IMG/VR virus record: IMGVR_UViG_3300034117_002447
Span: 186,001 to 250,000 of that record
Direction: 5' to 3' (one strand)
Length of the DNA: 64,000 bases
In this document: piece after piece, positions 1 to 64,000 of the stretch
Layout: each line of letters opens with the position of its first letter
How positions within the stretch are numbered: position 1 is the first letter of the stretch
Made by a program: the position numbers and the translations under genes
Notes under the pieces: generated by a model
Told to the model about the DNA's origin: nothing
Databases searched by the model: none
Seen by the model: only the letters and a program-made list of their open reading frames with translations

Positions 1-203
1 TCAATGTAATAAAAGATAAGTTGACTCAAGTTCTCAACTACGATCAATAACTGACCGAATGGAGAAGCCGCGGTGAATACTGAGCGACTCTGTTTAAAAG
101 TAGTTTGTAAGAACTGGATACTCTCACTAAGAATATCGCGAACTCGTATGCGAAGACTGGTGAACAGCCTGAGGTTTGTATTTTGATTAGTAAGACCTGC
201 CAT
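1..203 (-). CDS. Truncated CDS running off the window edge, possibly a baseplate wedge subunit (T4 gp6-like N-terminus)
   Basis: Hand-translated open frame from ATG at 203: MAGLTNQNTNLRLFTSLRIRVRDILSESIQFLQTTFKQSRSVFTAASPFGQLLIVVENLSQLIFYYI. A late-promoter-like motif lies 22 nt upstream. The product call rests only on loose resemblance. Confidence 0.45.
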   Translation of the reverse strand, partial: MAGLTNQNTNLRLFTSLRIRVRDILSESIQFLQTTFKQSRSVFTAASPFGQLLIVVENLSQLIFYYI

Positions 204-225
204 TTAAAGTGTGACTTCTTTTAGG

Positions 226-234
226 TTATTTATC
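226..234 (-). promoter_or_regulatory. Putative late promoter GATAAATAA
   Basis: TTATTTATC on the + strand; divergent partner of the copy at 269-277. Confidence 0.55.
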
Positions 235-268
235 AGTTGAGTAAAACGTTTATGAAGGGAAGCCTTTT

Positions 269-277
269 GATAAATAA
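269..277 (+). promoter_or_regulatory. Putative late promoter GATAAATAA upstream of tmRNA
   Basis: Exact motif 22 nt before the tmRNA 5' end; resembles the T4 late promoter TATAAATA. Confidence 0.55.
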
Positions 278-299
278 AGGAGTATAATAACATTATTAT

Positions 300-666
300 G
301 GGGATGACCGGATTTGACAGGAATTATCGGTTACACCTGCACGCCGAGGAAGATGCTAAGACTCGTTAAAATGTATTAAAACTATAAGTGGCAACACTAA
401 TTTCTGGAGTCTAGTTAACGAAAGCGTTAACGCTCCTGTTACTGAAGAGCTTTTAGCTGCATAAGTGACCAAGCGGCAACTGCTTGACTAACCCAAAGTT
501 GCAAAACCAGCATGGCGTAACGGCCAAGTCGAACCGTTACCGACTTTAGCTTTAAGTCGTTAAAGAATAAGATATTTGGTCCAGTTAGAAAATGGGACTA
601 AGCGTGTAAACGAAGGTCTAATTAGAGGTTTTTTGGACGAGGGTTCGAATCCCTCCATCTCCACCA
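300..666 (+). ncRNA. ssrA: tmRNA (transfer-messenger RNA)
   Basis: 5' GGGGATGACCGGATTTGAC. The 7-bp acceptor stem GGGGATG/CATCTCC has the G3:U alanine identity pair. T-arm GAGGGTTCGAATCCCTC, encoded ACCA 3' end, internal tag ORF ending LAA-stop, and pseudoknot-forming pairings at 517-546. Confidence 0.95.
390..464 (+). other. tmRNA tag reading frame GNTNFWSLVNESVNAPVTEELLAA* (24 aa)
   Basis: ATAAGT precedes the GGC resume codon; open frame to TAA at 462-464; C-terminal LAA degron. Confidence 0.75.
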
Positions 667-672
667 CTTCGT

Positions 673-702
673 AAAAGCCAGTCTCTAGGGATTGGCTTTT
701 TT
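673..702 (+). terminator. Rho-independent terminator after tmRNA
   Basis: AAAAGCCAGTC-TCTAGG-GATTGGCTTTT hairpin followed by a T run. Confidence 0.8.
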
Positions 703-728
703 GGTAATGGTAGAATTGAATAATGTCT

Positions 729-737
729 GATAAATAA
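729..737 (+). promoter_or_regulatory. Putative late promoter GATAAATAA
   Basis: Exact motif 23 nt upstream of the ATG at 761. Confidence 0.55.
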
Positions 738-760
738 TTAGAAATTCAGTTTTACAATAA

Positions 761-2392
761 ATGGCAAATGGAGTAAAGTATTCTACTGGCTCAACCCCAG
801 CAGGTTGCCTTAGAAAGGGCAATATGTTACTCGCGGTCGGGCAGCAAGATTACGGGACGTCCTTTTATTCGGGAGTTAATCCACCGGCTGGCGGATACAC
901 GATTTACGTTAATAAGGCAACTTCTGGTCCAAGCATACACTGCCCTCGAACTGATGCTGAACTGATTAGATTAACTAATCAAATCGCTGGAGCAAATTAC
1001 ACAACAACAAGTCAGTGCTTTAGCTATTTAGCCTCGCAATCGGATAAGATAATAGTCGATTTAGCGTATCCTGATATTGCGACCTCTGGTTTACTTTTAA
1101 AGTTAGACTCAAGTTTTACAGCGTCATATCCTAAAACTGGAACTACTTGGTATGACATAAGCGGAAATAGTTCAAATGGAGTAATTTATAATGGCCCAAT
1201 ATGGAATTCGAATGGGTATTTTGAATTTGATGGGATCGATGACTATGTTGATACAAATAAAACTTTTCAATTTACTAGAGACAGTCAATTTTCAGTTTGT
1301 GGATTTATAAACATTAGAGATCATAAATCTAGAGCAAGCGCTGCTGCTGGTATTATAGGAAAGGGCCATTGGTACTCTAATAGTTGGGATGTTTGGTTAA
1401 GTAACGATAATCGAATTTACTTTGAAACTAATGGAAATAGTAATCCAAATAACGTTCATTTCCTATATAGTGATCCGTTAACAATAGACCGCTGGTATTT
1501 CTTCACCGCTATATATGAAAATGGTAGGAAACTTCTCTATCTCAACCACTCTCAATATGAAAACTTTGATGGAGGAGTCGGTGATTTCACGAACAATAAT
1601 TCTGTATTAATTTCTAGGCGATATGATGACGTATATAGAAGCTTAATGGGATACGGGGCTAACTACTCAATATACGATAGGCAACTAGAGGAAACTGAAG
1701 TATTTCAAAACTATTACGGTGGAAATATTGCGCTAGACGGATTAGTCTTATCCGTAGATGGTGCAAATATTGTTTCTTATCCCGGAACCGGTTCTACTTG
1801 GTACGATATGACTCAAAGTGAGTACTCTGTTACTAATTGCAATATACAAAAGAGTAAAAATAACTACTATTCCTTATGGAGTAATGGAAATGACGCTGAT
1901 GTTGCATCTTCCCCAATTCTAAACAATGACTATCATTCGGTAGAACTTCTGCTAATGTTTAAAGGCTCAGCGACCTATCCAAACGGATACACTGGCAGTT
2001 GGGAACAATTTTTCGGTTATTTCAGCGCAGGCTCAGATCGATCACCGGGCGTTTGGAGATTTCCGTCAGCTAGACTAATACACTGGCAATACGCTCCAGG
2101 ATTCAACGGTCCTAATTTTGGAAAGAACTCAGCTAATGATGAGTTTGACCTAAATACTTATTATCATATCGTTGTAACAAAAGAAGGAGGCACCGTTAAA
2201 ACTTACATAAATGGCGTTTTAACAAACACAGTCGGCGCCTCAAATCCTAAAACCGCAGGAGACTCGATTATCAGATTTTTTGACTATTACTCAGCCGATT
2301 TAATGGAAATTCAAGTATGCAGAATATACGAAAGAACCATATCTCAAGACGAGGTCTCTCTTAATTATGCAGCAGTAAAAAATAGAATGTAA
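761..2392 (+). CDS. Virion protein with two LamG/ConA-like lectin domains
   Basis: Two copies of the GLxLxLD...SYPxTGxTWYD signature followed by LamG-like segments (WYFFTAIY, YYHIVVT...YINGVL, RIYERTIS). The N-terminal ~100 aa is shared with the CDS at 2507. Confidence 0.75.
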   Translation: MANGVKYSTGSTPAGCLRKGNMLLAVGQQDYGTSFYSGVNPPAGGYTIYVNKATSGPSIHCPRTDAELIRLTNQIAGANYTTTSQCFSYLASQSDKIIVDLAYPDIATSGLLLKLDSSFTASYPKTGTTWYDISGNSSNGVIYNGPIWNSNGYFEFDGIDDYVDTNKTFQFTRDSQFSVCGFINIRDHKSRASAAAGIIGKGHWYSNSWDVWLSNDNRIYFETNGNSNPNNVHFLYSDPLTIDRWYFFTAIYENGRKLLYLNHSQYENFDGGVGDFTNNNSVLISRRYDDVYRSLMGYGANYSIYDRQLEETEVFQNYYGGNIALDGLVLSVDGANIVSYPGTGSTWYDMTQSEYSVTNCNIQKSKNNYYSLWSNGNDADVASSPILNNDYHSVELLLMFKGSATYPNGYTGSWEQFFGYFSAGSDRSPGVWRFPSARLIHWQYAPGFNGPNFGKNSANDEFDLNTYYHIVVTKEGGTVKTYINGVLTNTVGASNPKTAGDSIIRFFDYYSADLMEIQVCRIYERTISQDEVSLNYAAVKNRM

Positions 2393-2397
2393 TAAAG

Positions 2398-2493
2398 ATG
2401 GAACAAGTATATGGAAATTGTGCAGAATGTGAAACAAACGGGCCATTGGATAATCAAGGTTTGTGTTCGATTTGTGGTACTAAAGACAAATAA
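2398..2493 (+). CDS. 31-aa CxxC-x11-CxxC zinc-ribbon-like microprotein
   Basis: MEQVYGNCAECETNGPLDNQGLCSICGTKDK*. It fills the gap between two genes almost exactly and is absent from the ORF track (below the size cutoff). Confidence 0.6.
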   Translation: MEQVYGNCAECETNGPLDNQGLCSICGTKDK

Positions 2494-2506
2494 TCATTTA
2501 TAATAA

Positions 2507-3487
2507 ATGCCAAATCTAATAAAATATTCAGTAGGTGCGACACCAGTAGGTTGCCTCAGAAAAGGCAATATGCTGATCGGCAATAATACAGCCGATTACG
2601 GGTCGACCTTTTTTAATGGTATCGATCCACCGACTGGAGGTTATACGATCTACTTGAATAAAGCATCACAGGGACCAAGTATTTACTGCCCAGAGAATGA
2701 TGCTAAATTAATTGAACGTACTAACCAAATTGCTGGAGCTAGTTATACGACAGTTGCTCAATGCCTAGCCTATTTTGCTGGGCAAACAGATAAAATCGTG
2801 GTTAAGTCGAACTATGAGGGAATAGTTACTAGTGGGTTAGTTTTGAATTTAGACGCTGGTTTTTTACCGTCATACCCAACCACCGGAACTACTTGGTATG
2901 ATGTAAGTGGAAATAATTCAAATGGAATATTGACAAACGGCCCTACGTTTAGTTCCGCAAATAGCGGTACAATTGTTTTTGATGGGACAAATGACTATGC
3001 TGATTTTATTGCACCAGGCTTAGGGACTACGACTACCGTAGAGATGTGGTGTAAAATCGGAGCGGCATACAGCGGTAGAATGTTCTTCGGTTGGGACCGT
3101 TATGATGTTTGGTGCGGTAGCGGTACTTTAGGATTCAATACGGCAGCAAGCGATGTTTATGGTATATCAGCATCCGCAGTTTCGGCATTAGGCTTAGTTA
3201 ATAATTGGAAACATTATACTTTTGAAATGCGAAGTGATGTTGCATACACCAACAATAAAATTTATATTAACGGGGCTTCTCAAACACTATCGCAACAATT
3301 ATCTTCTGAAAATGCTAGTGTTAGAAACTTTAATAGTGGTAACGGTAGAATCGCAATATGGAGGGCTACTGAAACATCATTTCAAATGCCAATGGAATGT
3401 GCTATATTTAAAGTTTATAATAGAGCATTAACTCAAAATGAAATAACTCAAAACTATAACACAACAAAGGCTAGATTTGGACTTTAA
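2507..3487 (+). CDS. Virion protein with a single LamG/ConA-like domain; paralogue of 761..2392
   Basis: GLVLNLDAGFLPSYPTTGTTWYDVSG and KVYNRALTQNEITQNY motifs; shared N-terminal module. Confidence 0.75.
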   Translation: MPNLIKYSVGATPVGCLRKGNMLIGNNTADYGSTFFNGIDPPTGGYTIYLNKASQGPSIYCPENDAKLIERTNQIAGASYTTVAQCLAYFAGQTDKIVVKSNYEGIVTSGLVLNLDAGFLPSYPTTGTTWYDVSGNNSNGILTNGPTFSSANSGTIVFDGTNDYADFIAPGLGTTTTVEMWCKIGAAYSGRMFFGWDRYDVWCGSGTLGFNTAASDVYGISASAVSALGLVNNWKHYTFEMRSDVAYTNNKIYINGASQTLSQQLSSENASVRNFNSGNGRIAIWRATETSFQMPMECAIFKVYNRALTQNEITQNYNTTKARFGL

Positions 3488-3524
3488 TACACAACTAAAA
3501 ATAAAAAAATAAAATAAAACAATA

Positions 3525-3788
3525 ATGGCAGAACAATACGAAGACCGAAGATTTGTTATCTTTAATGTTAGCGAACTATCAACAATTGATTTTGATCAAG
3601 TATTTGAAACTTCAGCGGACACCGTTCGAAAGTCAGTTAACGGGACTTTGACTTTTGTAAAATACGACTTGCCGATGCCTTCATCAGTTACGGCATTAAC
3701 TAGCCGATCACAGGAGTACACGTTTTCGCAAATCGTACCTATCTTGGCAACCTCGGCTTGGACAGATAGTTCAATAATGATACCGTAA
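3525..3788 (+). CDS. Small conserved phage hypothetical protein
   Basis: 87-aa ORF with an A-rich leader. The FDQVxETSADTVRKSVxGTxTFVK motif is recalled from aquatic phage proteins next to LamG genes. Confidence 0.6.
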   Translation: MAEQYEDRRFVIFNVSELSTIDFDQVFETSADTVRKSVNGTLTFVKYDLPMPSSVTALTSRSQEYTFSQIVPILATSAWTDSSIMIP

Positions 3789-3798
3789 TCATACTCTA

Positions 3799-3807
3799 AA
3801 TAAATAA
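3799..3807 (+). promoter_or_regulatory. Putative late promoter AATAAATAA
   Basis: Motif 4 nt upstream of the gp15-like start; the short spacing lowers confidence. Confidence 0.4.
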
Positions 3808-3811
3808 CTGT

Positions 3812-4558
3812 ATGAAGACACTTAATACTGATGACATTTTCTTAAGAAATTTAACCATTGCTCTGCTTGATCTGCTTAATGGTGAAATGGAAATGAGCTT
3901 ATCCCGTGAAGATCACAAGGACACTTTCAAGGTTCCATTCGTTTATAATTACGGAACTGACGAGGGATTCCTAAAGGATTTCTATATTGGACTTCCGGAT
4001 AACTGCCGAATTCCGGTAGCTGAAGGAACCTATGACATTATCCCTAGAGGAATCGTTACTCTTTCTAGTTTCCAGGTAAAATCATCTGACATGACTAACA
4101 AATTTGTTAGAGGTAGTTTTACTGAAACTGAACGTGGATCAAACGATCAAAATATCTTAACTGGATACTCTGCTCAACTCTTCTCTATTCCATTAGCGGT
4201 TAAGTTCGATGTAAAGATTATATGTGATAACTTAAATAAAGCATTTAAAATCGCTGAAAATATGTTGACAATTAACTACTCAAACCGGGTGGTTTACTTT
4301 CAATACAATGGAGTTAGGATTCCAGCTCAACTGCAATTCCCTGCATCAGAAACAATTGATAAACAGTACAAATTCAGCTTAACCGATAGTAACAAAATTA
4401 ATATTACTCTTTCAGTTGACGTTGAGACCTATTTACCGAGCTTCGAAAAGACCTCTAAACGTAAGAGCTCAAATGTAATGGAGCGAATTAACGTAAACCG
4501 TAAAATTGACGGTGGAGACTTAACGGTTGGTAGCGGTTGGACTGATCAGAATAGTTAA
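3812..4558 (+). CDS. Tail sheath stabiliser/terminator, T4 gp15-like
   Basis: FLRNLTIALLDLLN...KVPFVY and PLAVKFDVKII parallel the T4 gp15 segments FRRYATLMGDLFS...RVPITY. Confidence 0.6.
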   Translation: MKTLNTDDIFLRNLTIALLDLLNGEMEMSLSREDHKDTFKVPFVYNYGTDEGFLKDFYIGLPDNCRIPVAEGTYDIIPRGIVTLSSFQVKSSDMTNKFVRGSFTETERGSNDQNILTGYSAQLFSIPLAVKFDVKIICDNLNKAFKIAENMLTINYSNRVVYFQYNGVRIPAQLQFPASETIDKQYKFSLTDSNKINITLSVDVETYLPSFEKTSKRKSSNVMERINVNRKIDGGDLTVGSGWTDQNS

Positions 4559-5172
4559 TCAAAGTCTAATTCTAAATCGAAATTGTAATACTTAAACGTT
4601 GCAGTAAACGTTGTGAATTGTGGAGTGATTGATGAATAAGATAAATTCATTTCACTTAATGACGTTAGCATTGGTCGATTGAAAATAATCGAAGAAACTG
4701 CATAACCTTCATTGTTTAGAAGAGTCAGCCTGATTGGCTGAAAGAACGGGTGATTTCCATTTGACATTGCTGGCACGGATAGTGCTTGGCCTAATGAATT
4801 TCTTCCAGTATTTTCAGTAGAAACATTGGCTGGGTCCAAGTAGTTAAGAGCATTATCTAAAAAGATAAAGTAATTCAAATACGCGTCTGTTAACTTAAAC
4901 GTCACCTTTAACTCTCTAGTAAATTGATCAGCTATTGGTTTTGAGCTCTGTAATTCTTGAGTTTTTCCAAGTGTCCTAGTTTGAGTAGGAAGAACTGAAC
5001 TAAATCCTGGAAAGTTTACACTTTGCACAGTGGATGCCATAAAGTCCGGAAGAGACTTGTAAGGTAGCAGCAGATTTCTGTAATATTTACTGTACTTCTC
5101 CTGTACAGCAGAATTAAAGAAATCTGCTGGAAAGTTTATAAAAAAGCTGTTCTGTCTAGAATTAAGTATCAT
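4555..5172 (-). CDS. Tail tube terminator/completion protein, T4 gp3-like
   Basis: QSVNFPG, IRLTLLNNEGYAVSSIIFNRPMLTSLSEMNLSY and TATFKYYNFDLE align by eye with gp3 QSVPIPG, ITLYILDNSKTEIVMSINFYKPWVSDLSEVEFSY and TATIPYTYFQVE. Confidence 0.7.
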   Translation of the reverse strand: MILNSRQNSFFINFPADFFNSAVQEKYSKYYRNLLLPYKSLPDFMASTVQSVNFPGFSSVLPTQTRTLGKTQELQSSKPIADQFTRELKVTFKLTDAYLNYFIFLDNALNYLDPANVSTENTGRNSLGQALSVPAMSNGNHPFFQPIRLTLLNNEGYAVSSIIFNRPMLTSLSEMNLSYSSITPQFTTFTATFKYYNFDLELDFD

Positions 5173-5182
5173 ATAGAATTAT

Positions 5183-7915
5183 CTATACGAGAATTTTCTT
5201 AAGTTCAGCGATTACTTGTTCGCTAGTTATCAATTTAGAACACTCAAATTGGCGACTAGTTCCTTTATGATCAGGGCACCAATTCCAGTCTCCGGCATCA
5301 AGTCTCAAACGATTGGCACAGCCTGAGCATGCACCAGCCGGGGCAGCTAATTTAACAATTCCATTATCAGGTTCGTTGTAGGGTTCAGTAAATCCAGATA
5401 CTTGAATGGTTGGGACGTTTGCTGCCCACGCTAACCAAGTTAAGCCGCTGCTTATTCCAATGAATGCTTGACACTCAGATATGTTTTTAACAGCCTCCTC
5501 GATTGAACCTTCCGGTAACTTAGCGGCTCCGATTGGATGGCTATTTCCCATATATCCATCGTGTTCTCTTGACATAATGACTGGTTCATATCCATTTTGT
5601 AATAACCAGTCAGTAACCTCCTGCCAGCCATTTGGATTGTTCCAATATTTGGCTTGAGCAGTTCCGTGAATTCCTAAACCTACTTTTTTAGTGACAGTAG
5701 ATCGGTCGTATGTTTTAATTAAAGGCTTGATTTCAGTGTAGTCTAATCCTAAAATATCAGCAGCAGTTCTCTGTAATGGACCCAACTTAAAATCTCTAGG
5801 ATTCATTGCTGAATCGAACACTTCGTTATTATTGTACCATCCGATTTTATACATTGCATAAAGGCCTGTTATACTGGAACCGGGTGCAACTAATTCGATT
5901 TCCGGATATTGCTCAGCAAATAAGTTATTCCAAAAAGTAGAGCAAACAACTTTACAATTATGTTTCTTTCTGAATTCTTCAACGTAAGGGAACCATGCTA
6001 AATTATCACCTAGCGCCTTAGAGTCAAGTGAAATATAAACCTTCTTTCCAGCAATATTATAATTAATTTCTTCAATGACTTCGCTGTTCTGATCAAGTAT
6101 TTGAATTTTCCAATCTTTAAAGTATTTAGAGTAGGTTTTTGCCCAAGTTTTATTACCTAGAGTAGTTAAAAATTCTTCTGAACCAGTTACATTATTTATG
6201 AATTTAACTGGGTACTTAAAACTTGATGATGTTTCGATTTCAACATAGGCTCCATCCATAAAATTATAATAAACAGTTGGACTCTCTGCGTCTGAGAAAA
6301 GGGTTAATCGATTCATTACGATAAATTCAGATAGGTCGTTTTGTAAAAACTCAGAATAAACGCTCTTTCCTAAATAATTAACGGTTGCCGTTAATCCCTT
6401 TTGGTATTTACCTAGATCAACTAATGAGTAACCGTCTTTCTGTAAGGTTACGAATTTTACAAATTTACCGTATCTAACTTCCAGTAAATAGTCGCTATCT
6501 GCTTTTTCTTCGTGAAATCCTGAAATTAGGTGTAGGTATAAATTTCCATTATCACTCGCAGCTGGATAGATTTGGAATTTACCATCATCTCTTAAGATAC
6601 CGTCTCTATTCCAAACAGCTTGAGTATTTAATTCGTTTGAGTTCGCAATATACTCGGTGTGACCTATGTTAGTTGTAAATTTTCTTAAGTATTCAAGAAA
6701 TACTCTCTCTAACTGCCAGCCCTTTGGCTTATTTGTAAAGTATTCGCGTTTTGTTTTTATTTGATCCATCATCTTAACGGCGATATCCGTCTTTATCGAA
6801 AAGATGAAAGTTGCCATGAAAGGCGACAATTGAGTGTCTACACTTGAACCTTCGTGATATTCATAGATAATAGCATCATGCAATTTTGATTTTTCCAAGA
6901 AGGCTTGTCTGTATTGGAATGTATCGATTAGGTTATCGTATTCCATGAAGTGAATCATTTTCTTTCCTAGGAATTTACAGAAATTAAAAGCAATCGTCAT
7001 TGATGTCCATATTGCATAATCATGATGGTACGGCATTGCATTGTCAACTTGATAATCTGCAAATCTGGTCCATCTACCGCTTGATACTGAATGATCTTCA
7101 AATTCTGAATTTAAAAGTAGTGGATTTTCTTTATCAAAGATATAGTAATCAACCAATTTTTGAATTTCAGGCTTTATTGCATAGTGAGATACTAATAGGA
7201 TTGGGATACCTGCAAATTCTCTAAGTTTTGAAATACACTCAATTAGGTCCTGCTCTTTTTCTGGAGTATTAGGCCACGTGTCTAAAACAAAAATGTCATC
7301 CTTATATTCTTCGGAAATAATAATGGATTCTGGAGTAGGCTTATTATAGAGTTGGTCATTCTTAATTCCGCCCTTTACTCCAAAGAAATAGAGATCTCCA
7401 GGATGAGCTGTATATTCAAAGACTCCGTCTGGAAATGCTTGCTCAAAACCTTTAACTTCACGAATGGCCGCTTCAGTTAAATTCTTATAATAGTCAGACC
7501 ATTCTTCTGAAATATTCGCAAGCAGTGGAGCGGCTGAACTGCCGTCTGATCTGCGAGTTCCGTGTTCAGGTCTACCAGTTGAAGCACATGTAAAAATGAA
7601 TGCTCCTCCAGGTTTTAGCATTCGGATAATATTCTGTAGCGATTTCTCATAGAACATGTCGTGTTCAAATACTTCAGTTGAAATAATAAGATCAAACTGT
7701 TCGTTTGGTGCATCGTATAGATGAGCGACTTGAATAACGTCTACGTTTGGACCTTCACCTACATCTAATCCAATATAGTTACAATCGGTTAAGAAGAATC
7801 GGTTATTTCCATTAATATCAAGAGATCCGATATCTAGGACCTTTTTTCCAGTGAAATACTGCGGAAATACTTCACTCATTTTTTTACAAAATTCTTGCTG
7901 TTGAGGATGTGCCAT
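5183..7915 (-). CDS. Fusion: class I SAM methyltransferase + unassigned central domain + Aah/TibC-family (autotransporter heptosyltransferase-like) protein O-glycosyltransferase
   Basis: N-terminal VLDIGS...STEVFEHD...LKPGG. C-terminal LGDNLAWFPYVEEFRKKHNC...YPEI, FIGISSGLTWLAWA and the four-Cys cluster CSGC...WCPDHKGTSRQFECSKLI typical of TibC/Aah. Confidence 0.8.
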   Translation of the reverse strand: MAHPQQQEFCKKMSEVFPQYFTGKKVLDIGSLDINGNNRFFLTDCNYIGLDVGEGPNVDVIQVAHLYDAPNEQFDLIISTEVFEHDMFYEKSLQNIIRMLKPGGAFIFTCASTGRPEHGTRRSDGSSAAPLLANISEEWSDYYKNLTEAAIREVKGFEQAFPDGVFEYTAHPGDLYFFGVKGGIKNDQLYNKPTPESIIISEEYKDDIFVLDTWPNTPEKEQDLIECISKLREFAGIPILLVSHYAIKPEIQKLVDYYIFDKENPLLLNSEFEDHSVSSGRWTRFADYQVDNAMPYHHDYAIWTSMTIAFNFCKFLGKKMIHFMEYDNLIDTFQYRQAFLEKSKLHDAIIYEYHEGSSVDTQLSPFMATFIFSIKTDIAVKMMDQIKTKREYFTNKPKGWQLERVFLEYLRKFTTNIGHTEYIANSNELNTQAVWNRDGILRDDGKFQIYPAASDNGNLYLHLISGFHEEKADSDYLLEVRYGKFVKFVTLQKDGYSLVDLGKYQKGLTATVNYLGKSVYSEFLQNDLSEFIVMNRLTLFSDAESPTVYYNFMDGAYVEIETSSSFKYPVKFINNVTGSEEFLTTLGNKTWAKTYSKYFKDWKIQILDQNSEVIEEINYNIAGKKVYISLDSKALGDNLAWFPYVEEFRKKHNCKVVCSTFWNNLFAEQYPEIELVAPGSSITGLYAMYKIGWYNNNEVFDSAMNPRDFKLGPLQRTAADILGLDYTEIKPLIKTYDRSTVTKKVGLGIHGTAQAKYWNNPNGWQEVTDWLLQNGYEPVIMSREHDGYMGNSHPIGAAKLPEGSIEEAVKNISECQAFIGISSGLTWLAWAANVPTIQVSGFTEPYNEPDNGIVKLAAPAGACSGCANRLRLDAGDWNWCPDHKGTSRQFECSKLITSEQVIAELKKILV

Positions 7916-7922
7916 TTGTTAA

Positions 7923-8588
7923 TTATCTTTTTGTTATAATAGTTATACCGTTTAGGAAATTTACAGATTCAATATCTGTTCTGATTTCCAAACCTTTTTC
8001 TTTTGTTTGTTTAGTTAGGAAGTCTTCTCTTCGTGCATGAACGTTCCAAAATTCTTCCTGCATTTGACCGTTAAAGTTAACATCGTCTACTAGCTTTTTG
8101 CAGAATTCAATTGACGAACCTGGATGCATAAAGCCGCCTTCCCAATCTTCCCAATACGAAGTTGAAGTATCTTCAATAACGTAGACTCCTTCAGGTTTTA
8201 CGTAGTCAATTAGATTATTAAATGAGATAATTACATGTCGATTGATATGTGAACCGTCATCAAGTACCATATCAAATGGTCCCCATTTTTTAGCGACCCA
8301 ATTTAAGAACTGAGGATCGTCTTGTGAACCTATTTCAACAAAAACATTTTTACTAGAGTCTTCGTATTGTTTACATGAAGGTTCAATATCAATTCCTATA
8401 ATTGTTGCATTTGGATAGTATTCTCTCCAAGTCGAAAGAGATTCTCCGTGAAGAACTCCGATTTCAAGAATGGTTAAAGGTTCTAATCGATTGAACGGTA
8501 ACCATTTTTCGTACTTTTCACAGTAATTGTGAATTTCTGAAGATTTGTCTGTGCCTTTAGACTTGGCAATAGTATTTAGTGATCTCAT
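7923..8588 (-). CDS. SAM-dependent O-methyltransferase, MycE-like sugar methyltransferase family
   Basis: GTDKS..H.Y, ILEIGV..G.SL..W, GSQDD and FDMVLDDGSH motifs. Confidence 0.7.
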   Translation of the reverse strand: MRSLNTIAKSKGTDKSSEIHNYCEKYEKWLPFNRLEPLTILEIGVLHGESLSTWREYYPNATIIGIDIEPSCKQYEDSSKNVFVEIGSQDDPQFLNWVAKKWGPFDMVLDDGSHINRHVIISFNNLIDYVKPEGVYVIEDTSTSYWEDWEGGFMHPGSSIEFCKKLVDDVNFNGQMQEEFWNVHARREDFLTKQTKEKGLEIRTDIESVNFLNGITIITKR

Positions 8589-8601
8589 ATAAGAGTATGG
8601 G

Positions 8602-11388
8602 TTATTTCCAAAAGTAGATTAATTGTAGTGCATTATTGTAGCCGCACATTAGCATGTAAGAATTAAAACCTAGTTTATTTAGTCGACTAACGAAATTGTT
8701 TCTAAGGTCTTCATTAAACCCTAAGTGTTCGTGATGGTACTCTACTGCGATATTTCTGATCTTTGATAAATTCTCATCGCTTATTCCATTTAGCGCAATA
8801 ATTTCAGAGCCTTCAATATCTACCTTTAAAAAGTCAATTCGGTCGATTAATTTATTCTCCAGAATGAAATCTAAGGTATATAAGTTTACGTCGTATTGGG
8901 TCTGTAATGGATCTTTATGATGCCATAAGTTAGATCCCCCTAGGTGAGAACTTTCAGTAAGAGTTAAGGTTCCCAAGTTATCAGCAATTGCTGCATTAAA
9001 TAGGACCGCATTTTCTGGAGCATTCTGTTTTAAGATTTCAAAGTATCGACGATCAGGCTCGAAAGTTACAATTTTACTTGCGCCCATGTGATATGCATAT
9101 CGGGTAAAGATTCCAAGATTACCGCCCAAATCCACAACAACATCGCCGGGTCTAACCTTAACTTCTCCATGTTCGTAATCTTTTAGATTATAGATCTCAT
9201 GATAGATTGCGTAATCCCAACCGTATTGATGAGCAATATCCATTGTTCCTCCTGGTACATCTTTAATTGAGCCAAGATTTTTGATTTCATTTTTACCAAC
9301 AAAGAAGTATTCAGTATCGTGGAAGTTTTTATCACGCTGAGTCTCGATATAGTCTGTCATAACCGTTGCGAATCCAAGATCTTTATTTCCATGAAAGTAG
9401 AGAATATTTGATTTATCTTTAGGTACGAATTGCCAGCCGAATATTTTTCCAAAGTTCTTTGGGCCAGAGTCTCTCCAAAACGAGATAAAGTGTTCCATTG
9501 CTTTGCCAGTTGTTCCCAATAAGTCGCCGTCCCATTCTGAGACATCAAAGTTTGAAATTGGCAAAAATGTCGTAAAATTGTGTTTACTTCTCAAGTAATT
9601 ATCGAGACCTTCATCGTTCCATTGTAGTAATTCGTCGTATTGGTCAAGCGGTGTTTCTTTGTACATTTTAAGAATCTCATCAAAGAACCAGGTACACTCT
9701 TTATTGTAGACGTACATGCAAATATGAGCCTTTGTAAATAACCTCTTGACACCATCTCGGTCGCAGATACTTTGGTTAAATAATTGTCTTCCACGAAGTC
9801 CGTCTTTTCTGGTAAAGAAGCCAATAAAATCGTCCTGTATGTGAACGTCTGGAATTGGATAATTTGTAATCTGGCTAAAGTACTTAACGATATTGTCAAT
9901 ATTATAATTTGCAACAATATCTCCGTCTAACCAAACTAAATTCTCGAAACTTTCTTGAATAGCTGCTTCTTTACACGCATACTGTTTCCAATACCATTTA
10001 TCGTGTTCTGAATGATATGGAATACTTAATGTTCGGCTAATAACGTTTGGATGATTAAACGGAACTTCACAGTCTATTCCATATACGAGAATTTTACGAT
10101 TTGAGAATTTAGCTAACGATATAACTAATTTCTCAATGATTGGCATGTATGCTAGATTACCACAGGTCACCCATGCAAAGTCAGTTGAGTATTCAATTGA
10201 CTGCGGGCTAATAAGTTCCTGAATGTGATCTTGTGCGATCGTGGCAGCATTCTGCCAAGTAAATTCATTTCTAATTTGTTCTGATTCCATTAATGCTGAT
10301 TTTTTATAATTTTCAAACTGGTCGTAAACTAGTCTAAGTTTTATTTGAAGATCTGAGAAATTAGGCTCACAGAAATTACCTGGAGTATTCTGATTCCAAG
10401 ACTCCTCATTTGCTACACCTGCTGGAACTTCGCCAATAATTGAAACTGGAATACCCTTACCTTGAGCAAACTGCAGTTGTGCTCCCCAATTTGAGTACAT
10501 TGATGGAACTCCGCATGACATTGCCTCAATTAATGGAAGATTCCAGCCTTCACTTCTGGCACATGACACAAAAACGTCAGCCGACTTAAGTAGTTTTACG
10601 TAATCTTCTTTTGACTGATGGTGTAGTACTTTAATTCCTGAATGAGAAAGCTCAAACTTAGCTAATCTCTCCTCAGTAGAAGAGAGGCCGTCCGTTGCAA
10701 ATCGATTATCTACGCTAATGACAAGCTCAACATTCTCATCTTGTGAAAAGGTTTCAGTAAAAGCTCTGATAATTTCTTTGGTTGACTTACGATATTCCCA
10801 GCGACCCACTACGACAAATCGGAAAGGCCTGTTCTCTGGAAAAGCCGAATCCGGTGAGGTCGGTTTAAACATCTCAGTGTCTACTCCCTCTGGTACAACT
10901 TTTACTTTATGTGATGCGATTCCTTGCTCAATTGTGCACTGTTTTTGCCATTCACTAGGAACCCAAACTTGATCGAACTTTTTAAGTTGAGCAAAGAAGT
11001 CTTCAGGTTGTCTAGTTGTTTCCCATACATTGTATGCAATTGATGGACCTGAGTAATCTTGGCTAAAGTACAGGTGACCTGTGTCATTTAGCACAATATT
11101 AACAGTTGGCTCAGTAGATTGAATTGGGTACTTCAAGTATAGAGGAAACTCCGCATGACCTGTTTGAGTACCTAACGTTTGTTCAGATAACATCGTCTTT
11201 AACTCAGAGTCTATATAATACTCCCCATTGTGAGGCTCATCGTCATTGTAACCTTTCCATGAATCGCCGATCGTCCAATTTCTAACTGAAACTGGCGTTA
11301 ATTGATTTAGAGCTTTAAAGAAATTTCGTGAATGGCAATTATATCCGGTATCGCCTATTATTGAAGTGTGAGCTTTGATTAGAGTCAT
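8602..11388 (-). CDS. Tri-domain enzyme: GT4 (GT-B) glycosyltransferase + GT-A-like DxD domain + FkbM-family methyltransferase
   Basis: GRWEYRK and DVFVSCARSEGWNLPLIEAMSCGVP (GT4); VWLDGDIV (DxD); VVDLGGNLG...FEPD...LKVDIEGSE (FkbM). Start moved to the ATG at 11388 (MTLIKAH). Confidence 0.8.
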   Translation of the reverse strand: MTLIKAHTSIIGDTGYNCHSRNFFKALNQLTPVSVRNWTIGDSWKGYNDDEPHNGEYYIDSELKTMLSEQTLGTQTGHAEFPLYLKYPIQSTEPTVNIVLNDTGHLYFSQDYSGPSIAYNVWETTRQPEDFFAQLKKFDQVWVPSEWQKQCTIEQGIASHKVKVVPEGVDTEMFKPTSPDSAFPENRPFRFVVVGRWEYRKSTKEIIRAFTETFSQDENVELVISVDNRFATDGLSSTEERLAKFELSHSGIKVLHHQSKEDYVKLLKSADVFVSCARSEGWNLPLIEAMSCGVPSMYSNWGAQLQFAQGKGIPVSIIGEVPAGVANEESWNQNTPGNFCEPNFSDLQIKLRLVYDQFENYKKSALMESEQIRNEFTWQNAATIAQDHIQELISPQSIEYSTDFAWVTCGNLAYMPIIEKLVISLAKFSNRKILVYGIDCEVPFNHPNVISRTLSIPYHSEHDKWYWKQYACKEAAIQESFENLVWLDGDIVANYNIDNIVKYFSQITNYPIPDVHIQDDFIGFFTRKDGLRGRQLFNQSICDRDGVKRLFTKAHICMYVYNKECTWFFDEILKMYKETPLDQYDELLQWNDEGLDNYLRSKHNFTTFLPISNFDVSEWDGDLLGTTGKAMEHFISFWRDSGPKNFGKIFGWQFVPKDKSNILYFHGNKDLGFATVMTDYIETQRDKNFHDTEYFFVGKNEIKNLGSIKDVPGGTMDIAHQYGWDYAIYHEIYNLKDYEHGEVKVRPGDVVVDLGGNLGIFTRYAYHMGASKIVTFEPDRRYFEILKQNAPENAVLFNAAIADNLGTLTLTESSHLGGSNLWHHKDPLQTQYDVNLYTLDFILENKLIDRIDFLKVDIEGSEIIALNGISDENLSKIRNIAVEYHHEHLGFNEDLRNNFVSRLNKLGFNSYMLMCGYNNALQLIYFWK

Positions 11389-11486
11389 TGACTTGATAAT
11401 TGTTTCTATTTTATACTCGATTTTTATATTTTGTTTAGGTAAACCGTAAAAAATATTTAAGTATAAAAGTAAAAACACAAAGATAC

Positions 11487-12077
11487 GTGGAACGAAGATT
11501 AATGTTTCCTCAAAAAGAGGTAGAATTATTGAACTGGTACTGGTTTAGCGAGGGCTTCTCAGCGGAAGAAATTGATAGAGTTCGCAAAGTATCAGAACTT
11601 TTTGAATATCATCAAGCTGTTACTTTTGGAAATCAAGGAGAAAACCATAAAATTAGAAAGAGCAAAATTAAATGGTTAGGCGAGAATAACGAATCGACTA
11701 AATGGATTTATGATAAGTTGATGGAATTTGCAATAATTGCAAATCGAGAACTTTGGAATTTTGACCTAATATCAATAATTGACTCAATCCAGTACACTGA
11801 ATATTATGAAGGTGGTGGTCACTATGATTACCATGTAGATCTTGGACCAGGTTCAGCATCTCACCGGAAAATTAGTATTGTTGTACAATTAAGCGACCCT
11901 TCTGAATACGAAGGCGGCGATTTTGAAATACTTAAAGGAATAACTCCTGATAAATTGCCCCGAAATAAGGGAGCAACTATTTTATTCCCAAGTTACCTAT
12001 TACATAGAGTAACTCCAGTAACCAAAGGAATTAGGCGAAGCCTAGTTATTTGGATAGGAGGAAATTCATTAAGATAA
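11487..12077 (+). CDS. 2OG-Fe(II) oxygenase, prolyl-4-hydroxylase/PKHD-like
   Basis: HxD (YDYHVD), RKISIVVQLSDPSEYEGG, distal His in HRVTPVTKG and the 2OG-binding RRSLV; GTG start. Confidence 0.85.
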   Translation: MERRLMFPQKEVELLNWYWFSEGFSAEEIDRVRKVSELFEYHQAVTFGNQGENHKIRKSKIKWLGENNESTKWIYDKLMEFAIIANRELWNFDLISIIDSIQYTEYYEGGGHYDYHVDLGPGSASHRKISIVVQLSDPSEYEGGDFEILKGITPDKLPRNKGATILFPSYLLHRVTPVTKGIRRSLVIWIGGNSLR

Positions 12078-12083
12078 AGTTAC

Positions 12084-12109
12084 GGGAGAGTCAAAGACTC
12101 TCCCTTTTT
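12084..12109 (+). terminator. Rho-independent terminator between convergent genes
   Basis: Perfect 9-bp stem GGGAGAGTC-AAA-GACTCTCCC followed by TTTTT. Confidence 0.8.
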
Positions 12110-12110
12110 G

Positions 12111-12359
12111 TTACGCGGCAGTTAAGCCTAATGAAGTAAGAACTTTTCCAATTAGCACAGAGTCGTCTGTTCCCCAATCTGAAATACTTGTTAAGAGCCT
12201 GTCTCCGCTACAAATTGCAACCTCACTTGAATCAAGTATCTGAAACATAACTTTTACCGAAGTTGAATTCAATTTATAGTGTACAGAGAAGATGCTTAAT
12301 GTTACTCCAGTTTTTCCAAGAATAGTTATTGGGTTTATCGATATTGTAGTATTTTCCAT
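12111..12359 (-). CDS. Small hypothetical protein, last gene of the fibre operon
   Basis: 82-aa ORF ending WGTDDSVLIGKVLTSLGLT, a pattern recalled from small fibre-associated phage proteins. Confidence 0.55.
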   Translation of the reverse strand: MENTTISINPITILGKTGVTLSIFSVHYKLNSTSVKVMFQILDSSEVAICSGDRLLTSISDWGTDDSVLIGKVLTSLGLTAA

Positions 12360-12386
12360 TTTACTTTATTTTATTTTTAATACGTA

Positions 12387-14999
12387 TTACATTGGTATAA
12401 CATTAACAAGTAATCCGTTGACAAATTGCAACAGCATCATAGATCGACCATCAAAAACCATTATATCACCAGTATAGCCGCCTCCGCTGCCTCCGCCGCC
12501 TCCATCCGCACCAGGAGGTCCGGGTGCTCCAGCAGGTCCAGTTCCTCCAGGAGTTCCAGCAGGTCCAGCAGGCCCGGCTGGACCAGTTAATCCGGTAGGT
12601 CCAGTTAATCCAGTAGGTCCTTGAATTCCTTGAGGACCTGGGGCACCAGCAGGACCAGTTCCTCCAGGTGAACCGTCTCTACCTGAAGTACCTGAAGAAC
12701 CGGCTTCTCCCCTAGGCCCTTGAATTCCCTGAGGTCCAGTTGCTCCAGCTGGGCCAGTTAATCCAGTAGGGCCAGTTAATCCAGTAGGTCCAGTATTACC
12801 AATTGGACCCTGAATTCCTTGAGGACCAGTAGCTCCAGTAGGACCAGTTATTCCACTTGTACCGGAAGAGCCTGCTTTTCCAGAAGTACCTGAGCTACCT
12901 GGTGCTCCAGCTAATCCAGTAGGTCCAGTTGCCCCAGCCGGGCCTTGAATTCCCTGAGGTCCAATTGGGCCAGTTAATCCAGTAGGTCCTTGAATTCCTT
13001 GAGGACCTGTTCCGCCAGGTGAACCGTCTCTACCGGAAGTACCAGAAGAACCATTTTCTCCCCTAGGGCCTTGAATTCCTTGAGGACCAGTTAATCCGGT
13101 AGGGCCGGTTAATCCAGTAGGTCCAGTATTACCAATTGGACCCTGAATTCCTTGAGGACCAGTAGCTCCAGTAGGACCAGTAGCACCGGTTGGACCAGTT
13201 ATTCCGCTTGTTCCAGAAGTACCTCTTGTTCCAGAAGAACCTGAGCTACCTGATGCACCAGCAGGTCCGATTGGGCCGGTTGCTCCGGCTGGACCTTGAA
13301 TTCCTTGAGGACCAGTAGCACCAGTTGGACCAGTTGCCCATGATCCATATCCTGAACCTGAATACCAAGTATGACCGGTTGGTATAGTAGTAAATCCAGG
13401 ATTCCATTTTAGTGAGCTATTATCTCCGTTTGATGCACATATAAAGATCCATGTATCTGAGGGTCTTTGAGTGTCCGTATATGATTTAACTATTAAATAA
13501 CTTGCGTTATAGGGACTAGCCATTCCCCTAGGAGGTGCATAGTATAGAGCAGACCATGTTCCAAGAGCAACTGTTTCTGGGCCAATATCGAAATGACCAG
13601 CTGTTCCGAAAGCTTTAGCGACAGGTATCGCAATTACTCTACCTGACCAAGTGACATTATTTCCGTCCCATGATACGTTACCTCCACCCGAGACAGTCCA
13701 TGTTGCATTAACTGTGTCGTATTCAGTTGGGCCCTGAGGTCCAGTAGGTCCAAGAGGTCCAGTAGGTCCAAGAGGACCAATCGGACCAGTTGCTCCACTT
13801 GTACCGGAAGTACCTCTTGTTCCAGAAGAACCTGAGCTACCTGGTGCTCCAGTTGGACCAAGAGGACCAGTTGCTCCAGCTGGACCTTGTATTCCTTGAG
13901 GACCAGCAGGTCCGATTGGACCAGTTGCTCCACTTGTACCGGAAGTACCTCTTGTTCCAGAAGAACCTGAGCTACCTGGTGCTCCAGTTGGACCAAGAGG
14001 ACCGGTAGGACCAAGAGGACCAGTTAATCCAGTTGGGCCAGTTTGACCGCTAGTTCCTGAAGAACCATTTGCTCCAGCTGGACCTTGGATTCCTTGAGGA
14101 CCAGTAGGCCCAAGAGGTCCAGTAGCTCCAGCTGGACCTTGAATTCCTTGAGGACCGGTTGGACCGGTTATTCCACTTGTACCAGAAGTACCTCTTGTTC
14201 CAGAAGAACCTGAACTACCTGGTGCTCCAGTTGGGCCGATTGGGCCAGTAGCTCCAGTAGGACCAGTTGGTCCAGTTATTCCGCTTGTTCCAGAAGAACC
14301 ATTTGAACCTGAAGTTCCAGAAGCACCTGACATACCGCTTGTTCCTGAAGAACCAGTAGGACCAGTCGCTCCAGTTGGACCAGTATTACCAATTGGACCT
14401 TGAATACCCTGAGGGCCAGTTGGTCCAGTTATTCCACTAGTTCCAGAAGAACCGTTTGTTCCGGCTGGACCTTGAATACCCTGAGGACCGGTTGGTCCAG
14501 TTATTCCACTTGTACCAGAAGTACCAGCAGTTCCTGAAGTACCTCTTGTTCCAGAAGAACCTGAGCTACCGGGTGCTCCAGTAGGTCCAGTTGCTCCAGT
14601 TGGACCTTGAATTCCTTGAGGACCAGTTGGACCAGTTATTCCACTTGTACCAGAAGTACCAGCAGTTCCTGAAGTACCTCTTGTTCCAGAAGAACCTGAC
14701 GAACCGGATGTACCTGAAGTACCTCGTGTTCCGGAAGAACCTGAACTGCCGTTTGAGCCTGACGTTCCGCTTGTTCCAGAAGAACCTGCGGCTGACACCC
14801 AAGAGGTTCCATTAAACCTATAAATGTTTTTATCTGCTCGATTGTAGAGAATCGCGCCTTCCTTTGCATTAGCTCGACCTCTACTTATATTATCAACTAG
14901 AGTTAGAGCAAAACCGTTTACGCCGGAGGTTCCAGCGGTTCCGCTTGTACCTTCTCCAAATTCTACTCCGCCTGGTGCATTAATTTTATAACTACTCAT
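12387..14999 (-). CDS. Collagen-like fibre protein (GPT/GPQ/GIQ triplets interleaved with GSS/GTS triplets) with a central ~130-aa globular insert
   Basis: Gly at every third residue over most of the 870 aa; non-repetitive insert at about 13340-13725. Confidence 0.85.
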
Positions 15000-15013
15000 T
15001 TATATTCTATTTT

Positions 15014-18000
15014 TTATGGAAGCATTCCATTACTTATTATTTCATATCTAGCTGCTAATGTAATACGATTATTGGCATTATTGTTAATCTTTACAGCAAG
15101 ATCAGTTCCACCGGCTCCGACTGTAATTGTGGCAGTCCATAGGGATGCATCTTGAGCAACAACAATTTCGGTGAAACCTGCACCTACTAGTGAAAGAGCA
15201 CCGGCTATATTCTTAACCGCTCCAGTGTAGTGGCGATAATCAGTTGAACCGGTAACCTCTTCAGAACCTACTACGTATAATTCAATACCGTATATTCGAT
15301 TAGGGGTTGGAAAGTCAAATAGGATAGGTGTACCTGGATCAATGAATAATTGACCAGCTGCCATGGGGTTAATCCGTCCAGAATAGAGTACTCCATTATG
15401 AACTAATTTTTCGCGATCGTCAGATGCAGACTGTTTACCGTAAATGTATTCTTTAGGTCGACCGTCATATAGTGCAACTGGTCCTAATAGTAAAACATCA
15501 TTAGTATCGTCTTCTCTAATATCGAAAGTTGAATCTTCAATAGTAGTCCCAGAAGCACCGTATGTTACGTATGTATTAAATGTACCGGACGTTGTGATTG
15601 ACGTACCTGATGTTCCAGCTGAACCTGAAGTACCAGAAGTACCTCTTGTTCCAGAAGAACCTGAAGTACCTGAAGAACCTGTTCCACCAGGTGCACCAGT
15701 TGCTCCACTAGTTCCAGAAGTACCAGAAGTACCTCTTGTTCCAGAAGAACCAGACGAACCGGATGTTCCAGCCGTACCGCTTGAGCCGTTTGAACCAAAT
15801 GTTACAAACGAAATTGTATAGTTTATTCCATTCGTTAGTGTTCCATTTGCGGCGATTGGCGCAAGTCCAAGATCAAACCATGTTGTGTTATTGGTAATTG
15901 AAATAAGTCTGTAAATACCTATTATGCTATTATTACCAACTTCGGTAATTTGAATTAAGCTATTAGAGGTTATTAATGATAACCAGGTTGCGTAGTTTAC
16001 ACTAGCAGAAGAAGTTGTAGATACGCTAAGTTTAGCTAGCGCAGCGAAGGTAGCACTATCTGTTCTAAAGAATGTTGCTCCAGGGTTAGAGTGTGCTGGT
16101 ATACTTGAATCAAATAACCATCTACCGCTATTTGAACCGTCAATACCGGCAATACCAGTCGCTCCGGATGTTCCGCTTGAGCCGTTTGAACCAGAAGTAC
16201 CAGAAGTACCTCTTGTTCCAGAAGAACCAGAAGAACCATTTGAACCAGAAGTACCAGAAGAACCAGAAGAACCATTTGAACCAGAAGTACCAGAAGAACC
16301 AGAAGTACCAGAAGTACCTCTTGTTCCAGAAGAACCAGAAGAACCATTTGAACCAGAAGTACCAGAAGAGCCTGATGTACCAGACACTCCGTCTATACCG
16401 GAGGTTCCGCTTGAACCAGCTGATCCTGAAGTACCACTTGAGCCGTTTGAACCAGAAGTTCCAGAAGTACCGCTTGTGCCTCTTGTTCCAGAAGAACCTG
16501 AGCTACCATTTGAACCGGAAGTTCCGCTTGATCCATTTGAACCTGAAGTTCCTGATGTACCTGAAGAACCGTTTGAGCCGCTTGTTCCAGAAGAACCTGA
16601 GCTACCATTTGAACCGCTTGTTCCACTTGATCCATTTGAACCAGATGTTCCAGACGTTCCAGAAGAACCGTTTGAACCGGATGTACCTGAACTTCCAGCT
16701 GAACCTGATGTTCCAGAAGAACCGTTAGAACCGGAAGTACCTGATGTTCCACTTGAGCCGTTTGCACCAGAAGTACCTGATGTACCGCTTGATCCATTTG
16801 AACCTGAAGTACCTGATGTACCACTAGTACCTCGTGTCCCAGACGAACCTGAGCTACCATTTGAACCGGATGTACCTGAAGAACCTGAAGTTCCGGATAC
16901 TCCGTCTATACCAGAAGTTCCGCTTGAACCGGAAGTACCTGAAGTACCAGAAGTACCTCTTGTTCCAGAAGAACCAGAAGAACCATTTGAACCGGAAGTA
17001 CCAGATGTACCTGAACTTCCATTAGAACCTGACGTACCTGAAGTACCTGAGCTACCATTAGAACCCGAAGTTCCACTTGATCCATTTGAACCAGAAGTAC
17101 CAGATGTTCCAGAAGAACCGTTAGAGCCGGATGTTCCGGAAGTTCCGCTTGATCCATTTGAACCAGATGTACCTGAAGTTCCACTTGAGCCGTTAGAACC
17201 AGATGTTCCTGAAGTACCAGAAGTACCTCTTGTTCCAGAAGAACCTGAACTACCGTTTGAACCTGAAGTACCAGAGCTTCCATTCGAACCAGAAGTACCT
17301 GAAGAACCACTTGTACCACTTGAGCCGTTTGAACCTGACGTTCCAGAAGAACCATTTGAACCTGAAGTTCCCGAAGTTCCCGAAGAACCATTTGAACCTG
17401 AAGTTCCAGAAGAACCATTTGAACCTGATGTACCTGATGTGCCTGAAGAACCGGCTGTTCCAGAAGTACCGCTTGTACCGCTTGTACCTCTTGTTCCAGA
17501 AGAACCTGAGCTACCATTTGAACCTGACGTACCGGAACTACCATTTGAACCGGAAGTACCTGACGAACCTGAAGTTCCTGATACTCCATCTATACCAGAT
17601 GTTCCACTTGATCCGTTTGAACCTGACGTTCCAGATGTACCAGATGTTCCTGAAGTACCTCTTGTTCCAGAAGAACCGGAGCTACCGTTTGAGCCTGACG
17701 TACCTGAACTTCCATTTGAACCTGAAGTTCCGCTTGTTCCAGAAGAACCATTTGAACCAGATGTTCCTGAAGTTCCAGAAGAACCATTTGAACCGGAAGT
17801 ACCAGAGGTTCCACTTGATCCATTTGAACCGGAAGTACCAGAGGTTCCACTTGATCCATTTGAACCAGATGTACCTGATGTACCGCTTGTGCCTCTTGTT
17901 CCAGAAGAACCGGAGCTACCGTTTGAGCCTGAAGTACCTGAACTTCCATTTGAACCTGAAGTTCCGCTTGTACCTGAGCTACCATTAGAACCGCTTGTAC

Positions 18001-21000
18001 CTGATGTACCAGATGTACCAGAAGTACCTCGTGTTCCAGAAGAACCGCTTGATCCGTTAGAGCCTGATGTTCCAGAAGAACCTGATGTTCCAGATACTCC
18101 ATCTATACCAGAAGTTCCAGAAGATCCATTAGAACCTGAAGTTCCAGAAGTACCGCTTGTTCCTCTTGTTCCAGAAGAACCACTTGAGCCGTTTGAACCT
18201 GAAGTACCACTTGAACCATTTGAACCTGAAGTCCCGCTTGAGCCGCTTGAACCGTTTGAACCTGATGTTCCAGATGTTCCACTTGATCCATTTGAACCTG
18301 ATGTACCAGAGCTTCCATTAGAACCAGAAGTACCTGACGTACCTGAGCTACCGTTTGAACCTGAAGTACCTGACGTACCTGAGCTACCGTTTGAACCAGA
18401 CGTACCTGAGCTACCGTTTGAGCCGCTTGATCCTGAAGTACCAGAAGTACCTGATGCTCCAGATGCGCCGCTTGTTCCAGATGAACCGTTTGAACCGGAA
18501 GTACCAGCTGTACCGCTTGTTCCAGAAGTTCCAGAGCTACCATTTGAACCTGATGTTCCTGAAGTGCCGGAAGAACCATTAGAACCTGAGGTTCCAGAAG
18601 AACCGTTTGAACCTGAAGTTCCACTAGTTCCAGAAGAACCATTTGAACCGGAAGTACCAGCTGTACCTGAAGTACCACTAGTTCCTCTTGTTCCAGAAGA
18701 ACCACTTGAGCCGTTAGAACCACTTGAACCGGAAGTACCTGAGCTTCCATTTGAACCGGAAGTACCAGCAGAACCTGAAGTTCCTGATACTCCATCTATA
18801 CCTGATGTTCCACTTGAACCTGACGTACCTGAGGTACCGCTTGTACCTGAAGTACCTCGTGTTCCAGAAGAACCTGAGCTACCATTTGAACCACTTGTTC
18901 CAGAAGAACCGTTTGAACCTGATGTTCCACTTGAGCCGGAAGTACCTGAAGAACCTGAAGTACCAGCTGTTCCGGAAGAACCGTTAGAACCAGATGTTCC
19001 GGAAGAACCATTTGAACCGGAAGTACCGGATGTTCCACTTGATCCGTTTGAACCTGAAGTACCACTTGATCCGTTTGAACCTGATGTTCCGCTTGTTCCT
19101 GAGCTACCGTTAGAACCAGAAGTCCCGCTTGTTCCTGAAGAACCGTTAGAACCAGAAGTCCCAGAAGATCCATTTGAACCGGACGTCCCGCTTGTTCCTG
19201 AAGTCCCGCTTGTACCGGATGTTCCTCTTGTTCCAGAAGAACCTGAGCTTCCATTTGAACCAGAAGTTCCACTTGAGCCGTTAGAACCTGATGTTCCAGC
19301 TGAACCTGAGGTTCCGGATACACCGTCTATACCTGAAGTACCTGAAGAACCGGACGTTCCAGCTGTACCACTTGTTCCGGATGTACCTGAAGTACCTCTT
19401 GTTCCAGAAGAACCTGAGCTACCGTTAGAACCAGAAGTTCCCGAAGAACCGTTTGAACCAGAAGTACCTGATGTACCTGAGCTACCATTTGAACCAGACG
19501 TGCCAGATGAACCGTTTGAACCTGAAGTTCCAGAAGTACCTGAACTTCCATTAGAACCTGAAGTTCCACTAGTTCCAGAAGAACCATTAGAACCTGAAGT
19601 TCCACTAGTTCCAGAAGAACCATTAGAACCAGAAGTACCTGAAGTACCGCTTGTACCTGAAGTACCTCTTGTTCCAGAAGAACCGCTTGAGCCGTTTGAA
19701 CCACTAGTTCCAGAAGAACCGTTTGAACCTGAAGAACCTGATGTACCAGAGCTACCATTTGATCCTGAAGTTCCGCTTGTTCCAGAAGTACCAGAGCTAC
19801 CATTTGAACCTGAAGTACCAGCTGAACCTGATGTTCCAGAAACACCGTCTATACCTGACGTTCCAGAGCTACCATTTGAGCCTGATGTACCTGATGTTCC
19901 AGAAGTACCTCTTGTTCCAGAAGAACCAGAAGAACCATTTGAACCAGAAGTTCCACTTGAGCCGGAAGTTCCTGAAGAACCTGAAGTTCCAGCGGTTCCA
20001 GAAGAACCGGAAGTACCGCTTGAGCCATTAGACCCAGAAGTTCCGCTTGTTCCAGAAGAACCTGAGCTTCCATTAGAACCAGATGTACCGGATGTACCAG
20101 TTGAACCTGATGTACCAGATGTTCCAGCAGTACCGCTTGAACCATTAGATCCAGAAGTTCCAGAAGAACCTGAAGTTCCAGACGAACCGTTTGATCCTGA
20201 AGTACCTGAAGTACCCGAGCTACCGTTTGAACCGGAAGTTCCTGATGTTCCAGAGCTTCCATTAGAACCAGAAGTTCCAGAAGATCCATTAGAACCAGAT
20301 GTACCAGAAGTACCTGAAGAACCTGAAGAACCGGAAGTTCCGCTTGAACCGGATGTTCCTGACGTACCTGAACTTCCATTTGAACCAGAAGTCCCAGATG
20401 TTCCTGAAGAACCATTAGAACCCGATGTTCCTGAAGTACCTCTTGTTCCAGAAGAACCAGAAGAACCATTTGAACCAGAAGTTCCAGAAGTACCAGCAGA
20501 ACCTGACGTTCCTGATACTCCATCTATACCTGATGTTCCGCTTGAACCTGAAGTACCTGAAGTACCTCTTGTTCCAGAAGAACCTGAAGAGCCATTTGAA
20601 CCAGAAGTTCCAGAAGAACCGTTTGATCCTGAAGTACCTGAAGTACCTGAACTTCCATTTGAACCTGAAGTCCCAGATGTTCCGGAAGAACCGTTTGACC
20701 CGGAAGTTCCAGAAGTACCTGAGCTTCCATTTGAACCGGAAGTACCTGATGTTCCTGAAGTACCCGATGTTCCTGAGCTACCATTTGAACCTGATGTACC
20801 TGAAGTACCAGAGCTTCCGTTTGAACCAGAAGTTCCAGATGTTCCAGAAGAACCATTTGAACCGGACGTACCGCTTGTTCCAGAAGAACCATTTGAACCT
20901 GATGTTCCGGATGTTCCAGAAGTACCTCTTGTTCCAGAAGAACCAGACGAACCGTTTGAACCAGAAGTTCCGGAGCTTCCATTTGATCCTGAAGTACCAG

Positions 21001-24000
21001 CTGAACCTGACGTTCCTGATACTCCATCTATACCGGAAGTTCCCGAGCTACCACTTGTACCTGAAGTACCGCTTGTTCCAGAAGTACCTCGTGTTCCAGA
21101 AGAACCTGAACTTCCATTTGAACCGGAAGTTCCTGATGTGCCAGAGCTTCCATTAGAACCAGAAGTTCCAGAAGAACCGCTTGTACCACTTGATCCGTTT
21201 GACCCTGAAGTTCCAGATGTTCCAGAAGAACCGTTTGAACCTGATGTACCTGAAGTTCCAGAAGATCCATTAGAACCAGATGTACCAGAAGATCCATTAG
21301 AACCTGAGGTTCCAGAAGAACCTGAAGTACCGGATGTACCATTTGAACCATCTACTCCGCTTATACCTGAAGTACCAGAAGTACCTCGTGTTCCAGAAGA
21401 ACCTGAGCTACCATTTGAACCACTTGTTCCAGAAGAACCGTTTGAACCTGAAGTTCCACTTGATCCGTTTGAACCTGAAGTTCCAGAAGAACCATTAGAG
21501 CCTGAAGTACCAGCAGAACCTGAAGTTCCAGATACTCCATCTATACCGGAAGTACCAGAAGAACCGGCTGTTCCGGAACTTCCATTTGATCCTGAAGTAC
21601 CGCTTGAGCCGTTTGAACCAGAAGTACCTGACGTTCCTGAGCTGCCGTTTGAACCTGAAGTTCCAGCTGTTCCAGAAGAACCATTAGAACCGCTTGTCCC
21701 AGAAGTACCTGAGCTACCATTAGAACCAGATGTTCCACTTGAGCCGTTTGAACCAGAAGTACCGGCGGTTCCTGAGGTTCCAGACGTACCTGAAGTTCCT
21801 GAGGTTCCGCTTGTACCAGTCGATCCTGACGTTCCGGATGTTCCGCTTGTACCAGCAGTGCCTGATGAACCTGATGTTCCAGAAGAACTTGAAATTTGGC
21901 CAGTTGAGGTTAACACAAAAGAGTAATTTTGAGTTCCCTCAGTGTACCAAGTCACATCATGATTTCCACTAGACTGATCGACTACGTATATTTTAACAAT
22001 CATTCTATCCGTTGGATTAATAGTTGTTGTTGGTAGCACTACATCAACGTTAGCTTCAACTGGAATCGTTGAACTAATCCAACCTATAAGAACTTGATTA
22101 GTTGGTATTACTGTTCCATAACTAACACCTGCACTATTTGCTAATTCAATAGTAACAAATGTGTCTGTATTAAATCCTGCGCCGTCTTTTAAGAAATGTA
22201 AATGGAATCTTTGTGTTCCTCCTGGTATTACAGAAAATCCTAATTCAGGAGTTATAAATTGTTGTACTAATACTGGAGTAGTACCTGTTGTAGTTTTAAG
22301 TATTGATTGTTGAGCAGCGCCGGTCGGATTAATATTTAGGTCTCTATACGTACCTATTCCAGAAGCAACTGACTGATTAAAATAATAAATTTGACCTGCC
22401 GATATTCCAGTAGCTCCACTAGTTCCTGAAGAACCAGATGTTCCACTTGAACCGGAAGTTCCAGAAGTTCCGCTTGTTCCAGAAGTTCCTGACGAACCTG
22501 AAGTTCCAGAAGTTCCGCTTGTACCCGCCGTGCCGGATGAACCTGATGTTCCCGAAGTTCCACTTGAACCAGAAGTTCCAGTAGTTCCAGAAGAACCTGA
22601 TGTTCCAGCCGTTCCGCTTGATCCATTTGAACCAGATGTTCCTGACGAACCAGAAGTACCTGAGCTACCGTCTGAACCTGAAGTTCCAGAAGAACCATTT
22701 GTTCCTGAGACTCCGTCTATTCCAGAAGTACCTGAAGAACCATCTGATCCTGACGTTCCAGAAGAACCATTTGAACCTGATGTACCAGATGTTCCTGACG
22801 AACCATTAGAACCACTTGTTCCAGAAGTACCTGAGCTACCATTTGAACCGGAAGTCCCTGATGTTCCAGAAGAACCGTTAGAACCTGATGTTCCTGACGA
22901 ACCAGAAGTACCTGAGCTACCGTCTGAACCCGATGTTCCAGAAGAACCGTTTGAACCTGAAGTACCAGATGAACCGTTAGAACCTGATGTTCCTGACGAA
23001 CCAGAAGTACCTGAGCTACCGGCTGAACCTGACGTACCAGAAGAACCATTTGTTCCTGAGACTCCGTCTATTCCACTAGTACCTGAAGAACCATCTGAGC
23101 CTGAAGTTCCAGAAGAACCATTTGAACCTGATGTACCAGAGGTACCATTTGAACCTGAAGTTCCAGAAGAACCATTTGAACCAGAAGTACCTGATGTTCC
23201 AGAAGAACCGTTTGAACCTGAAGTACCAGTTGAACCAGAAGTACCGGATGTTCCTGAAGAACCGTCTGAACCTGAAGTTCCTGAAGAACCGTTTGAACCT
23301 GATGTTCCAGAGCTACCATTTGAACCTGAAGTACCTGAAGTACCTGAGCTACCATCTGAGCCGGAAGTTCCGCTTGAGCCGTTTGTTCCTGAGACTCCAT
23401 CTATTCCAGAAGTTCCAGAAGAACCGTCTGAACCTGATGTACCGCTTGAGCCGTTAGAGCCTGAAGTACCAGATGTACCAGATGTTCCCGAAGAACCGTT
23501 AGAACCTGAAGTACCTGAAGTTCCAGAAGAACCTGAAGTACCAGAGCTACCGTTTGAGCCTGAAGTACCTGAGCTACCGTCTGAGCCACTAGTACCAGAA
23601 GAACCATTTGAACCAGATGTTCCTGAAGTACCAGAGCTACCATTTGAACCGGAGGTACCTGATGTTCCAGAAGAACCTGAAGTACCTGAGCTACCATCTG
23701 AACCTGATGTTCCCGAAGAACCATTTGTTCCAGAAACTCCGTCTATTCCAGAAGTTCCAGAAGAACCGTCTGAACCGCTAGTACCGCTTGAGCCGTTTGA
23801 ACCCGAAGTTCCAGAAGAACCGTTTGAACCTGAAGTTCCGCTTGTGCCGGAAGTTCCAGCTGAACCACTTGTTCCACTTGATCCGCTAGTACCCGAGCTA
23901 CCATTTGAGCCACTAGTACCTGAGCTACCATTTGAACCTGAAGTACCCGAAGTACCAGATGAACCAGAAGTACCGCTTGAGCCGTTTGAACCTGAAGTTC

Positions 24001-26206
24001 CTGAAGTACCTGAAGAACCGTTAGAACCAGAAGTACCTGAGCTACCGTCTGAACCTGACGTACCTGCTGAACCTGAAGTTCCTGATACACCATCTATTCC
24101 AGAAGTACCTGAAGAACCATCTGAACCTGAAGTTCCAGAAGAACCGTTTGAACCTGATGTACCGGATGTTCCAGAAGAACCGTTTGATCCTGAAGTTCCA
24201 GAAGAACCATCTGAACCTGACGTACCAGATGAACCATTTGTTCCTGAGACTCCATCTATTCCTGATGTACCTGAGCTACCGTCTGATCCTGAAGTACCTG
24301 AGGTACCATTTGAACCTGAAGTACCTGAGGTACCATTTGAACCGTTTGAACCTGAAGTTCCGTTTGAACCCGAAGTTCCAGAAGAACCATCTGAACCGGA
24401 CGTACCGGCAGAACCTGAAGTTCCTGATACTCCGTCTATTCCAGAAGTACCTGAGCTACCGTCTGATCCTGAAGTACCTGAGCTACCGTTTGATCCTGAA
24501 GTTCCAGAGCTACCATTTGAACCTGAAGTACCTGAGGTACCATTTGAACCTGAAGTACCGCTTGAGCCATCTGACCCTGAAGTTCCAGCCGAACCTGATG
24601 TTCCTGAGACTCCGTCTATTCCTGATGTTCCGGAAGATCCATTTGAACCAGAAGTTCCAGAAGAACCGTTTGAACCGGAAGTTCCAGAAGAACCATTTGA
24701 ACCGGAAGTACCTGAGCTACCGTCTGAACCTGACGTACCTGCTGAACCTGAAGTTCCGGAAACTCCGTCTATTCCTGATGTTCCCGAAGAACCGTCTGAC
24801 CCTGAAGTTCCAGAGCTACCATTTGAGCCTGATGTACCGCTTGAGCCGTTAGAACCTGAAGTTCCAGAAGAACCGTTTGAGCCTGATGTTCCAGAGCTAC
24901 CGTCTGAACCGCTTGTTCCAGAAGAACCGCTTGTTCCTGAGACTCCATCTATTCCTGAAGTACCTGAACTACCGTCTGAACCAGAAGTACCTGAAGTACC
25001 GGCTGACCCTGAAGTACCTGATGTTCCCGAAGAACCTGAAGTACCTGAGCTACCGTCTGAACCTGAAGTTCCAGCTGAACCTGAAGTTCCGGAAACTCCA
25101 TCTATTCCTGAAGTACCTGAGCTACCGTCTGAACCAGAAGTACCTGAAGAACCTGATGTACCAGTTGAACCAGAAGTACCTGATGTACCTGATGTACCTG
25201 AGCTACCGTCTGAACCTGAAGTTCCAGAAGAACCGTTTGTTCCAGAGACTCCATCTATTCCTGAAGTACCTGAGCTACCGTCTGAACCAGAAGTACCTGA
25301 AGAACCTGATGTACCAGTTGAACCAGAAGTACCTGATGTACCTGAGCTGCCGTCTGAACCTGAAGTTCCAGAAGAACCGTTTGTTCCAGAGACTCCATCT
25401 ATTCCTGAAGTACCAGAGCTGCCATCTGCACCAGAAGTCCCAGCTGAACCAGACGTTCCACTTGAACCGTTTGAGCCGGATGTACCAGAAGTACCGGTTG
25501 AACCGGACGTACCTGAAGTACCTGACGTACCAGATGAACCGGCAGTACCGGAAGTTCCACTTGTTCCTGAAGTACCGGATGAACTAGTAAGTCCATCTTC
25601 TAATGTTGTACCAATATAGTAAAAACCTTTAATATATGGATCAACTGATCCATAAGTAGAAGTTAAATAAGTAACCATTGAATCTGATAATAGTAGAATA
25701 CCATTATCGTAATTAAAAACCCAACTTACTTCAGTGCCTGCATTATCAGTAGTTAAGATTTGGGTTCCGCCTGATGCAGGATTACCATTCCAAAATTCAG
25801 CGGTCCATCCAATTGAAGGAGCACCGCTTGCTTGCAATATCTTTTGAGGTTGAATCCAGTCTAGGATTTGTGTGTTAAAATCGTTAAGCGTCGAACAGGC
25901 TACCCATGTAGTATTATTACCTGAAATAACTTGACTTAATTCTACGGCATTTCCTGTAGAATATGCGTCTGCTACAATCGTTTCCAACGGTTGACCTGAT
26001 GCTAATAGAGCAACAGCCGCTGATTTATTTGCAACTGGGTTTTGTTTAACAACATCGAACTGAGTTAAAACTCGAGCAGCTGATATATTAGGGTTAAACG
26101 CAAACTTTGCTTCGTACCAATTAAAATTAGAGGCAGAATCAATTACGTTTGCGGCTTGGACCTTAAATACGAGTTTTAATCTTTCATTATCTGTATAGCC
26201 TGCCAT
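15014..26206 (-). CDS. Giant 3730-aa Gly/Ser/Thr repeat fibre protein (proline-free Gly-X-Y) with four non-repetitive domains
   Basis: Uninterrupted ORF. Unique domains at about 25585-26206, 21895-22410, 15790-16170 and 15014-15600, separated by (GSS/GTS/GSN)n blocks. Confidence 0.85.
16170..21895 (-). repeat. Repeat block 2 (~1900 codons of Gly-X-Y; GSN/GTR-type)
   Basis: Degenerate 9-nt unit array with 10 GIDGVSG landmarks, all encoded GGT-ATA. Confidence 0.9.
22410..25585 (-). repeat. Repeat block 1 (~1050 codons of Gly-X-Y; GSD-type, Arg-free)
   Basis: Degenerate 9-nt unit array with 13 GIDGVSG landmarks, all encoded GGA-ATA. Confidence 0.9.
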
Positions 26207-26213
26207 TTACTAA

Positions 26214-26414
26214 TTATATTATTTCGTTTTCTATTGATTCTTCCTGGTTTGCCTCATATAATTGACCTTCGTATTCTGCAACCATAATATTAAATTCATT
26301 TATTGTTGTTTTAAATACGTTAACCATATCATCAGAAACTCGTATACTAAGAGAAACACTCTGCTTATCTTTATCTATTTTAACCTTAAGCTTTTTATCG
26401 AAACTTTTTTCCAT
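26214..26414 (-). CDS. Small hypothetical protein
   Basis: 66-aa ORF tightly packed between two same-strand genes. Confidence 0.55.
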   Translation of the reverse strand: MEKSFDKKLKVKIDKDKQSVSLSIRVSDDMVNVFKTTINEFNIMVAEYEGQLYEANQEESIENEII

Positions 26415-26429
26415 ATTATTAATTTTTTT

Positions 26430-28313
26430 TTAGTTGAATGTTACAGTCACTGTATCGATTCTAATAGCTGAATTGTGGATTTTAAATTCTACGTATATTC
26501 CGTTTGTTGCATTAAATCCTCCAAATGTTCCATTTATTGTATTTCCACTGGATGAACCTAATCGGATTTGACCATCAGTTGCACCATCATCAAATGTTCC
26601 AAAATTATAACCTGAACCGTTTAGGATTAATGGATACGAAGTAGGTCCAAAAACTCCAACGGTTGCTCCTATTTTACGAACAGTTACAGTAAGAGCACCG
26701 CTAATTAAATCAGCTAGAGCAGATCCGCCTGCGAAAGTTCCAGCGAATACCATTGAAAAACTAGGAATTGGAACGCTTGACGAACTTAGTGTAGTATAAA
26801 ATTTTCTATAGTACGATGCAGCTGCAGTAAGTGAAGAATAGTTTGGGTTTGAACCATTTAAGTCTGATTTAAAAGCAGCTAGATCGGGTTGAATTGTTGC
26901 AGTATTTGGTGCAGTTAAGAAATATTGATCAGGTCTAACGATTGTACCACCGACAACGCAAGCATTTCCGTTTGATAGACTTGCGGTAGAAACCCATGCA
27001 GTCGTGTAATCGCTTTGTAATCTAAAAGCCTCATCGTCAAATCGCTCTACGTATTGAGTGCTATTTCCACTAGTTGGATATGTGTCCACTAATATTGAAT
27101 GAGTTGAAGAAGATTTAGTTCCGCCTGAAGACCATGGATCAAATAGTGAAGCAGTCGCGGCTGCAGTTGCTCCTCGATACCTAAAATTTGAAGAATTAAT
27201 CGCCCAATTTAAAATATCATATTCAGCAGCTGTATTGTTGAAGAAATTGGTCCATCCAGTAAAAGTACCAGAAGTTGGTGACCATGCATATTCAGCAATA
27301 GTTGGAACTCCGTACGATGGTGCAACAAATTGAAAATTAGTATTTGCGCCAAGAGCACGGCCTTGAGTATTTGCGTTTAGGTTATTAATTGCATCAACGT
27401 GTGCACTAAACTGTGAAGTTAGAGTGTAGTACTCAACACCGCTTAGATGCTTGGTTACAATATTTCCTAGAGTTTCTTCGATTGTACAAGTTGAACCGGC
27501 TCCAAAGCTTGGAGTAGATGCATTTGTATCAAAGAAAACTGCAGATTGTGTATAAGTGAAAGTTTGAGCACCATCACTAGTTGAATCAGTTAGGTTTGTA
27601 ATAACTATATTGTATTTACCGCCGTCTATTAAACCTACGCCAGATAGTACTTGATCAATATCAACGGTTACGGTAATGTCAGCTTTTTGTTTTAAACTAT
27701 CAGTTGCAAAACCGGCAATAATAATGTCAATACCGTCTGTACTTGAATATGTCCCGTCTGCAGTAACTCCCTGAGAAAATGTTGAAATAATAGTGGTGCC
27801 ATCTGCATCATATACATCAACGGTTACCGTAGCGTCTCCGCCTTGACCAGTTACCGCATTTGCTGTACTGAATGAGACTGTGCTACTAGTTGTCGTTGAC
27901 TGATTTGTACCTGCCCAAGTTCCAGCCTTAAATGGAGTTCCTTCAGTCGTTGGATTGCTTATTCTAACCGTTGATCTAGCTAAAGTTTCTGATACTAATC
28001 CAGACGAGGTTCCGTCGTTTGTGCCAAAGTGACTTGCGAATGTTGGAGTAGGAACGTAAACATTTATTGTACTTGAATCTCCAGGTTTCTGAGCTCCAAG
28101 TATATCAATTCCAACAAAATTAACTTTTGAATAATTTCCGACAAGAACGCCTTCATCATAAAAATCAATTCCGCTAATTCCACTTGAGCCGGTATTTGGA
28201 GAATCATTCCAATATAAATTACCCGAATTATCTATTGCTAAAAATTTAGTCTTGGTGTTATCCTGGGATACTCCGCTAAGATCAACTTGTTTTATTTTAA
28301 GTTTGTGGGACAT
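26430..28313 (-). CDS. Ser/Thr/Gly-rich putative virion structural protein
   Basis: 627 aa, rich in beta-type T/S/G residues, first gene behind a late-promoter motif; carries a vestigial TGSSGISG. Confidence 0.6.
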   Translation of the reverse strand: MSHKLKIKQVDLSGVSQDNTKTKFLAIDNSGNLYWNDSPNTGSSGISGIDFYDEGVLVGNYSKVNFVGIDILGAQKPGDSSTINVYVPTPTFASHFGTNDGTSSGLVSETLARSTVRISNPTTEGTPFKAGTWAGTNQSTTTSSTVSFSTANAVTGQGGDATVTVDVYDADGTTIISTFSQGVTADGTYSSTDGIDIIIAGFATDSLKQKADITVTVDIDQVLSGVGLIDGGKYNIVITNLTDSTSDGAQTFTYTQSAVFFDTNASTPSFGAGSTCTIEETLGNIVTKHLSGVEYYTLTSQFSAHVDAINNLNANTQGRALGANTNFQFVAPSYGVPTIAEYAWSPTSGTFTGWTNFFNNTAAEYDILNWAINSSNFRYRGATAAATASLFDPWSSGGTKSSSTHSILVDTYPTSGNSTQYVERFDDEAFRLQSDYTTAWVSTASLSNGNACVVGGTIVRPDQYFLTAPNTATIQPDLAAFKSDLNGSNPNYSSLTAAASYYRKFYTTLSSSSVPIPSFSMVFAGTFAGGSALADLISGALTVTVRKIGATVGVFGPTSYPLILNGSGYNFGTFDDGATDGQIRLGSSSGNTINGTFGGFNATNGIYVEFKIHNSAIRIDTVTVTFN

Positions 28314-28343
28314 TCGGTTTTAATTTACATTTTTCTACTACAG

Positions 28344-28352
28344 TTATTTATC
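28344..28352 (-). promoter_or_regulatory. Putative late promoter GATAAATAA heading the fibre operon
   Basis: Intergenic, 30 nt upstream of the 28313 start. Confidence 0.55.
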
Positions 28353-28374
28353 ATCACTAGTAGATCCAAGTAAT

Positions 28375-29331
28375 CTATTTCCGTTTCTCCTTGGCATATA
28401 AAATAGCAGCAACGTATTTCCCAGATGCGCTTTCCGGATCAACGTACGATAGATCAGTATCAAATGGACTACTTGATCGAAAATCTGCTTTATAAAATAA
28501 CGTATCTTTGGTTGAATCAGTTACTCCAGCATTGTGCATAATTGGGCACTTATTGTATGCATGGATATCAGAAGTTCCCCAACTAAAATCAAGTTCAGGA
28601 GTAACAATCGTCTGGGCTCCCATTTTCCATGCTCCCCAAAGAACTGACCACATATCAGCACACCACTTTTGAATTGGATTAAATTGAGCCGCTTCTTCTG
28701 TAGATAAATTAGAGCGGTCTTGATGCTCTCTATCACACATGTACTTGTAAATAGTCAATGTGTCCTCGGCTACTTCTTTCCAGAAATCGGCAGTTACACC
28801 TTTCATTAAGTATTGAGCACCGCCTGAGCCAGCCTCATTTGCTTCCACTAATTCCGGTGGAATTCCTGAAAGACTGCATAGATCTGTGAAAATATCTTCT
28901 GATTTGCTCTTAATGTACTTCGCACCAATGTATGAAATTGTGTCGCTTACGTACCAATAAAGATCTCCATGTAGGGCATCAAAGTTAGGAAGTTCTCTAA
29001 AAATAATATCAGAATCATGGTAAAAGACAGTTTCTCCACGAAGTTCCGGATGAGCTCTAAAGTGCTGTTCTAGAATATCAGGTCTTAGGATCGGAATGTA
29101 TCCATAATTTTCAGTTATTCTCTTTTTATAGAAAAAGAATCTTACCATTGGATATTTGGAAGCAAGAGCTCTACCTTCAGGCGAAGGTTCATTATCATAG
29201 GCAAATAGAATATCTATCCAGTTAGGGTTTATTCCGCTCTTCATAAAATTATGAATTACTACCTCAACTTGCCAATGAAAATACGGGTGGTCCGGCTGAG
29301 CGGACATAAATATAGTCTTCTTAGTTAGCAT
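28375..29331 (-). CDS. GT-A glycosyltransferase resembling plant Hyp O-arabinosyltransferase (GT95) / peptidyl-Ser galactosyltransferase (GT96)
   Basis: PYFHWQVEV, YGYIPILRP, FYHDSDIIF (DxD), GGAQYLMK and WCADMWSVLWGAWKMG echo HPAT/SERGT motifs YxxWQ, GYxxLNRP, EPDHxF, GNSPxII and WVLEMYAY. Confidence 0.55.
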   Translation of the reverse strand: MLTKKTIFMSAQPDHPYFHWQVEVVIHNFMKSGINPNWIDILFAYDNEPSPEGRALASKYPMVRFFFYKKRITENYGYIPILRPDILEQHFRAHPELRGETVFYHDSDIIFRELPNFDALHGDLYWYVSDTISYIGAKYIKSKSEDIFTDLCSLSGIPPELVEANEAGSGGAQYLMKGVTADFWKEVAEDTLTIYKYMCDREHQDRSNLSTEEAAQFNPIQKWCADMWSVLWGAWKMGAQTIVTPELDFSWGTSDIHAYNKCPIMHNAGVTDSTKDTLFYKADFRSSSPFDTDLSYVDPESASGKYVAAILYAKEKRK

Positions 29332-29361
29332 ACTAATTTATACTACTAATTGGCTTAAGGT

Positions 29362-31788
29362 TTATCCTCTAATGGTAGTAGTTGTAGTTAGATATTCAGT
29401 TACGTTAACTTCATACAGACACTCATCTAATATGATTTTCCACTTACCAATTGGGTCGATTGTAAATATACCTTCGATTATAGTATCAGATCCGTCGATT
29501 GTTACAGTATACATACCTTCTGAAATAGGCGCGTTTATATTATCAAATATTTGAATTACTGAATACTCAGTTGTTGATAAAACAAACGATATAGTCTTAG
29601 CCTCACGGTCTTGATAATACTCAATTGATACAGATGGGCATCCAATTGTAGTAGTAGTGGTAGTTGATGGAGCAAGCGTAGTGGTTGTGGTCGTTGCCGC
29701 TAGCGTTGTAGTCGTAGTAGTAATTCCGCTATACAGTCCGCAATCTATCACAGTTAAAGTTTGAGCACCTGCATCAAATTCATAACAGAATGTACATGTC
29801 GAGTTAATTGTTACTTTGAGAGGTCCATCGATTAGCGCTAAATTTTCAGCCGGAATTCTAGTTGTACCTGTGTAAATAATATCGGCAAATTGCTGGATCG
29901 TATAAAGTAATCCTCCAGGCCCAGTAACTTGAAAAGTATATTGACTTTCGCCAGTCTGGGATGGAGTAACTGTGAATTCGCTACATGGATCAATCGTCGT
30001 CGTTGTAGTAGTCGGAGCAATCGTCGTTGTAGTAGTCGGAGCGATTGTTGTAGTGGTAGTCGGCTCAATTGTCGTAGTAGTAGTCGGCTCAATTGTCGTA
30101 GTAGTAGTCGGAGCGATTGTTGTAGTGGTAGTCGGTGCAATCGTCGTAGTAGTCGGCGCAATTGTCGTCGTAGTGGTTGGAGCAGCGGTGGTAGTTGTTG
30201 TGGTAACTGCACCAAACTCAACGTTAACTACGTATTGGCAGCCTGCCGCATTGGTAAACGTGTACGTACCATATACGGTATTAATATTTGAAGATAAGTA
30301 CTCAGAATCAGTTCTGTTAAATATCCATGAAAGACTTATGTTAACTCCATGCAATTCAGTCAGATTGTAGGTAGGTCCACCTGCTGACGCAAAGACTACT
30401 GAATACGGACCAGTTGGAGTTCCTATAAATGATATGACTGTTGCATTTAAGTTTTCAGCAACTGAGTAATTAATTGAGCCTGGAGCACAAGTCGTTGTTG
30501 TACTTGTTGGTGCGATCGTAGTAGTCAAGGTAGGCGAAACCGTTGTAGTTGTTGTAGTTGGAGTAGCCTGAAAAGGAATAGCGTAAAAAGGACTAAATGA
30601 GGTTACTTGCGCCCATATTTTTCTAGTTGCATAGTCAGGAGCATACGGTCCAGTTAAGACAGTTTCATCAACATAGACTCCATTTACATTATGGAATATT
30701 CGAACTGTGTCAAATACCGGCTCAGTCATTGCTTGAGGTAGAGTAAATTCAAGAAGAGCTCCAATAGTTAATGGAGTTGAAATATCAAATGCCATTGCTG
30801 CATTATTTAAGTAATAACCTGCCGGTAAAATACCAGATGGAGATAGAGTCGGCGCTGGTACAGAACATACTGTGATTGGCGCAGATTCTGTAGCGTTTGT
30901 ATCTAACACAACCGATACTCCAACCTGTGGGTGATTCGTTGAACTTTGACCAGCTTGCACAATTTCGGTCGTACATAAAACGCCAGCTGCTCCGCAATAA
31001 GGATCAGCTGATGTGTAAATTAGAGTTACAAAATCGCCACCGTCTAGTCCATATCCAGCAACAGAAGTGTTCCAATAAAGTTCATCAGTTGAATCAACTG
31101 CCCCGTAATTACTTGCAGTAGTCCCATTGTCTTTACTAAAGTACGCTGGCGCTACTTTGGTGCCATCTCCTATGATTATTTGTTGGCCGTTAATGAACAA
31201 TAAGTACTCACTAGTCGTGATCGGCGCGGGCATCGGAAGTAATCCTGGTGAAACTAAAGCAGAGTCTCCAGTAATTACATTTGGCGTTACCGATCTGGTT
31301 ACAGCCGCTCTACAAGAACCTGCACCGCCTCCGCTGAGTAGCGTCCAGCCAGTTGATACTAAATATCCATAAAATCCTTCAATTCGGCCGCCCTGTTGAG
31401 TAATGTAGATTACTTCTCCTGGAACTCCAGTTGGCGGAATTGCTCCGTATACTTTAAGTCGAAGCCTTTTACCTTCAACTACATCTTCCATTACCGCATT
31501 TTTACCGGTGATTGCGCCAGTTGGGTAGAGTTTTATTACTTCAGGATACGACCCATTTTGTTGCTGTGCACCGTATACAGTTAGACCTTGCCTAACGATG
31601 ATTGTGTTTGCTGAAATTCCTTCAATGTCAACTGAAACTCCACCAGTTTGATCGAAGTTAACGGCTGATAGAAACTCAGTTATTGCTGACTTTATTGTGC
31701 TAAAATTAAAATTAGCCAAATCAACAACGCTAGTTAAGCTAGCACCGTTAATTGATTTTACACTTGAAATTTTTAATTGAATTGACAT
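29362..31788 (-). CDS. Mucin-like virion protein with poly-Thr/Pro stalks separating globular domains
   Basis: (I[AE]PTTTTT)n and further T5-T6 tracts; globular segment ending WAQVTSFSPF; N-terminal ANFNF motif. Confidence 0.7.
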   Translation of the reverse strand: MSIQLKISSVKSINGASLTSVVDLANFNFSTIKSAITEFLSAVNFDQTGGVSVDIEGISANTIIVRQGLTVYGAQQQNGSYPEVIKLYPTGAITGKNAVMEDVVEGKRLRLKVYGAIPPTGVPGEVIYITQQGGRIEGFYGYLVSTGWTLLSGGGAGSCRAAVTRSVTPNVITGDSALVSPGLLPMPAPITTSEYLLFINGQQIIIGDGTKVAPAYFSKDNGTTASNYGAVDSTDELYWNTSVAGYGLDGGDFVTLIYTSADPYCGAAGVLCTTEIVQAGQSSTNHPQVGVSVVLDTNATESAPITVCSVPAPTLSPSGILPAGYYLNNAAMAFDISTPLTIGALLEFTLPQAMTEPVFDTVRIFHNVNGVYVDETVLTGPYAPDYATRKIWAQVTSFSPFYAIPFQATPTTTTTTVSPTLTTTIAPTSTTTTCAPGSINYSVAENLNATVISFIGTPTGPYSVVFASAGGPTYNLTELHGVNISLSWIFNRTDSEYLSSNINTVYGTYTFTNAAGCQYVVNVEFGAVTTTTTTAAPTTTTTIAPTTTTIAPTTTTTIAPTTTTTIEPTTTTTIEPTTTTTIAPTTTTTIAPTTTTTTIDPCSEFTVTPSQTGESQYTFQVTGPGGLLYTIQQFADIIYTGTTRIPAENLALIDGPLKVTINSTCTFCYEFDAGAQTLTVIDCGLYSGITTTTTTLAATTTTTTLAPSTTTTTTIGCPSVSIEYYQDREAKTISFVLSTTEYSVIQIFDNINAPISEGMYTVTIDGSDTIIEGIFTIDPIGKWKIILDECLYEVNVTEYLTTTTTIRG
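29994..30207 (-). repeat. Thr-rich tandem repeat (about 8 x I[AE]PTTTT(T))
   Basis: Direct ~24-nt repeats visible in the DNA, and the translation. Confidence 0.85.
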
Positions 31789-31815
31789 CGTTATTTAAAG
31801 TATCTAACTTTTTAG

Positions 31816-31824
31816 TTATTTATT
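31816..31824 (-). promoter_or_regulatory. Putative late promoter AATAAATAA
   Basis: Intergenic, 27 nt upstream of the 31788 start. Confidence 0.55.
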
Positions 31825-31842
31825 AACTTGAAAGAAGAATCG

Positions 31843-33195
31843 TTATTTTATTGGATTTTTACTGCCTTTTGCTGTACCTGAAAGAACTTCTGTTTTACTA
31901 TCAACTTCTGCATCTAGTGCAATAATACCTGATCTAACGATACACTCATTTAGATTAGCATAGATGACACTTTCTGGAGAACTTTTGATATAACTAAGGT
32001 CTATTCGATTAACGCTACCTTTTTCAAACATACACTCGTCTAGGTGACAGTATCGGATATCGTTTCCGGTTAGGATTCGACATTCGGTTATATGTGATGA
32101 TCTTACTTTGCAGCCATAAAGCATACAGTCTGTAATCTCTGCCTCAATTGAGCAATTTATCAAGTCAAGCCCTTTAATTCCAAATCCTTCCTTTAACGAA
32201 GAATCTTTTAATTGAACTCTCTCCGTATCAGTATCATAGTTAATAGAACCTTTAGTCATTTGGCCAAAAGTAATTAAGTCAAATAGGCTATCTCTAACCT
32301 TTAGGTAATTTGCTTCAAGAATACGAGGGTCATCTTTTAAGTCAACGTAAAGATCGATATTTGGAAAATTCTTAGTGAAATTTTCGTATGACTTTAGAGC
32401 AAGAGTGTTATCTCTTTGTTTTTTCAAAACATCGTGAACTTTTTTCTGTTCATCAATTGAGTATTGGTAATTAGATTGAAGCGTGTTGTACAGAGACTCG
32501 GCTATGTAGTTAACTAAGTTAGTTGCACTAGATCTCTTATTTTGATAGTCGGCTCCACCTGCGTATCTAACTTCAACGTAACCGTCTTTTAACTTATCGA
32601 AATTAATTCCAAAGTATTTAGATTGAGGGTAATTAAATTCAAGTGGACTGCTGGGTTTTGAATAGGCGATTGACGTCTCAGCTAGGAACTTATTTTTAGG
32701 GTAAATATTTGTTACTGGATTCTTGTAAATCTTTTGAATTCTAGATTTAGCAGAAGGCCACATGTCAAAGATTTTCTCCTCATTTAGTCCAAGAATGTAC
32801 TTAAAAACATTTAGATTCTGAAGACGCTCTCTTAAACCAAGATCAAATTCATTTAGTGACATATTAATATGCAGTCCAGTACGTTCGGTCGTGAATCCAT
32901 TTTCATCGATAAAATTCATAACTTTATACATAACGTGAATTGCTTCATTATATGGCATTACTCCAGTAATAAGCTCATTCATTTTAAATCCGCCTGAAAA
33001 ATCTGGCTCTAATTTGAATTCTGAGTAACTTACGGCAATATCTGAATTGTATTCGTTTGTGCTGATTACTTTTTTGCCAAGTAATACTTCCAATTTTTCA
33101 GCAAGCTCAGCCCTACCGATTGGAGAAAAGAATTCAAATTCGAATCCAATATTTACGTTGTCAAAAAGACGTTGTTGATTTAGATCTTTATACAT
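31843..33195 (-). CDS. Putative amidoligase (COOH-NH2 ligase type 2) with a C-terminal pentapeptide-like repeat tail
   Basis: GFEFEF, KLEPDFSG..NELIT, RTGLHINMS, KYFGIN and YVEVRY motifs; C-terminal (I/L)xxCxI periodicity. Confidence 0.7.
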   Translation of the reverse strand: MYKDLNQQRLFDNVNIGFEFEFFSPIGRAELAEKLEVLLGKKVISTNEYNSDIAVSYSEFKLEPDFSGGFKMNELITGVMPYNEAIHVMYKVMNFIDENGFTTERTGLHINMSLNEFDLGLRERLQNLNVFKYILGLNEEKIFDMWPSAKSRIQKIYKNPVTNIYPKNKFLAETSIAYSKPSSPLEFNYPQSKYFGINFDKLKDGYVEVRYAGGADYQNKRSSATNLVNYIAESLYNTLQSNYQYSIDEQKKVHDVLKKQRDNTLALKSYENFTKNFPNIDLYVDLKDDPRILEANYLKVRDSLFDLITFGQMTKGSINYDTDTERVQLKDSSLKEGFGIKGLDLINCSIEAEITDCMLYGCKVRSSHITECRILTGNDIRYCHLDECMFEKGSVNRIDLSYIKSSPESVIYANLNECIVRSGIIALDAEVDSKTEVLSGTAKGSKNPIK

Positions 33196-33200
33196 AATTG

Positions 33201-35273
33201 TTATTTGTTTATTGCAATGAATGGTACATTTAGTCGAGGTCGAGCATTATCAATTATAGCTAGAGTAGATTCGTCTCTAACGAATAGCTGACTCACTATA
33301 AATTCGTGATCCTCTGACTGAACCATTGTATTAAATAGTCTAACATTTGCAATTGAATAATTAGCAGAAGGTAGAGCCCAATTTTGAGTAGTTACAAAGC
33401 TAAATGTTCCAGGTTTAGCTGAGCCGTTAAATACTAAGTCAAGTCGATTGTAGTTTTTAATATTCGCTGGGTCCTGATTAAATTCATATACGTTAACTTC
33501 AAGCTGGCCGTATTGAGCGGATACTGGAACGATTATTGAATACCATTCATCGTATAACAATTCGCCAACAGTAAATGAGTATTGACTGCTATTAATTCTT
33601 ACGTGAATCGTTACGCTAGGTAATCCAGAAACGTCAGTTATTCCACAGGAGATGACTAAGCCTTTACTATTGATGTTATCATATCCATCAAATATTCGGA
33701 TGGTCTGTGATCCTGCATTGAATTTAACTAGCGCGCTAAATGTCATATTTGGAGTAACTTCAGTTGAGGCAACTGCTTTATAGACAACTGCATGCTCGGA
33801 TTGCTTGAATTGAAATTTGCCAACAAAACTTTGGGTTAAATCTTGAAATCTAGAGGTTAGGCTCAGGTCTCGATAACCTTCAACTACCACATATTTGCCT
33901 AAGTGATCAAGGAAAGAATCTTTGGGCCCATTCATTTTAACTGAGACTAATTTACCAGTAGAATCTAGGTAACTGTCTCCAGTATTTAATTGGTTATTCA
34001 GCCATGCACTGTAAATTGAACTGCTTTCGTATGCCCAAATTTCGTAAGGTTTTGCAGTAGTTTTTAGGTACTGATCTTCCTTTGTGTTTGAGGTAGTAGT
34101 TATGTAATTTTGCAAGACTGGTTTAACTGCACTCATATCGTAATAGTACTCGATTAATGGAGCATAGTTAAAAGTTTTATCCAAAATTTTATTATCAAGA
34201 TCTGGGTGTAGTGATCTACGAGTCTCATCGAATTTGTGCGAAATCGTTTTAAACTGTTGTTTATCCAGAGCATCATTTGTCTGAACTTCAGCTTGTACAC
34301 CGAATAGTTCATCGCTTGTCATAATAATATTGTCAAGGAATATTCGATCAGGCTCTTTCATTAGCATATCGATATTTGGATGAAATTTAGTTAATTGAAT
34401 TTTCCAGTAAAGAGGCTCCATCATGAATCCTCTAAACAGATAAGATCCTTGAATTTCGTACATTCGATTGGTTAATGGAAAGTACATGTAATCTCTTTTA
34501 CGAGGTTGTGTGTTTGGTCCAAAAATAGACTGAAAGTAGATATTATCGATATGAATCTCAAATGGTATTTCAAAATCTACACCAAACTCAGTAAAGTTAG
34601 GTTTATTATCTGGGAATACATTATTTGGAACTACTACTTTAACACATTTTCGATCCAGTGTTTTAAATAGAGTCCACTCTTTAAATATAAAATCTCCGCC
34701 ATCTCTATCCGGCTCAGTTTTAAAGTAAACTACTTCATGGCCAAACAATTTATTTGTTTGTAGGCTCAATTCCTTAGAGATTCCGATCGCACTTCCAACT
34801 TCATAAGGTTTAAATGAAGCTTCTCTCTCAGCGATTAGAGCTGGACAGCGTTCAGCTGAACAGTAAACGGTCGGTGTGTATAGAGTTACATCAATGTGAG
34901 TGCTTTGAACTCTAAATTTAATATTGTTAACGATTAATGGAGAGGTAAGCGCATCGTAATTAATTCCGTTATCGTATTCGTACTTGACCTCAAAGAAGAC
35001 GTCGCTATTTGCAAAGTCTAGCACGTTAATTTCAGAAAGATCGTCTGGGCTAAAGGAATACCAAAGTGACCAGTTTCCACGGTTTAACGAATATCTAAAT
35101 TTACGATTAATATTAGTAGAGACCGCTGTTCCAAGCTCAAGCGATTCATCGAATCCCACGATTTTCACAGCCCCAGGTAAAGGTTCGCCAGTAGAAAATA
35201 TTCTATAATTTTTACTGTACGCAACCGAGTTCTTATCAGGTTCCGGAATTATCTTGTAGGTGACTACTTGCAT
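33201..35273 (-). CDS. Neck/head-completion protein, T4 gp14-like, with N-terminal extension and C-terminal LamG-like domain
   Basis: LFGHEVVYF...DFIFKE...FGVDF...PRKRDYMYFPLTNRMYEI matches the gp14 pattern; C-terminal WYSIIV...IANVRLFN is LamG-like. Confidence 0.65.
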   Translation of the reverse strand: MQVVTYKIIPEPDKNSVAYSKNYRIFSTGEPLPGAVKIVGFDESLELGTAVSTNINRKFRYSLNRGNWSLWYSFSPDDLSEINVLDFANSDVFFEVKYEYDNGINYDALTSPLIVNNIKFRVQSTHIDVTLYTPTVYCSAERCPALIAEREASFKPYEVGSAIGISKELSLQTNKLFGHEVVYFKTEPDRDGGDFIFKEWTLFKTLDRKCVKVVVPNNVFPDNKPNFTEFGVDFEIPFEIHIDNIYFQSIFGPNTQPRKRDYMYFPLTNRMYEIQGSYLFRGFMMEPLYWKIQLTKFHPNIDMLMKEPDRIFLDNIIMTSDELFGVQAEVQTNDALDKQQFKTISHKFDETRRSLHPDLDNKILDKTFNYAPLIEYYYDMSAVKPVLQNYITTTSNTKEDQYLKTTAKPYEIWAYESSSIYSAWLNNQLNTGDSYLDSTGKLVSVKMNGPKDSFLDHLGKYVVVEGYRDLSLTSRFQDLTQSFVGKFQFKQSEHAVVYKAVASTEVTPNMTFSALVKFNAGSQTIRIFDGYDNINSKGLVISCGITDVSGLPSVTIHVRINSSQYSFTVGELLYDEWYSIIVPVSAQYGQLEVNVYEFNQDPANIKNYNRLDLVFNGSAKPGTFSFVTTQNWALPSANYSIANVRLFNTMVQSEDHEFIVSQLFVRDESTLAIIDNARPRLNVPFIAINK

Positions 35274-35289
35274 TAATTTTGTCTTTTTG

Positions 35290-35298
35290 TTATTTATC
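35290..35298 (-). promoter_or_regulatory. Putative late promoter GATAAATAA
   Basis: 16 nt upstream of the gp14-like start; divergent pair with 35324-35332. Confidence 0.55.
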
Positions 35299-35323
35299 GC
35301 AGAGTATTACGGTTTTAGACTAA

Positions 35324-35332
35324 AATAAATAA
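35324..35332 (+). promoter_or_regulatory. Putative late promoter AATAAATAA
   Basis: 20 nt upstream of the 35353 start. Confidence 0.5.
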
Positions 35333-35352
35333 TAAGAAAATCGGGGTTACAC

Positions 35353-36144
35353 ATGAAGCCTTTGAACCCGAAGCTTGTCCTAGACCCTATGTGGCTATGC
35401 CAAGCGAATTTTGTCGATCTGGAATACTACACGTACATTCTAATGGACGCAAAACAAAAGTATCTCAATCAGCTTGAGACTGATTTCTCTAACTTTTACG
35501 AAATTGCATTTCACTACCTAAATATCAATACTATTATAGCTGATAAGAAGGTCTACGATTCACATTTAAACGCAGTTAGGGCACATCAAAACTTAATGGT
35601 TATAGTATCTCAATTGGCCCAATCGAATGACTCTAATGGTAAGGAAATCGTTCGAATGGCGTCAGCTATTCTATCTGAGGTAATGACGGTTTACTTAAGA
35701 AAACAGATTCCTGTATTGGAGCACCTAAACTTTCATTTGACTAATACTGCTCTACATAAACAGGCTGTGATCTATATTGTATGTAAATCAGAAAAGCTTG
35801 ACCGGTACGAGATTTTTAAACTAAATACTAAAAGCAATAGACCGTTAGGCTACTCAATTAGCCGAAAGGCTGTATTGCATCTTCCGGGATTAAAGAATAA
35901 TGAGTTCAAGGATAGGCTTCTGGTTGAGATGCCGACTCTCACTGATTTTCAACCGGATAAAAACGTTATTGTTGTATCTGGCACGGACCAAGTTGTAATA
36001 TCGGATGGAATTTGTCTGACTAAGGACATTATTTTACTAAATAAGATAATGAACCTTAGCCATGGATTTGATGCTAATGTATTACTGGACTATGAACGTA
36101 TGCTTGATAAAAAGAAAGCTATTCCGTTTAAGCTTAAGGTTTAA
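35353..36144 (+). CDS. Hypothetical protein
   Basis: 263-aa ORF with no recognisable motif. Confidence 0.65.
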   Translation: MKPLNPKLVLDPMWLCQANFVDLEYYTYILMDAKQKYLNQLETDFSNFYEIAFHYLNINTIIADKKVYDSHLNAVRAHQNLMVIVSQLAQSNDSNGKEIVRMASAILSEVMTVYLRKQIPVLEHLNFHLTNTALHKQAVIYIVCKSEKLDRYEIFKLNTKSNRPLGYSISRKAVLHLPGLKNNEFKDRLLVEMPTLTDFQPDKNVIVVSGTDQVVISDGICLTKDIILLNKIMNLSHGFDANVLLDYERMLDKKKAIPFKLKV

Positions 36145-38495
36145 GCGGTCGCGTCATACGATCCAGAGATTCGAATAGTTACGTTACCTCCATATTCTCC
36201 GTTTGAGGTGTTTAGCGGAGCGCGAGCAGCTCGGTTAAATAGCGAAAATTGGCTTAGTCGATTAGTAACAGTTGAGCCTTCATTTGCTGGAAAAGCGTGT
36301 TGTGACTGCAGATAAATCCATCCTCTCGCGGCATCACCATTAGAAATAAGGCTTCCTAAATAATTAGAGTATGTTTGTATATACGAGATTCCAGTATAGT
36401 CAGGCTGAGGATCCGGTAAAGTAGTTATATCAGTAACGGTCACTTGTGCATTTAGATGACCGTGTGCACTTGCTGAAAATGGTAATGAAAGCCCTAACCC
36501 AGTGTATGTATAGTAGCCTGAACCTGATGTCATGTCGTCAGCTGGCCAAGAGTTGAGGTCTAGTGTATAAATTGAATTAAAATGAACGCGTCTACCTATT
36601 TTAGTGTATGTGAATGACTGAGACAGCTGAAAGCCTGAAAATGAGTTAGCCGTCGCGTATGAATGATAATTGGTTGGAAGTATGAGTTTACCACCACTAA
36701 GAGTTTCATATCGTCCTAAGAATAGAGCATTAGTAACGGTACCCTCCTCGTAATCATCTAGCGTATTTGCATCCGCTGATGGAATTTGTGTAGCTGGAAA
36801 AGGGATTCCTTGATTAAGACGATCACCTTTGATCTTAATTGCATTATTAAGACGTAGCTCTTTAGTGGCGTCTACTGTTAATATTGCTAAGTCTGTAACC
36901 GGCGCCGCAATCGTAAATGAGTTGCCGCTAGTAGGAACGCCAGTTATTCCAGTACCTCCGTATGTAGTAACTGCGCCGGTTGAGCTAATGACTTGAATGG
37001 GGTTTCTAAACTCAAATACTGAACTGGTACTCCCTATTTTAAAGGTAATATTATTGTTGGCTGAGTTAAAACCTGCTCCCCAATAGGCAGCAGCTGATCC
37101 GCCACCAAAACTTGCGTTTCTCTTAAAAAATAATCCATCGATTGAAATTGTACTGGCTGACTCAGTGTCCGTTAAGATTCGATAGTTCGTAAACTTCATT
37201 TCAATTGAACGACCGTCAGCTTGAAGAGCCTCAGCTCGGTTAATTTTCCAAATTTGCTCACTACTTCTTCTTGGAGCAAATGACTCAGGCGAAGCAGTTA
37301 TTCCGCTCGAAGATAAGTCGTATTCCGCTCTTAGAAAATAGGTTCCAGGATTAGCTTCATTACCAAAAGAAGTTCCGTACGATAATCGATATTTACGCAT
37401 TCGTAGATTTTCAAAACTTGGACTAATTACGTAAGATTCGCCAGCTGAGCCTGAAGTATATGAAGTGGAAAGGGCATCAATTGATCCTAATTCTAATTGA
37501 TGTCGGTATCCTTTACTTGTTGTTGCAAATTCCTTAGCCTCAGTTGCGGTTCCATTAAAATAAGAGTATAATGATAGGTTTGAAGTAGCTGGAAACATCT
37601 TCTCAGTAGAAGAAGGGTACGTTATTAATTTATGCGGAGAGGTTCCTGAACCAGTAGAAGTTAAATTTATTGGATTTGTGTTAGTAACATCAGCGGCAGT
37701 TTCACATAATTGAATAACTGTATCGCTAATCTTAAGAACAAAATATCCATTGAAATTAGAAAGTCCGCCTATTGCAGTTCCACCTTCCGCTGAGTATGTA
37801 ACAAATTGGCCATCCACTAATCCGTGATTTGACGTAAATGTAATTTCTTCAGTTGACGTATTAACCGCGGTTGCTGGAGCAAAGGTCTTAGCGGTTGACG
37901 AGTTTGCACTAATTACGATATTTGATCCATCGAATATTACAGATTTAGAGTTTAACTCATTAAAGTTATAAAGAACAGTTTGATAGTTAACTCCTGCTCC
38001 AGGAGTTGCATAACTTGGATCAGTTGATGTTGCACTATTTGTTAAATCAGACCCAGACGATACTCTAGCTTTCAGTATTCTAGAGGTAGGAGTTAATCTT
38101 ACAAATGGCGAAATATTTGAACTTAGGGCAGTTTGTACAAGAGTATTAAAATTCGCTAATTCTAACCAACCGTTTCCACCGGATACTTTCTTTAATATAG
38201 TGTCGGCTGTTATTAAAATATCGCCCAAAACCATAGCAGACGGATAGGATCCGCCAGTCGGTGCAGTTACTGGTGCAATCGCAGCAGATAACCCATAAGT
38301 TACTGAGCCCTGCGGTCCAGTAAGTCCAATTGGCCCAATTGGACCGGCTGCTCCAGTTAAACCAGCAGGTCCAGTAGGACCAGTTTGGCCAATCCCTAAT
38401 GCGATTAGCTGGTTAAAGTTGAAATTTAATTTACTAGATAAGTCAGATTGACTATCAAGTGCGGATACTTCCCTTAGATTTATAATGACTGCCAT
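36141..38495 (-). CDS. Tail fibre-like protein
   Basis: N-terminal KLNFNFNQL anchor, short GPT collagen, an NHGLVDGQFVTY module and the ADANTLDDYEEGT tail-fibre motif. Confidence 0.7.
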   Translation of the reverse strand: MAVIINLREVSALDSQSDLSSKLNFNFNQLIALGIGQTGPTGPAGLTGAAGPIGPIGLTGPQGSVTYGLSAAIAPVTAPTGGSYPSAMVLGDILITADTILKKVSGGNGWLELANFNTLVQTALSSNISPFVRLTPTSRILKARVSSGSDLTNSATSTDPSYATPGAGVNYQTVLYNFNELNSKSVIFDGSNIVISANSSTAKTFAPATAVNTSTEEITFTSNHGLVDGQFVTYSAEGGTAIGGLSNFNGYFVLKISDTVIQLCETAADVTNTNPINLTSTGSGTSPHKLITYPSSTEKMFPATSNLSLYSYFNGTATEAKEFATTSKGYRHQLELGSIDALSTSYTSGSAGESYVISPSFENLRMRKYRLSYGTSFGNEANPGTYFLRAEYDLSSSGITASPESFAPRRSSEQIWKINRAEALQADGRSIEMKFTNYRILTDTESASTISIDGLFFKRNASFGGGSAAAYWGAGFNSANNNITFKIGSTSSVFEFRNPIQVISSTGAVTTYGGTGITGVPTSGNSFTIAAPVTDLAILTVDATKELRLNNAIKIKGDRLNQGIPFPATQIPSADANTLDDYEEGTVTNALFLGRYETLSGGKLILPTNYHSYATANSFSGFQLSQSFTYTKIGRRVHFNSIYTLDLNSWPADDMTSGSGYYTYTGLGLSLPFSASAHGHLNAQVTVTDITTLPDPQPDYTGISYIQTYSNYLGSLISNGDAARGWIYLQSQHAFPANEGSTVTNRLSQFSLFNRAARAPLNTSNGEYGGNVTIRISGSYDATA

Positions 38496-41400
38496 TAAAT
38501 GAACTTAATTTTTATTTTTGGAACTAATTTAACTCCAGTATTCGGTTTTATCAAAATCGATCCTTCAATTACATTAGATTTGGTATTATTTATTCGGACT
38601 GATCGAATTAAGTCGTAACCTAAGTCTCCGAGTAAATCATACTCAACCGATTCGAATGAAACTAAGTTATTATTGATCGTTCTATCATCTAATTCATAAA
38701 ATTCAAATGCTTCTACTTGATATAATTTTGTTAAGTTAGTTGAGCAATATTGAGATAAGTATTCTTCAAATGTAAGCTGATCTAGGAATACTGGGTCTGT
38801 TGTAATTTGAGAACCGTTTGAATATTTAAAGAACTTTAAAAATTGGTCACGAAGTCCGTTATTTGATAAGTGCTTAGTTATTAAATCTGGTATATTTAAT
38901 TTGAATTTAATCTCAGTTGCAAATTGAGAATACACAATATTTGCTTGAGTAGCGGACGATGCTAAAAAGTCAGTATTGTTTAATTCAATTGAAGTAAAGT
39001 CTTCCATTATGAATTGCATAGGAACATTTAATAACTTGGAAATAAATGAATAATCTTCAGTAACTCGACGTGTTCCTGGAACCTTTACGTAATCTGTTTT
39101 ATTAGAGTATTCGAAATGATATCCGTAATCCCAACTCGAAGATAACATATTAAAGTCAGTTCGACTAATCGGAGTCTCTCCGATATATGGATAAACGGAT
39201 GAGTATTTTTGACTGTTTTCAAGATCAAGAATTGAAGATTTTGAGTATTTCACAAATTCATAGTCCTTTATAATAAAGAAATTATCGACGTATGGATTTA
39301 GGCAAACATTTGCTCCATGTAAAATATTATCATTTATTGAAAATTCATATTTGAATCCAGCTACAGGTTTTGTCAATACTTCATATTCGGAAGAATATCG
39401 GTTGACAGAATACTCTTGAGATGGGACTTCTGAATAAGCGAATCCAGCCACTCCATTAATTTGACCTGAGTTAACTTCAACTTGGTCAAGTTTTACAATT
39501 GTCGATTTATTAATTTGGTCAGCTTGTACAATTTCAATCGCCATTGTTTTGTATGGAGTTAATATTCCATCAGTATACGACTCCCAACTAATAACGCCTT
39601 GACTCTTTTCAGTTAAGTTTAAAAATTTAGCGAATGATAAATTTTCAAATACTTTTTCAAAATATTTTACTCCACCGAATATTTGGAATTGATTAATGTC
39701 TTCTATCCAATATGAAGTTGTGTTATTTGGCACTGGGTTTGCTGAATATACGTATTGTACTAAATCGCCAAGCCCAGTTGGGAGTGGAATGATTGTGTAT
39801 GGTTGTCCGCTGATATTGGTGATATTAACGACATCTTGTAGAGCACCATCTACTCCATCAATCGTTAAGGCTGAATTGCCTAGTGCTGCGGTCGTTACGG
39901 ATACACCGGCTGCAAGTTTAAGAAGCACGCTTTTTTCACCCGCTTTAATTATATAAAGAGGTGCAAAATCATTACTAATTCGATTTATTTCAGAATCAGC
40001 TAATGCGTCATAACTTTCTAAGCCTGGAAGTAATGATGTGCGTATTGACTCGATAACTAGAGTTGATGGATTTAAGTTAAGGCCGCTCGCGGATAAATTA
40101 ACTCCCCTAGACAGTTTAATGGTGGAATATGCAGTAGCTTTAGTGTTATACTTTTTATCCTTTGCATAGTAAAGGAATGAGTGAGTTAAATTAGAAACGC
40201 TGTTTGAGTTAAAGGATATTCGATAGTCTCCAAAAAGAGAATCCATGTAAGATACTTTATGATACACTGAGAAAGTGCTGTTTTGAGTTGGCACTGACCA
40301 GTCGGCTCTAAATAATATAGGTTCGTCATACGACGCTGATCCTAACGATCCGCTTATGTACGTTACGTCAAAATCGTATACTCCATTACTTGATGAAAGT
40401 GTGGATGGATCTACCTCGTACACAGCTTCATTGTATACGATACTTGAAATATCGCTATAAATTAAACTAAATCGAGTATTAGTTGATAATAATTCGTCAA
40501 GTATTTCTGTTTGGTTAATACCACCACCATCATTAAACTGGAAATATCCAGTTACAGATTGAGCTGGAGTAGCTGAGGTGCTTGATAATGCAAAATGAGT
40601 AACCGTTGCCCCGATTGGATCATCGTCTGCAATAATCGTACCTACTATTCCGGAAACTTGGTTTACCCATGCATCTTCGAATACTCCCTGGATTCTAACG
40701 CCTGAGTATACTCCACTTGTTAATATAATTGGCGTAGACTGATCGACTTTTGCATAAATTCGAGTTCCTAATTTATCACCAGTAGAAATTAGTGAATTAC
40801 TAACAGCCTCGTATACTGGAGACCCTAATGTTGCTAATATCGTTGACTTATTTCCATATACGACTTGTATTGTGTCGCCTGGACTTGCTGAGATGGCAGA
40901 ACTTCCGGAAATTAGGTTATTGTACTCAAGCAATGACGCTGCTGTAATTTCTTGGTCAATTTGGTAATTTACCGGAGAAGACATAACTGAACCGGTGAAT
41001 AGATTAGCTTGCGTTACTTGGTCGTTTGTACCAGCTGACCAATTACTAGATAAAATAGTTTCAGGTAATAGCTCTTTATGTCCCAATACTAATTCAATAA
41101 CCACAGTAATCGATTTTGAATTAGTGTTCTCAATTACTCGATATTTAACAGGTTGTCTATTAATAGTAGGATCTTCCTTAACCGGTTTTAATATTACGCT
41201 AAACTTATAATCTTCAAATCGTAGAGTATCTGAAACAGCTGAGCCGTTTTGAGCTAACTCATAAAATCTAAACATTGCCCCTTTAAAAAGAGTCTCATAC
41301 TGTTTATTAAACTGATTTTTATTAAGAATCGAATATCTATACTGAGGTCTAGCTATTTGAATTGAATTAATAACCGGCACATACGTAAAATATTGCTCAA

Positions 41401-44400
41401 AGTAATTAGAATCAGAAATTAGTGAGTTTATATTTAAGTTTTCATTAAAATACGAATAATTATTTCTAATTGATTTAATATCATCTGAGTATCCAAAGTC
41501 CGACTCTATATAAAACCACTCATGTGTCATTTTCTCAGGGGTAGGAGAAGTCTCTCTATGAGATGGCCCAAAATTGTCTTTTCCAAATAACAAGTCTGAG
41601 TTTAGTCGGTATGGATTATCTCGACTATCACTAGAGTCTGCAATTCCCCATTTAGCAATGTATGGAATTACCCGACCATCTGTTGCAAAATCAGAAATGA
41701 AATTTTCCAAGTTTGCATGATACTCACTAGATAAACTGCCAGACAAAAACTTTTCACGATACGGATATGTAGCTAAACTCGTAGAGGCTGACGTATGATC
41801 CGCTTTTAAGCTGAATGGGCCTATATAGTCAAATGCGTCCTCGGTCTCGTCAAAGTAAGGAATATCGAGACGATTACTAAAGGCTGAATCTCCTGGGTCA
41901 AGCGTAGTTAGCGGCAATTTATTTCCATATATTAGGATAACGTCGCCGTCTATATTTTCAAAGTATGAAATTAAATCAGTATTTTGCCATATTAAATTAC
42001 GTTCGCCACTTGCTGCAATATCAGTAGAATCGTAGATTGTTCCGTTTATTGAAATTGCACCGGTACCTATTGCTTTATACGTATACTTAGTAAAGTCAAG
42101 GACCTTTGCTCCAGCTGGAATGTAAAAATCTTTATATAAGTCAATTAGTAAATTTCTAGAATAGTCACTAGAATAAGTTGAGAAATTAAAATCCATTGTC
42201 TCAAATATGGAAAGAACTCCTACGGTTGGTCTAAATAATTTACGAATTTCAATTTTTCCGTATTTGACATTAACTGTCTCGTCGTCAGTTAACTGAATGG
42301 TTGCCTTTGTGTTAAAATTAGAAATTGCTGATAGCTTAGCATCACTAGATAACCCATTAGTAATTAAGTCAGAGGCGTTGCATAATCGACTAATGCTTGA
42401 CCAGTTTTGATCAGTTTTAATTACTAGAGTATCTAGTAATTGAGTTAACTTGGAAATATTTCCAATATCAATTATTGCATGGGATTTATTTAAAAATCCA
42501 CCATCTGCGTAAACAATATCAGTAGTTACTGAATTATTTAATTTGACAAAATTGTAACTACTTGAAACTGGAAGAACTTTAACTTTTAATTCACCGTATG
42601 CATCTCCGAATCGATTTGTTTGTAGAAACGATGTAGTGTTTAAAGTTACTCCACTAATTGATGTATTATTTAGAATATCTGAGATATCGGATATTGATTG
42701 TGCGATTTGATCGAGATCACGGTCGCCATTAACGTAGATAGTTGATATCCCTGCTGAATAGGCTAAAGTATACGGTGTAGTAATAGGTAAATAATTTCGA
42801 GTAAATACAAGCTCATCGTATTTTCCATTTAGGTCTAGTGAATCAATAACTGATCCACTTGGGTGGTAGATTCGAATTTTATCTAAGTGGTTTGGCTTTG
42901 AAATAATTTCAATTGATATAGTTGATTTAGAGTCTTTCGTTGAAATCTCTGCAATCTCTTGAGTAACTAATTCTTTTGGGCCAAATGTTAAACCTAAATC
43001 AAATGAAGTATTGTCTATTTTAAAGTCAACAATACTACCAGATTGATTCCAATCTTCTGAATTTATTAAGTGAATATCTCCGTCTTTTGTTTTTAAGTAT
43101 GGAAAGAATAATGTGTCTTTTGATGTACGGTTATTAGTTAGATCAGATAAGTCTTGCGTAAGATTCATACCTCTTAGTTTAACCCCAGTTGGATTAGTTA
43201 ATAAAAATGATATGTCATCTGTTTGTTTATAGTTGATTGGTATCAACTGATCATTATCGATTCCAACATTTGCTAAATTAAGCAGTCCTCCAGTTGTAAC
43301 TTCCTGAAATTTAGTAAATCCTCCAGCTACATAAATATGAGATTCATCATGAACCACTATATCAGTAACGGATTGAGGACTAAGGCCGGTTGAAGTATTA
43401 AATGAAAAATCAAGTTCTCCATTTTTAAATATTCTAGCAATTCCTCTAGCTGGAACTCCTTTATATGACGTGAATGCTCCACCTATGTAAAAATTTCCAT
43501 TTAAGTCTAGTGATATTTTAGAAATGGTGCCATTTGCTCCAGTTTGATAATTAAATGCTAGATCGATTGCACCAGCCTCAGTTAATTTAATTAATCGATT
43601 AACTGTATTTGAATTATAACTGGTGAATCCACCGGCTACATAAACTTCGCCTACTTCGTCTAACACAATATCATTTACAGTAGAGACATTATTGAAACCA
43701 GTTCCATATACAAAAGTTGAATCGATAGTGGCGGTGTTCGTTAACTGAACAATGCCGTTTGCGGTGGTTCCTTTGTAGCTAGTAAAATCCCCAATTACAA
43801 TAACTTTATTCGAGGAATTTACTATTAGTTTCTTAACTAGTCCGGCGCCTCCACTAAATCCAGTAGAGCCGACATCAAACGACGAGTCAGCGACTCCGTC
43901 TAAATTAATTTTAACTAGTCCAACTGATGGTAATACATCTCCACTATTTGTGTATTCGGTAAAAGTACCTCCAACGTAAATGTCCTGTGATGGAGTTATG
44001 TGGATTGTACGTACAGTTGAGTCAAATGAAAAATCAGTCGATTCGATTGAACCGTCTGTATTTAATTTTATAAAATTGCTAATTGGTGTTCCATTATACG
44101 ATAGCATTTCTCCACCAACGTATACTTTTCCAAATTTATCAAGTTCAATTGATTCAACTTTAGCTGGGGAAAAACCACTTCCGTAATGAAATGAAAAGTC
44201 AATTTCGCCAGTTGAGTTAAGACGGATTATTCCATTTGCTGGATATCCATTATAACTAGTGAATGTTCCACCAATATACATTTTATCGGTAGCTGGATCA
44301 ACTGTTATTGTTTTAACTGTGCCTCCACCTATTTCTGAACTAGCAAGAGCAGTTGATATGTCTATTGAATCTGATGCTGTGATTTTTGAATTAAACATTG

Positions 44401-45328
44401 CAGTTAAGTCAATATCAAATGTTTCTAAATCAATATCGTTGCAATAGAATCCAAAATACCTATTAAATTCGTAAGGGTTAGACGTATCGTCATTAAATAA
44501 AAATTCCAGATTTAAAATACTAGGGTGAACTATATTATTTCTCTCAAATCCTTGAGTTATAAATTGCTCAACTTTTAATAATGGAAGAGCTCTAGTTAAG
44601 ACCGTACTTAATTGCTCAGGAAGTTCAACGTATGTTCCAGTTTTAATAGAAGGACCTCGGTATATCGAAAACCCGTCCGCTTTATAATTAACATAAAGTG
44701 GATTTTTTGTAAACATTGGATTCTTCTTTATGTTTTCCAAGTATTTTCCTATCTTGGAAGTAGGCCCCATGTCAAATACTTTAACGACGGTCGCATTTTT
44801 AAATAAGTCAGTTGCGAAATCCTCAGGTTTAACAATACCGTCTAGGTCCTTTCCTTGGCCAGCTGTATAGTTAGAAGGCCCAGGAACTTTAAATATTACG
44901 AATTTAGTCGGAATGATTTGGTCTACGTATAATGGAGCTAAGTAAGTAAATTTCTCAGAGTATTGTCTACTTGATAAGTACTTCGCGCCACTTGTATACA
45001 AGTCAAAGTCATATTGATCTTTTAGATCTTTAGCTGTCGCGGTTTTCCCAATAGTTGAACCAACTTCATAGGCAATAGTGGATGGAGTTTTTCCATTATC
45101 ATAGAACTTATATAAATTAACTTCATGGCTTGAATTCTCATTTATTGAGAATCGTTTGTATTTTTGATTCGCTAATTTTTCGTTAGCGTCAATTGAATTA
45201 AACCACAGATCTCCAACTGAATCAACGGTTAACTTTAAATTAGTTGTTAATTTAGGGTTAGTTCGTAATAATTGAAAACTGACATTTCTCTCAGCTAATT
45301 GAGTGTATGTTAAATTTGGATTCGCCAC
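38495..45328 (-). CDS. 2277-aa virion/baseplate-associated protein with a delta-60 (DUF5122-type) beta-propeller repeat region
   Basis: About 6-7 repeats of (Y/I)xGGxFTxY...xxxLxxxGxxDxxF at about 43270-44330; TAATG overlap with the next gene. Confidence 0.7.
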   Translation of the reverse strand: MANPNLTYTQLAERNVSFQLLRTNPKLTTNLKLTVDSVGDLWFNSIDANEKLANQKYKRFSINENSSHEVNLYKFYDNGKTPSTIAYEVGSTIGKTATAKDLKDQYDFDLYTSGAKYLSSRQYSEKFTYLAPLYVDQIIPTKFVIFKVPGPSNYTAGQGKDLDGIVKPEDFATDLFKNATVVKVFDMGPTSKIGKYLENIKKNPMFTKNPLYVNYKADGFSIYRGPSIKTGTYVELPEQLSTVLTRALPLLKVEQFITQGFERNNIVHPSILNLEFLFNDDTSNPYEFNRYFGFYCNDIDLETFDIDLTAMFNSKITASDSIDISTALASSEIGGGTVKTITVDPATDKMYIGGTFTSYNGYPANGIIRLNSTGEIDFSFHYGSGFSPAKVESIELDKFGKVYVGGEMLSYNGTPISNFIKLNTDGSIESTDFSFDSTVRTIHITPSQDIYVGGTFTEYTNSGDVLPSVGLVKINLDGVADSSFDVGSTGFSGGAGLVKKLIVNSSNKVIVIGDFTSYKGTTANGIVQLTNTATIDSTFVYGTGFNNVSTVNDIVLDEVGEVYVAGGFTSYNSNTVNRLIKLTEAGAIDLAFNYQTGANGTISKISLDLNGNFYIGGAFTSYKGVPARGIARIFKNGELDFSFNTSTGLSPQSVTDIVVHDESHIYVAGGFTKFQEVTTGGLLNLANVGIDNDQLIPINYKQTDDISFLLTNPTGVKLRGMNLTQDLSDLTNNRTSKDTLFFPYLKTKDGDIHLINSEDWNQSGSIVDFKIDNTSFDLGLTFGPKELVTQEIAEISTKDSKSTISIEIISKPNHLDKIRIYHPSGSVIDSLDLNGKYDELVFTRNYLPITTPYTLAYSAGISTIYVNGDRDLDQIAQSISDISDILNNTSISGVTLNTTSFLQTNRFGDAYGELKVKVLPVSSSYNFVKLNNSVTTDIVYADGGFLNKSHAIIDIGNISKLTQLLDTLVIKTDQNWSSISRLCNASDLITNGLSSDAKLSAISNFNTKATIQLTDDETVNVKYGKIEIRKLFRPTVGVLSIFETMDFNFSTYSSDYSRNLLIDLYKDFYIPAGAKVLDFTKYTYKAIGTGAISINGTIYDSTDIAASGERNLIWQNTDLISYFENIDGDVILIYGNKLPLTTLDPGDSAFSNRLDIPYFDETEDAFDYIGPFSLKADHTSASTSLATYPYREKFLSGSLSSEYHANLENFISDFATDGRVIPYIAKWGIADSSDSRDNPYRLNSDLLFGKDNFGPSHRETSPTPEKMTHEWFYIESDFGYSDDIKSIRNNYSYFNENLNINSLISDSNYFEQYFTYVPVINSIQIARPQYRYSILNKNQFNKQYETLFKGAMFRFYELAQNGSAVSDTLRFEDYKFSVILKPVKEDPTINRQPVKYRVIENTNSKSITVVIELVLGHKELLPETILSSNWSAGTNDQVTQANLFTGSVMSSPVNYQIDQEITAASLLEYNNLISGSSAISASPGDTIQVVYGNKSTILATLGSPVYEAVSNSLISTGDKLGTRIYAKVDQSTPIILTSGVYSGVRIQGVFEDAWVNQVSGIVGTIIADDDPIGATVTHFALSSTSATPAQSVTGYFQFNDGGGINQTEILDELLSTNTRFSLIYSDISSIVYNEAVYEVDPSTLSSSNGVYDFDVTYISGSLGSASYDEPILFRADWSVPTQNSTFSVYHKVSYMDSLFGDYRISFNSNSVSNLTHSFLYYAKDKKYNTKATAYSTIKLSRGVNLSASGLNLNPSTLVIESIRTSLLPGLESYDALADSEINRISNDFAPLYIIKAGEKSVLLKLAAGVSVTTAALGNSALTIDGVDGALQDVVNITNISGQPYTIIPLPTGLGDLVQYVYSANPVPNNTTSYWIEDINQFQIFGGVKYFEKVFENLSFAKFLNLTEKSQGVISWESYTDGILTPYKTMAIEIVQADQINKSTIVKLDQVEVNSGQINGVAGFAYSEVPSQEYSVNRYSSEYEVLTKPVAGFKYEFSINDNILHGANVCLNPYVDNFFIIKDYEFVKYSKSSILDLENSQKYSSVYPYIGETPISRTDFNMLSSSWDYGYHFEYSNKTDYVKVPGTRRVTEDYSFISKLLNVPMQFIMEDFTSIELNNTDFLASSATQANIVYSQFATEIKFKLNIPDLITKHLSNNGLRDQFLKFFKYSNGSQITTDPVFLDQLTFEEYLSQYCSTNLTKLYQVEAFEFYELDDRTINNNLVSFESVEYDLLGDLGYDLIRSVRINNTKSNVIEGSILIKPNTGVKLVPKIKIKFI

Positions 45329-45343
45329 TATTTAATTTTTATT

Positions 45344-48300
45344 TTAAGCAGAAGCACTTATCCCAGTTGAGTTAATCGATAATTGACTTACTGGAGTAAC
45401 TACTGCTGTTTCTTTCTCGTATTGTGTTTTAACAGTTACATCAAATGAGAAAACTGAATTTAATGAGTAAATATCAATTCCTATTTTCTTAGAGTACTTA
45501 ACATTTTTTAATCCAGCTGGAACAGCTGAACGCCATCCGCCTACATAGCCTAGGGCATCAGATGCTCGGAATTGGAAGATTAATGGAATCTTAATTGCTG
45601 AGTCTGCTCCGAACTCCAACATTTTTTGTGAACCTGCTGGGCTTAATCCGTCTACTGATATATTAGCATGAGAAGATGGTGCAATTGATAAGTAAGCACC
45701 ACATGTGTACTTACCAATTAAGTAAGCGTCTTCTATTAAATATCCATTTTTTATAGGATATTGGTTTTCTCTCATGTTTGCACTTGTAACTGGGGCAGTA
45801 ACGTTTACTGGAGCAGCATCACTGTACACTGCTTGTTGGTAATGTAGTGCGCCGAACGCGTTTGTTCCCTCAGCTTCAGTTATCTCAGAGTGAATTGCTT
45901 GGCTAAACGGTAAATACAGTTGATTAGTTGCGCCAGTCGAATACGCTGGTCTAGCAATAGTCAATGTTGTATTATTCCAAGCGATATTGTATGCACCGCC
46001 TACTTTAATGTATGGGTGGTCTTTATGAATACAGAATTCGCTTAGTTTTCCTCCGCCGATTGGAGCTTGGTTTGCATCAAGAGTTCCATTCCAAACTTTA
46101 GGATTAGCACTAGTTGCATATCCTGGAATAGTGGTTAGAGTTGGGTTAAATGGTAAATAGTGTCCGTATACGTAAGGTACAGTTACTGCACTGACGGTTC
46201 TTCCATTATATGCATAATTTCCGGAAACGGCATTTGAATAAGTAACGCCGACTGCTAAATTATCTCCAGAGTACAGAGTATTTGCAAGAGTTACGTTTTT
46301 ATATCTAGAATAAACAAATTGGCTCTTTACTTGAGACGACTGGTATGCATCCTTTTGAATAAACGATCCTAATACTGAAGTAGTTGAATTGTTAATTGCA
46401 ATAGGAGCTGTGTCATATCTTAGGTTAGTATGATAATTTACCGTAGGGTAGGCAGTTGGATCAGATAGAGTTGCGGTTTCTCCAATTCCCCCGTTTAATG
46501 TTGAAATTAATTGAAGAGGAGTTTGTGAAGTATTTTGCAGTTGAATTAAGTATTGAACTGCTACTACTTTACCGTGGTTATATGCAACTGGAGTTACGCT
46601 AGTATCTTTGATTAAATCTTTGTAGTATCCAGCGAATAGTTCAAGGCTTTGACCGTTAGTTAAAGTCTTGGTATTACCTACTTGATCAACGATACTTACA
46701 GTTAATGCACCAGCACCAGTAGATAAGGCCGTCTGTACAGCGGAAAGAGAATCTGATATAGATTTCAATTTAGTGTATAGATCAACAATATTTCCATCAG
46801 TTGCAAAGAATCCACTTGCAATATCTTCTGATTTATGAGCGTAGTACTTATCTCTAGTAGTAAATGAAGTTCCTAAGTGAATGTCTAATCCCTTTGAGTT
46901 AAGCTCTTCTTGAAATGATATTTTAGTTTCTTCAGCAAATGCCTGTTGAGAAACAATTGTTGCATCTTCGGCAGTTTCGATATTTGCTGGAAATTCAACT
47001 AAAATACTATCAGACCATGCGGATTCAACTGGTGAATCAGGCCATCCAGCTTCAGATAAACTCTTTATTCTAATTTCAAGAACTTCTCCTTTTTTAATTG
47101 GAATATCTAATTGGTTTGAATTTACTTCGTTTGGATCAGAGATATTTTCATCTGCCCATTCATAGAATCCAGTCGCTGAATTATAAATTTTAGCTCTAGA
47201 CTTAGATTTGAATTCTGTCCATGGAGAAAATGCTCCAGTAACTTTATTTCCGCTTGCGTCAACAAACTCAAGTTGATCAGCAGGTTTAGTGCTTCCAGTT
47301 TTACTTAGTGTTCGATATGCTATTTTAAACTGAGCTACTTGTTGAACTCCATGTAAAGTAGTTCTAGGTTCAGGTATTGCCCAAAATCCTCTAACACTAT
47401 ACATTGGATTAGTTATAAAGCTGGGAGTTGATTTAATTGAGGTGGTAATATCTGAAATTAAACTTTGCTGACTTTTAGTCAAAGTCAATCGCTTATCCGC
47501 AAAATTAGTTAAGTCCTTTTGTAGTTTTAGTCGCTGTGCTTCATTTAATGAAGCGTTTGTGTTTAAATTAGCTCTAGTATCAGAAATCTGAGTATCAATT
47601 TCCCTAATTTGAGAAGAGGCTTGCTCTTTTGCTGAAATTTTTTGCTTAATACCTAACGTATTATCAGCGTCTTGAATGTGCTGATCAGTTTGAATAACTT
47701 TAAAATTTTCCGCAGCGATAGTTACGGTATTTGGAGTATCTCCTAGAGCTGAAGGTAATTTTTTCTCTTTAGCATAACTTAGGAATAACATACCGAAATC
47801 AGAAACGAATGTCTGGTAAAAATCAGTTAGCGTCATTTGTTTTCCGTTATTCATTGTAATCTGTAACTCATTGGTTAAGATTCCAAATCCTTGCGAAAAT
47901 TGATCAGTCGTGACGGCTAGTCGGTCGCTTATTGGTTTTAAGAAGATAATATTTCTTTCGTTATAACCTAGGTTTAATTGAACTAATGAAGACCTAGTTA
48001 AAATAGGTTTCATTCTTAGTTGGGCTGCGCCGACTGCTAATCCATCAACTCCAAAAGTATTTTCCAGAATAATGGTTTTTGAGTTTGAGTCAACTGACTT
48101 AATTTTATACTCTGAATTATTTGAGCTGATTAAGATATTTCCAGCCTGTAGAGTTTTTTCAACGTCTCCACTAGTTGCTAAACTTGTGTATTTTAAAGAG
48201 CTTAAACGATACTTACGAACCTGCTCAGTTAAAGTTTGTCCGCCAATTACGGCAGTAGATGAATCTTCTAAAATATCTAAAATATCAAATGTTCCCCTAA

Positions 48301-48943
48301 CTGTATTTGTTGCTGGCGGTAGAGTCAATTCGCTTGAATCTTCGAAATAATCGATAGCCCTAGTCCCTAAATCGCTAATTACTGCAGAATATGAAAGGTT
48401 ATTTATGCCTTTGTAATTTGTATCAAAATATGCAATTTCAGTAGCAGATGTTGAAGTAATGATCAATCGCCTAACTTCAAAACGGTTAATATCTGGATCA
48501 GTTGTTAAAGTTGCTGTGTCGATATTAATATACAATAATGGATTTAAGAATGATTCAAAAAACCAGTTAGTTTTGTAATTAAAACTTGAAGGTACGGCAA
48601 CTCCAGTATTAGTAACATTTTCTAGATCAGAGATTACTGAAGAAATATCTTTTAATTCAAATGTTCTAAGATTTCCATCTGCATCCTTTACTCCTAATTG
48701 ATTTGCATTGCCGCTTAGTAATTCAGTAATTTTAGCATCAAGGTTGGAAACTCTATTGTCTAGATAGGTAAATGACGGGATTGTGAACACTTGAGTAGAA
48801 CCGTCTTGTAAAGTTTGATTTACATTGACGCTTTTTGCGGTTGTGGAAAGTGATGTAGAAAGTTTTAATAAAAACTCCTGCATATTGTTAACATCAACTC
48901 CAAGTTCTGCTAAGTAATCCGTTAATGATGATTTGTCTGCCAT
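45344..48943 (-). CDS. Large virion structural protein (coiled coil plus FN3-like segment)
   Basis: 1199 aa; heptad segment EQASSQIREIDTQISDTRANL; EIRIKSLSEAGWPDSPVESAWS. Confidence 0.6.
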   Translation of the reverse strand: MADKSSLTDYLAELGVDVNNMQEFLLKLSTSLSTTAKSVNVNQTLQDGSTQVFTIPSFTYLDNRVSNLDAKITELLSGNANQLGVKDADGNLRTFELKDISSVISDLENVTNTGVAVPSSFNYKTNWFFESFLNPLLYINIDTATLTTDPDINRFEVRRLIITSTSATEIAYFDTNYKGINNLSYSAVISDLGTRAIDYFEDSSELTLPPATNTVRGTFDILDILEDSSTAVIGGQTLTEQVRKYRLSSLKYTSLATSGDVEKTLQAGNILISSNNSEYKIKSVDSNSKTIILENTFGVDGLAVGAAQLRMKPILTRSSLVQLNLGYNERNIIFLKPISDRLAVTTDQFSQGFGILTNELQITMNNGKQMTLTDFYQTFVSDFGMLFLSYAKEKKLPSALGDTPNTVTIAAENFKVIQTDQHIQDADNTLGIKQKISAKEQASSQIREIDTQISDTRANLNTNASLNEAQRLKLQKDLTNFADKRLTLTKSQQSLISDITTSIKSTPSFITNPMYSVRGFWAIPEPRTTLHGVQQVAQFKIAYRTLSKTGSTKPADQLEFVDASGNKVTGAFSPWTEFKSKSRAKIYNSATGFYEWADENISDPNEVNSNQLDIPIKKGEVLEIRIKSLSEAGWPDSPVESAWSDSILVEFPANIETAEDATIVSQQAFAEETKISFQEELNSKGLDIHLGTSFTTRDKYYAHKSEDIASGFFATDGNIVDLYTKLKSISDSLSAVQTALSTGAGALTVSIVDQVGNTKTLTNGQSLELFAGYYKDLIKDTSVTPVAYNHGKVVAVQYLIQLQNTSQTPLQLISTLNGGIGETATLSDPTAYPTVNYHTNLRYDTAPIAINNSTTSVLGSFIQKDAYQSSQVKSQFVYSRYKNVTLANTLYSGDNLAVGVTYSNAVSGNYAYNGRTVSAVTVPYVYGHYLPFNPTLTTIPGYATSANPKVWNGTLDANQAPIGGGKLSEFCIHKDHPYIKVGGAYNIAWNNTTLTIARPAYSTGATNQLYLPFSQAIHSEITEAEGTNAFGALHYQQAVYSDAAPVNVTAPVTSANMRENQYPIKNGYLIEDAYLIGKYTCGAYLSIAPSSHANISVDGLSPAGSQKMLEFGADSAIKIPLIFQFRASDALGYVGGWRSAVPAGLKNVKYSKKIGIDIYSLNSVFSFDVTVKTQYEKETAVVTPVSQLSINSTGISASA

Positions 48944-48948
48944 TTAGT

Positions 48949-51129
48949 TTATCTTATTATTTTATCAACCGCAAACGTTAAAGTTTCAGCATTTGTACAA
49001 ACAATTTCTATAATAGGCTTAGCAGTTCTTCCGTAGTTTGTTGGAAAATCCGCAGCGGTTAATGTTGCTATAAGTACGCTGTTTGCTGACAGTGCATTTG
49101 TGATGTTTTGTGAATCAGTTTTTAGTGTTATTGTGTACGGCCCAGGAATAATTGGAGAGTCACATACTACTTTAAGTAGCTGACCCTTCTTCCAAGTATT
49201 AATAGAATCATCTATGTAAATCGTTAAATCTTGAGAAAGATTAAATGGAATTGGGCTACTTGATCCATTTAATTTTAGATGTCGGATTTGAGTTGATGAG
49301 ATTCCTAATGAAACGGTTTTTACGCCTAATGCATTTGTACTAAAGTCGACTTCGGTTATATCTGAATAGCCTTGAACGTTTGATCCTATTGTAATTTGAC
49401 CTGGGATAAGTTTTCCAAGAGAAATTCCGTAACCTGGCTTGAATGCATCCATATTATATGATATTTGCAATGAAGTTGTTCCTGTTAAAATCTCGTCTAT
49501 TCTATCATTTGTGCTCCCGATTAAATCCATAATTGCAGTTGACTCGGCAAAGGCTGCACTTGATGCAGAAACAGTTGTTTCCAATACGGCGATTCTTTTA
49601 GCTAAGCTAGACATCGCAGTTGAATTTAATAATGCGTCTTTTGCGGTATCGACGTTAACTCTTAAATTCTCAAGAGCCGCTAATTTATCGTTAAATTTAG
49701 TTTGAAGCTGTCTAATTTCAGTCAATACATCGGTAAACAAGTTCAATGAAAATGTATTGTAGTCATTAATTGATTTTTCAACTGAAACATCTTCAATTGA
49801 AGTATCAAATTTAAGGTTTACTTTGAATGCAAACGAGTTACCATTAGTTTTATTAATAGTATCCGGTTTGTTTTTGGTGATCATTGGGATAATAAATTCA
49901 CTTCCGCTTTGAACCACTCGGTTTAGGAAGTAAACTCCATATAAGTTAGAAACGCTAACTGGTTCGGTGCCGGCTACCGCGTTTGGCGCTGGATCATATA
50001 CGTCATAGTAAACTAAAATTGCATTAAATTCAAAATCCTCATTTCCAACGCTGTCATTTAGTTGAGAGAATGATTTGATTGTTGTATTTTGAGAAGCAAT
50101 TAAGTAGTCAGTTAAGTCAAAATCAATAGTCATACCGTCGTGGGTTGATCTAAGGTACTCGACTGTTCTGGTATTTAAACCTGCAGTGTAGGTCTTTTTG
50201 ATTCTTTGAGTTTTTGGAGCAGAGCTTCCAGTATTGTAAGGTGTTCCAAAGTATGCAGCCTGATCAGTGTAATATGAATTATTGACAGATGATGCTCCCC
50301 ACCAGAATCCGGTAGCAACCGGTGTAGTATTTAAAATATTCGAAGTATATGTAGTTACCGCGTTTGAATCTAAGTCATAAAACGCTTCTAACCCCATTCC
50401 AGCAAATGGATGAGTGTCTGTGTAGTGTCTACCGTTTAAGTATTCCGCGTCAAGTGGATCCCCTGGCGTATTTACGATTACCATTCCTGGACCGTAATTC
50501 TCGTCAGGCTTTGACTTGAATAAGACAGTTGGAGTAGTTCCAACATTAGTTGGCACGTGAATGTACAATTCGCTGTATGAATTATCTTTGCTGCGAACTG
50601 AGTTAACTACATCAATTTCTCCAATATACTTAACTACTCGGTCATAGGTAGAAGTAGTTGGATCGTACCAGTCTTCTGCCCATCTTTTTTCACTAACCGG
50701 TAGTGATTGATTAACTTCAGTTGAGTTAGCGTCTCTCCAACGAACTGCTCCAAGCTCCTTTAACCACTTCCAAAAAACTCTTTCGGAAACATTTAGCTTT
50801 TTTTCTCGATTGTATGACGATTGTGAAATCAGCAAACTCTCGAAATTTAGAGCGTAATTTTGGAAACTTTGAGCTAGGTTAATATTTTCATTTACTGATA
50901 AATTATTAATGATTGGAGTTTCACCTTGCGCAATAAACTGTACTTTGTTATCAGTTTCCATAGTAGTTGGTATACCTATTTCTGGAATACGTAACAGGGC
51001 GAATTTAGAAAACTTAAACTTATTTGTATTATTGTTAAATGTTAAGCTTAAGTCTTCAATCGCACTTTGAAAAGAATAGAACATTCCTTTCTGGGTTTGA
51101 ATTGGTTTTATTAATGGTGCAACTGCCAT
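48949..51129 (-). CDS. Virion structural protein (hypothetical)
   Basis: 726-aa ORF in the late operon with a coiled-coil region near residues 460-540. Confidence 0.6.
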   Translation of the reverse strand: MAVAPLIKPIQTQKGMFYSFQSAIEDLSLTFNNNTNKFKFSKFALLRIPEIGIPTTMETDNKVQFIAQGETPIINNLSVNENINLAQSFQNYALNFESLLISQSSYNREKKLNVSERVFWKWLKELGAVRWRDANSTEVNQSLPVSEKRWAEDWYDPTTSTYDRVVKYIGEIDVVNSVRSKDNSYSELYIHVPTNVGTTPTVLFKSKPDENYGPGMVIVNTPGDPLDAEYLNGRHYTDTHPFAGMGLEAFYDLDSNAVTTYTSNILNTTPVATGFWWGASSVNNSYYTDQAAYFGTPYNTGSSAPKTQRIKKTYTAGLNTRTVEYLRSTHDGMTIDFDLTDYLIASQNTTIKSFSQLNDSVGNEDFEFNAILVYYDVYDPAPNAVAGTEPVSVSNLYGVYFLNRVVQSGSEFIIPMITKNKPDTINKTNGNSFAFKVNLKFDTSIEDVSVEKSINDYNTFSLNLFTDVLTEIRQLQTKFNDKLAALENLRVNVDTAKDALLNSTAMSSLAKRIAVLETTVSASSAAFAESTAIMDLIGSTNDRIDEILTGTTSLQISYNMDAFKPGYGISLGKLIPGQITIGSNVQGYSDITEVDFSTNALGVKTVSLGISSTQIRHLKLNGSSSPIPFNLSQDLTIYIDDSINTWKKGQLLKVVCDSPIIPGPYTITLKTDSQNITNALSANSVLIATLTAADFPTNYGRTAKPIIEIVCTNAETLTFAVDKIIR

Positions 51130-51141
51130 AGTAGTTAGTTA

Positions 51142-52200
51142 TTAGTTTGTTATTTCAATGTTGTGTGAGCTTGTGATAACGAATCTTGAACTTACGAAAT
51201 TAAGGCCAGACATTGTATTTTCGAACTTGGTTAAAGTTACACTAGAACCAAATAGTCTAGAACTAGTAGTTGAAGCTTGCACGTTTGTATTATAAGTGGT
51301 GATATGTTGCACTGGTGTTCCAGCTGCTAATTGGCCGATTGCTGTACTCGCAGTAGTTTGTGCAACTAGGGTTCCTGAATTAATTAATCCTGGAGTACCG
51401 TTTGCAAGTAGAGTAAATCCTGGAAGAATTTTAATGTCTCCCCAGTTAGTTGTTGCAATTGTAGCTGAACTTGAATTTATGTATTCTTTAACAATCACAG
51501 TGAAGCTTTGTCCATTGTCTGGGCGGCTTGCAACGTCTTCGTAAACAAATAAGATAATCGGCTTACTTGAAGATGGGCTGTTATCTGCACATTTAATTGT
51601 GACATAGATGAATTGCTTGCTTGTTTTACTTAGTTTAAGAACTCCGTAATAGTAGTCAGTACTACTAACATTAATTGCGGTAGTTGTAACAACTGTATTA
51701 GTTGAACCTTCCGTACTTTGGGTGATTGCTTGCGCTGGAAAACTAACTTCTCCGTAAAACTGAGACTTAACAGAAGTACTTAAGTTACCTACGTAAAATC
51801 CATCTGCTGTTACACTAGCTAATGGAATACCTACGCCCAATCGAGTGATTGCCATTGCATTTGCTGCTCCAGTCATATCGATTGTTCCACCGGCTTGAAT
51901 AATTAACTTATCAATTGATAGAATTGACTTGCCAGCACTTTTTGTTAGACTTCCAATTGTATTGGTTGAGTCCATGAAAGTTATTCCATTTCCTAGAATA
52001 ACATTGTTTGTTTTTACTTGGTTAACGTAATTGTCTACCCCGATGTACTTATTAACTAAGTCGATTTCAAGAGTGTTAATAACGTCCTCAAGTTTTGACT
52101 TTACCACAGTGACATTGGCGTTAAGTATTAGACGCATGTCTGAGATAAAAGTAGTCTCAAGTAGAGTTTGAGTGTTTAAGGATACATTAGTAAATGCCAT
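51142..52200 (-). CDS. Virion structural/fibre-like protein (hypothetical)
   Basis: 352 aa, T/S-rich, first gene after a late-promoter motif. Confidence 0.6.
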   Translation of the reverse strand: MAFTNVSLNTQTLLETTFISDMRLILNANVTVVKSKLEDVINTLEIDLVNKYIGVDNYVNQVKTNNVILGNGITFMDSTNTIGSLTKSAGKSILSIDKLIIQAGGTIDMTGAANAMAITRLGVGIPLASVTADGFYVGNLSTSVKSQFYGEVSFPAQAITQSTEGSTNTVVTTTAINVSSTDYYYGVLKLSKTSKQFIYVTIKCADNSPSSSKPIILFVYEDVASRPDNGQSFTVIVKEYINSSSATIATTNWGDIKILPGFTLLANGTPGLINSGTLVAQTTASTAIGQLAAGTPVQHITTYNTNVQASTTSSRLFGSSVTLTKFENTMSGLNFVSSRFVITSSHNIEITN

Positions 52201-52223
52201 TGTTTAAGAATTTTTTGTCTTTT

Positions 52224-52232
52224 TTATTTATT
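52224..52232 (-). promoter_or_regulatory. Putative late promoter AATAAATAA
   Basis: GCTTAATAAATAAA, the same 14-mer as at 55545; 23 nt upstream of the start. Confidence 0.6.
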
Positions 52233-52251
52233 AAGCAAACCCAAGGGAACC

Positions 52252-55200
52252 TTACATTAAGGCTTTCCTACGATTTAACGTGTTTTCTATATGATCTTGG
52301 TAATCGTGAACTGTTCTTGGATCAAACGCATTAAATTCTTTAGTTAATTCATATACGTTGTTATTGACATCGGTTACTTTTACTGAAAGCAAATAGTCTC
52401 CAGGTTCAGAAAATCTCCAAATAAAAGTAGAGTTAGCTTTAATTTGAACCACAGTTTCTCCAAATAACGATAGTGTCCAAATACACTCCTTTTTGGAATC
52501 AATGTTAGATACTGCTGCAAACACTGGATGGTGTAGTGGAATAGTTATTCCGTCTAATCCGATTTTTAGGTTAGAGAAGTTAAAGCTGTTCTCGTCATAG
52601 TTTGACGGTAGGTACCCTCTCATTTCAACTTCTGGTACTTGATTATTTGTAAATTCTACAAATTTCTTGTTTATCCAATAATTAATATCTGATGCATTTG
52701 CGTCAACTGGTTTAACGTATTCAAACTTCCAATCGCTAACTGATACAGCTGAACCTGAACTTGAACTGGTTGTGATTACTATTGAGTTTGGACTATTTTG
52801 GATAACTGTTCCAGTTATCCATCTACTCGGATTAGATATACTTGAAGCTTTGATTGTAACTCCATTCGTAAAGGTAAACGCCCTAGCCAGAGTTAAAGTA
52901 ATGTTAGTTGGAAAACTCGTTGGGATAGTCGCTGTTGTATTTGAAGTAACAGTTTCGCCAGTTCTTTTTAAACAATCGTCAAACGGAGAATCTAAGAATA
53001 AAAGGTCTTCGTCTAATTCACGTGAAACTGTTGCTAATTGAGTATTAATTGAATCGATTAGCCCGTTTGAATAAACTCCAAATGGATAACAGAAAGTATA
53101 AATTCGGTAATATTCTCCAGAGTCATCAGTTACTCTAATGATTCGGTGTAGAGTTACATCCTGTCTTTTTGCATGAGCGTGAATTTTTCCGTTAACTAAA
53201 ACATACCGATATTCGCTAACATGTGGATTAGTTGACGCATTTAACTGGTTAGTTAAATCTTCACTTGTTGAATAAGAAGATACTACATAGCTATTATGAA
53301 CGTCCCAATCCGCAAAATTAATAAATTCCAAAACTCCCATAGTAGGTAAATCCAATATGAATCCATTAAGTCTATCTGGAACATACGATAAATCAATCAT
53401 TCGATTCATTTTTAAGTCCTTAATCATTGCATTTTCGTAATCGCCTAATGATGGTTGGCCAAATGCATGTGATCCAGTACCCCACTGTGATTTAAGTAAG
53501 TTAGTAGATGTTGAAATATCTTCGAAACCTATTCCATCTGTAAATATTTGAACTTCATTTTGTGGATTACCTACTCCAAAATTATTTGAATATGTGAACC
53601 AGTCTAAATAGTGAGAACTTAAAGTAGACGAAGTTTCTCCAGTCTGAACAATATTTGCGAATTGTAAGTAGATTGGATTGTTTTGAATTTGTCCTATCGT
53701 TACATTATGAAGATCTCTAAATCTATATGAATTTTTATCTTGAATCTTAGCAAAAACTTCAATAACCGGCTCCTCAGTCAATACAGTAACCGTTAGGTGG
53801 CTTACGTTTTGTCCTCCTTGTAAATCATATACATTTGAAGTTATTACGTAGGTCCCAATGTGAGGCAAAATATGAGGAAGCTTAACTAAATCAGCTAATA
53901 GTCCTCTCCATGAAAAATTATAACCTTGCGGTCCAGTAATGGTCCATTCAATTTCATATCCGTTACGGTATCTGATATTTCCGATTGTGAAATGCGAGTT
54001 TGCAAAGTCAATAAACTTAGATCCGTCTAGTCCTCCCAATGTAAAATCGGGAATATACGCCTCTAATGAAACTGGGCAACCTACTTTTCCATCGATATCA
54101 TCAACGCTTTGCATTGGATTACTTTGGCCGTGATACGCAAACTCATAATTCCGTAAGTTTAGATAATAATCCTGAATTCCAGTTAATAGAGATGGAATAC
54201 TTGTTACTGGATACTGTTGGTTAAACTCGTATGGGTTTATGTTTGATGTATTAAAACTTATTTCTGGAAATTCAGAGGTTGAGTTTGTTTTATGATACAG
54301 GGTTTTAATATCTCTAATCTGTAATAACTGAGAAGTTGTAACCGGCTGATTTATTACTAAATTATAGTCGTCGTTTATTTCTAATGAGTTGATGTAGGTA
54401 ACATCTGACCAATTACGAAGATTAAATTTGTCAAAATATATGAATTCTCCAATAATGTCCTTAATTACAACATTTACTGGAAGTATTTCTGTTTTTAATT
54501 TAGTTGAAAGGCGATTTAATTTATAGAAAATTTCATCTACTTCAAAATCTGTGGTAAATTCAACTTCTGGAACACCATCATCATCATAATTATCACTAGC
54601 TACGGAAAATTCGTAAGCTAAAGCTAGGAATTCAGTCTTTTTAAACTTGCCGCCTTTTTTAATTTGGCCATTTAGGTCAACTAGGTTAATTGAGTCAATT
54701 GAACCAGCTGTCATTAGGTCAGTAACATCAACCATTGCAAACTTATTGTAATACGGTGAGTTTGTATCAGCATCTTTCCAATACTCCTTTACTCGCAGTA
54801 CGTCACGATAGCCCAAAATGTCAATTAAGTTAATTAATCCTTTGTAAGTTCCAACATACGGGTAAATTTGATCTCTATTTACTAGAATCTCTTTTCGGGC
54901 TTGGTTAATTTGCTTCCAGTCAGGAAGACCTTCTTTTAAGTCATAATCTTTAAGTAGAAGGGCATCCTCTCTGTTAAATTTAATACCAAAGTTAGTTAAC
55001 CAAATTCGGAAACGCTCGTCTTCGTCCTCGCCTTCTCCATAAAAATAAATGGATGCGATTTTTGTGGTAGTTGATGAAGTTTCGTAATAAAGTTCAAGAG
55101 TTCGATTGTATGATACCTCTTCAGCTGGAGAAAAACTCACATTTAATTGAAGAGGGTAAGTTAAGTCAAGATTTGTGGTACCTGATGGCAAAAGATCCTC

Positions 55201-55521
55201 ATAGTCAATAGTAATACCAGTTTGTCTTGTGATATACGTGGTAGAATCAGTATGTGAGTCCTCTTTAGCTACGGTAAATAGGAAAAAATTATCGGAATTT
55301 TCAGAAGTTATCCATTTTGCAATAATCTTTGAACCTGGCTCCATAACTGGGAACCGGTAACCGCTATTTGTACTTTCTAGAATAAAAAGGTTAGATACAT
55401 CGTATAGAGCAGTTGAAATAGGAAGAAAATAGTCAGCACCTTCCCATACTCCATCCGAGTTCTGTGAAAAGTTGTACGATTCACCATTTTTATCAAAAAA
55501 TAAGAGATTATTAATATTCAT
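52252..55521 (-). CDS. Baseplate wedge-like protein with PKD-like domains
   Basis: YVGTYKGLINLIDILGY resembles wedge/P2-I-like motifs; PKD-like LPHIGTYVITSNVYD and FSEPGDYLLSVKVTD. Confidence 0.5.
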   Translation of the reverse strand: MNINNLLFFDKNGESYNFSQNSDGVWEGADYFLPISTALYDVSNLFILESTNSGYRFPVMEPGSKIIAKWITSENSDNFFLFTVAKEDSHTDSTTYITRQTGITIDYEDLLPSGTTNLDLTYPLQLNVSFSPAEEVSYNRTLELYYETSSTTTKIASIYFYGEGEDEDERFRIWLTNFGIKFNREDALLLKDYDLKEGLPDWKQINQARKEILVNRDQIYPYVGTYKGLINLIDILGYRDVLRVKEYWKDADTNSPYYNKFAMVDVTDLMTAGSIDSINLVDLNGQIKKGGKFKKTEFLALAYEFSVASDNYDDDGVPEVEFTTDFEVDEIFYKLNRLSTKLKTEILPVNVVIKDIIGEFIYFDKFNLRNWSDVTYINSLEINDDYNLVINQPVTTSQLLQIRDIKTLYHKTNSTSEFPEISFNTSNINPYEFNQQYPVTSIPSLLTGIQDYYLNLRNYEFAYHGQSNPMQSVDDIDGKVGCPVSLEAYIPDFTLGGLDGSKFIDFANSHFTIGNIRYRNGYEIEWTITGPQGYNFSWRGLLADLVKLPHILPHIGTYVITSNVYDLQGGQNVSHLTVTVLTEEPVIEVFAKIQDKNSYRFRDLHNVTIGQIQNNPIYLQFANIVQTGETSSTLSSHYLDWFTYSNNFGVGNPQNEVQIFTDGIGFEDISTSTNLLKSQWGTGSHAFGQPSLGDYENAMIKDLKMNRMIDLSYVPDRLNGFILDLPTMGVLEFINFADWDVHNSYVVSSYSTSEDLTNQLNASTNPHVSEYRYVLVNGKIHAHAKRQDVTLHRIIRVTDDSGEYYRIYTFCYPFGVYSNGLIDSINTQLATVSRELDEDLLFLDSPFDDCLKRTGETVTSNTTATIPTSFPTNITLTLARAFTFTNGVTIKASSISNPSRWITGTVIQNSPNSIVITTSSSSGSAVSVSDWKFEYVKPVDANASDINYWINKKFVEFTNNQVPEVEMRGYLPSNYDENSFNFSNLKIGLDGITIPLHHPVFAAVSNIDSKKECIWTLSLFGETVVQIKANSTFIWRFSEPGDYLLSVKVTDVNNNVYELTKEFNAFDPRTVHDYQDHIENTLNRRKALM

Positions 55522-55544
55522 ACGCTAATGCTAGCTCTTTACCT

Positions 55545-55553
55545 TTATTTATT
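55545..55553 (-). promoter_or_regulatory. Putative late promoter AATAAATAA
   Basis: GCTTAATAAATAAA, 23 nt upstream of the 55521 start. Confidence 0.6.
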
Positions 55554-55570
55554 AAGCCAGACAACTGGAA

Positions 55571-55990
55571 TTAAATAGTAAAGATCTCGCTCTCGCCTGA
55601 GTGGCTTAACGAAACAAATTCTACTTTTTCACCCTTGCCTATGTGCTTATAGATTTTCTTGTACTCTTTAGCATACCCGTTTTTAGAGATCTGAGTAAAG
55701 TATGCAAATGCATTATTTGATTTTTCCTCATTAAAGTTTCTCCAATATCGCAACAGGTCCAATAGAGCTGACTGAATACAGTCTTCTTTATCAAGTGGAT
55801 TACTGAACCTAAGTTTTAGGATCGCTCTATTTGCCAGGATTATAAAATAGTTAATTGCAATTGGGGATAATTCACCAGCTGTGTGCTGGTATCCAGTCTC
55901 TTCGTTTAGTAGACCGTGTTTACACCTAATTATTTCATTTGTAAAATCCCGGTTGTTGATGTAGTACTTACTTTCTCTAGCTTTTGACAT
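55571..55990 (-). CDS. Late-transcription sigma factor, T4 gp55-like
   Basis: YYINNRDF and WRNFNEEKSNNAFAYFTQISKNGY parallel gp55 YVNNKEL and [23 protein letters not shown]. Confidence 0.8.
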   Translation of the reverse strand: MSKARESKYYINNRDFTNEIIRCKHGLLNEETGYQHTAGELSPIAINYFIILANRAILKLRFSNPLDKEDCIQSALLDLLRYWRNFNEEKSNNAFAYFTQISKNGYAKEYKKIYKHIGKGEKVEFVSLSHSGESEIFTI

Positions 55991-55994
55991 TTGG

Positions 55995-56660
55995 TTATGA
56001 TTCTTTTAGTGACGTGTATATTTTAAGAACTGCTAAGTACGAGTCAATCATATCCATATACGGGGATCCAATTACCTCTTTTTTAACAATTTGATCTTCG
56101 TATTTAAGTAGTACTTGATGAAGACTACTGCCTTCGGCCAGCATAGGAGTTTCCTTAAATTGTTCGTACACGTCAAACTTACCGGCATTTCCTTTTGCTC
56201 CAATTGCATTTTTTAGTTCCCCAGGAGAAAATATGAATAGACTCTCTTGATTATTATTTAATAAATTGTCAAGTACTTTCTTTCTTAACATGCCAGTAGA
56301 TTGAGCAATATCAATTAGTGCATTGCCTTGAGCACCGTATGCTATACCTTCAATTGAAATGATTCGGTTAGGCTCATCTTTAATAACTTCTTCCACTCTA
56401 TCGATTAATGTATCGACTAGTAGCGAATAATTAGCTAATTTAGCCCTTTCTACTCCAGAATAGGTATCATATTTAAAGTTCTTAGGGGGGAGAAAAATAA
56501 ACTCTAGCTCAGGAAATTCTAATTGAGTGTCCTCTAGTAACTTCCGGTGGGCTTTAGTCGTATTGGAATTGACACACGCGATCCAGCGAAAACTTTTAAA
56601 GTCTTTGCAAATACAAACAGCTGGAAACTGTATTGAGAAATCTATTCCTATTACTACCAA
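55995..56660 (-). CDS. RuvC-like Holliday junction resolvase / RNase H-fold nuclease
   Basis: VIGIDFS, ISIEG, ELKNAIGAKGNAGK and DMIDSY acidic catalytic pattern; TTG start. Confidence 0.7.
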   Translation of the reverse strand: MVVIGIDFSIQFPAVCICKDFKSFRWIACVNSNTTKAHRKLLEDTQLEFPELEFIFLPPKNFKYDTYSGVERAKLANYSLLVDTLIDRVEEVIKDEPNRIISIEGIAYGAQGNALIDIAQSTGMLRKKVLDNLLNNNQESLFIFSPGELKNAIGAKGNAGKFDVYEQFKETPMLAEGSSLHQVLLKYEDQIVKKEVIGSPYMDMIDSYLAVLKIYTSLKES

Positions 56661-56765
56661 GAGTCATTCTAAGTGATTTGAAGTATTCTACTGAATAAAA
56701 AGATTAAGTTTTTTGAAACCTTTGTAAAATGTACTGTAGAATAAGGGTGTTGGGAGGGTATAGAG

Positions 56766-56858
56766 CTTAGAGTCTTAGGAACTTAGTCTACTTATATTAT
56801 TAATATAAAGAATTAAGTAAACTTACTACCTTAATCCTAAGCACTTAGCTACTTAGTC
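56766..56858. repeat. Array of CTTAG-type pentamers at 8-9-bp spacing flanking a 29-bp A/T core
   Basis: CTTAG at 56766, 56774, 56782, 56844 and 56852; variants at 56791, 56822 and 56830; inverted CTAAG at 56837. Core 56792-56820 has only 2 G and no C. Confidence 0.6.
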
Positions 56859-56899
56859 CTGATTTTTAGTATATTTCAACTAATTCATAAAATTAAAAT

Positions 56900-57643
56900 A
56901 TGTTTGATCCACATCAATTAGAAAAAATGCTGTTCTTCGATATAGAAACAGCTGGAACAGTTAGCCATTCTGGAGATCTTTCAGAGAAAATGCAAGAACT
57001 TTGGGCAAATCGTTCGGAAATCCTTAGAAATCAATTGGGTGCAAAGTATCCAGACAATAAAGATAAATCAGACGATGAGCTTTATCAAATGAAATCAGCT
57101 CTTCACGCTGAATTCGGTAGAGTTGTCTGTATTTCCTTCGGTAAAATTAAATGGGTGGACGGCGAACCCGTAGCTCAAATAGTTTCCTACTCTGGAGAAG
57201 ATGAAGAAGACATTTTACGTCAAGCCTTTAAGGTAATTGGTGGTCTTGGGAAAACTGGTGCTAAATTAACTGGCCATAACGTTAAAAGATTCGATGTTCC
57301 ATATCTTTGCAAAAGAGCATTTATACTAGGAGTAGAAACACCAATACCTCTTCAAGTATGGGATAAAAAACCTTGGGAAACTTCAATTATTGATACTTCT
57401 GAGCTTTGGTCATTTGGTGCATGGCAAGAAGGATTCACTTCACTCGACTTATTAGCCACTATTCTAGGAGTCGATTCACCGAAAGACGATATCAAAGGTG
57501 ATCAAGTTCATGAGAATTACTGGGCCGGTAATATCGAAAGAATTAAAGAATACTGCCAAAAAGACGTAATTACGTTAATTCAGATAGCTTTAAAGCTTTC
57601 TAACCTAAACCAAATTGAAAAATCTGGTATAATAATAAAGTAA
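56900..57643 (+). CDS. DEDD 3'-5' exonuclease, PolB-related stand-alone family
   Basis: FFDIET (ExoI), GHNVKRFDVPYL (ExoII), EYCQKDV (ExoIII). Confidence 0.85.
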   Translation: MFDPHQLEKMLFFDIETAGTVSHSGDLSEKMQELWANRSEILRNQLGAKYPDNKDKSDDELYQMKSALHAEFGRVVCISFGKIKWVDGEPVAQIVSYSGEDEEDILRQAFKVIGGLGKTGAKLTGHNVKRFDVPYLCKRAFILGVETPIPLQVWDKKPWETSIIDTSELWSFGAWQEGFTSLDLLATILGVDSPKDDIKGDQVHENYWAGNIERIKEYCQKDVITLIQIALKLSNLNQIEKSGIIIK

Positions 57644-57659
57644 AATAACCACACAATAA

Positions 57660-59243
<1,584 letters not shown>

Positions 59244-59262
59244 ATTTAAGATTAGCCATCGA

Positions 59263-59307
59263 AGAACGGCGCTTGTTGAGTAATACTCGCAGGCGCTGCT
59301 CTGTTTT
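59263..59307 (+). terminator. Long imperfect hairpin after groEL, probable terminator
   Basis: AGAACGGCGCTTGTTGAGT-AAT-ACTCGCAGGCGCTGCTCT followed by GTTTT. Confidence 0.55.
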
Positions 59308-59342
59308 AGAAGGGCGATAGATAAAATAAAGCAAAACCCTAA

Positions 59343-62300
59343 GTGGATAAAACATTTAAGGAAATATTAACAGATATTAAATGCGGAAAGCTAGCATCCC
59401 CAGCGTTTACGGAAGATGATTTAGCTAAAGTAAAAGCCTGTATTCCTGAACCAATAGCTCAACCTACTAAAGAGGTAAAAGTTACAGTTCCATCAGAGAG
59501 CTCATGCGTTAACGATGGATTAATCCAGGTTAAAAAGATCCTAACCGAACAGCTTTCGAAACAAGATGTAGTTGTTGAACTTGGAACAATTAAAGGTAAA
59601 GTAGAAGAAGCACTAGATCATTACAAAGTCATTTCTAATTATTATAAGGCTAGGGTTGAATTCTTTACTTCCACCATAAGTACAGTTGAACCTCTCACCT
59701 CCCAGTATCTGTATTGGACGGACGAGTATGATAGAACTAAAGCAATTGAAGATAAAATAATTGAGGACTATAATTCAACGTTTCAGTCGTTTGACTATGT
59801 AAATTATGGAATCAAGTTAGTAGTTTCACTAACTGATTCTCAATTTAAAACTATCACTACGTATAATTCAACTGTCTTATCTAATCTTATTACCCAAACC
59901 TATTTTAACTATATTGTCAATACTCCAATATACCTCAAGTATTATACAGCTAGAAAAAATAGAATCTTAGCAGAAGAGCGTCAACTTCTTTCTAAGCAAG
60001 GAGCAGCAAATGCACTATCTCAAAGTATTCAAAACTATCCAGCCTTAAGCGATAGTTCAACAGTTGAGTCCACTTTAAATTCGCTAACTTCAAAAATAAG
60101 CGGTCAATTAATACCTATTTTTTCAGATACTGAATCTTCTCTAACTGGAGGACTTATTGCTCCAGCTAGAACGGCTGTGTTTTCAATGAGATTAATCGAT
60201 TTAGATTTTACTAAATTAACGGTCCCTAAATTATTGGAAAATGGAGAAACTTCTCAAGTTGAAAAAACATTAGTTATACGCAATAGCCCATACCTAAAAA
60301 ATTCTCCATTCTCTAATTCAGTTGCTACTAGTTGTCAGTCAATTCCATTTGAGCAATACAAACAGAATAGAGACTATGATTTTATCTCTGGTGCTTTATA
60401 CAACTTAACTGCTAGCGGATATAGAGGGCTTTATAAAAAATTAGCCAATCCGATTTCAAATCTATATACACCAGAGGAAAGAGGATTAACTGTTGATCCA
60501 ACTAAAATTGATCCGTTAATAAAAGACGTTGAAAACGCGCCAGTTTCTTTAAAAGAAGGAGACATCACGTTTTATATAAGTAGTCAAGAAGCCTACTCTA
60601 CCTTCTATGATACTGCTAATAAAAGTTTACCTGATAGAATTAAGAAAGAAAAGGAGCAGGTGTTTCCAGCGGAAATAGCACCAACTTTAACCTCCCTATC
60701 TACTATTGCAAAAAGAGAAGTTGCTGACTTTTTTAGAAGGACTACTGACGCATCAATTAAATTAGCTAGACCGACTTCATATAGGGCAGGAGCTTCAACT
60801 GTTTATACACAAGGAGTATTCAAGTATTCTACGCTAGACACCGTGATTTCTCAAAGGTTAGCGTACTATCAAAAAGCATACGATGAAGCTGCTCTAAAAA
60901 TACAGGCTTGTCAAAAAGATATCGCTAACTTAGATCTACTAATAAAAGAAAATTCAATGGACCCCAAGGTTCTTGAAGTTAAAATTTCCAAGATAAAATG
61001 TTTTAGCGAAGCAGCTAAGTCAAAAGCCGTTGCCAAAGATTGTGAAGCTGAAACTCTCGCGAAATTAGGAAAAGATCCTCTCTTTATTAGAACATTAAAT
61101 GGAAATGATTCTAAATTACCTGACATGAATAACCCATGTTATTGGAAAGAGTTTGCAAAAGCGTTAAACAAAGTAAGTTTATTACCTATTCCTGATCTAA
61201 GCTCTCCATTATTTAGATATTATCCAATTAACAATATTATTCCAACTCCACTTGGTATAGTAATGATTCCTATACCTCAAAAGTGGACTCCGTTATTTTC
61301 TTTATCTACTCCGCTTGGCACAATTGTTACATTTATAACAATGCCAGTCGTAATTGTTGGAATCCCATTACCATCAGTTTACGTGTTATACATAGCACCG
61401 GATGGTAGAAAATACATGCTAGTTGCTCCAAATATTCCATTCCTACTAATCCCAGGTGGATCTAAAGTTGGATTTGAGGTAGACAACAGCCCAGCTTCTC
61501 AGAACCCATTAGGTATAAATCCAACTGACCCATTTAAAGGACAGCTTACTAAAGGCTCTCTAAGTATACCAATTACAATTTCAGCAAAAGCATCAAAGGC
61601 AATTAGAGTTGCAACCGTCGCCGCGGCTGTTGCATTAGGAAAGGGCATTGACATAAAGAATGGAGCAGGAGCAGTGTTAGGACAAATTGATCCTGTGACT
61701 TATCTTGCTAAATATACTGGGCTTTCTGAGAAATTAGCGGACGCCCTCGATATGGAAGCGTCCAATGATTTTACAAAACAAGTAAACGAATTTAAGAGAT
61801 CAATTAACAAGCAATTCGATAGACTTGGGGAAATTCAAATTACCGCGATAACTAAGTTAAAGGAAAAGACTAGAAACGAGAGAGACTCTCAAGTTAAAGG
61901 CGCTGAGTCTGAAGAAAACTTAGCAAAGAAGCGCGAAACTAAAAAGAAGGCTCGATCGCTTGATCCAATAACACTACAGTCTAAAATTGATGGAGTGCTA
62001 GAAGATTTCAATAAGTACATTGATAAAATCAAATTAGGAACAATTTCATTCCCTAACGATCCGACTAAATTAAATCCACCTCTACCTAATGCAGTTAGTG
62101 CGATGCAGCCAATTGTTGAACAAGCCGCAAAAGGCGAACTTAATCTTGACCTCGACTCAGTTAACTTTATTGCAAAGATTAAAAGAATGGCTGCTCAAGT
62201 AGATACCTCAAAATTAAAATCAAAAAAATCGTTTAATCTAAACAAGCAAGAAGATATTGTTGAATTTAAAAAAGCGATAAAAGAGTACACAAAAGAGGCA

Positions 62301-63701
62301 ATGGATTATCTGCAAGGAGTAAAGTCCCCAGCAGATGACATTGATCCAAATTTAAGTGATGAAGAAAAAGCAAGAATAAAAAAAGCAGCCGATCTTAGAA
62401 AGGCTCGCTTAAAGTCGGCACTGGCGTTTACTTCGCTATCAATAGTCTCACCGAGTTTAAAATTATTTGATCCATTTGCCCCATGCTGCTCAACTGAAGA
62501 GACTTCACTTGAATTACCAGCGTCTCCTCAAATATTAGCCGCGATTGCAATATTTAATGCGTTATTAGATGCAGTACTAAGCGGATTAACCGTTGAATCA
62601 CTAAAAGCCTTACTTGGAGATTCTCTATCTAATATTGGAATATCTAGCATAACAAGCCTATTTGATTCTATACTTTCAGCATTTCCACCAATTGTTTTAC
62701 CTAATAAAGCAGATTTAGTTGCAATTTCACAAGCAATGCTTATTCCAGTATTAACTGCATTACACGTCCCACAAGCACCAAATCCTTTGGGACTACCCTT
62801 TCCGATTCAAGTATCAATTCCATTAGACGCACTAATTAAGCCTCTTCTTAAATCAGCAATTGCTTACCTTCTTGAACTAATTTTAAGAATGCTAGCCGAT
62901 GCTGGAAATTTATTAACGTCCGGAGCCGGATCGGCTGCTTCTACGACAGTCGGTGAGATACTTCAATTAATACCATGTGGAAATTCACAAACCGCTACTG
63001 TAACTACAACCGCCGCTTCAAAATTCGTCACAATTACTTTACCTAATGGATTTAAACTTAAGCTTCCTAAAATTCCAATGATTCCATTAGACATAGTCAG
63101 TTATTTTTCATTACTTACCTCTACTGACTTGGTTGAATTAATCAGAAGCTTAATTAATACGGCAATCGACGGAATATTGCAACCGGTTAAGTCTATCGTT
63201 GAGCCAATTCTTGGATTAACTAAATCCTTAAAGGATCTATCGTTTAACATCATTGAATCAGCGAATCCATACATTCTTCCAATTAAATTAATTATAATGG
63301 CGCTTCAATTACAGATACCTAATTCAACAAAGGTTAGACTCACTAATTTAGATGCAATGGATTTGATTAAAGCCGCCTATATTCCAGTTATCACTGCTAC
63401 TGAACCAGTCGTAAAAGAGATAGCATACTTGGGCGCAATCATATCGTGTTCTTTTCTAAGTAAGCCCGGCGTTCAGTTAGCTAGAGTAGCATCAAGCCCA
63501 TTTTTTAACCAGGATGATCTTCCGCCTTGGGAAAGATTAACTCATAAAAATCCATTATTTGCAATATTTCTGGATGAGTTAGCTTGGAGATCAAGCCTAC
63601 TTTCAACCGGCACCTTAATATTCCAAAGTAAAATGCCAGGGCTGTATCCAACCACCTGGGCACCAAGTATATTTGTTGATCCAGGAATTCATACAATTTA
63701 A
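59343..63701 (+). CDS. 1452-aa hypothetical protein
   Basis: Long ORF, GTG start; helical/charged regions alternate with Pro-rich hydrophobic stretches. Confidence 0.7.
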   Translation: MDKTFKEILTDIKCGKLASPAFTEDDLAKVKACIPEPIAQPTKEVKVTVPSESSCVNDGLIQVKKILTEQLSKQDVVVELGTIKGKVEEALDHYKVISNYYKARVEFFTSTISTVEPLTSQYLYWTDEYDRTKAIEDKIIEDYNSTFQSFDYVNYGIKLVVSLTDSQFKTITTYNSTVLSNLITQTYFNYIVNTPIYLKYYTARKNRILAEERQLLSKQGAANALSQSIQNYPALSDSSTVESTLNSLTSKISGQLIPIFSDTESSLTGGLIAPARTAVFSMRLIDLDFTKLTVPKLLENGETSQVEKTLVIRNSPYLKNSPFSNSVATSCQSIPFEQYKQNRDYDFISGALYNLTASGYRGLYKKLANPISNLYTPEERGLTVDPTKIDPLIKDVENAPVSLKEGDITFYISSQEAYSTFYDTANKSLPDRIKKEKEQVFPAEIAPTLTSLSTIAKREVADFFRRTTDASIKLARPTSYRAGASTVYTQGVFKYSTLDTVISQRLAYYQKAYDEAALKIQACQKDIANLDLLIKENSMDPKVLEVKISKIKCFSEAAKSKAVAKDCEAETLAKLGKDPLFIRTLNGNDSKLPDMNNPCYWKEFAKALNKVSLLPIPDLSSPLFRYYPINNIIPTPLGIVMIPIPQKWTPLFSLSTPLGTIVTFITMPVVIVGIPLPSVYVLYIAPDGRKYMLVAPNIPFLLIPGGSKVGFEVDNSPASQNPLGINPTDPFKGQLTKGSLSIPITISAKASKAIRVATVAAAVALGKGIDIKNGAGAVLGQIDPVTYLAKYTGLSEKLADALDMEASNDFTKQVNEFKRSINKQFDRLGEIQITAITKLKEKTRNERDSQVKGAESEENLAKKRETKKKARSLDPITLQSKIDGVLEDFNKYIDKIKLGTISFPNDPTKLNPPLPNAVSAMQPIVEQAAKGELNLDLDSVNFIAKIKRMAAQVDTSKLKSKKSFNLNKQEDIVEFKKAIKEYTKEAMDYLQGVKSPADDIDPNLSDEEKARIKKAADLRKARLKSALAFTSLSIVSPSLKLFDPFAPCCSTEETSLELPASPQILAAIAIFNALLDAVLSGLTVESLKALLGDSLSNIGISSITSLFDSILSAFPPIVLPNKADLVAISQAMLIPVLTALHVPQAPNPLGLPFPIQVSIPLDALIKPLLKSAIAYLLELILRMLADAGNLLTSGAGSAASTTVGEILQLIPCGNSQTATVTTTAASKFVTITLPNGFKLKLPKIPMIPLDIVSYFSLLTSTDLVELIRSLINTAIDGILQPVKSIVEPILGLTKSLKDLSFNIIESANPYILPIKLIIMALQLQIPNSTKVRLTNLDAMDLIKAAYIPVITATEPVVKEIAYLGAIISCSFLSKPGVQLARVASSPFFNQDDLPPWERLTHKNPLFAIFLDELAWRSSLLSTGTLIFQSKMPGLYPTTWAPSIFVDPGIHTI

Positions 63702-63759
63702 AACTCTAGGCAGTTTCTGTGTATAATTTATTAGTTAACTTTTTTAATCTAACAAAAAC

Positions 63760-64000
63760 ATGCAAAAAAACGAAAACGTCCAAGAAGTTATTGATTTTGA
63801 CTTACTGTTTAGCCAGGGAAATTCCCGAGTAAACAAAAGCATTAAATTAACTCCAGCGGATAAAAAAGCGGGCTTAAAGATTTTCTGTAAAGAACCTTAT
63901 GCCCAAGAGCTTTACGACAAGTACTATTCATCAAATACATTCGGCGCAACCGCAAATAAAGACTTTGAAATAGGTCATGTTTGTAAAGTAACTGCCAAGA
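63760..64000 (+). CDS. Truncated CDS, possibly an S1-domain (ribosomal protein bS1-like) protein
   Basis: Hand-translated MQKNENVQEVIDFDLLFSQGNSRVNKSIKLTPADKKAGLKIFCKEPYAQELYDKYYSSNTFGATANKDFEIGHVCKVTAK; open to the window end. The product guess is weak. Confidence 0.35.
   Translation, partial: MQKNENVQEVIDFDLLFSQGNSRVNKSIKLTPADKKAGLKIFCKEPYAQELYDKYYSSNTFGATANKDFEIGHVCKVTAK

What the first reader, a model, noticed from the sequence alone, without database searches (positions are those of the whole stretch)
5183..7915. Aah/TibC-type iron-binding protein glycosyltransferase in a phage, fused to a methyltransferase
Seen: the C-terminal ~360 aa keeps the N-terminal beta module (YNFMDG...KYFKDWKI), the GDxxAWFPY core and four Cys (CSGC, WCP, FEC; about 5239-5335). 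Established: TibC/Aah are Fe-Cys4 oligomeric enzymes that transfer heptose from ADP-heptose to Ser in repetitive autotransporter passengers. Seen: no heptose-synthesis genes in this window. Many Bacteroidota LPS are reported to lack heptose. Inference: the substrate is the Ser-rich fibre, the donor may not be heptose, and the fused methyltransferase may cap the sugar. The ~350-aa central domain is unassigned.
Basis: partly seen in the sequence, partly recalled or inferred. Interest (0 to 1): 0.7.

Follow-up and report, generated by a model that had tools for sequence, protein, structure and literature searches.

The report
TibC-like glycosyltransferase for phage fibres
A 271-kb phage encodes a three-enzyme fusion whose last domain closely matches TibC, the E. 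coli enzyme that glycosylates adhesins, and comparison with related loci indicates that it glycosylates the phage's own giant serine-rich collagen-like fibres instead.

Summary
Window 5183-7915 (-) is an intact 910-aa ORF. Residues 545-908 score 270.7 bits against NCBIfam TIGR04414 (Aah/TibC; cut-off 200). The folded domain superposes on TibC (TM 0.86), well ahead of the LPS GT9 enzymes (TM about 0.5). The catalytic Asp, the phosphate-binding Thr and Lys, the sugar-contacting Trp and all four iron-finger Cys are kept.

Residues 1-190 are a class I SAM methyltransferase. The "unassigned" middle is a GT-A-fold glycosyltransferase-like module plus a beta-sandwich, so the protein is a three-enzyme fusion. 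It sits in a conserved cassette (GT4-X-FkbM protein, MycE/TylE-type sugar O-methyltransferase, 2OG oxygenase) beside the genome's only two collagen-like genes (870 and 3730 aa; the larger is 34% Ser).

In a tree, the phage enzymes fall in a clade separate from the classical autotransporter heptosyltransferases. Proteins with (G-S/T-S/T)n repeats lie beside 28 of 56 genes of that clade and beside 0 of 37 classical genes, which are mostly followed by AIDA-repeat proteins. The fibre is therefore the likely acceptor.

The donor is unresolved. The adenine-contacting Arg286 is lost across the phage clade, and a Microcystis phage carries the same enzyme. However, many Bacteroidota encode ADP-heptose genes. 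Nothing has been tested biochemically.

The parts
5183..7915 (-). Intact 910-aa ORF (P0001): methyltransferase, GT-A-like module, beta-sandwich and TibC-type glycosyltransferase in one chain
   Evidence: There are more than 1000 homologues of about 910 aa with E <= 0.001. The 120 best are 50-96% identical and cover the full query.
7346..7915 (-). Class I SAM-dependent methyltransferase domain (aa 1-190)
   Evidence: Pfam Methyltransf_23 (E 2.1e-8, 34.5 bits against a cut-off of 27) and Methyltransf_11. phrog_32762 'SAM-dependent methyltransferase', E 2.1e-48. 76 residues are at least 95% conserved in 120 homologues, including the LDIGS, G-DvG and IISTEvFEHDM motifs.
6608..7309 (-). GT-A-fold (nucleotide-diphospho-sugar transferase) module, aa ~203-436, with an invariant E-Y-D at aa 325-327
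   Evidence: No Pfam, NCBIfam or PDB sequence hit. The AF2 model has pLDDT 86 and pTM 0.80. VIA-align gives Z 12-14.4 to many GT-A glycosyltransferases and nucleotidyltransferases. The Foldseek top hit is LH3. AFDB hits are mostly GT-A glycosyltransferases. The invariants come from alignment A1.
6299..6598 (-). Beta-sandwich module (aa ~440-539) between the GT-A-like and TibC-type domains
   Evidence: Secondary structure of model m28f50dadc7ac shows strands only in model residues 256-355. It is the least conserved part, with 12 residues at least 95% conserved. Its function is unknown. A binding role is my inference.
5192..6283 (-). TibC/Aah-type protein O-glycosyltransferase domain (aa 545-908): N-terminal beta-barrel, GT-B catalytic core and iron finger
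   Evidence: TIGR04414 at 270.7 bits. 4rap at E 5.8e-54. AF2 pLDDT 91.4. Foldseek TM 0.86 to TibC over the whole length. D637, T752, K756 and W827 correspond to TibC D110, T226, K230 and W305, while A808 replaces R286.
5240..5329 (-). Four Cys of the iron-finger motif (C863, C866, C880, C892, matching TibC C339/342/358/370)
   Evidence: They are invariant in all 121 fused and 116 stand-alone phage-type sequences checked, and in the 33 viral representatives.
7923..8588 (-). 221-aa sugar O-methyltransferase homologue (P0003), 7 nt upstream of the fusion gene
   Evidence: Pfam Methyltransf_24. PDB hits are MycE 3ssm (E 1.5e-25) and demethylmacrocin O-methyltransferase 8ia9 (E 2e-22). The same position is kept in related phages.
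8602..11478 (-). 958-aa GT4 glycosyltransferase, unassigned middle (lead: GT8-like) and FkbM methyltransferase (P0004). The true start is probably the internal Met (aa 31).
   Evidence: Pfam Glycos_transf_1 (E 9e-15) and Methyltransf_21 (E 1.4e-14). TIGR01444. The atlas lead for aa 425-775 scores 0.88, which is a lead only. Syntenic orthologues of 926 and 914 aa occur.
11487..12077 (+). 2OG-Fe(II) oxygenase of the prolyl-4-hydroxylase-like Pfam family, between the glycosylation genes and the fibre genes
   Evidence: PF13640, E 4.7e-14. phrog_61, E 1e-32. HVD and a distal His are visible. Two such genes also lie near the cassette in L010.
12387..14999 (-). 870-aa collagen-like fibre protein (P0005): Gly 29%, Thr 14.5%, Ser 12%, Pro 11%
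   Evidence: Pfam Collagen, E 2e-86. Composition. It matches PHROG tail-fibre families.
15014..26206 (-). 3730-aa giant collagen-like fibre protein (P0006): Ser 34%, Gly 29%, Thr 15%, about 1000 G-X-Y triplets, mostly GSS/GTS. This is the proposed main acceptor.
   Evidence: The N-terminus matches phrog_33494, and the C-terminal region matches tail-fibre PHROGs. It is one of only two collagen-like genes in the 271-kb genome.
4555..5172 (-). Context: 205-aa tail-tube-like protein, 10 nt downstream of the fusion gene on the same strand
   Evidence: phrog_45 'tail tube', E 3e-8. The next gene, 3812-4558 (+), matches T4 gp15. These place the cassette in the virion structural module.

Best explanation
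The gene encodes one polypeptide with three enzyme modules: a SAM methyltransferase, a GT-A-fold glycosyltransferase-like module with a beta-sandwich, and a TibC-type GT-B protein O-glycosyltransferase with a Cys4 metal finger. The two genes upstream add a MycE-type sugar O-methyltransferase and a GT4-X-FkbM protein.

Together these form a phage-encoded line that builds a short, probably methylated, O-linked glycan on the phage's own collagen-like fibres.

Proposed steps (all inferred):
1. The TibC-type domain attaches the first sugar to Ser or Thr in the G-S/T-S/T repeats of the 3730-aa and 870-aa fibre proteins, as TibC does on Ser of TibA.
2. The GT-A-like, GT4 and possibly GT8-like modules extend the glycan.
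3. The three methyltransferases O-methylate it.

The sugar nucleotides come from the host, because the phage encodes no matching NDP-sugar synthesis pathway.

The identity of the first sugar is unresolved. I put about 55% on a donor other than ADP-heptose.

**Shown:** domain identities, conserved catalytic residues, synteny, and the clade-specific pairing with GTS-repeat proteins.

**Inferred:** the acceptor, the order of steps, the methylation target and the donor.
For: **Identity.** TIGR04414 scores above its cut-off. The structural match to TibC is TM 0.86. D110, T226, K230, W305 and the four Cys are invariant in about 240 phage-type sequences.

**Other modules.** The central module has a GT-A fold. 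The methyltransferase and GT-A modules are the best conserved parts of the protein. P0003 is a MycE/TylE homologue. P0004 has GT4 and FkbM domains.

**Location.**
- The genes lie on one strand with 7-14 nt gaps, inside the tail module.
- The only two collagen-like genes in 271 kb lie 4.5 kb upstream.
- The three-gene cassette and an adjacent Ser/Gly/Thr-rich giant ORF are conserved in phages whose fusion proteins are only 52-65% identical.

**Clade test.**
- The tree splits into clade A and clade B, each with 100/100 support.
- ORFs with (G[ST][ST])>=4 runs lie in 28 of 56 clade-B loci and 0 of 37 clade-A loci, Fisher p 2e-8.
- Six of eight sampled clade-A downstream genes carry AIDA repeats, as do three of the five plasmid loci by annotation (the other two: an autotransporter beta-barrel protein and a putative autotransporter).
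- In bacteria, the clade-B neighbour is a small secreted protein or lipoprotein with a (GTS/GSS)n tract, 89-1000 nt away.
- Four of five long viral records with no adjacent fibre gene still carry giant collagen-like ORFs elsewhere.
- Three of the 12 clade-discriminating columns lie in the iron finger, which contacts the acceptor in TibC.
- The cultured Microcystis phage Mel-JY01 has the same pairing.

**Donor lean.**
- Arg286, the adenine N1 contact, whose Ala mutant abolishes or greatly reduces TibC activity, is V, I, L, T or A in 33 of 33 viral representatives. It is Arg in 5 of 5 plasmid-borne classical enzymes and in nearly all classical-type genome rows.
- Mel-JY01 has no gmhA-like or rfaE-I-like gene.
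- M. aeruginosa LPS is reported to lack heptose (PMC4515613).
Against: - No biochemical or proteomic datum exists for any member of this clade. All acceptor evidence is guilt by association.
- Only about half of clade-B loci show a GTS-repeat gene within 8-10 kb. For the stand-alone 385-aa viral type, adjacency is rare.
- The base rate of collagen-like genes in large phage genomes was not measured.
- The central module could be a nucleotidyltransferase or a non-catalytic binding module. IspD and GlmU score as well as true glycosyltransferases.
- The closest characterised relatives are all heptosyltransferases. The heptose-contacting Trp and the phosphate-binding residues are kept. Residue 300 is Ser, as in AAH.
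- Roughly half or more of sampled genomes in the presumed host phylum carry rfaE-type genes, so heptose remains a live option.
- The host of this phage is inferred only from distant relatives at 24-30% identity.
Confidence: 0.55

Rival explanations
1. The acceptor is the same (the phage fibre), but the TibC-type domain is an ordinary ADP-heptose-dependent heptosyltransferase that draws on the host's ADP-heptose pool. The loss of Arg286 is compensated elsewhere in the pocket.
For: TIGR04414 is an equivalog model and is passed. D110, T226, K230 and W305 are all kept, and residue 300 is Ser as in AAH, which accepts both heptose epimers. rfaE domain II passes its cut-off in 96 of 151 genomes, and rfaE domain I in 30 of 61, in the phylum of a Flavobacteriales MAG. 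The gammaproteobacterial sister group in clade B keeps Arg286 and is also paired with GTS-repeat proteins.
Against: Arg286 is replaced by a hydrophobic residue in every viral representative, and the TibC R286A mutant loses most of its activity. Further clade-wide changes occur: D256S in 100% of sequences, and W267G. The same enzyme type sits in a cyanophage that has no gmhA-like or rfaE-I-like gene and whose host genus is reported to lack LPS heptose. None of 30 viral records carries gmhA, although most are fragments.
Confidence: 0.3
2. The enzyme does not act on the virion. It modifies a host envelope protein or glycan during infection, for example for superinfection exclusion or host takeover, like other phage glycosyltransferases filed as auxiliary genes.
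For: PHROGs files the neighbouring GT4 and 2OG oxygenase families under 'moron, auxiliary metabolic gene and host takeover'. In bacteria, the clade-B partners are host cell-surface lipoproteins. Many stand-alone viral copies have no fibre gene nearby.
Against: The cassette lies on the same strand and tightly packed between the fibre genes and a tail-tube-like gene. It stays next to giant Ser-rich fibre genes in phages of 52-65% identity and in Mel-JY01. The repeat type beside the bacterial homologues (GTS/GSS) is the same as in the phage fibres.
Confidence: 0.08
3. The TibC-type domain is catalytically dead or repurposed. It acts as a ring-shaped chaperone or assembly platform for the collagen-like fibre, and only the other modules are enzymes.
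For: An essential TibC residue (R286) is missing. In TibC, the ring and iron finger hold and slide the rod-like substrate.
Against: The catalytic base, both phosphate ligands and the sugar-contacting Trp are invariant across about 240 sequences that are only 45-65% identical overall. This is hard to explain without catalysis.
Confidence: 0.03

Closest known systems
TibC / AAH bacterial autotransporter heptosyltransferases (BAHT family; PDB 4RAP, 4RB4; Yao et al. 2014, PMC4358343)
   Same: The domain plan is the same: N-terminal beta-barrel, GT-B core and Cys4 iron finger. Identity is 32-33% and TM 0.86 over the full length. The catalytic Asp, the Thr/Lys phosphate ligands, the Trp sugar contact and the four Cys are conserved. 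The likely chemistry is O-glycosylation of Ser in a highly repetitive, rod-like surface protein encoded nearby.
   Different: - It lies in a separate, well-supported clade.
- The adenine-contacting Arg286 is lost, and 11 further clade-specific substitutions occur, three of them in the iron finger.
- The neighbour is a collagen-like GSS/GTS-repeat protein, not an AIDA-type autotransporter.
- It is encoded by a phage.
- It is fused to two further enzyme modules.
- Donor, iron binding and dodecamer formation are untested.
LPS heptosyltransferases of CAZy family GT9 (WaaC, WaaF; PDB 2H1H, 1PSW)
   Same: The GT-B catalytic core is shared. Pfam PF01075 matches aa 747-846.
   Different: It is only a distant match: TM 0.45-0.55 and E about 1e-8, against 3e-34 for TibC. 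TIGR02193 scores 28 bits against a cut-off of 185. GT9 LPS enzymes lack the beta-barrel and the iron finger and act on Kdo-lipid A, not on protein.
Virion O-glycosylation in mycobacteriophages (Freeman et al. 2023, as summarised in PMC11652166)
   Same: Phage-encoded glycosyltransferases decorate the phage's own structural proteins with O-linked sugars.
   Different: There, the capsid, the tail or both are modified. Here the enzyme is TibC-type, the proposed target is a giant collagen-like fibre, and three methyltransferase domains accompany it. That the enzyme families differ is my own knowledge and was not checked here.
Collagen-modifying multifunctional enzymes: human lysyl hydroxylase LH3 (PDB 6FXM) and Mimivirus L230 (the latter from my own knowledge)
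   Same: They are multi-domain enzymes that pair a GT-A glycosyltransferase with modification of collagen-type G-X-Y repeats. LH3 is the Foldseek top hit of the central module (E 2.5e-6). A 2OG-Fe(II) oxygenase gene sits in the cassette.
   Different: LH3 and L230 glycosylate hydroxylysine. The phage fibres have almost no Lys and are Ser/Thr-rich. The similarity is at fold level only: 8% identity and TM 0.33.
BclA, the collagen-like exosporium glycoprotein of Bacillus anthracis (my own knowledge, not tested here)
   Same: It is a collagen-like G-X-T repeat filament on a surface, O-glycosylated on Thr with oligosaccharides that carry methylated sugars.
   Different: It is bacterial, is made by unrelated glycosyltransferases, and has no TibC-type enzyme.

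Membership tests
BAHT / Aah-TibC family (NCBIfam TIGR04414) | Score above the curated equivalog cut-off over the whole model | tested here: met
   270.7 bits against a cut-off of 200, covering profile positions 10-374 of 374. The whole-genome scan gives 273.5 bits.
BAHT / Aah-TibC family | TibC protomer architecture: N-terminal beta-barrel, GT-B core and iron-finger insertion | tested here: met
   The AF2 model (pLDDT 91.4) aligns to 4rap chains at TM 0.82-0.86 and rmsd about 3 A over about 375-380 columns.
BAHT / Aah-TibC family | Catalytic base Asp110, beta-phosphate ligands Thr226 and Lys230, and sugar contact Trp305 | tested here: met
   These are D637, T752, K756 and W827. They are invariant in the phage-type sequences.
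BAHT / Aah-TibC family | Four Cys that coordinate the ferric ion | tested here: met
   C863, C866, C880 and C892 align with C339, C342, C358 and C370. Metal binding itself cannot be tested with these tools.
BAHT / Aah-TibC family | Arg286 contacting adenine N1, the stated basis of ADP-sugar specificity | tested here: not met
   It is Ala808 here, and V, I, L, T or A in 33 of 33 viral representatives. It is Arg in nearly all classical enzymes.
BAHT / Aah-TibC family | Acceptor is an AIDA-type autotransporter passenger encoded next to the enzyme | tested here: not met
   The genes listed around the cassette include no autotransporter. The neighbours are collagen-like fibres. No clade-A locus (0 of 37) has a GTS-repeat neighbour, while 28 of 56 clade-B loci do.
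BAHT / Aah-TibC family | Donor is ADP-heptose | not testable with these tools
   The evidence is indirect and conflicting.
BAHT / Aah-TibC family | Dodecameric ring assembly | not testable with these tools
   No usable computational evidence was obtained.
LPS heptosyltransferases (GT9: WaaC, WaaF) | Equivalog-level similarity to heptosyltransferase I or II and no TibC-specific insertions | tested here: not met
   TIGR02193 scores 28.3 bits against 185.3, and TIGR02195 scores 16.2 against 134.6. These enzymes rank structurally below all TibC chains.
GT-A fold glycosyltransferases (central module) | Nucleotide-diphospho-sugar transferase (GT-A) fold | tested here: met
   Z is 12-14.4 over about 165-195 aligned residues against many GT-A enzymes. 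Foldseek and AFDB hits agree.
GT-A fold glycosyltransferases (central module) | DxD-type metal and nucleotide-sugar binding motif, and membership of a defined GT family | tested here: inconclusive
   An invariant E-Y-D (aa 325-327) follows a central strand where DxD usually sits. No residue-level superposition was possible. There is no Pfam or NCBIfam match. Nucleotidyltransferases score equally well.
Class I SAM-dependent methyltransferases (N-terminal module) | Pfam family score above the gathering cut-off and conserved SAM-binding motifs | tested here: met
   Methyltransf_23 scores 34.5 against 27, and Methyltransf_11 scores 29.8 against 21.2. The motifs are conserved in 120 homologues. The substrate is unknown.

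The most novel reading that the evidence does not exclude
Clade B is an unrecognised branch of the TibC family. Its natural acceptors are (Gly-Ser/Thr-Ser/Thr)n collagen-like repeats rather than autotransporter beta-helices. In its phage sub-branch it has changed nucleotide-sugar donor.

Large phages of several host phyla use it, fused or clustered with further glycosyltransferases and O-methyltransferases. With it they coat fibres that could reach about a micrometre in length with a methylated O-glycan, giving a virus-made, mucin-like glycoprotein coat. A ring-shaped enzyme may thread the rod-like fibre and act processively.
Probability: 0.35. Interest if true: 0.85.

Novelty: new variant of a known kind. 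Interest (0 to 1): 0.68.

Why it matters
TibC and AAH are known only as virulence-associated enzymes that heptosylate autotransporter adhesins in Proteobacteria. This work indicates a second, very abundant branch: 451 IMG/VR contigs, and more than 1000 protein clusters of the 910-aa fusion alone. That branch is paired with a different class of acceptor, Ser/Thr-rich collagen-like repeats, and phages have recruited it into their virion modules.

If the fibres are glycosylated, several consequences follow:
- Post-translational glycosylation of phage fibres would be common in environmental jumbo phages. That bears on adsorption, protease resistance, stickiness to mucus or polysaccharide, and antibody recognition.
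- It would give a defined enzyme-substrate pair for attaching sugars to simple GSS/GTS repeats.
- It would explain why these phages carry clusters of glycosyltransferases and sugar methyltransferases that are usually filed as 'auxiliary' genes.

A cultured phage with the same arrangement, Microcystis phage Mel-JY01, makes the question directly testable.

Tried and rejected
1. **Homo-oligomer prediction.** Two copies of the TibC-type domain gave 'no answer' (score 0.05, mark 0.42). This is not evidence either way.
2. **Sequence searches for the central module.** Pfam, NCBIfam and a PDB profile search found nothing. Only the fold search assigned it.
3. **Comparison of the two middle regions.** A profile comparison of the central module with the unassigned middle of P0004 showed no similarity (probability 0.2%).
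4. **Literature searches.** Searches for a TibC-type or heptosyltransferase enzyme in phages, for Mel-JY01, and for jumbo phage plus collagen-like plus glycosyltransferase found nothing relevant. 'TIBC' mostly matched iron-binding capacity.
5. **Promoter and terminator scan of 4000-16000.** Counts did not exceed shuffles. One good hairpin lies at 12084-12104.
6. **First co-location count.** The strict G-X-Y criterion on 80 redundant loci gave 32 of 80. I replaced it with de-duplicated, clade-aware counts.
8. **gmhA in viral records.** gmhA was sought in 30 viral records carrying the enzyme and none was found. Most records are fragments of under 50% completeness, so this carries little weight.
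9. **Phage epimerase as HldD.** I considered whether the phage SDR epimerase (G000:C1:42489-43412) is the heptose epimerase HldD. Its best match is galE-like (176 bits), with heptose_epim at 114 bits against a cut-off of 275, and it lies beside the portal gene, so I did not count it as a heptose gene.
10. **GC rise as horizontal transfer.** I rejected the GC rise over 12-26 kb (0.46 against 0.36) as a sign of horizontal transfer. It coincides with the Gly/Ser/Thr repeat genes, so I attribute it to their codon composition (inference).

Full report
**1. Observation**

Window 5183-7915 (-) is an uninterrupted 910-aa ORF. Residues 546-908 match NCBIfam TIGR04414, 'autotransporter strand-loop-strand O-heptosyltransferase' (Aah/TibC). 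The score is E 1.9e-80 and 270.7 bits against a curated cut-off of 200, covering positions 10-374 of the 374-position model.

phmmer against PDB sequences finds only TibC (4rap, E 5.8e-54, aa 545-907) and its D110A mutant 4rb4. The four Cys are residues 863, 866, 880 and 892 (nt 5240-5329). Residues 1-109 match Pfam Methyltransf_23 and Methyltransf_11 above their cut-offs, and aa 1-181 match phrog_32762 at E 2e-48.

**2. Setting**

The window is bases 186001-250000 of a 271,290-bp IMG/VR virus record rated 100% complete. Several features mark it as a large tailed phage:
- a T4-type portal and a gp15-like sheath stabiliser
- a tail-tube match
- a late sigma factor and GroEL
- a tmRNA

A 1199-aa protein of unknown function (phrog_29329) finds its nearest cultured relatives among phages of Flavobacterium, Chryseobacterium, Tenacibaculum and Prevotella, plus Sphingomonas phage PAU. 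Identity is only 24-30%, so a Bacteroidota host is a reasonable but weak inference.

The gene order on the minus strand is as follows:

| Coordinates | Product |
|---|---|
| 15014-26206 | 3730-aa fibre |
| 12387-14999 | 870-aa fibre |
| 12111-12359 | 82-aa ORF |
| 8602-11478 | GT4-X-FkbM protein |
| 7923-8588 | methyltransferase |
| 5183-7915 | the fusion |
| 4555-5172 | tail-tube-like protein |

A 2OG-Fe(II) oxygenase lies on the plus strand at 11487-12077. Gaps between the minus-strand genes from 8602 down are 7-14 nt.

**3. Anatomy of the protein**

a. *TibC-type domain (aa 545-908).* An AlphaFold2 model built with 30 homologues has pLDDT 91.4 and pTM 0.89.
   - Foldseek against PDB returns all TibC chains first (TM 0.82-0.86, E down to 3e-34, 32-33% identity, whole length). 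WaaF, a Veillonella GT9 enzyme and WaaC follow only at TM 0.45-0.55 and E about 1e-8.
   - Using the residue roles given in the TibC paper (PMC4358343) and the alignment, the correspondences are as follows.

   | TibC residue | Role | Here |
   |---|---|---|
   | D110 | catalytic base | D637 |
   | T226, K230 | beta-phosphate ligands | T752, K756 |
   | W305 | heptose O4 contact | W827 |
   | P300 (S294 in AAH) | selectivity position | S822 |
   | C339, C342, C358, C370 | iron ligands | C863, C866, C880, C892 |
   | R286 | adenine N1 contact | A808 (not conserved) |

b. *Central region (aa ~185-545).* It has no Pfam, NCBIfam or PDB sequence match.
   - A model built with 27 homologues (pLDDT 86, pTM 0.80) shows an alpha/beta domain (aa ~203-436) followed by an all-beta module (aa ~440-539).
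   - VIA-align gives Z 12-14.4 to dozens of GT-A-fold proteins. Some are glycosyltransferases (mannosylglycerate synthase, ArnC, POMGNT1, hyaluronan synthase, TarP, glycogenin, LgtC). Others are nucleotidyltransferases (IspD, GlmU).
   - The Foldseek top hit is human collagen lysyl hydroxylase/glycosyltransferase LH3. AFDB cluster hits are mostly GT-A glycosyltransferases.
   - An invariant E-Y-D (aa 325-327) follows a central strand where DxD usually lies, and there is no Gly-rich nucleotidyltransferase loop. I read it as a GT-A-type glycosyltransferase module. This is an inference.
   - The ESM Atlas shows that this module occurs only in viruses. It is found alone (about 330 aa) or fused to GT25, GT4, GT2 or TibC-type domains.

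c. *Methyltransferase (aa 1-190).* This and the GT-A module are the most conserved parts of the protein across 120 homologues.

**4. Neighbours**

- P0003 (221 aa) matches the sugar O-methyltransferases MycE (3ssm, E 1.5e-25) and demethylmacrocin O-methyltransferase (8ia9, E 2e-22).
- P0004 has a GT4 domain and an FkbM methyltransferase domain. Its middle region is unassigned, and the only lead is GT8-like at atlas score 0.88.
- The plus-strand gene is a PF13640 2OG-Fe(II) oxygenase.
- P0005 matches Pfam Collagen at E 2e-86.
- P0006 is 34% Ser, 29% Gly and 15% Thr, with about 1000 G-X-Y triplets, mostly GSS or GTS. Its ends match PHROG families of tail fibres.
- These two are the only collagen-like genes in the 271-kb genome.

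**5. The wider family**

The full 910-aa architecture is common. More than 1000 clusters have E <= 0.001, and the top 120 are 50-96% identical, on contigs of up to 258 kb. One of them is deposited at NCBI as 'Glycosyltransferase Aah/TibC [uncultured Caudovirales phage]'. The TibC-type domain alone finds 2484 proteins and 451 IMG/VR contigs.

In two phages whose fusion proteins are 65% and 52% identical to this one, the same triad is kept: a GT4-X-FkbM protein, a methyltransferase and the fusion. Next to it lies a giant ORF of 2513 or 2575 aa with about 23% Ser, 20% Gly and 15% Thr and GSS/GTS repeats.

PHROGs v4 has no family for the TibC-type or central modules. I found no paper on TibC-type enzymes in phages.

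**6. Tree and residue 286**

I built a maximum-likelihood tree (IQ-TREE, LG+C20) from 98 de-duplicated domains: 33 viral, 60 from bacterial genomes or MAGs, and 5 from plasmids. It splits into two clades, each with 100/100 support.
- *Clade A* (42 rows) holds the E. coli TibC/AAH-type, Burkholderiales, Lentisphaerota and similar enzymes.
- *Clade B* (56 rows) holds a gammaproteobacterial subclade, a few long branches, and a 44-row subclade (support 98/83). That subclade contains every viral sequence plus some sequences binned into MAGs.

The Arg286 column is Arg in 5 of 5 plasmid-borne classical enzymes, in all but one row of clade A, and in the gammaproteobacterial subclade. It is V, I, L, T or A in all 44 rows of the phage subclade.

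Eleven more columns separate clade A from the phage subclade, for example D256S (100% on both sides) and W267G. Three of them (345, 350, 355) lie inside the iron finger, which in TibC contacts the acceptor TibA.

**7. Acceptor**

I scanned the 8-10 kb flanks for ORFs containing runs of at least four G-[ST]-[ST] triplets.
- Such ORFs occur in 28 of 56 clade-B loci and in 0 of 37 clade-A genome loci (Fisher p 2e-8).
- In clade A the downstream gene carries AIDA repeats in 6 of 8 sampled loci. In the five plasmid loci it is an autotransporter or adhesin by annotation: AIDA-repeat (2), YadA-like (1), autotransporter beta-barrel (1) and putative autotransporter (1).
- In clade-B bacteria (Methylococcales, other Gammaproteobacteria, a Burkholderiaceae MAG) the neighbour lies 89-1000 nt away. 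It is a small protein with a signal peptide or lipobox and a (GTS/GSS)n tract.
- In phages the neighbour is a fibre of 300-3700 aa.
- Four of five long viral records with no such gene within 10 kb still carry collagen-like ORFs of 1088-4590 aa elsewhere.

The pairing of this branch with GTS-type repeats therefore holds in both cells and viruses. It is the main argument that the fibre is the acceptor. It remains an association and is not a demonstration.

**8. A cultured example**

Microcystis phage Mel-JY01 (PP395634.1, 190 kb) encodes a 1226-aa protein annotated 'methyltransferase FkbM'.
- It consists of a GT4 domain, a region homologous to the central module and a TibC-type domain.
- It has the phage-type residues: I at position 286, and S256, G267 and R345.
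- About 1.7 kb upstream, the plus strand encodes a GSS/GTS collagen-like protein of at least 1016 aa that runs off the start of the record.
- The deposited minus-strand CDSs over this stretch are Pro/Val/Glu-rich and look like antisense artefacts.

**9. Donor**

*For ADP-heptose:*
- All characterised relatives use it.
- W305, K230 and T226 are kept.
- Residue 300 is Ser, as in AAH.
- In a sample of the phylum of a Flavobacteriales MAG, rfaE domain II passes its cut-off in 96 of 151 genomes and rfaE domain I in 30 of 61, and the two genes are often adjacent.

*Against ADP-heptose:*
- Arg286 is lost clade-wide, and its Ala mutant cripples TibC.
- There are further pocket-region substitutions.
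- Mel-JY01 has no gmhA-like or rfaE-I-like gene, and M. aeruginosa LPS is reported to lack heptose and KDO (PMC4515613).
- The phage genome here has nothing resembling gmhA, rfaE-I, rfaE-II or NTP_transferase. It has one galE-like SDR next to the portal gene.

I put about 55% on a donor other than ADP-heptose.

**10. Mechanism proposed**

- The TibC-type domain primes Ser or Thr of the G-S/T-S/T repeats. This is inferred from homology and pairing.
- The GT-A-like, GT4 and possibly GT8-like modules extend the glycan, and the three methyltransferases O-methylate it. This is inferred from domain identities, especially the MycE-type enzyme.
- Host pools supply the sugar nucleotides.
- TibC holds a rod-like beta-helix inside a ring and slides it past its active sites. 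A collagen-type rod could be handled in the same way, but this is speculation. If P0006 forms a collagen triple helix, its roughly 3000 repeat residues would span several hundred nanometres, using the standard rise of about 0.29 nm per residue (my own knowledge).

**11. Verdict**

- The identification is correct.
- Strict membership of the BAHT 'equivalog' fails on two defining features, Arg286 and the autotransporter acceptor. The donor and the oligomeric state are untested.
- I file it as a new variant of a known kind: a TibC-like protein O-glycosyltransferase branch with a different acceptor class, recruited by phages and fused into a multi-enzyme protein.

Main caveats:
- There are no experimental data.
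- The host is unknown.
- Adjacency holds for only about half of the loci.
- The catalytic status of the GT-A-like module is uncertain.
- Many MAG-labelled clade-B contigs may really be phage DNA.

Noticed in passing
window 300-666 (+): The phage carries a full-length tmRNA gene. ARAGORN reads the tag peptide as GNTNFWSLVNESVNAPVTEELLAA. Rfam RF00023 scores 129 bits against a gathering score of 47, covering model positions 1-374 of 374.
   Followed up: partly
window 11487-12077 (+): A 2OG-Fe(II) oxygenase of the prolyl-4-hydroxylase-like Pfam family PF13640 sits between the glycosylation genes and the collagen-like fibre genes. Two such genes lie near the cassette in a related phage (L010:203-1557). 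This suggests hydroxylation of the fibres (P0005 is 11% Pro), but that was not examined.
   Followed up: partly
window 15014-26206 (-) and 12387-14999 (-): One ORF of 3730 aa consists almost entirely of GSS/GTS collagen-type triplets, interrupted by two non-repeat regions (aa ~1235-1420 and ~3380-3500). GC rises to 0.46-0.48 over these genes, against 0.35-0.38 elsewhere. I attribute this to the codon composition of the Gly/Ser/Thr repeats and see no need to invoke foreign origin (not tested).
   Followed up: partly
L180 (Microcystis phage Mel-JY01, PP395634.1) 1-3049: The deposited record annotates two Pro/Val/Glu-rich 'hypothetical proteins' on the minus strand (1-651 and 739-2298). The plus strand over the same stretch encodes a GSS/GTS collagen-like fibre of at least 1016 aa that is cut by the record's start. 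The annotated CDSs look like antisense artefacts. The 1226-aa 'methyltransferase FkbM' is really a GT4, central-module and TibC-type fusion.
   Followed up: yes
L108-L112, L120 (Gammaproteobacteria MAGs); L094, L097, L099, L104 (Methylococcales); L096: Small bacterial proteins of 120-320 aa lie next to TibC-like genes. The gammaproteobacterial and L096 proteins have a Cys-containing lipobox-like signal; the Methylococcales ones have a plain signal peptide. All carry a long (GTS/GSS)n tract. The gammaproteobacterial ones end in a poly-Asp/Glu tail. They appear to be an undescribed class of probably glycosylated surface proteins.
   Followed up: partly
G000:C1:42489-43412 (+), outside the window: This is the only SDR epimerase/dehydratase gene in the phage. 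It is galE-like (176 bits, below the cut-off of 262) and lies immediately after the T4-type portal gene. It might adjust a host NDP-sugar for the glycosylation cassette.
   Followed up: partly
G000:C1:89521-91224 (+), outside the window: This is a third Ser/Thr/Gly-rich ORF (568 aa, up to 77% S+T+G in a 150-aa window) without G-X-Y periodicity. It could be another acceptor and was not examined.
   Followed up: no
window 57660-59243 (+), 55571-55990 (-), 38495-45328 (-): The phage encodes a GroEL chaperonin (phrog_5725, E 1e-158), a late sigma factor and a 2277-aa structural-module protein of unknown function.
   Followed up: no
window 12084-12104 (+): A strong G+C-rich hairpin (9 pairs) followed by a T-run lies right after the oxygenase gene, between it and the convergent 82-aa ORF. 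It is the best terminator-like site in the region.
   Followed up: no
window 8602-11478 (-) and 11487-12077 (+): Both listed ORFs start with GTG, only 8 nt apart, and point in divergent directions. The real starts are probably the internal Met codons (aa 31 of P0004 and aa 6 of the oxygenase), which would leave a more plausible divergent promoter region.
   Followed up: no

Follow-up and report, generated by a model that had tools for sequence, protein, structure and literature searches.

In a ~271-kb, freshwater, T4-like phage, enzyme genes and Ser/Thr-rich repeat genes cluster among those for the neck and tail completion, raising the question of what these enzymes modify: fibres of the virion, the host envelope, some other protein or the phage DNA. 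We analyzed a 64,000-nucleotide stretch of the genome (the window) for gene content, for the families, folds and conserved residues of the proteins, for synteny and co-occurrence, and for domain fusions and late-promoter-like motifs. These are the levels at which our results are demonstrated, and from them we infer glycosylation, its acceptors and sugars, the methylation targets, location on the virion and biological role. In our view the region likely constitutes a module that glycosylates virion fibres, with two enzyme-substrate pairs, functions for glycan extension and methylation, and anchored fibres.

Gene content and organization

A preliminary description had placed four Ser/Thr-loaded proteins and five enzyme genes between gp3-like and gp14-like virion genes. 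Every ORF of these nine genes was present at the coordinates given there, with matching composition.

3812-4558: T4 gp15 family gene, flanking the module
4555-5172, minus strand: tail-tube-fold (gp3-like) gene, phrog_45 tail tube (E 3e-8), downstream boundary of the module
5183-7915, minus: 910-aa gene, methyltransferase, GT-A-like and TibC/Aah domains
7923-8588, minus: 221-aa gene, Methyltransf_24
8602-11478, minus: 958-aa gene, GT4, middle and FkbM domains
11487-12077, plus: 196-aa gene, 2OG-FeII_Oxy_3
~12084-12109: terminator hairpin after the 196-aa 2OG gene, read from sequence
12387-14999, minus: 870-aa gene, collagen-like
15014-26206, minus: 3730-aa gene, Pro-free Gly-X-Y giant
26430-28313, minus: 627-aa gene, S/T-rich, structural-type
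28345-28351: late-promoter-like motif, 627-aa gene
28375-29331, minus: 318-aa gene, GT-A, phrog_4417
29362-31788, minus: 808-aa gene, poly-Thr linkers, mucin-like
31817-31823: late-promoter-like motif, 808-aa gene
31843-33195, minus: 450-aa amidoligase-like gene, PF12224 Amidoligase_2 (30.3 bits, cutoff 22)
33201-35273, minus: 690-aa neck-type (gp14-like) gene, weak phrog_679 head closure match (E 1.2e-4), upstream boundary
35291: late-promoter-like motif, gp14-like gene

The surroundings were conserved: the gp3-like gene was syntenic in relatives at 85-90% identity, the amidoligase-like gene was a conserved, syntenic neighbor at 59-82% identity, and synteny of the gp14-like gene was also kept. 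An ATAAATA(A) motif occurred within 45 nt 5' of nine gene starts, including those of the 808-aa, 627-aa, gp14-like and gp15-like genes, and the motif scan found none belonging to the 958-aa, 221-aa and 910-aa enzyme genes themselves. Nucleotide-sugar synthesis genes were not found within the window.

Repeat proteins

The 3730-aa protein (S 34%, G 29%, T 15%) had Gly at each third residue in runs 211-1269, 1443-3359 and 3471-3536, giving ~1014 triplets of a Gly-X-Y repeat unit ([12 protein letters not shown]) with T or S in X, S, N or D in Y, and Pro essentially absent. It combined a conserved N-terminal anchor (1-200; phrog_33494, E 2.5e-29) with two globular inserts and a globular C-terminus. 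Relatives shared 78-83% identity over the N-terminal 200 aa and differed in repeat length. The DNA repeats were degenerate (64-90% matches), in frame, and had periods in multiples of 9, while the length of the gene changed by -324 or +9 bp in independent assemblies, with the frame kept each time. Because the N-terminus is conserved, the repeats are degenerate and the length differences between assemblies preserve the frame, this ORF is real and neither a chance nor an assembly product. Long ORFs on the opposite strand (e.g., 16476-21926, plus) were rejected as genes, being shadows of the repeats.

The 870-aa protein matched Pfam Collagen (E 2e-86) and contained 213 triplets of GPT/GPQ/GIQ and GTS/GSS types, with Pro 77 times in X and 11 times in Y, mostly T/S/Q in Y, and a globular insert spanning residues 426-556. 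This protein was confined to the lineage of the source strain and missing from relatives at 66-74% identity. The 808-aa protein carried TTTTTIAP-type poly-Thr linkers; its gene was syntenic in relatives, with the N-terminal 525 aa conserved and the S/T-rich C-terminus variable. The 627-aa protein (S+T = 25%; phrog_31482, E 1e-32) shared its N-terminal ~39 aa with proteins of relatives whose remaining sequence was Gly-X-Y.

Glycosyltransferase domains

The preliminary description had counted up to four glycosyltransferase domains. Their presence held up and the count was, if anything, low, as we found three firm domains and two that are probable. The HPAT/SERGT-like label used there gained no support. 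The enzyme domains, all on the minus strand, were as follows.

5186..6283: TibC/Aah-type O-glycosyltransferase domain, residues 545-910 of the 910-aa protein
6281..7348: middle domain of the 910-aa protein (residues 190-545), GT-A-like fold, then beta-sandwich
7361..7915: class-I SAM methyltransferase domain, N-terminus of the 910-aa protein, Pfam Methyltransf_23/11
7923..8588: 221-aa methyltransferase, PF13578 Methyltransf_24 (28.6 bits, cutoff 26.3), TylF-like in relatives
8605..9138: FkbM-family methyltransferase domain, C-terminus of the 958-aa protein, PF05050 (E 1.4e-14)
9139..10203: middle domain of the 958-aa protein (residues 426-780), GT8/GT77-like GT-A candidate
10204..11388: GT4 (GT-B) domain of the 958-aa protein, PF00534 (55 bits, cutoff 26.4)
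28375..29331: 318-aa GT-A glycosyltransferase, phrog_4417 (unannotated, Pfam-less)

The TibC/Aah domain matched TibC (PDB 4rap) at E 5.8e-54, shared ~36% identity over 365 residues with the TibC/BAHT family, and passed the equivalog cutoff of NCBIfam TIGR04414 (270.7 bits, cutoff 200). Among 49 phage homologues, Asp-110, Thr-226, Lys-230, Trp-305 and the four iron-finger Cys were conserved, and Arg-286 was replaced by V/I/A. The roles of these residues (catalytic Asp-110, sugar binding, iron finger) are known from TibC (PMC4358343). Cellular TibC-like sequences fell into two clades, one without Arg-286 and one of canonical BAHT (SH-aLRT 100). Since Arg-286 is one of the four sugar-binding residues, the donor sugar of the clade that lacks it may be something other than ADP-heptose. 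TibC recognizes a beta-helix in its folded state and not the triple helix of collagen, which makes collagen as an acceptor an extrapolation. A GT4 domain accompanied the TibC-like domain in every lineage examined.

The AF2 model of the 318-aa enzyme (pLDDT 94.4) had a GT-A fold of GT8/GT24/GT77-like type, with Foldseek matches to WbbM, UGGT, XXYLT1, Skp1 AgtA and glycogenin as well as giant-virus GT8-like proteins; D106-S-D108 (DxD) and H266-N-A-G were invariant. The GT4 domain of the 958-aa protein also matched phrog_2170 (E 8e-39). The true start of this protein is probably Met-31, as the sequences of relatives begin at residues 31-34. Its middle domain had no Pfam match and is probably a GT8/GT77-like GT-A domain, a tentative glycosyltransferase assignment suggested by an invariant D-x-D (D93 and D95) and by weak profile matches to Skp1 alpha-galactosyltransferase (6mw5; E 0.035 and 0.44) at the DxD and N-terminal motifs. 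Homologues of this domain stood alone or were fused to GT4, SAM-MT, FkbM or pyruvyl-transferase domains. In the 910-aa protein, the middle domain likewise had no Pfam match and was modeled by AF2 (pLDDT 83.6) with a nucleotide-diphospho-sugar-transferase fold; Foldseek returned GlcAT-P (1v84, E 1.6e-5), IspD, UGPase and the LH3 GT domain, and a Y-D-x-x-x-D motif was invariant. Mel-JY01, L037 and L047 carry this domain in fusion with GT4 and TibC-like domains. Judging from its modeled fold it is probably a glycan-extending glycosyltransferase, and could alternatively be a nucleotidyltransferase.

Methyltransferases and 2OG oxygenase

Three methyltransferase domains and a 2OG-Fe(II) oxygenase were present as originally described, and the methyltransferase domains all gave Pfam or NCBIfam matches above cutoffs. 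The N-terminal domain of the 910-aa protein and the 221-aa enzyme additionally matched phrog_32762 (E 2e-48) and phrog_21658 (E 7e-31), and the FkbM domain matched TIGR01444 (87 bits, cutoff 37.7). The 196-aa oxygenase (PF13640, E 4.7e-14) had residues H116-x-D118, H173 and R183/184-x-S. Its best solved relative was PiuC (E 4e-10), with a transmembrane P4H at E 0.6, so identity as a collagen prolyl hydroxylase was unsupported and the enzyme lies nearer to PiuC/YbiX-type hydroxylases than to collagen prolyl hydroxylases of solved structure. Occurrence of the 2OG gene tracked Pro-containing Gly-X-Y neighbors.

A set of methyltransferase, 2OG oxygenase and glycosyltransferases superficially resembles DNA hypermodification clusters in the literature (bioRxiv 10.1101/2023.12.21.572611), and a weak Pfam 'GT4-conflict' match (E 7.7e-7) points the same way. 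The cluster might then act on phage DNA in the order methyltransferase, oxygenase, glycosyltransferases, as in 5hmC-glycosylating phages. We regard this as very improbable: the methyltransferases are of small-molecule/O-methyltransferase types (Methyltransf_23, Methyltransf_24, FkbM) rather than DNA methylases acting on C5 or N6, the oxygenase falls into the PF13640/PiuC type, and the Pfam/NCBIfam profile matches included no TET/JBP-type or DNA-methylase domain. PADLOC returned generic SAM-motif matches only, the TibC-type domain belongs to a protein glycosyltransferase, and the cluster is placed among late structural genes.

Domain fusions link the glycosyltransferases and methyltransferases into one pathway. 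We observed GT4 + GT-A-like + TibC, middle domain of the 958-aa type + TibC, GT4 + TibC, and, in other lineages (L048), GT4 + Methyltransf_24 adjoining a TibC-like gene.

Pairing of enzymes with repeat proteins

The preliminary description had proposed a co-occurrence check, and in ours both enzyme types were associated with repeat proteins. In viral lineages, which are phylogenetically non-independent, a Gly-X-Y protein lay beside a TibC-like gene (ORF within 10 kb) in 10/22 against 0/26 controls (Fisher 1e-4), and a poly-Thr protein lay beside a 318-aa-type GT-A in 13/15 against 0/26 (Fisher 6e-9), the controls being GroEL-anchored neighborhoods in non-structural regions of 26 lineages. Either repeat type occurred in 0/80 of the GroEL-anchored loci. 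Poly-Thr tracts were present at only four TibC loci, each of which also held a homologue of the 318-aa enzyme.

In the cultured Microcystis phage Mel-JY01, a Gly-X-Y gene was followed by a 'structural protein' gene and the GT4 + GT-A-like + TibC fusion. Stand-alone TibC-like genes lay ~3 kb downstream of S/T/G-rich giants (1700-2460 aa), one of which ended in a Peptidase_S74 tail-fibre chaperone domain. In cellular genomes, the Arg-286-less clade had a Gly-X-Y ORF nearby at 9/12 loci, often as the adjacent gene and in three cases (L237, L240, L242) Pfam Collagen-positive, compared with 0/58 loci of the canonical BAHT clade (Fisher 3e-9). The TibC-like enzyme thus travels with Gly-X-Y proteins, and the pairing follows enzyme clade rather than genome type.

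Nine cultured phages with phrog_4417 were sampled (Enterococcus, Lactococcus, Lactobacillus, Staphylococcus, Clostridium and Chryseobacterium), and in 8/9 one or more poly-Thr-tailed or Thr-repeat proteins were encoded immediately upstream: poly-Thr tails or tracts in six, and Thr-rich TxT/PTT repeats in LP65 and 521B. In four phages the upstream annotation was major tail, major capsid or major structural protein; the others had an Ig-domain protein, an MS-verified structural protein or a hypothetical protein there. Both pairings recurred across phyla, in jumbo myophages, tail modules of 40-kb siphophages and two-gene cassettes on bacterial chromosomes, often with the genes directly adjacent.

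That breadth bears on whether the genes co-localize only because collagen-like fibres and glycan genes both collect in a hypervariable host-range island without interacting, with the enzymes perhaps modifying another phage or host protein. Relatives do differ strongly in repeat length and content, only some have the 870-aa collagen and the 2OG gene, and regions of tail-fibre and collagen-like genes have been described as metaviromic islands (PMC10202952). However, the same pairing in unrelated architectures, its dependence on enzyme clade and the empty control loci make this explanation quite unlikely.

An auxiliary island that remodels the host envelope (LPS, capsule or S-layer glycan), for instance in superinfection exclusion, with the fibres as unmodified neighbors, is also unlikely. 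GT4, GT9-like, FkbM and TylF-like methyltransferase genes are typical of O-antigen/polysaccharide clusters, PHROGs classes the GT4 as 'moron/auxiliary metabolic gene', cyanophage annotations read such genes in this way (PMC12801897), and about half of the TibC-like viral lineages had no Gly-X-Y ORF within 10 kb. Yet all characterized TibC/Aah members are protein O-glycosyltransferases (PMC4358343), and no Wzx/Wzy, undecaprenyl-phosphate priming glycosyltransferase or membrane-anchored enzyme was present. The genes also lie on the structural-gene strand, in a placement syntenic in relatives at 57-85% identity, and the pairings are specific to substrate type. The enzymes therefore did not resolve as LPS- or DNA-modifying families independent of the repeat genes, the outcome that would have spoken against glycosylated fibres. 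Family membership and the viral and cellular pairings instead support the original proposal that the phage may build such fibres.

Proposed mechanism

In a virion-fibre glycosylation module, the 318-aa enzyme, a predicted metal-dependent, GT8-like GT-A, would O-glycosylate the poly-Thr linkers of the 808-aa protein, and its gene would be co-transcribed late with the 808-aa gene immediately upstream. For the 3730-aa and 870-aa fibres, the TibC/Aah domain would place the first sugar on Ser/Thr residues within their Gly-X-Y repeats. GT4 and the two GT-A-like middle domains could then lengthen the glycan, and the three methyltransferase domains could cap it by O-methylation, comparable to the chlorovirus GT-GT-MT enzyme A064R. 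The 2OG oxygenase may act on Pro of the Pro-containing 870-aa collagen. Modification would take place in the cytoplasm before the fibres mount on the particle via their conserved N-terminal anchors, where they might serve in shielding, adhesion or host recognition.

Comparison with known systems

The preliminary description knew of no characterized precedent for this complement. Virion glycosylation by phage glycosyltransferase(s), often with a methyltransferase, is nevertheless documented in actinobacteriophages (Freeman et al. 2023, Cell Host Microbe; cited by PMC12619734 and PMC13313380). According to the same citing accounts, those enzymes act on Ser/Thr-rich C-terminal tracts of capsid or tail-tube subunits. 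As described there, the systems share glycosyltransferase and methyltransferase genes in or near the structural module, and phrog_4417 with poly-Thr tails in Enterococcus, Lactococcus, Lactobacillus, Staphylococcus and Clostridium phages follows the same logic. Set against those accounts, the system here, known from genes, uses a GT-B of TibC/Aah type and a GT-A family outside Pfam, includes giant collagen-like fibres beyond capsid and tail-tube tails, and occurs with Gram-negative/freshwater and Firmicutes hosts instead of Actinobacteria.

Like BAHT (PMC4358343), the TibC/Aah domain is a TIGR04414 member that keeps Asp-110, three of four sugar-binding residues and the four-Cys iron finger, and its gene lies beside a Ser-rich repetitive protein, the neighbor of BAHT being a surface protein that it hyperglycosylates. 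Unlike BAHT, it belongs to the separate clade without Arg-286, its neighbor is a collagen-like Gly-X-Y protein or phage fibre and not an autotransporter beta-helix, and the phage-type domain frequently shares its polypeptide with GT4, GT-A-like and methyltransferase domains.

Virus-encoded multidomain enzymes of this kind are also found in chlorovirus PBCV-1, where A064R (two glycosyltransferase domains and one methyltransferase domain) with A061L builds and methyl-caps a structural-protein glycan (PMC9614988). That glycan is N-linked on the major capsid protein of a eukaryotic virus, however, and the domains are unrelated in sequence. In mimivirus, too, genes for collagen-like proteins are accompanied by those for a 2OG hydroxylase and glycosyltransferases, including L230 (lysyl hydroxylase + glucosyltransferase), and the surface fibrils bear virus-made, partly methylated glycans (PMC9614988, PMC9546862). 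L230 acts on hydroxylysine, whereas the phage Gly-X-Y repeats are essentially Lys-free, and the oxygenase of this tailed phage, which is not a nucleocytovirus, is not L230-/LH-like. BclA of the Bacillus exosporium forms a hair-like nap and has O-glycosylated GPT-type collagen repeats with Thr in Y (PMC8968730), the same triplet type as in the 870-aa protein, but it sits on a spore surface and is modified by different glycosyltransferases, and the 3730-aa protein is Pro-free. Virion glycosylation is thus already known, and the present locus would add different enzyme families and giant collagen-like fibres.

Module organization and genomic context

All nine ORFs claimed for positions 5183-31788 in the preliminary description were found, with exactly the same boundaries.

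Genes of the module (window positions, strand, encoded protein)
5183-7915, minus: 910-aa enzyme with glycosyltransferase (GT) and methyltransferase domains, including the TibC/Aah-type domain
7923-8588, minus: 221-aa methyltransferase
8602-11478, minus: 958-aa enzyme with GT and methyltransferase domains
11487-12077, plus: 196-aa 2OG oxygenase
12387-14999, minus: 870-aa Gly-X-Y protein
15014-26206, minus: 3730-aa Gly-X-Y protein
26430-28313, minus: 627-aa Ser/Thr-rich protein
28375-29331, minus: 318-aa GT-A enzyme, phrog_4417
29362-31788, minus: 808-aa protein with poly-Thr linkers

Over the module genes the window was 100% identical to IMG/VR contigs of 270-271 kb. It also encodes a gp15-family protein, a tail-tube-fold protein, a weak neck-protein match, a gp55-like late sigma factor, and GroEL, and we therefore assign it to a T4-like jumbo phage. 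Megablast of both region halves against 50,697 phage records returned no match, and thus no close cultured relative at the DNA level. The gene order (gp14-like, amidoligase-like, poly-Thr, GT-A, 627-like, Gly-X-Y giant, 958/221/910-aa, tail-tube-fold, gp15) was kept from the gp14-like to the gp15 side in relatives down to ~57% identity. Repeat lengths differed freely among these relatives, and the 870-aa collagen and 2OG genes were present in only some of them.

Several neighboring genes were also characterized. The 450-aa protein at 31843-33195 (minus), with an Amidoligase_2 and a weak pentapeptide-repeat match, was strictly kept between the neck-type and poly-Thr genes in all relatives; it could be a further module enzyme that modifies proteins. 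Next to the gp15-like gene are two LamG/ConA-like lectin-fold paralogues (761-2392 and 2507-3487, plus; 38% identical), which may be virion proteins that bind carbohydrate. A 2277-aa protein with five DUF5122 beta-propeller repeats (38495-45328, minus; E = 1.5e-34) and the large proteins after it (1199, 726, 352, and 1089 aa) presumably belong to the baseplate or the fibres. In other jumbo phages, GT-A is preceded by poly-Thr proteins of 1590-1840 aa, and these have their N-terminus in common with the 1089-aa protein. Small unannotated ORFs, of ~66 and ~82 aa, occupy the module's two widest intergenic gaps (26207-26429 and 12078-12386, minus).

Gly-X-Y and Ser/Thr-rich repeat proteins

The 3730-aa protein was 34% Ser, 29% Gly, and 15% Thr, and direct reading of its sequence gave strict Gly-X-Y repeats, ~1014 triplets in three runs, with Thr or Ser in X, Ser, Asn, or Asp in Y, and no Pro. 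Two globular inserts break these runs, and globular domains occupy both termini. The 870-aa protein matched Pfam Collagen (E = 2e-86, 284 bits) with triplets of the bacterial GPT/GPQ type (Pro 77 times in X and 11 times in Y). Both proteins have the long periodicity of collagen triple-helix repeat proteins, and each may form a triple helix. The 808-aa protein contained mucin-like poly-Thr linkers, and Ser plus Thr made up 25% of the 627-aa protein.

The 3730-aa ORF is a genuine gene, since residues 1-200 were kept at 78-83% identity in relatives of differing repeat length, the DNA repeats were degenerate and their periods divisible by nine, and independent assemblies differed in frame (-324 and +9 bp). 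The long ORFs on the opposite strand are repeat shadows. Among four otherwise 100%-identical contigs the distance from the GT-A gene to the 910-aa gene was 20463, 20139, 20472, and 20463 bp, a difference that reflects either in-frame length polymorphism of the giant repeat gene or variation between assemblies.

TibC/Aah-type domain

TibC/Aah autotransporter O-heptosyltransferases (BAHTs) use ADP-heptose as donor and form an iron-containing dodecamer. The C-terminus of the 910-aa protein matched the NCBIfam equivalog TIGR04414 (270.7 bits, cutoff 200, model positions 10-374 of 374) and the solved TibC structure (PDB 4rap; E = 5.8e-54 across TibC residues 21-385). Residue roles were transferred through the 4rap alignment from the TibC structure, in which Asp-110 is the catalytic base, Thr-226, Lys-230, Arg-286, and Trp-305 bind the sugar, and Cys-339/342/358/370 form an iron finger (PMC4358343). 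The counterparts of Asp-110 (D637) and of the iron finger (C863, C866, C880, and C892) were present and invariant across 49 non-redundant phage homologues. Thr-226, Lys-230, and Trp-305 were also kept in the 910-aa protein and were invariant or nearly so in the homologues (Thr-226 in 48/49). The sugar-binding set was incomplete: the Arg-286 position held Ala in the 910-aa protein and V/I/A/T/L in 49/49 phage homologues, and Arg was kept in 53/57 rows of the canonical bacterial clade. At the stereoselectivity position (TibC Pro-300, AAH Ser-294) the 910-aa protein had Ser, with Gly or Ser within the phage-type clade. The lack of Arg-286 suggests that the donor is not ADP-heptose, or that it is bound in an altered way. 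The 64-kb window showed no genes of the ADP-heptose pathway, and a cytidylyltransferase-like gene lay near the module in some other lineages.

Pairing of TibC-type genes with Gly-X-Y proteins

Relatives of the 910-aa protein were encoded in 269 IMG/VR stretches. We clustered viral lineages at 75% identity and scored ORFs of 20 or more Gly-X-Y triplets lying no further than 10 kb away. A Gly-X-Y ORF lay near the TibC-type gene in 10/22 viral lineages vs 0/26 GroEL-anchored control lineages (Fisher 1e-4), where lineages are phylogenetically non-independent and control neighborhoods are non-structural regions. The co-occurrence of repeat genes and GT families expected from the preliminary description was thus borne out for this family. 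In the cultured Microcystis phage Mel-JY01, a Gly-X-Y gene, a 'structural protein' gene, and a GT4 + GT-A-like + TibC fusion were consecutive; no mention of this phage was found in the literature searched. Stand-alone TibC-like genes (382-385 aa) lay ~3 kb downstream of Ser/Thr/Gly-rich giants of 1700-2460 aa, one of which ends in a tail-fibre chaperone domain. The 2287-aa giant of this composition in viral locus L048 (3-6866), also upstream of a stand-alone TibC-like gene, had a sub-threshold match to an intein-splicing domain (E = 3e-5, 24 bits vs a cutoff of 35.8).

Cellular genomes are an independent and sharper test of the pairing than viral contigs. The family tree resolved two clades (SH-aLRT 100 each). 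Canonical bacterial BAHTs had 30-37% identity to the domain of the 910-aa protein and a Gly-X-Y ORF nearby in 0/58 loci, vs 9/12 cellular loci of the phage-type clade, which lacks Arg-286 and has 41-66% identity (Fisher 3e-9). In the latter the Gly-X-Y ORF was often directly adjacent to the TibC-like gene. On the Methylobacter luteus chromosome, a Pfam Collagen protein gene stops 40 nt ahead of the TibC-like gene; two more cellular loci (L240 and L242) also encoded Pfam Collagen proteins, and in L242 the collagen gene came immediately before the TibC-like gene. TibC-type neighbors were Gly-X-Y or fibre proteins rather than the autotransporters that accompany BAHTs, and the one canonical locus checked (L249) adjoined an AIDA-type adhesin. 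The gene pair mirrors the classical one of autotransporter and BAHT, except that a collagen-like protein takes the autotransporter's place.

A 254-kb contig labelled as an uncultured Bacteroidetes MAG (CAIWBA010000291.1) had the same 958/221-like/910/tail-tube/gp15 synteny at 66-85% identity. The contig almost certainly derives from a relative of the window phage that was binned with a Bacteroidota genome, which points either to misbinning or, weakly, to the host.

GT-A enzyme and poly-Thr partners

The 318-aa protein was assigned to phrog_4417 (E = 3e-65). Its model (pLDDT 94.4) had a GT-A fold with best Foldseek matches to WbbM, UGGT, XXYLT1, the Skp1 alpha-galactosyltransferase AgtA, and glycogenin (probability 1.0, TM 0.43-0.50), and the fold also matched giant-virus GT8-like proteins. 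The Rossmann-like fold, the DxD motif (D106-x-D108), and the downstream His (H266), the latter two invariant in the family, are those of GT-A enzymes, and the protein resembles GT8/GT24/GT77. It matched nothing in Pfam (to E 10) or NCBIfam, CAZy family assignment failed, and its sequence profile did not reach GTs or anything else useful in PDB. TALE-repeat matches in PDB were spurious, as no matched stretch passed alone. Searching a large database with the profile returned 4093 matches, none named and none with a Pfam domain, a result that speaks only to the size of the family and its lack of annotation. The HPAT/SERGT likeness in the preliminary description remains a tentative label: no family model matched in Pfam or NCBIfam, and no solved HPAT/SERGT structure was among the fold-search matches of the 318-aa protein or the 910-aa middle domain.

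A protein with a poly-Thr tract lay within 8 kb of the 318-aa homologue in 13/15 lineages vs 0/26 of the same non-structural controls (Fisher 6e-9), nearly always one or two genes upstream, so that the expected co-occurrence of GT families and repeats extended to this enzyme. Poly-Thr tracts occurred in 4/78 TibC loci, the same four loci in which a 318-aa homologue is encoded. The family was present in 77 cultured phage records, and in 8/9 of those sampled the gene or genes immediately upstream encoded poly-Thr tails or tracts or Thr-rich TxT/PTT repeats.

Proteins encoded upstream of the 318-aa homologue in sampled cultured phages
Enterococcus phiFL1A: major tail protein, poly-Thr
Clostridium phiCTP1: protein in major-tail position, poly-Thr
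Lactobacillus iLp84: major capsid protein and next ORF, poly-Thr
Staphylococcus RQ1: major tail protein, poly-Thr
Lactococcus 1706: major structural protein, poly-Thr
Chryseobacterium MA9V-3: hypothetical protein, internal poly-Thr tract
Lactobacillus LP65 and 521B: Thr-rich TxT/PTT repeats

In RQ1, the major tail protein (2223-2666) ends in poly-Thr and overlaps an ORF that is almost wholly poly-Thr (2614-2925), an arrangement that may reflect a programmed frameshift yielding a long poly-Thr-extended tail-tube subunit. No paper in the library searched linked a GT to the poly-Thr tails of Firmicutes phage proteins.

Chance co-localization of enzymes and repeats in a plastic genomic island we consider quite unlikely, as it is contradicted by the return of the pairing in the tail modules of siphophages and in two-gene cassettes of bacteria.

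Other enzyme domains

The N-terminus of the 910-aa protein was a class-I SAM methyltransferase (Pfam; phrog_32762). Its middle domain had no useful profile match in PDB; the model (pLDDT 83.6) comprised a nucleotide-diphospho-sugar-transferase domain and a beta-sandwich, with best fold matches to GlcAT-P, IspD, UGPase, and the GT domain of LH3. On this model the domain is probably a GT-A, with a nucleotidyltransferase as a possible alternative. The 958-aa protein consisted of GT4 (PF00534, residues 215-330, 55.1 bits vs gathering 26.4), a middle domain, and an FkbM methyltransferase. Its middle domain had an invariant DxD and sub-significant profile matches to Skp1 galactosyltransferase, and its homologues were solitary or fused to GT4, methyltransferase, or pyruvyl-transferase domains. 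Neither middle domain matched Pfam at E up to 10. Comparisons with hhalign found no similarity among the two and the 318-aa protein, and the three Pfam-less domains therefore differ from one another. The 221-aa protein was a Methyltransf_24 enzyme. The three methyltransferase domains and one 2OG-Fe(II) oxygenase of the preliminary description were thus present, and its count of up to four GT domains became three firm and two probable ones, the probable pair being weak assignments.

Fusions in other viral loci combined GT4, GT-A-like, and TibC domains (Mel-JY01, L037, and L047), a 958-middle-like domain and TibC (L045), or GT4 and TibC (L034), and in L048 a GT4 + Methyltransf_24/TylF protein adjoined the TibC-like gene. 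These fusions indicate that the GT and methyltransferase activities form one pathway. DNA hypermodification by the cluster is contradicted by the domain types of its enzymes and is very improbable. A defence-system reading was discarded, as PADLOC gave only generic matches (SAM-motif, 2OG).

2OG-Fe(II) oxygenase

The 196-aa protein matched PF13640 (E = 4.7e-14), and an HxD...H...RxS core (H116, D118, H173, R183/184-x-S185) was read from its sequence. Its best solved relatives were PiuC/YbiX-type PKHD hydroxylases (E = 4e-10) rather than characterised collagen or peptidyl-prolyl hydroxylases; the transmembrane P4H followed at E = 0.6, and the match list held no bacterial, algal, or viral P4H. 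Close homologues accompanied Pro-containing Gly-X-Y neighbors (the window and viral loci L029, L034, L035, and L039) and were missing where the repeats were Pro-free, with L036 and L056 as exceptions. Because the nearest solved relatives are of the PiuC/YbiX type and the support is this tracking of Pro repeats, Pro hydroxylation of the 870-aa collagen is only a suggestion. Upstream of the TibC-type gene, at a distance of a few kb, L032 (191-1841) and L034, L035, and L039 (~4470-5695) had two or three paralogous oxygenase genes in tandem. Downstream of the plus-strand 2OG gene, a GC-rich hairpin (~12084-12109) with a T-run after it acts as terminator. The 958-aa and 2OG genes diverge with 8 bp between starts, so their promoters must sit within each other's coding sequence.

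Late promoters

The canonical T4 late promoter TATAAATA was absent from the window (0 vs 6.4 +/- 2.4 expected). ATAAATA(A) occurred 15 times and lay within 45 nt upstream of nine gene starts, including those of the 808-aa, 627-aa, gp14-like, and gp15-like genes.

ATAAATA(A) sites at most 45 nt upstream of a gene start
730, 3800, 35325: plus strand
55546, 52225, 35291, 31817, 28345, 227: minus strand

The placement of this motif suggests a variant T4-type late-promoter consensus read with the gp55-like sigma factor (55571-55990). The GT-A gene starts 30 nt after the 808-aa gene and is therefore probably co-transcribed late.

Proposed mechanism and significance

We give about an even chance to the reading that there are two previously unrecognised and widely distributed protein O-glycosylation systems, one in which the Arg-286-less TibC/Aah clade acts on Gly-X-Y repeats and a mucin-type one in which phrog_4417 acts on poly-Thr. 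The Arg-286-less clade was distributed across phages, beside giant fibres, and bacteria, in two-gene cassettes of Methylococcaceae and other groups. In the mechanism that we propose for the module, GT-A would O-glycosylate the poly-Thr linkers in the cytoplasm, and the TibC-type domain the Ser/Thr of the Gly-X-Y repeats. The GT4 and GT-A-like domains would extend the glycan, and the three methyltransferases would O-methylate it. The fibres would mount on the neck or head via their conserved N-terminal domains. The acceptors, donors, and virion location in this scheme are inferred. Elsewhere, phrog_4417 would attach glycans to major capsid, major tail, and fibre proteins in many phages, among them those of Enterococcus, Staphylococcus, Lactobacillus, Lactococcus, and Clostridium. 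A GT/methyltransferase cluster could instead remodel the host envelope, which we regard as unlikely: lipid-carrier machinery is missing, and substrate-type-specific pairings across phyla would be left unexplained.

If the two O-glycosylation systems are real, glycosylated virions would be common well beyond actinobacteriophages, and the gene pairings suggest that virion glycosylation is far more widespread, with at least two further enzyme families. A testable function would follow for phrog_4417, a large 'hypothetical' family in the tail and capsid modules of dairy and therapeutic-candidate phages, and a collagen-associated TibC/Aah branch is identified in phages and bacteria. A rationale also emerges for the Pro-free, Ser/Thr-type collagen-like giants in jumbo phages of aquatic habitats, whose putative triple helix, free of hydroxyproline, could be stabilised, hydrated, or shielded by glycans. 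The practical bearing is on phage pharmacokinetics, immunogenicity, adsorption, host range, and designer glycosylated collagen-like materials.

Comparison with known systems

Phage virion glycosylation, the glycosylated collagen-like BclA, and giant-virus fibril glycans are already known. To our knowledge, the only phages so far in which phage-encoded enzymes have been demonstrated to glycosylate the virion are actinobacteriophages, and the modification there affects recognition by antibodies. Three elements appear new: the collagen-associated Arg-286-less TibC/Aah clade common to phages and bacteria; a probable function for phrog_4417 as a poly-Thr O-glycosyltransferase; and the scale of the candidate substrate, a Pro-free, collagen-like protein of 3730 aa. 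In the library searched, no paper was found on the clade, on phrog_4417 function, or on a substrate of the 3730-aa type, and none linking BAHT enzymes and collagen-like proteins. The GT-methyltransferase fusions in TibC-type loci parallel A064R of chloroviruses, an enzyme that assembles the capsid glycan and caps it with methyl groups (PMC9614988). As in actinobacteriophages, a phage GT gene adjoined the gene of a virion-type protein with a Ser/Thr tract. The phrog_4417 genes and upstream Thr-tract genes of cultured phages share the tract and GT architecture of the glycosylated capsid and tail-tube tails of mycobacteriophages, as these are cited in PMC12619734.

What the first reader, a model, noticed from the sequence alone, without database searches (positions are those of the whole stretch)
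16392..25403. Hidden ~57-residue ruler: GIDGVSG landmarks spaced at 1x, 2x, 3x and 4x a common unit, increasing N to C
Seen, from landmark positions read by hand. Block 1 spacings N to C in residues: 48, 51, 51, 60, 51, 60, 60, 54, then 117, 114, 111, 117. Block 2: 171, 168, 225, 174, 177, 231, 171, 228, 171. Every value is within 9 residues of a multiple of 57 (57, 114, 171, 228), and 171 recurs exactly three times. The only hydrophobic residues in the array (I, V) therefore appear on a quantised and progressively sparser grid. Inference: a 19-triplet structural module (fold-back length, binding site for a decorating protein, or enzyme docking register) or a fossil of ordered duplications.
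Basis: seen in the sequence. Interest (0 to 1): 0.6.

Follow-up and report, generated by a model that had tools for sequence, protein, structure and literature searches.

The report
Landmark spacing in giant phage collagen
The evenly stepped GIDGVSG landmarks are real and sit in a 3,730-residue collagen-like fibre gene of a 271-kb jumbo phage, but they look like the conserved cores of nested tandem repeats left by successive duplications, not a working 57-residue ruler.

Summary
There are 23 GIDGVSG motifs, and their spacings are precisely those listed. They lie in one gene (window 15014-26206, minus strand). It encodes an N-terminal virion-anchor domain, three uninterrupted Gly-X-Y arrays (1059, 1917 and 66 aa, with no proline in the two large ones), two globular knobs and a C-terminal domain.

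A quantum of 57 fits best. It survives a null that keeps the four length classes only modestly (p about 0.02-0.08).

- There is no 171-nt or 57-aa autocorrelation, with or without the landmarks. The real periods are 9, 12 and 51/60 aa.
- Homologues differ. One has spacings 54, 57, 93, 72, 78, 117, 156, 159, then 372, 582, 216. One has 48, 96, 96. One has almost no landmarks. Another has a quantum near 53.

What holds up:
- A roughly 50-60-aa ancestral unit, and probable unit doubling.
- An N-to-C thinning of landmarks in three lineages.
- Purifying selection on the 14-residue core [14 protein letters not shown].

Best reading: nested tandem repeats in a roughly 0.9 µm phage fibre, so the spacing is historical rather than functional.

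Side observation: the landmarks are the only +1-frame stop codons in the arrays.

The parts
15014..26206 (-). Gene for the 3730-aa collagen-like fibre protein (P0001).
   Evidence: The ORF and its translation. The arrays score 243-275 bits against Pfam Collagen PF01391, cut-off 27.2, and match collagen-like tail-fibre PHROGs. The long + strand ORFs across it are by-products: one antisense frame has 0 stops.
25577..26206 (-). N-terminal globular domain, aa 1-210; putative virion anchor.
   Evidence: Matches phrog_33494 and phrog_9417. 28-37% identical to the N-termini of non-collagen structural proteins of Shewanella phage 1/4 and Vibrio phages, encoded a few genes downstream of the major capsid gene in the two regions inspected (Shewanella phage 1/4 and Vibrio phage 1.121.O). 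78-83% identical in L008-L011.
22400..25576 (-). Gly-X-Y block 1, aa 211-1269: 353 uninterrupted triplets with 13 landmarks. Units of 48-60 aa, then 111-117 aa.
   Evidence: X is S or T; Y is S, N or D; no Pro. The periods found are 9, 51 and 60 aa.
21881..22399 (-). Globular knob between the arrays, aa 1270-1442; all-beta.
   Evidence: Homologous domains lie between collagen arrays in L008 and L009 and in the huge phage LR756502.1. The AF2 model has pLDDT 59.9 and is a beta-sandwich; only weak fold matches were found.
16130..21880 (-). Gly-X-Y block 2, aa 1443-3359: 639 uninterrupted triplets, 10 landmarks plus one degenerate one, and 22 GTR motifs. Units of 168-177 and 225-231 aa.
   Evidence: The dominant period is 12 aa. 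Units align in register only from about 15 aa before to about 30 aa after each landmark.
21347..21367 (-).
   Evidence: It also carries +1-frame stops.
15797..16129 (-). Second globular insert, aa 3360-3470.
   Evidence: No family, phage or PDB match.
15599..15796 (-). Gly-X-Y block 3, aa 3471-3536: 22 triplets with two GTR motifs.
15017..15598 (-). C-terminal globular domain, aa 3537-3730; presumed distal end. It is swapped for unrelated domains in the homologues.
   Evidence: No family or PDB relative.
22877..23230 (-). The only stretch that differs among near-identical strains (aa ~993-1110): a 9-nt indel and the loss of one 108-aa unit.
   Evidence: It coincides with the longest internal DNA repeat (lag 351 nt, 84% identity).
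12387..14999 (-). Neighbouring 870-aa collagen-like protein (P0004). It mixes Pro-rich GXY with the same [16 protein letters not shown] module in continuous Gly-X-Y runs.
26430..28313 (-). 627-aa gene directly upstream; a conserved partner of the fibre gene.
   Evidence: 29% identity (E 6e-38) to the gene directly upstream of the N-domain homologue in Shewanella phage 1/4.
5183..12077 (.). Putative modification cassette: a 2OG-Fe(II) oxygenase (11487-12077, +), a GT4 glycosyltransferase fused to an FkbM methyltransferase (8602-11478, -), a methyltransferase (7923-8588, -), and a methyltransferase with a GT9-like domain (5183-7915, -).

Best explanation
The gene encodes a very long trimeric collagen-like fibre of a jumbo phage. 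It has an N-terminal virion anchor, three Gly-X-Y arrays separated by beta-rich knobs, and an exchangeable distal domain. At 0.286 nm per residue the arrays would span about 0.87 µm.

GIDGVSG is the centre of a selected 14-residue motif, [14 protein letters not shown]. This motif marks the start of a higher-order repeat unit. The arrays grew by tandem duplication of such units in successive generations:
- units of ~50-60 aa near the N-terminus;
- then units of ~114 aa, probably two modules with the second landmark lost;
- then units of ~171/228 aa filled with 9-aa and 12-aa sub-repeats.

Spacings cluster because units of one generation are copies of each other. The near 1:2:3:4 ratio is partly additive history and partly coincidence. 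Nothing in the sequence between landmarks measures 57 residues, and the spacing is not conserved in relatives, so the grid is historical, not a working ruler.

Shown: the anatomy, the nested periods, selection on the motif, the lack of a 57-aa period, and the divergent homologues. Inferred: the triple helix, the fibre role and the order of duplications.
For: - Exact anatomy.
- Nested periods of 9, 12 and 51/60 aa, and none at 57 aa.
- Internal DNA duplications at lags of 33, 78 and 90 aa, not 57.
- Units share positional homology only around the landmark: 0.87 identity in the first 15 aa, falling to the 0.60 background by 30 aa.
- The 14-residue core is invariant in 23/23 copies while neighbouring synonymous sites are scrambled: Ser at -5 uses AGY 8 times and TCN 15 times, Asp is GAT 13 and GAC 10, and Val uses four codons.
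- Three of four ~114-aa units keep a central GSDGSSGTS boundary at 54-63 aa, and GISGVDG splits one 171 into 60+111.
- Near-identical strains differ only by a 9-nt indel and by the loss of one whole 108-aa unit.
- Homologues share the N-domain and the first landmarks near aa 260 and 315, but have other spacings.
- The class-preserving null gives only p 0.02-0.08.
Against: - The class means (54.4, 114.8, 172, 228) fit 1:2:3:4 better than most random draws (42/2000).
- The three other X-position non-Ser/Thr sites in block 2 (offsets 60, 111 and 48 from the preceding landmark) all fall on the grid (chance about 0.05).
- The six ~171-aa units keep their length within 9 aa although their interiors no longer align. 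Length selection would also explain this.
- A codon-level scan for decayed landmarks found no enrichment at grid positions, so the landmark-loss step is not directly shown for 3x and 4x.
- Gapped unit-to-unit DNA identities gave no duplication order.
Confidence: 0.6

Rival explanations
1. Functional spacing. The [14 protein letters not shown] collars are binding, register-keeping or lateral-association sites on the triple helix. Their spacing is under selection, with a base step near 16 nm, dense near the virion and sparse distally.
For: The motif is under purifying selection. The first landmarks near aa 260 and 315 are kept even in L009, which lacks them elsewhere. Landmarks thin out from N to C in three lineages (Spearman rho 0.92, 0.95, 0.73). 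The ~171 and ~228 length classes are tight although the unit interiors are scrambled. Class-level p is about 0.02.
Against: There is no 57-aa signal between landmarks. Homologues with the same motif have off-grid spacings (L008: 3 of 11 on the grid; L037: 48, 96, 96). L009 has arrays of 588 and 870 aa with none or one. One natural strain lacks a whole unit. The three lineages share ancestry, so the gradient is not independent evidence.
Confidence: 0.15
2. Coincidence without modular ancestry. The long units reached ~114, ~171 and ~228 aa by expansion of 9-aa and 12-aa sub-repeats, then were copied. The integer ratios are a post-hoc fit.
For: Unit interiors are runs of GSNGSSGTS and [12 protein letters not shown]. 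The top DNA lag in block 2 is 36 nt. Internal duplications have lags of 33, 78 and 90 aa. Only about four length classes are independent, and the quantum was chosen after looking. L008 shows units of 72, 78 and 93 aa.
Against: The central GSDGSSGTS boundaries in three of four double units give halves of 51-63 aa. The degenerate landmark sits at 60+111. L037 repeats a 1x, 2x, 2x pattern on its own 48-aa base. Null p is 0.02.
Confidence: 0.15
3. Frameshift traps. The landmarks persist because ATA followed by GAY creates the only +1-frame stop codons in arrays that are otherwise open for thousands of codons. Their spacing then caps the length of frameshifted products.
For: All 13 and 12 +1-frame stops of blocks 1 and 2 lie in landmarks. 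Ile is ATA in 23/23 landmarks, against 33% in the globular parts of the same protein and 17-24% genome-wide. ATA before G occurs in 51 of 54 cases across four lineages.
Against: Only NTN codons can give +1 stops in such arrays, so the coincidence is partly forced. The arrays have a general rule that the third base matches the next first base (TCA before A 82%, TCT before T 87%), which explains ATA-A and ATT-T. Val, Asp and the flanking residues are conserved as protein. L009 and L008 tolerate 790-800 codons without a +1 stop. This reading predicts no quantum.
Confidence: 0.07

Closest known systems
Phage collagen-like tail-fibre or side-fibre proteins (Pfam PF01391; PHROGs 6320, 5073, 1806)
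   Same: Uninterrupted Gly-X-Y arrays between a virion-binding N-terminus and an exchangeable globular distal domain. Strong profile matches. The neighbouring gene P0004 is a typical member.
   Different: About 3040 residues of Gly-X-Y instead of tens to a few hundred. No proline in the two large arrays: X is Ser or Thr, and Y is Ser, Asn, Asp or Arg. Globular knobs are inserted between the arrays. Whether the fibre sits on the head or the tail is unknown.
Head-fibre-like appendages of jumbo myoviruses of the Tenacibaculum PTm1/PTm5, pT24 and Sphingomonas PAU group (Kawato et al. 2020, as cited in PMC8643167)
   Same: A neighbouring 1199-aa structural protein is 24-30% identical to proteins of Sphingomonas phage PAU, Tenacibaculum phage pT24, and Chryseobacterium and Flavobacterium jumbo phages. 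That group is reported to carry long flexible appendages.
   Different: The relationship is distant. I did not show that those appendages are made by a homologue of this gene.
Glycosylated bacterial and viral collagen-like filaments (Bacillus BclA exosporium nap; giant-virus collagen-like fibres). Named from general knowledge.
   Same: Thr/Ser-rich Gly-X-Y repeats encoded beside glycosyltransferases, with repeat-number polymorphism between strains.
   Different: No sequence relationship outside the repeats. Glycosylation is not shown here. The higher-order landmark architecture is not described for them, as far as I know.
Higher-order tandem repeats in repetitive structural proteins and satellites
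   Same: Nested periods (9/12 aa inside 50-230-aa units). Conserved unit cores with diverged interiors. Unit gain and loss between strains.
   Different: Here the unit core is a selected peptide motif, and unit length rises along the molecule.
Molecular rulers such as phage tape-measure proteins, and the 234-residue D-period of fibrillar collagen. Named from general knowledge.
   Different: No periodic residue pattern at 57 aa exists between the landmarks, and the spacing is not conserved in homologues. This defining feature was tested and not met.

Membership tests
Collagen triple-helix repeat (PF01391) | Uninterrupted Gly at every third residue over long runs, scoring above the family cut-off. 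| tested here: met
   Runs of 353, 639 and 22 triplets. 243 and 275 bits against a cut-off of 27.2.
Collagen triple-helix repeat (PF01391) | Three chains forming a triple helix. | not testable with these tools
Indirect support: P0004 joins the same Ser/Thr modules in register with Pro-rich GXY.
Collagen triple-helix repeat (PF01391) | Imino-acid-rich X/Y positions. This is typical of the family, not strictly defining. | tested here: not met
   No Pro in blocks 1 and 2.
Phage collagen-like tail fibre (PHROGs 6320/5073/1806) | Profile match plus the layout anchor domain, collagen stalk, distal globular domain. | tested here: met
   E 1e-90 to 1e-160 on the arrays, although these matches are driven by composition. 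The conserved N-domain and swapped C-domains in homologues.
Phage collagen-like tail fibre (PHROGs 6320/5073/1806) | Location on the tail. | not testable with these tools
   In the two regions inspected (Shewanella phage 1/4 and Vibrio phage 1.121.O), the N-domain homologues lie a few genes from the major capsid gene. The AF2 model of the N-domain was unusable, pLDDT 46.9.
Structural ruler or periodic docking grid of 57 aa | A 57-aa (171-nt) periodicity in the sequence beyond the landmarks. | tested here: not met
   z from -0.9 to 1.0 at 57 aa, with no peak at 114, 171 or 228 aa in block 2.
Structural ruler or periodic docking grid of 57 aa | Spacing quantum conserved in homologues. | tested here: not met
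   L008: 3 of 11 on the grid, quantogram 0.48 at 57. L037: 48, 96, 96. L010: best quantum 53-54, 14 of 22 on the grid. L009: nearly no landmarks.
Structural ruler or periodic docking grid of 57 aa | A second landmark class on the same grid. | tested here: not met
   GTR-to-GTR spacings: 10 of 21 within 9 of a multiple of 57, where chance gives about 8 (from the positions).
Higher-order tandem repeat array | Nested periods and a conserved unit core. | tested here: met
Higher-order tandem repeat array | Unit-number change between close relatives. | tested here: met
   L007 lacks one 108-aa unit. Other strains carry a 9-nt indel. The rest of the 10.6 kb compared is identical.

The most novel reading that the evidence does not exclude
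The [14 protein letters not shown] collars are functional sites on a proline-free, probably glycosylated triple helix nearly one micrometre long. They could be register clamps, lateral-association patches, or docking points for the neighbouring modifying enzymes. On this reading their graded spacing (about 16 nm near the virion, widening distally in whole steps) is itself selected, so the fibre carries a positional code.
Probability: 0.12. Interest if true: 0.65.

Novelty: new variant of a known kind. Interest (0 to 1): 0.35.

Why it matters
This analysis replaces an attractive 'hidden ruler' with a reading that the evidence supports and that can be tested.

It also describes an unusual phage fibre family:
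- Gly-X-Y arrays of 1,000 to more than 3,300 residues built only from Ser, Thr, Asn and Asp.
- A strictly conserved hydrophobic collar motif.
- A landmark density that falls from the virion-proximal to the distal end in three lineages.
- A 2OG-oxygenase, glycosyltransferase and methyltransferase cassette next door.

Such fibres bear on how jumbo phages of Bacteroidota-like hosts reach their cells. They also bear on how a triple helix without imino acids might be stabilised. The gene shows how a long repetitive gene can stay stable, since no internal DNA repeat exceeds about 220 nt at about 85% identity. Finally, it gives a clean natural case for testing whether off-frame stop codons are selected in repeat genes.

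Tried and rejected
- AF2 model of the knob: pLDDT 59.9. The best Foldseek matches were weak (birnavirus VP2 jelly roll at TM 0.38, CBM22/CBM4, Pgp3), so I assigned no fold.
- AF2 model of the N-domain: pLDDT 46.9, unusable.
- PDB sequence searches of three domains: nothing.
- ESM Atlas: only unnamed viral clusters, plus a 0.82 lead to YomF_N that I did not pursue.
- Megablast of the flanking genes against the phage collection: no match.
- Codon-level profile scan for decayed landmarks, with the Ile, Asp and Val codons masked. The top hits were mostly 24-aa shifts of true landmarks. Five of about 20 non-trivial hits fell on the grid, which is no enrichment.
- Gapped unit-to-unit DNA identities (76-89%) showed no grouping. 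A (short, short, long) super-repeat is hinted at by the first-GTR offsets (52, 34, 28, then 61, 34, 37) but remains unproven.
- GASGASG (aa 2580) as a decayed landmark: rejected as unparsimonious, because Ile to Ala and Asp to Ser each need two base changes.
- Helical-pitch explanation: rejected from known geometry, because 57 is not a multiple of the 21- or 30-residue triple-helix repeats.


Full report
**What is there.** The finding lies inside one ORF, window 15014-26206 on the minus strand, encoding 3730 aa. The window belongs to a single 271,290-bp contig, a jumbo phage genome. The genome carries 26 tRNA genes and has 38% GC.

The protein has these parts:
- a 210-aa N-terminal globular domain;
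- Gly-X-Y block 1 (aa 211-1269, 353 uninterrupted triplets);
- a 173-aa all-beta knob;
- block 2 (aa 1443-3359, 639 triplets);
- a 111-aa insert;
- block 3 (22 triplets);
- a 194-aa C-terminal domain.

In the two large blocks X is almost only Ser or Thr, Y is Ser, Asn, Asp or Arg, and there is no proline. The arrays score 243-275 bits against Pfam Collagen and match collagen-like tail-fibre PHROGs. At the textbook rise of 0.286 nm per residue, the 3042 Gly-X-Y residues would span about 0.87 µm, and 57 residues would span about 16 nm. This length is an inference.

**Context.** The N-domain matches phrog_33494 and phrog_9417. It is 28-37% identical to the N-termini of non-collagen structural proteins of Shewanella phage 1/4 and several Vibrio phages. 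In the two regions inspected (Shewanella phage 1/4 and Vibrio phage 1.121.O), these are encoded a few genes downstream of the major capsid gene. The 627-aa gene directly upstream of the fibre gene is homologous (E 6e-38) to the gene directly upstream of that homologue, so the two form a conserved pair.

A neighbouring 1199-aa protein is 24-30% identical to proteins of jumbo phages of Flavobacterium, Chryseobacterium and Tenacibaculum (pT24), of Sphingomonas phage PAU and of Prevotella. The PTm1/PTm5/pT24/PAU group is reported to carry head-fibre-like appendages (PMC8643167).

Downstream lies a second collagen-like gene, P0004. It joins Pro-rich GXY with the same [16 protein letters not shown] module found in block 2, within continuous Gly-X-Y runs. 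This argues that the Ser/Thr modules are compatible with a triple helix. Beyond P0004 lies a cassette of a 2OG-Fe(II) oxygenase, GT4 and GT9-like glycosyltransferases and methyltransferases.

- a degenerate landmark, GISGVDG, at aa 1614, which splits the first 171 into 60+111;
- GI(S/A) triplets at the ends of both blocks;
- a second landmark class of 22 GTR triplets in block 2.

**Is it more than chance?** A cosine quantogram peaks exactly at 57. Against 21 independent spacings this is extreme (0/2000). But the spacings are not independent. They fall into four classes with means 54.4, 114.8, 172 and 228, and the members of each class are copies of one another. Keeping the within-class scatter and drawing the four centres at random gives p = 42/2000. 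If the fourth class is simply the third plus the first, p = 159/2000. The integer ratios are therefore suggestive but not compelling, and the quantum was chosen after looking at the data.

(1) *Autocorrelation.* DNA identity at lag 171 nt is 0.585 in block 1 (z -0.6) and 0.610 in block 2 (z 0.2). The real peaks are 27 nt and 153/180 nt in block 1 and 36 nt in block 2. At the level of triplets, lag 19 (57 aa) has z between -0.9 and 1.0 in every sub-region, whether or not the landmarks are masked. The top lags are 9 aa, 12 aa and 51/60 aa. In a local-similarity lag spectrum, block 1 shows only the landmark spacings themselves. In block 2, 57 aa ranks 14th of 100 lags and 114 aa ranks 66th. Internal DNA duplications have lags of 12, 33, 78 and 90 aa. 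GTR-to-GTR spacings fall within 9 of a multiple of 57 in 10 of 21 cases, where chance gives about 8.

(2) *Homologues*.
- Five near-identical strains share the pattern, apart from 111 becoming 114 in three of them and the loss of one 108-aa unit in L007. These are the only differences in 10.6 kb.
- L008 (79% N-domain identity, same GIDGVSG and GTR motifs) has spacings 54 57 93 72 78 117 156 159, then 372 582 216. Three of 11 are on the grid, and the quantogram at 57 is 0.48.
- L037 has 48, 96, 96.
- L009 keeps only the two N-proximal GID landmarks. Its arrays of 588 and 870 aa have none or one.
- L010 and L011 use a different landmark, [15 protein letters not shown]. In L010, where the spacings were measured, they are 57 54 63, then 99-114 fourteen times, then 141 135 96 159 174. 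The best quantum is 53-54.
- L039 and L040 place a hydrophobic residue about every 18 aa.
- Relatives at 40% identity have ordinary short arrays of the GTQGIQ or GPQ type.

**What survives.** A unit of about 50-60 aa is real and ancestral. It forms the eight short units of block 1, and it appears as the N-proximal units of L008 (54, 57), L009 (51), L010 (57, 54, 63) and L037 (48). The first landmarks sit near aa 260 and 315 in all of these lineages.

Doubling is plausible. Three of the four ~114-aa units contain a central GSDGSSGTS, the motif that otherwise immediately precedes a landmark. It ends 63, 54 and 57 aa after the unit start, which leaves halves of 51-63 aa. L037 also shows 48, 96, 96.

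For the 3x and 4x classes the only internal hints are GISGVDG (offset 60), GASGASG (offset 111) and one GAN (offset 48). A codon-level scan for decayed landmarks found no enrichment on the grid. The interiors of block-2 units are runs of 9-aa and 12-aa sub-repeats, and they align in register only from about 15 aa before to about 30 aa after each landmark.

Landmark spacing rises from N to C in all three lineages where it can be measured (Spearman rho 0.92, 0.95, 0.73). Because these lineages share ancestry, this is one observation rather than three.

**The landmark itself is selected.[14 protein letters not shown] is invariant in all 23 copies. Most synonymous sites within it are as scrambled as the array's codon usage allows. 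Ser at position -5 uses AGY 8 times and TCN 15 times, Asp is GAT 13 times and GAC 10 times, and Val uses four codons. DNA identity among landmark contexts is only 58-89%. No internal DNA repeat exceeds about 220 nt at 79-86% identity. This also explains why independent assemblies agree, and why the only strain-variable spot coincides with the longest repeat.

**Most likely mechanism.** The arrays are higher-order tandem repeats built by successive rounds of unit duplication, with growth or fusion of units distally. The landmark is the selected core of each unit, and its spacing reflects history (confidence 0.6).

Three rival readings remain:
- functional spacing of binding or register sites (0.15);
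- coincidence through sub-repeat expansion alone (0.15);
- landmarks kept as +1-frame stop codons (0.07; this would explain the motif, not the quantum).

**Side observation.** In the +1 frame, the only stops in block 1 (13) and block 2 (12) are the TAG codons created by ATA followed by GAY in the landmarks. The +2 frame has 38 and 64 stops, and one antisense frame has none. Ile is ATA in 23/23 landmarks, against 33% in the protein's globular parts and 17-24% genome-wide. The same preference holds in the homologues: ATA before G occurs in 51 of 54 cases across the four lineages.

The arrays also obey a general rule that the third base of a codon matches the first base of the next codon (TCA before A 82%, TCT before T 87%). 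This explains the ATA-A and ATT-T pairs without invoking stop codons. I therefore record this as a lead, not a finding.

**Not done or not possible.** The fibre's position on the virion, its glycosylation and the triple helix itself remain inferences.

Noticed in passing
window 16130-25576 (-), arrays of P0001: In the sense +1 frame, the only stop codons in both large arrays are the TAG codons made by ATA followed by GAY in the landmarks (13 and 12). The minus-strand alternative-frame ORFs of 107-230 aa are simply the inter-landmark stretches. One antisense frame has no stop at all, which produces the spurious 1816-aa and 1029-aa plus-strand ORFs.
   Followed up: yes
window 16379-25405 (-); L008, L010, L011: Ile is ATA in 23/23 landmarks, against 17-24% genome-wide. 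ATA before G occurs in 51 of 54 cases across lineages. The arrays also show a strong context rule that the third base equals the next codon's first base (A or T), which explains part of this.
   Followed up: partly
window 5183-12077: Next to the two collagen-like genes lies a cassette of a 2OG-Fe(II) oxygenase (PF13640), a GT4 glycosyltransferase fused to an FkbM methyltransferase, another methyltransferase, and a methyltransferase with a GT9-like domain. These are candidate fibre-modifying enzymes. The big fibre has no Pro or Lys, but P0004 is Pro-rich.
   Followed up: partly
window 12387-14999 (-): The 870-aa neighbour alternates canonical Pro-rich GXY (of the [11 protein letters not shown] type) with the [16 protein letters not shown] module that recurs 22 times in block 2 and twice in block 3 of the big fibre. 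The module is therefore shared between two genes.
   Followed up: partly
window 22877-23230 (-); L003, L004, L005, L007, L012: Across five near-identical metagenomic genomes, the first 10.6 kb of the gene is identical except in this stretch. Here there is a 9-nt indel, local rearrangements, and the loss of one 108-aa unit. The stretch coincides with the longest internal DNA repeat.
   Followed up: yes
L008-L011, L035, L039/L040: Fibres of this family are modular. The N-domain is conserved. Arrays range from under 200 to over 3300 residues. The 'YYFNQS' knob recurs between collagen arrays, also in a 642-kb huge phage. The C-terminal domains are unrelated to each other. L011 has at least 1111 uninterrupted triplets.
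   Followed up: partly
window 26430-28313 (-); L022, L040: The 627-aa gene upstream of the fibre is a conserved partner (homologue upstream of the Shewanella phage 1/4 fibre-like gene). In relatives at 40-55% identity, a similar segment appears to be fused to the C-terminus of the fibre protein itself, which suggests gene fusion or fission.
   Followed up: no
genome C1 55651-82103 (outside the window): 26 tRNA genes, including three with anticodon CAT. One of these could be a lysidine-type tRNA-Ile that reads ATA.
   Followed up: no
window 36141-38495 (-): A 784-aa ORF with a weak, sub-threshold Collagen match near its N-terminus (E 0.005). It may be a third protein with a short Gly-X-Y stretch.
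   Followed up: no
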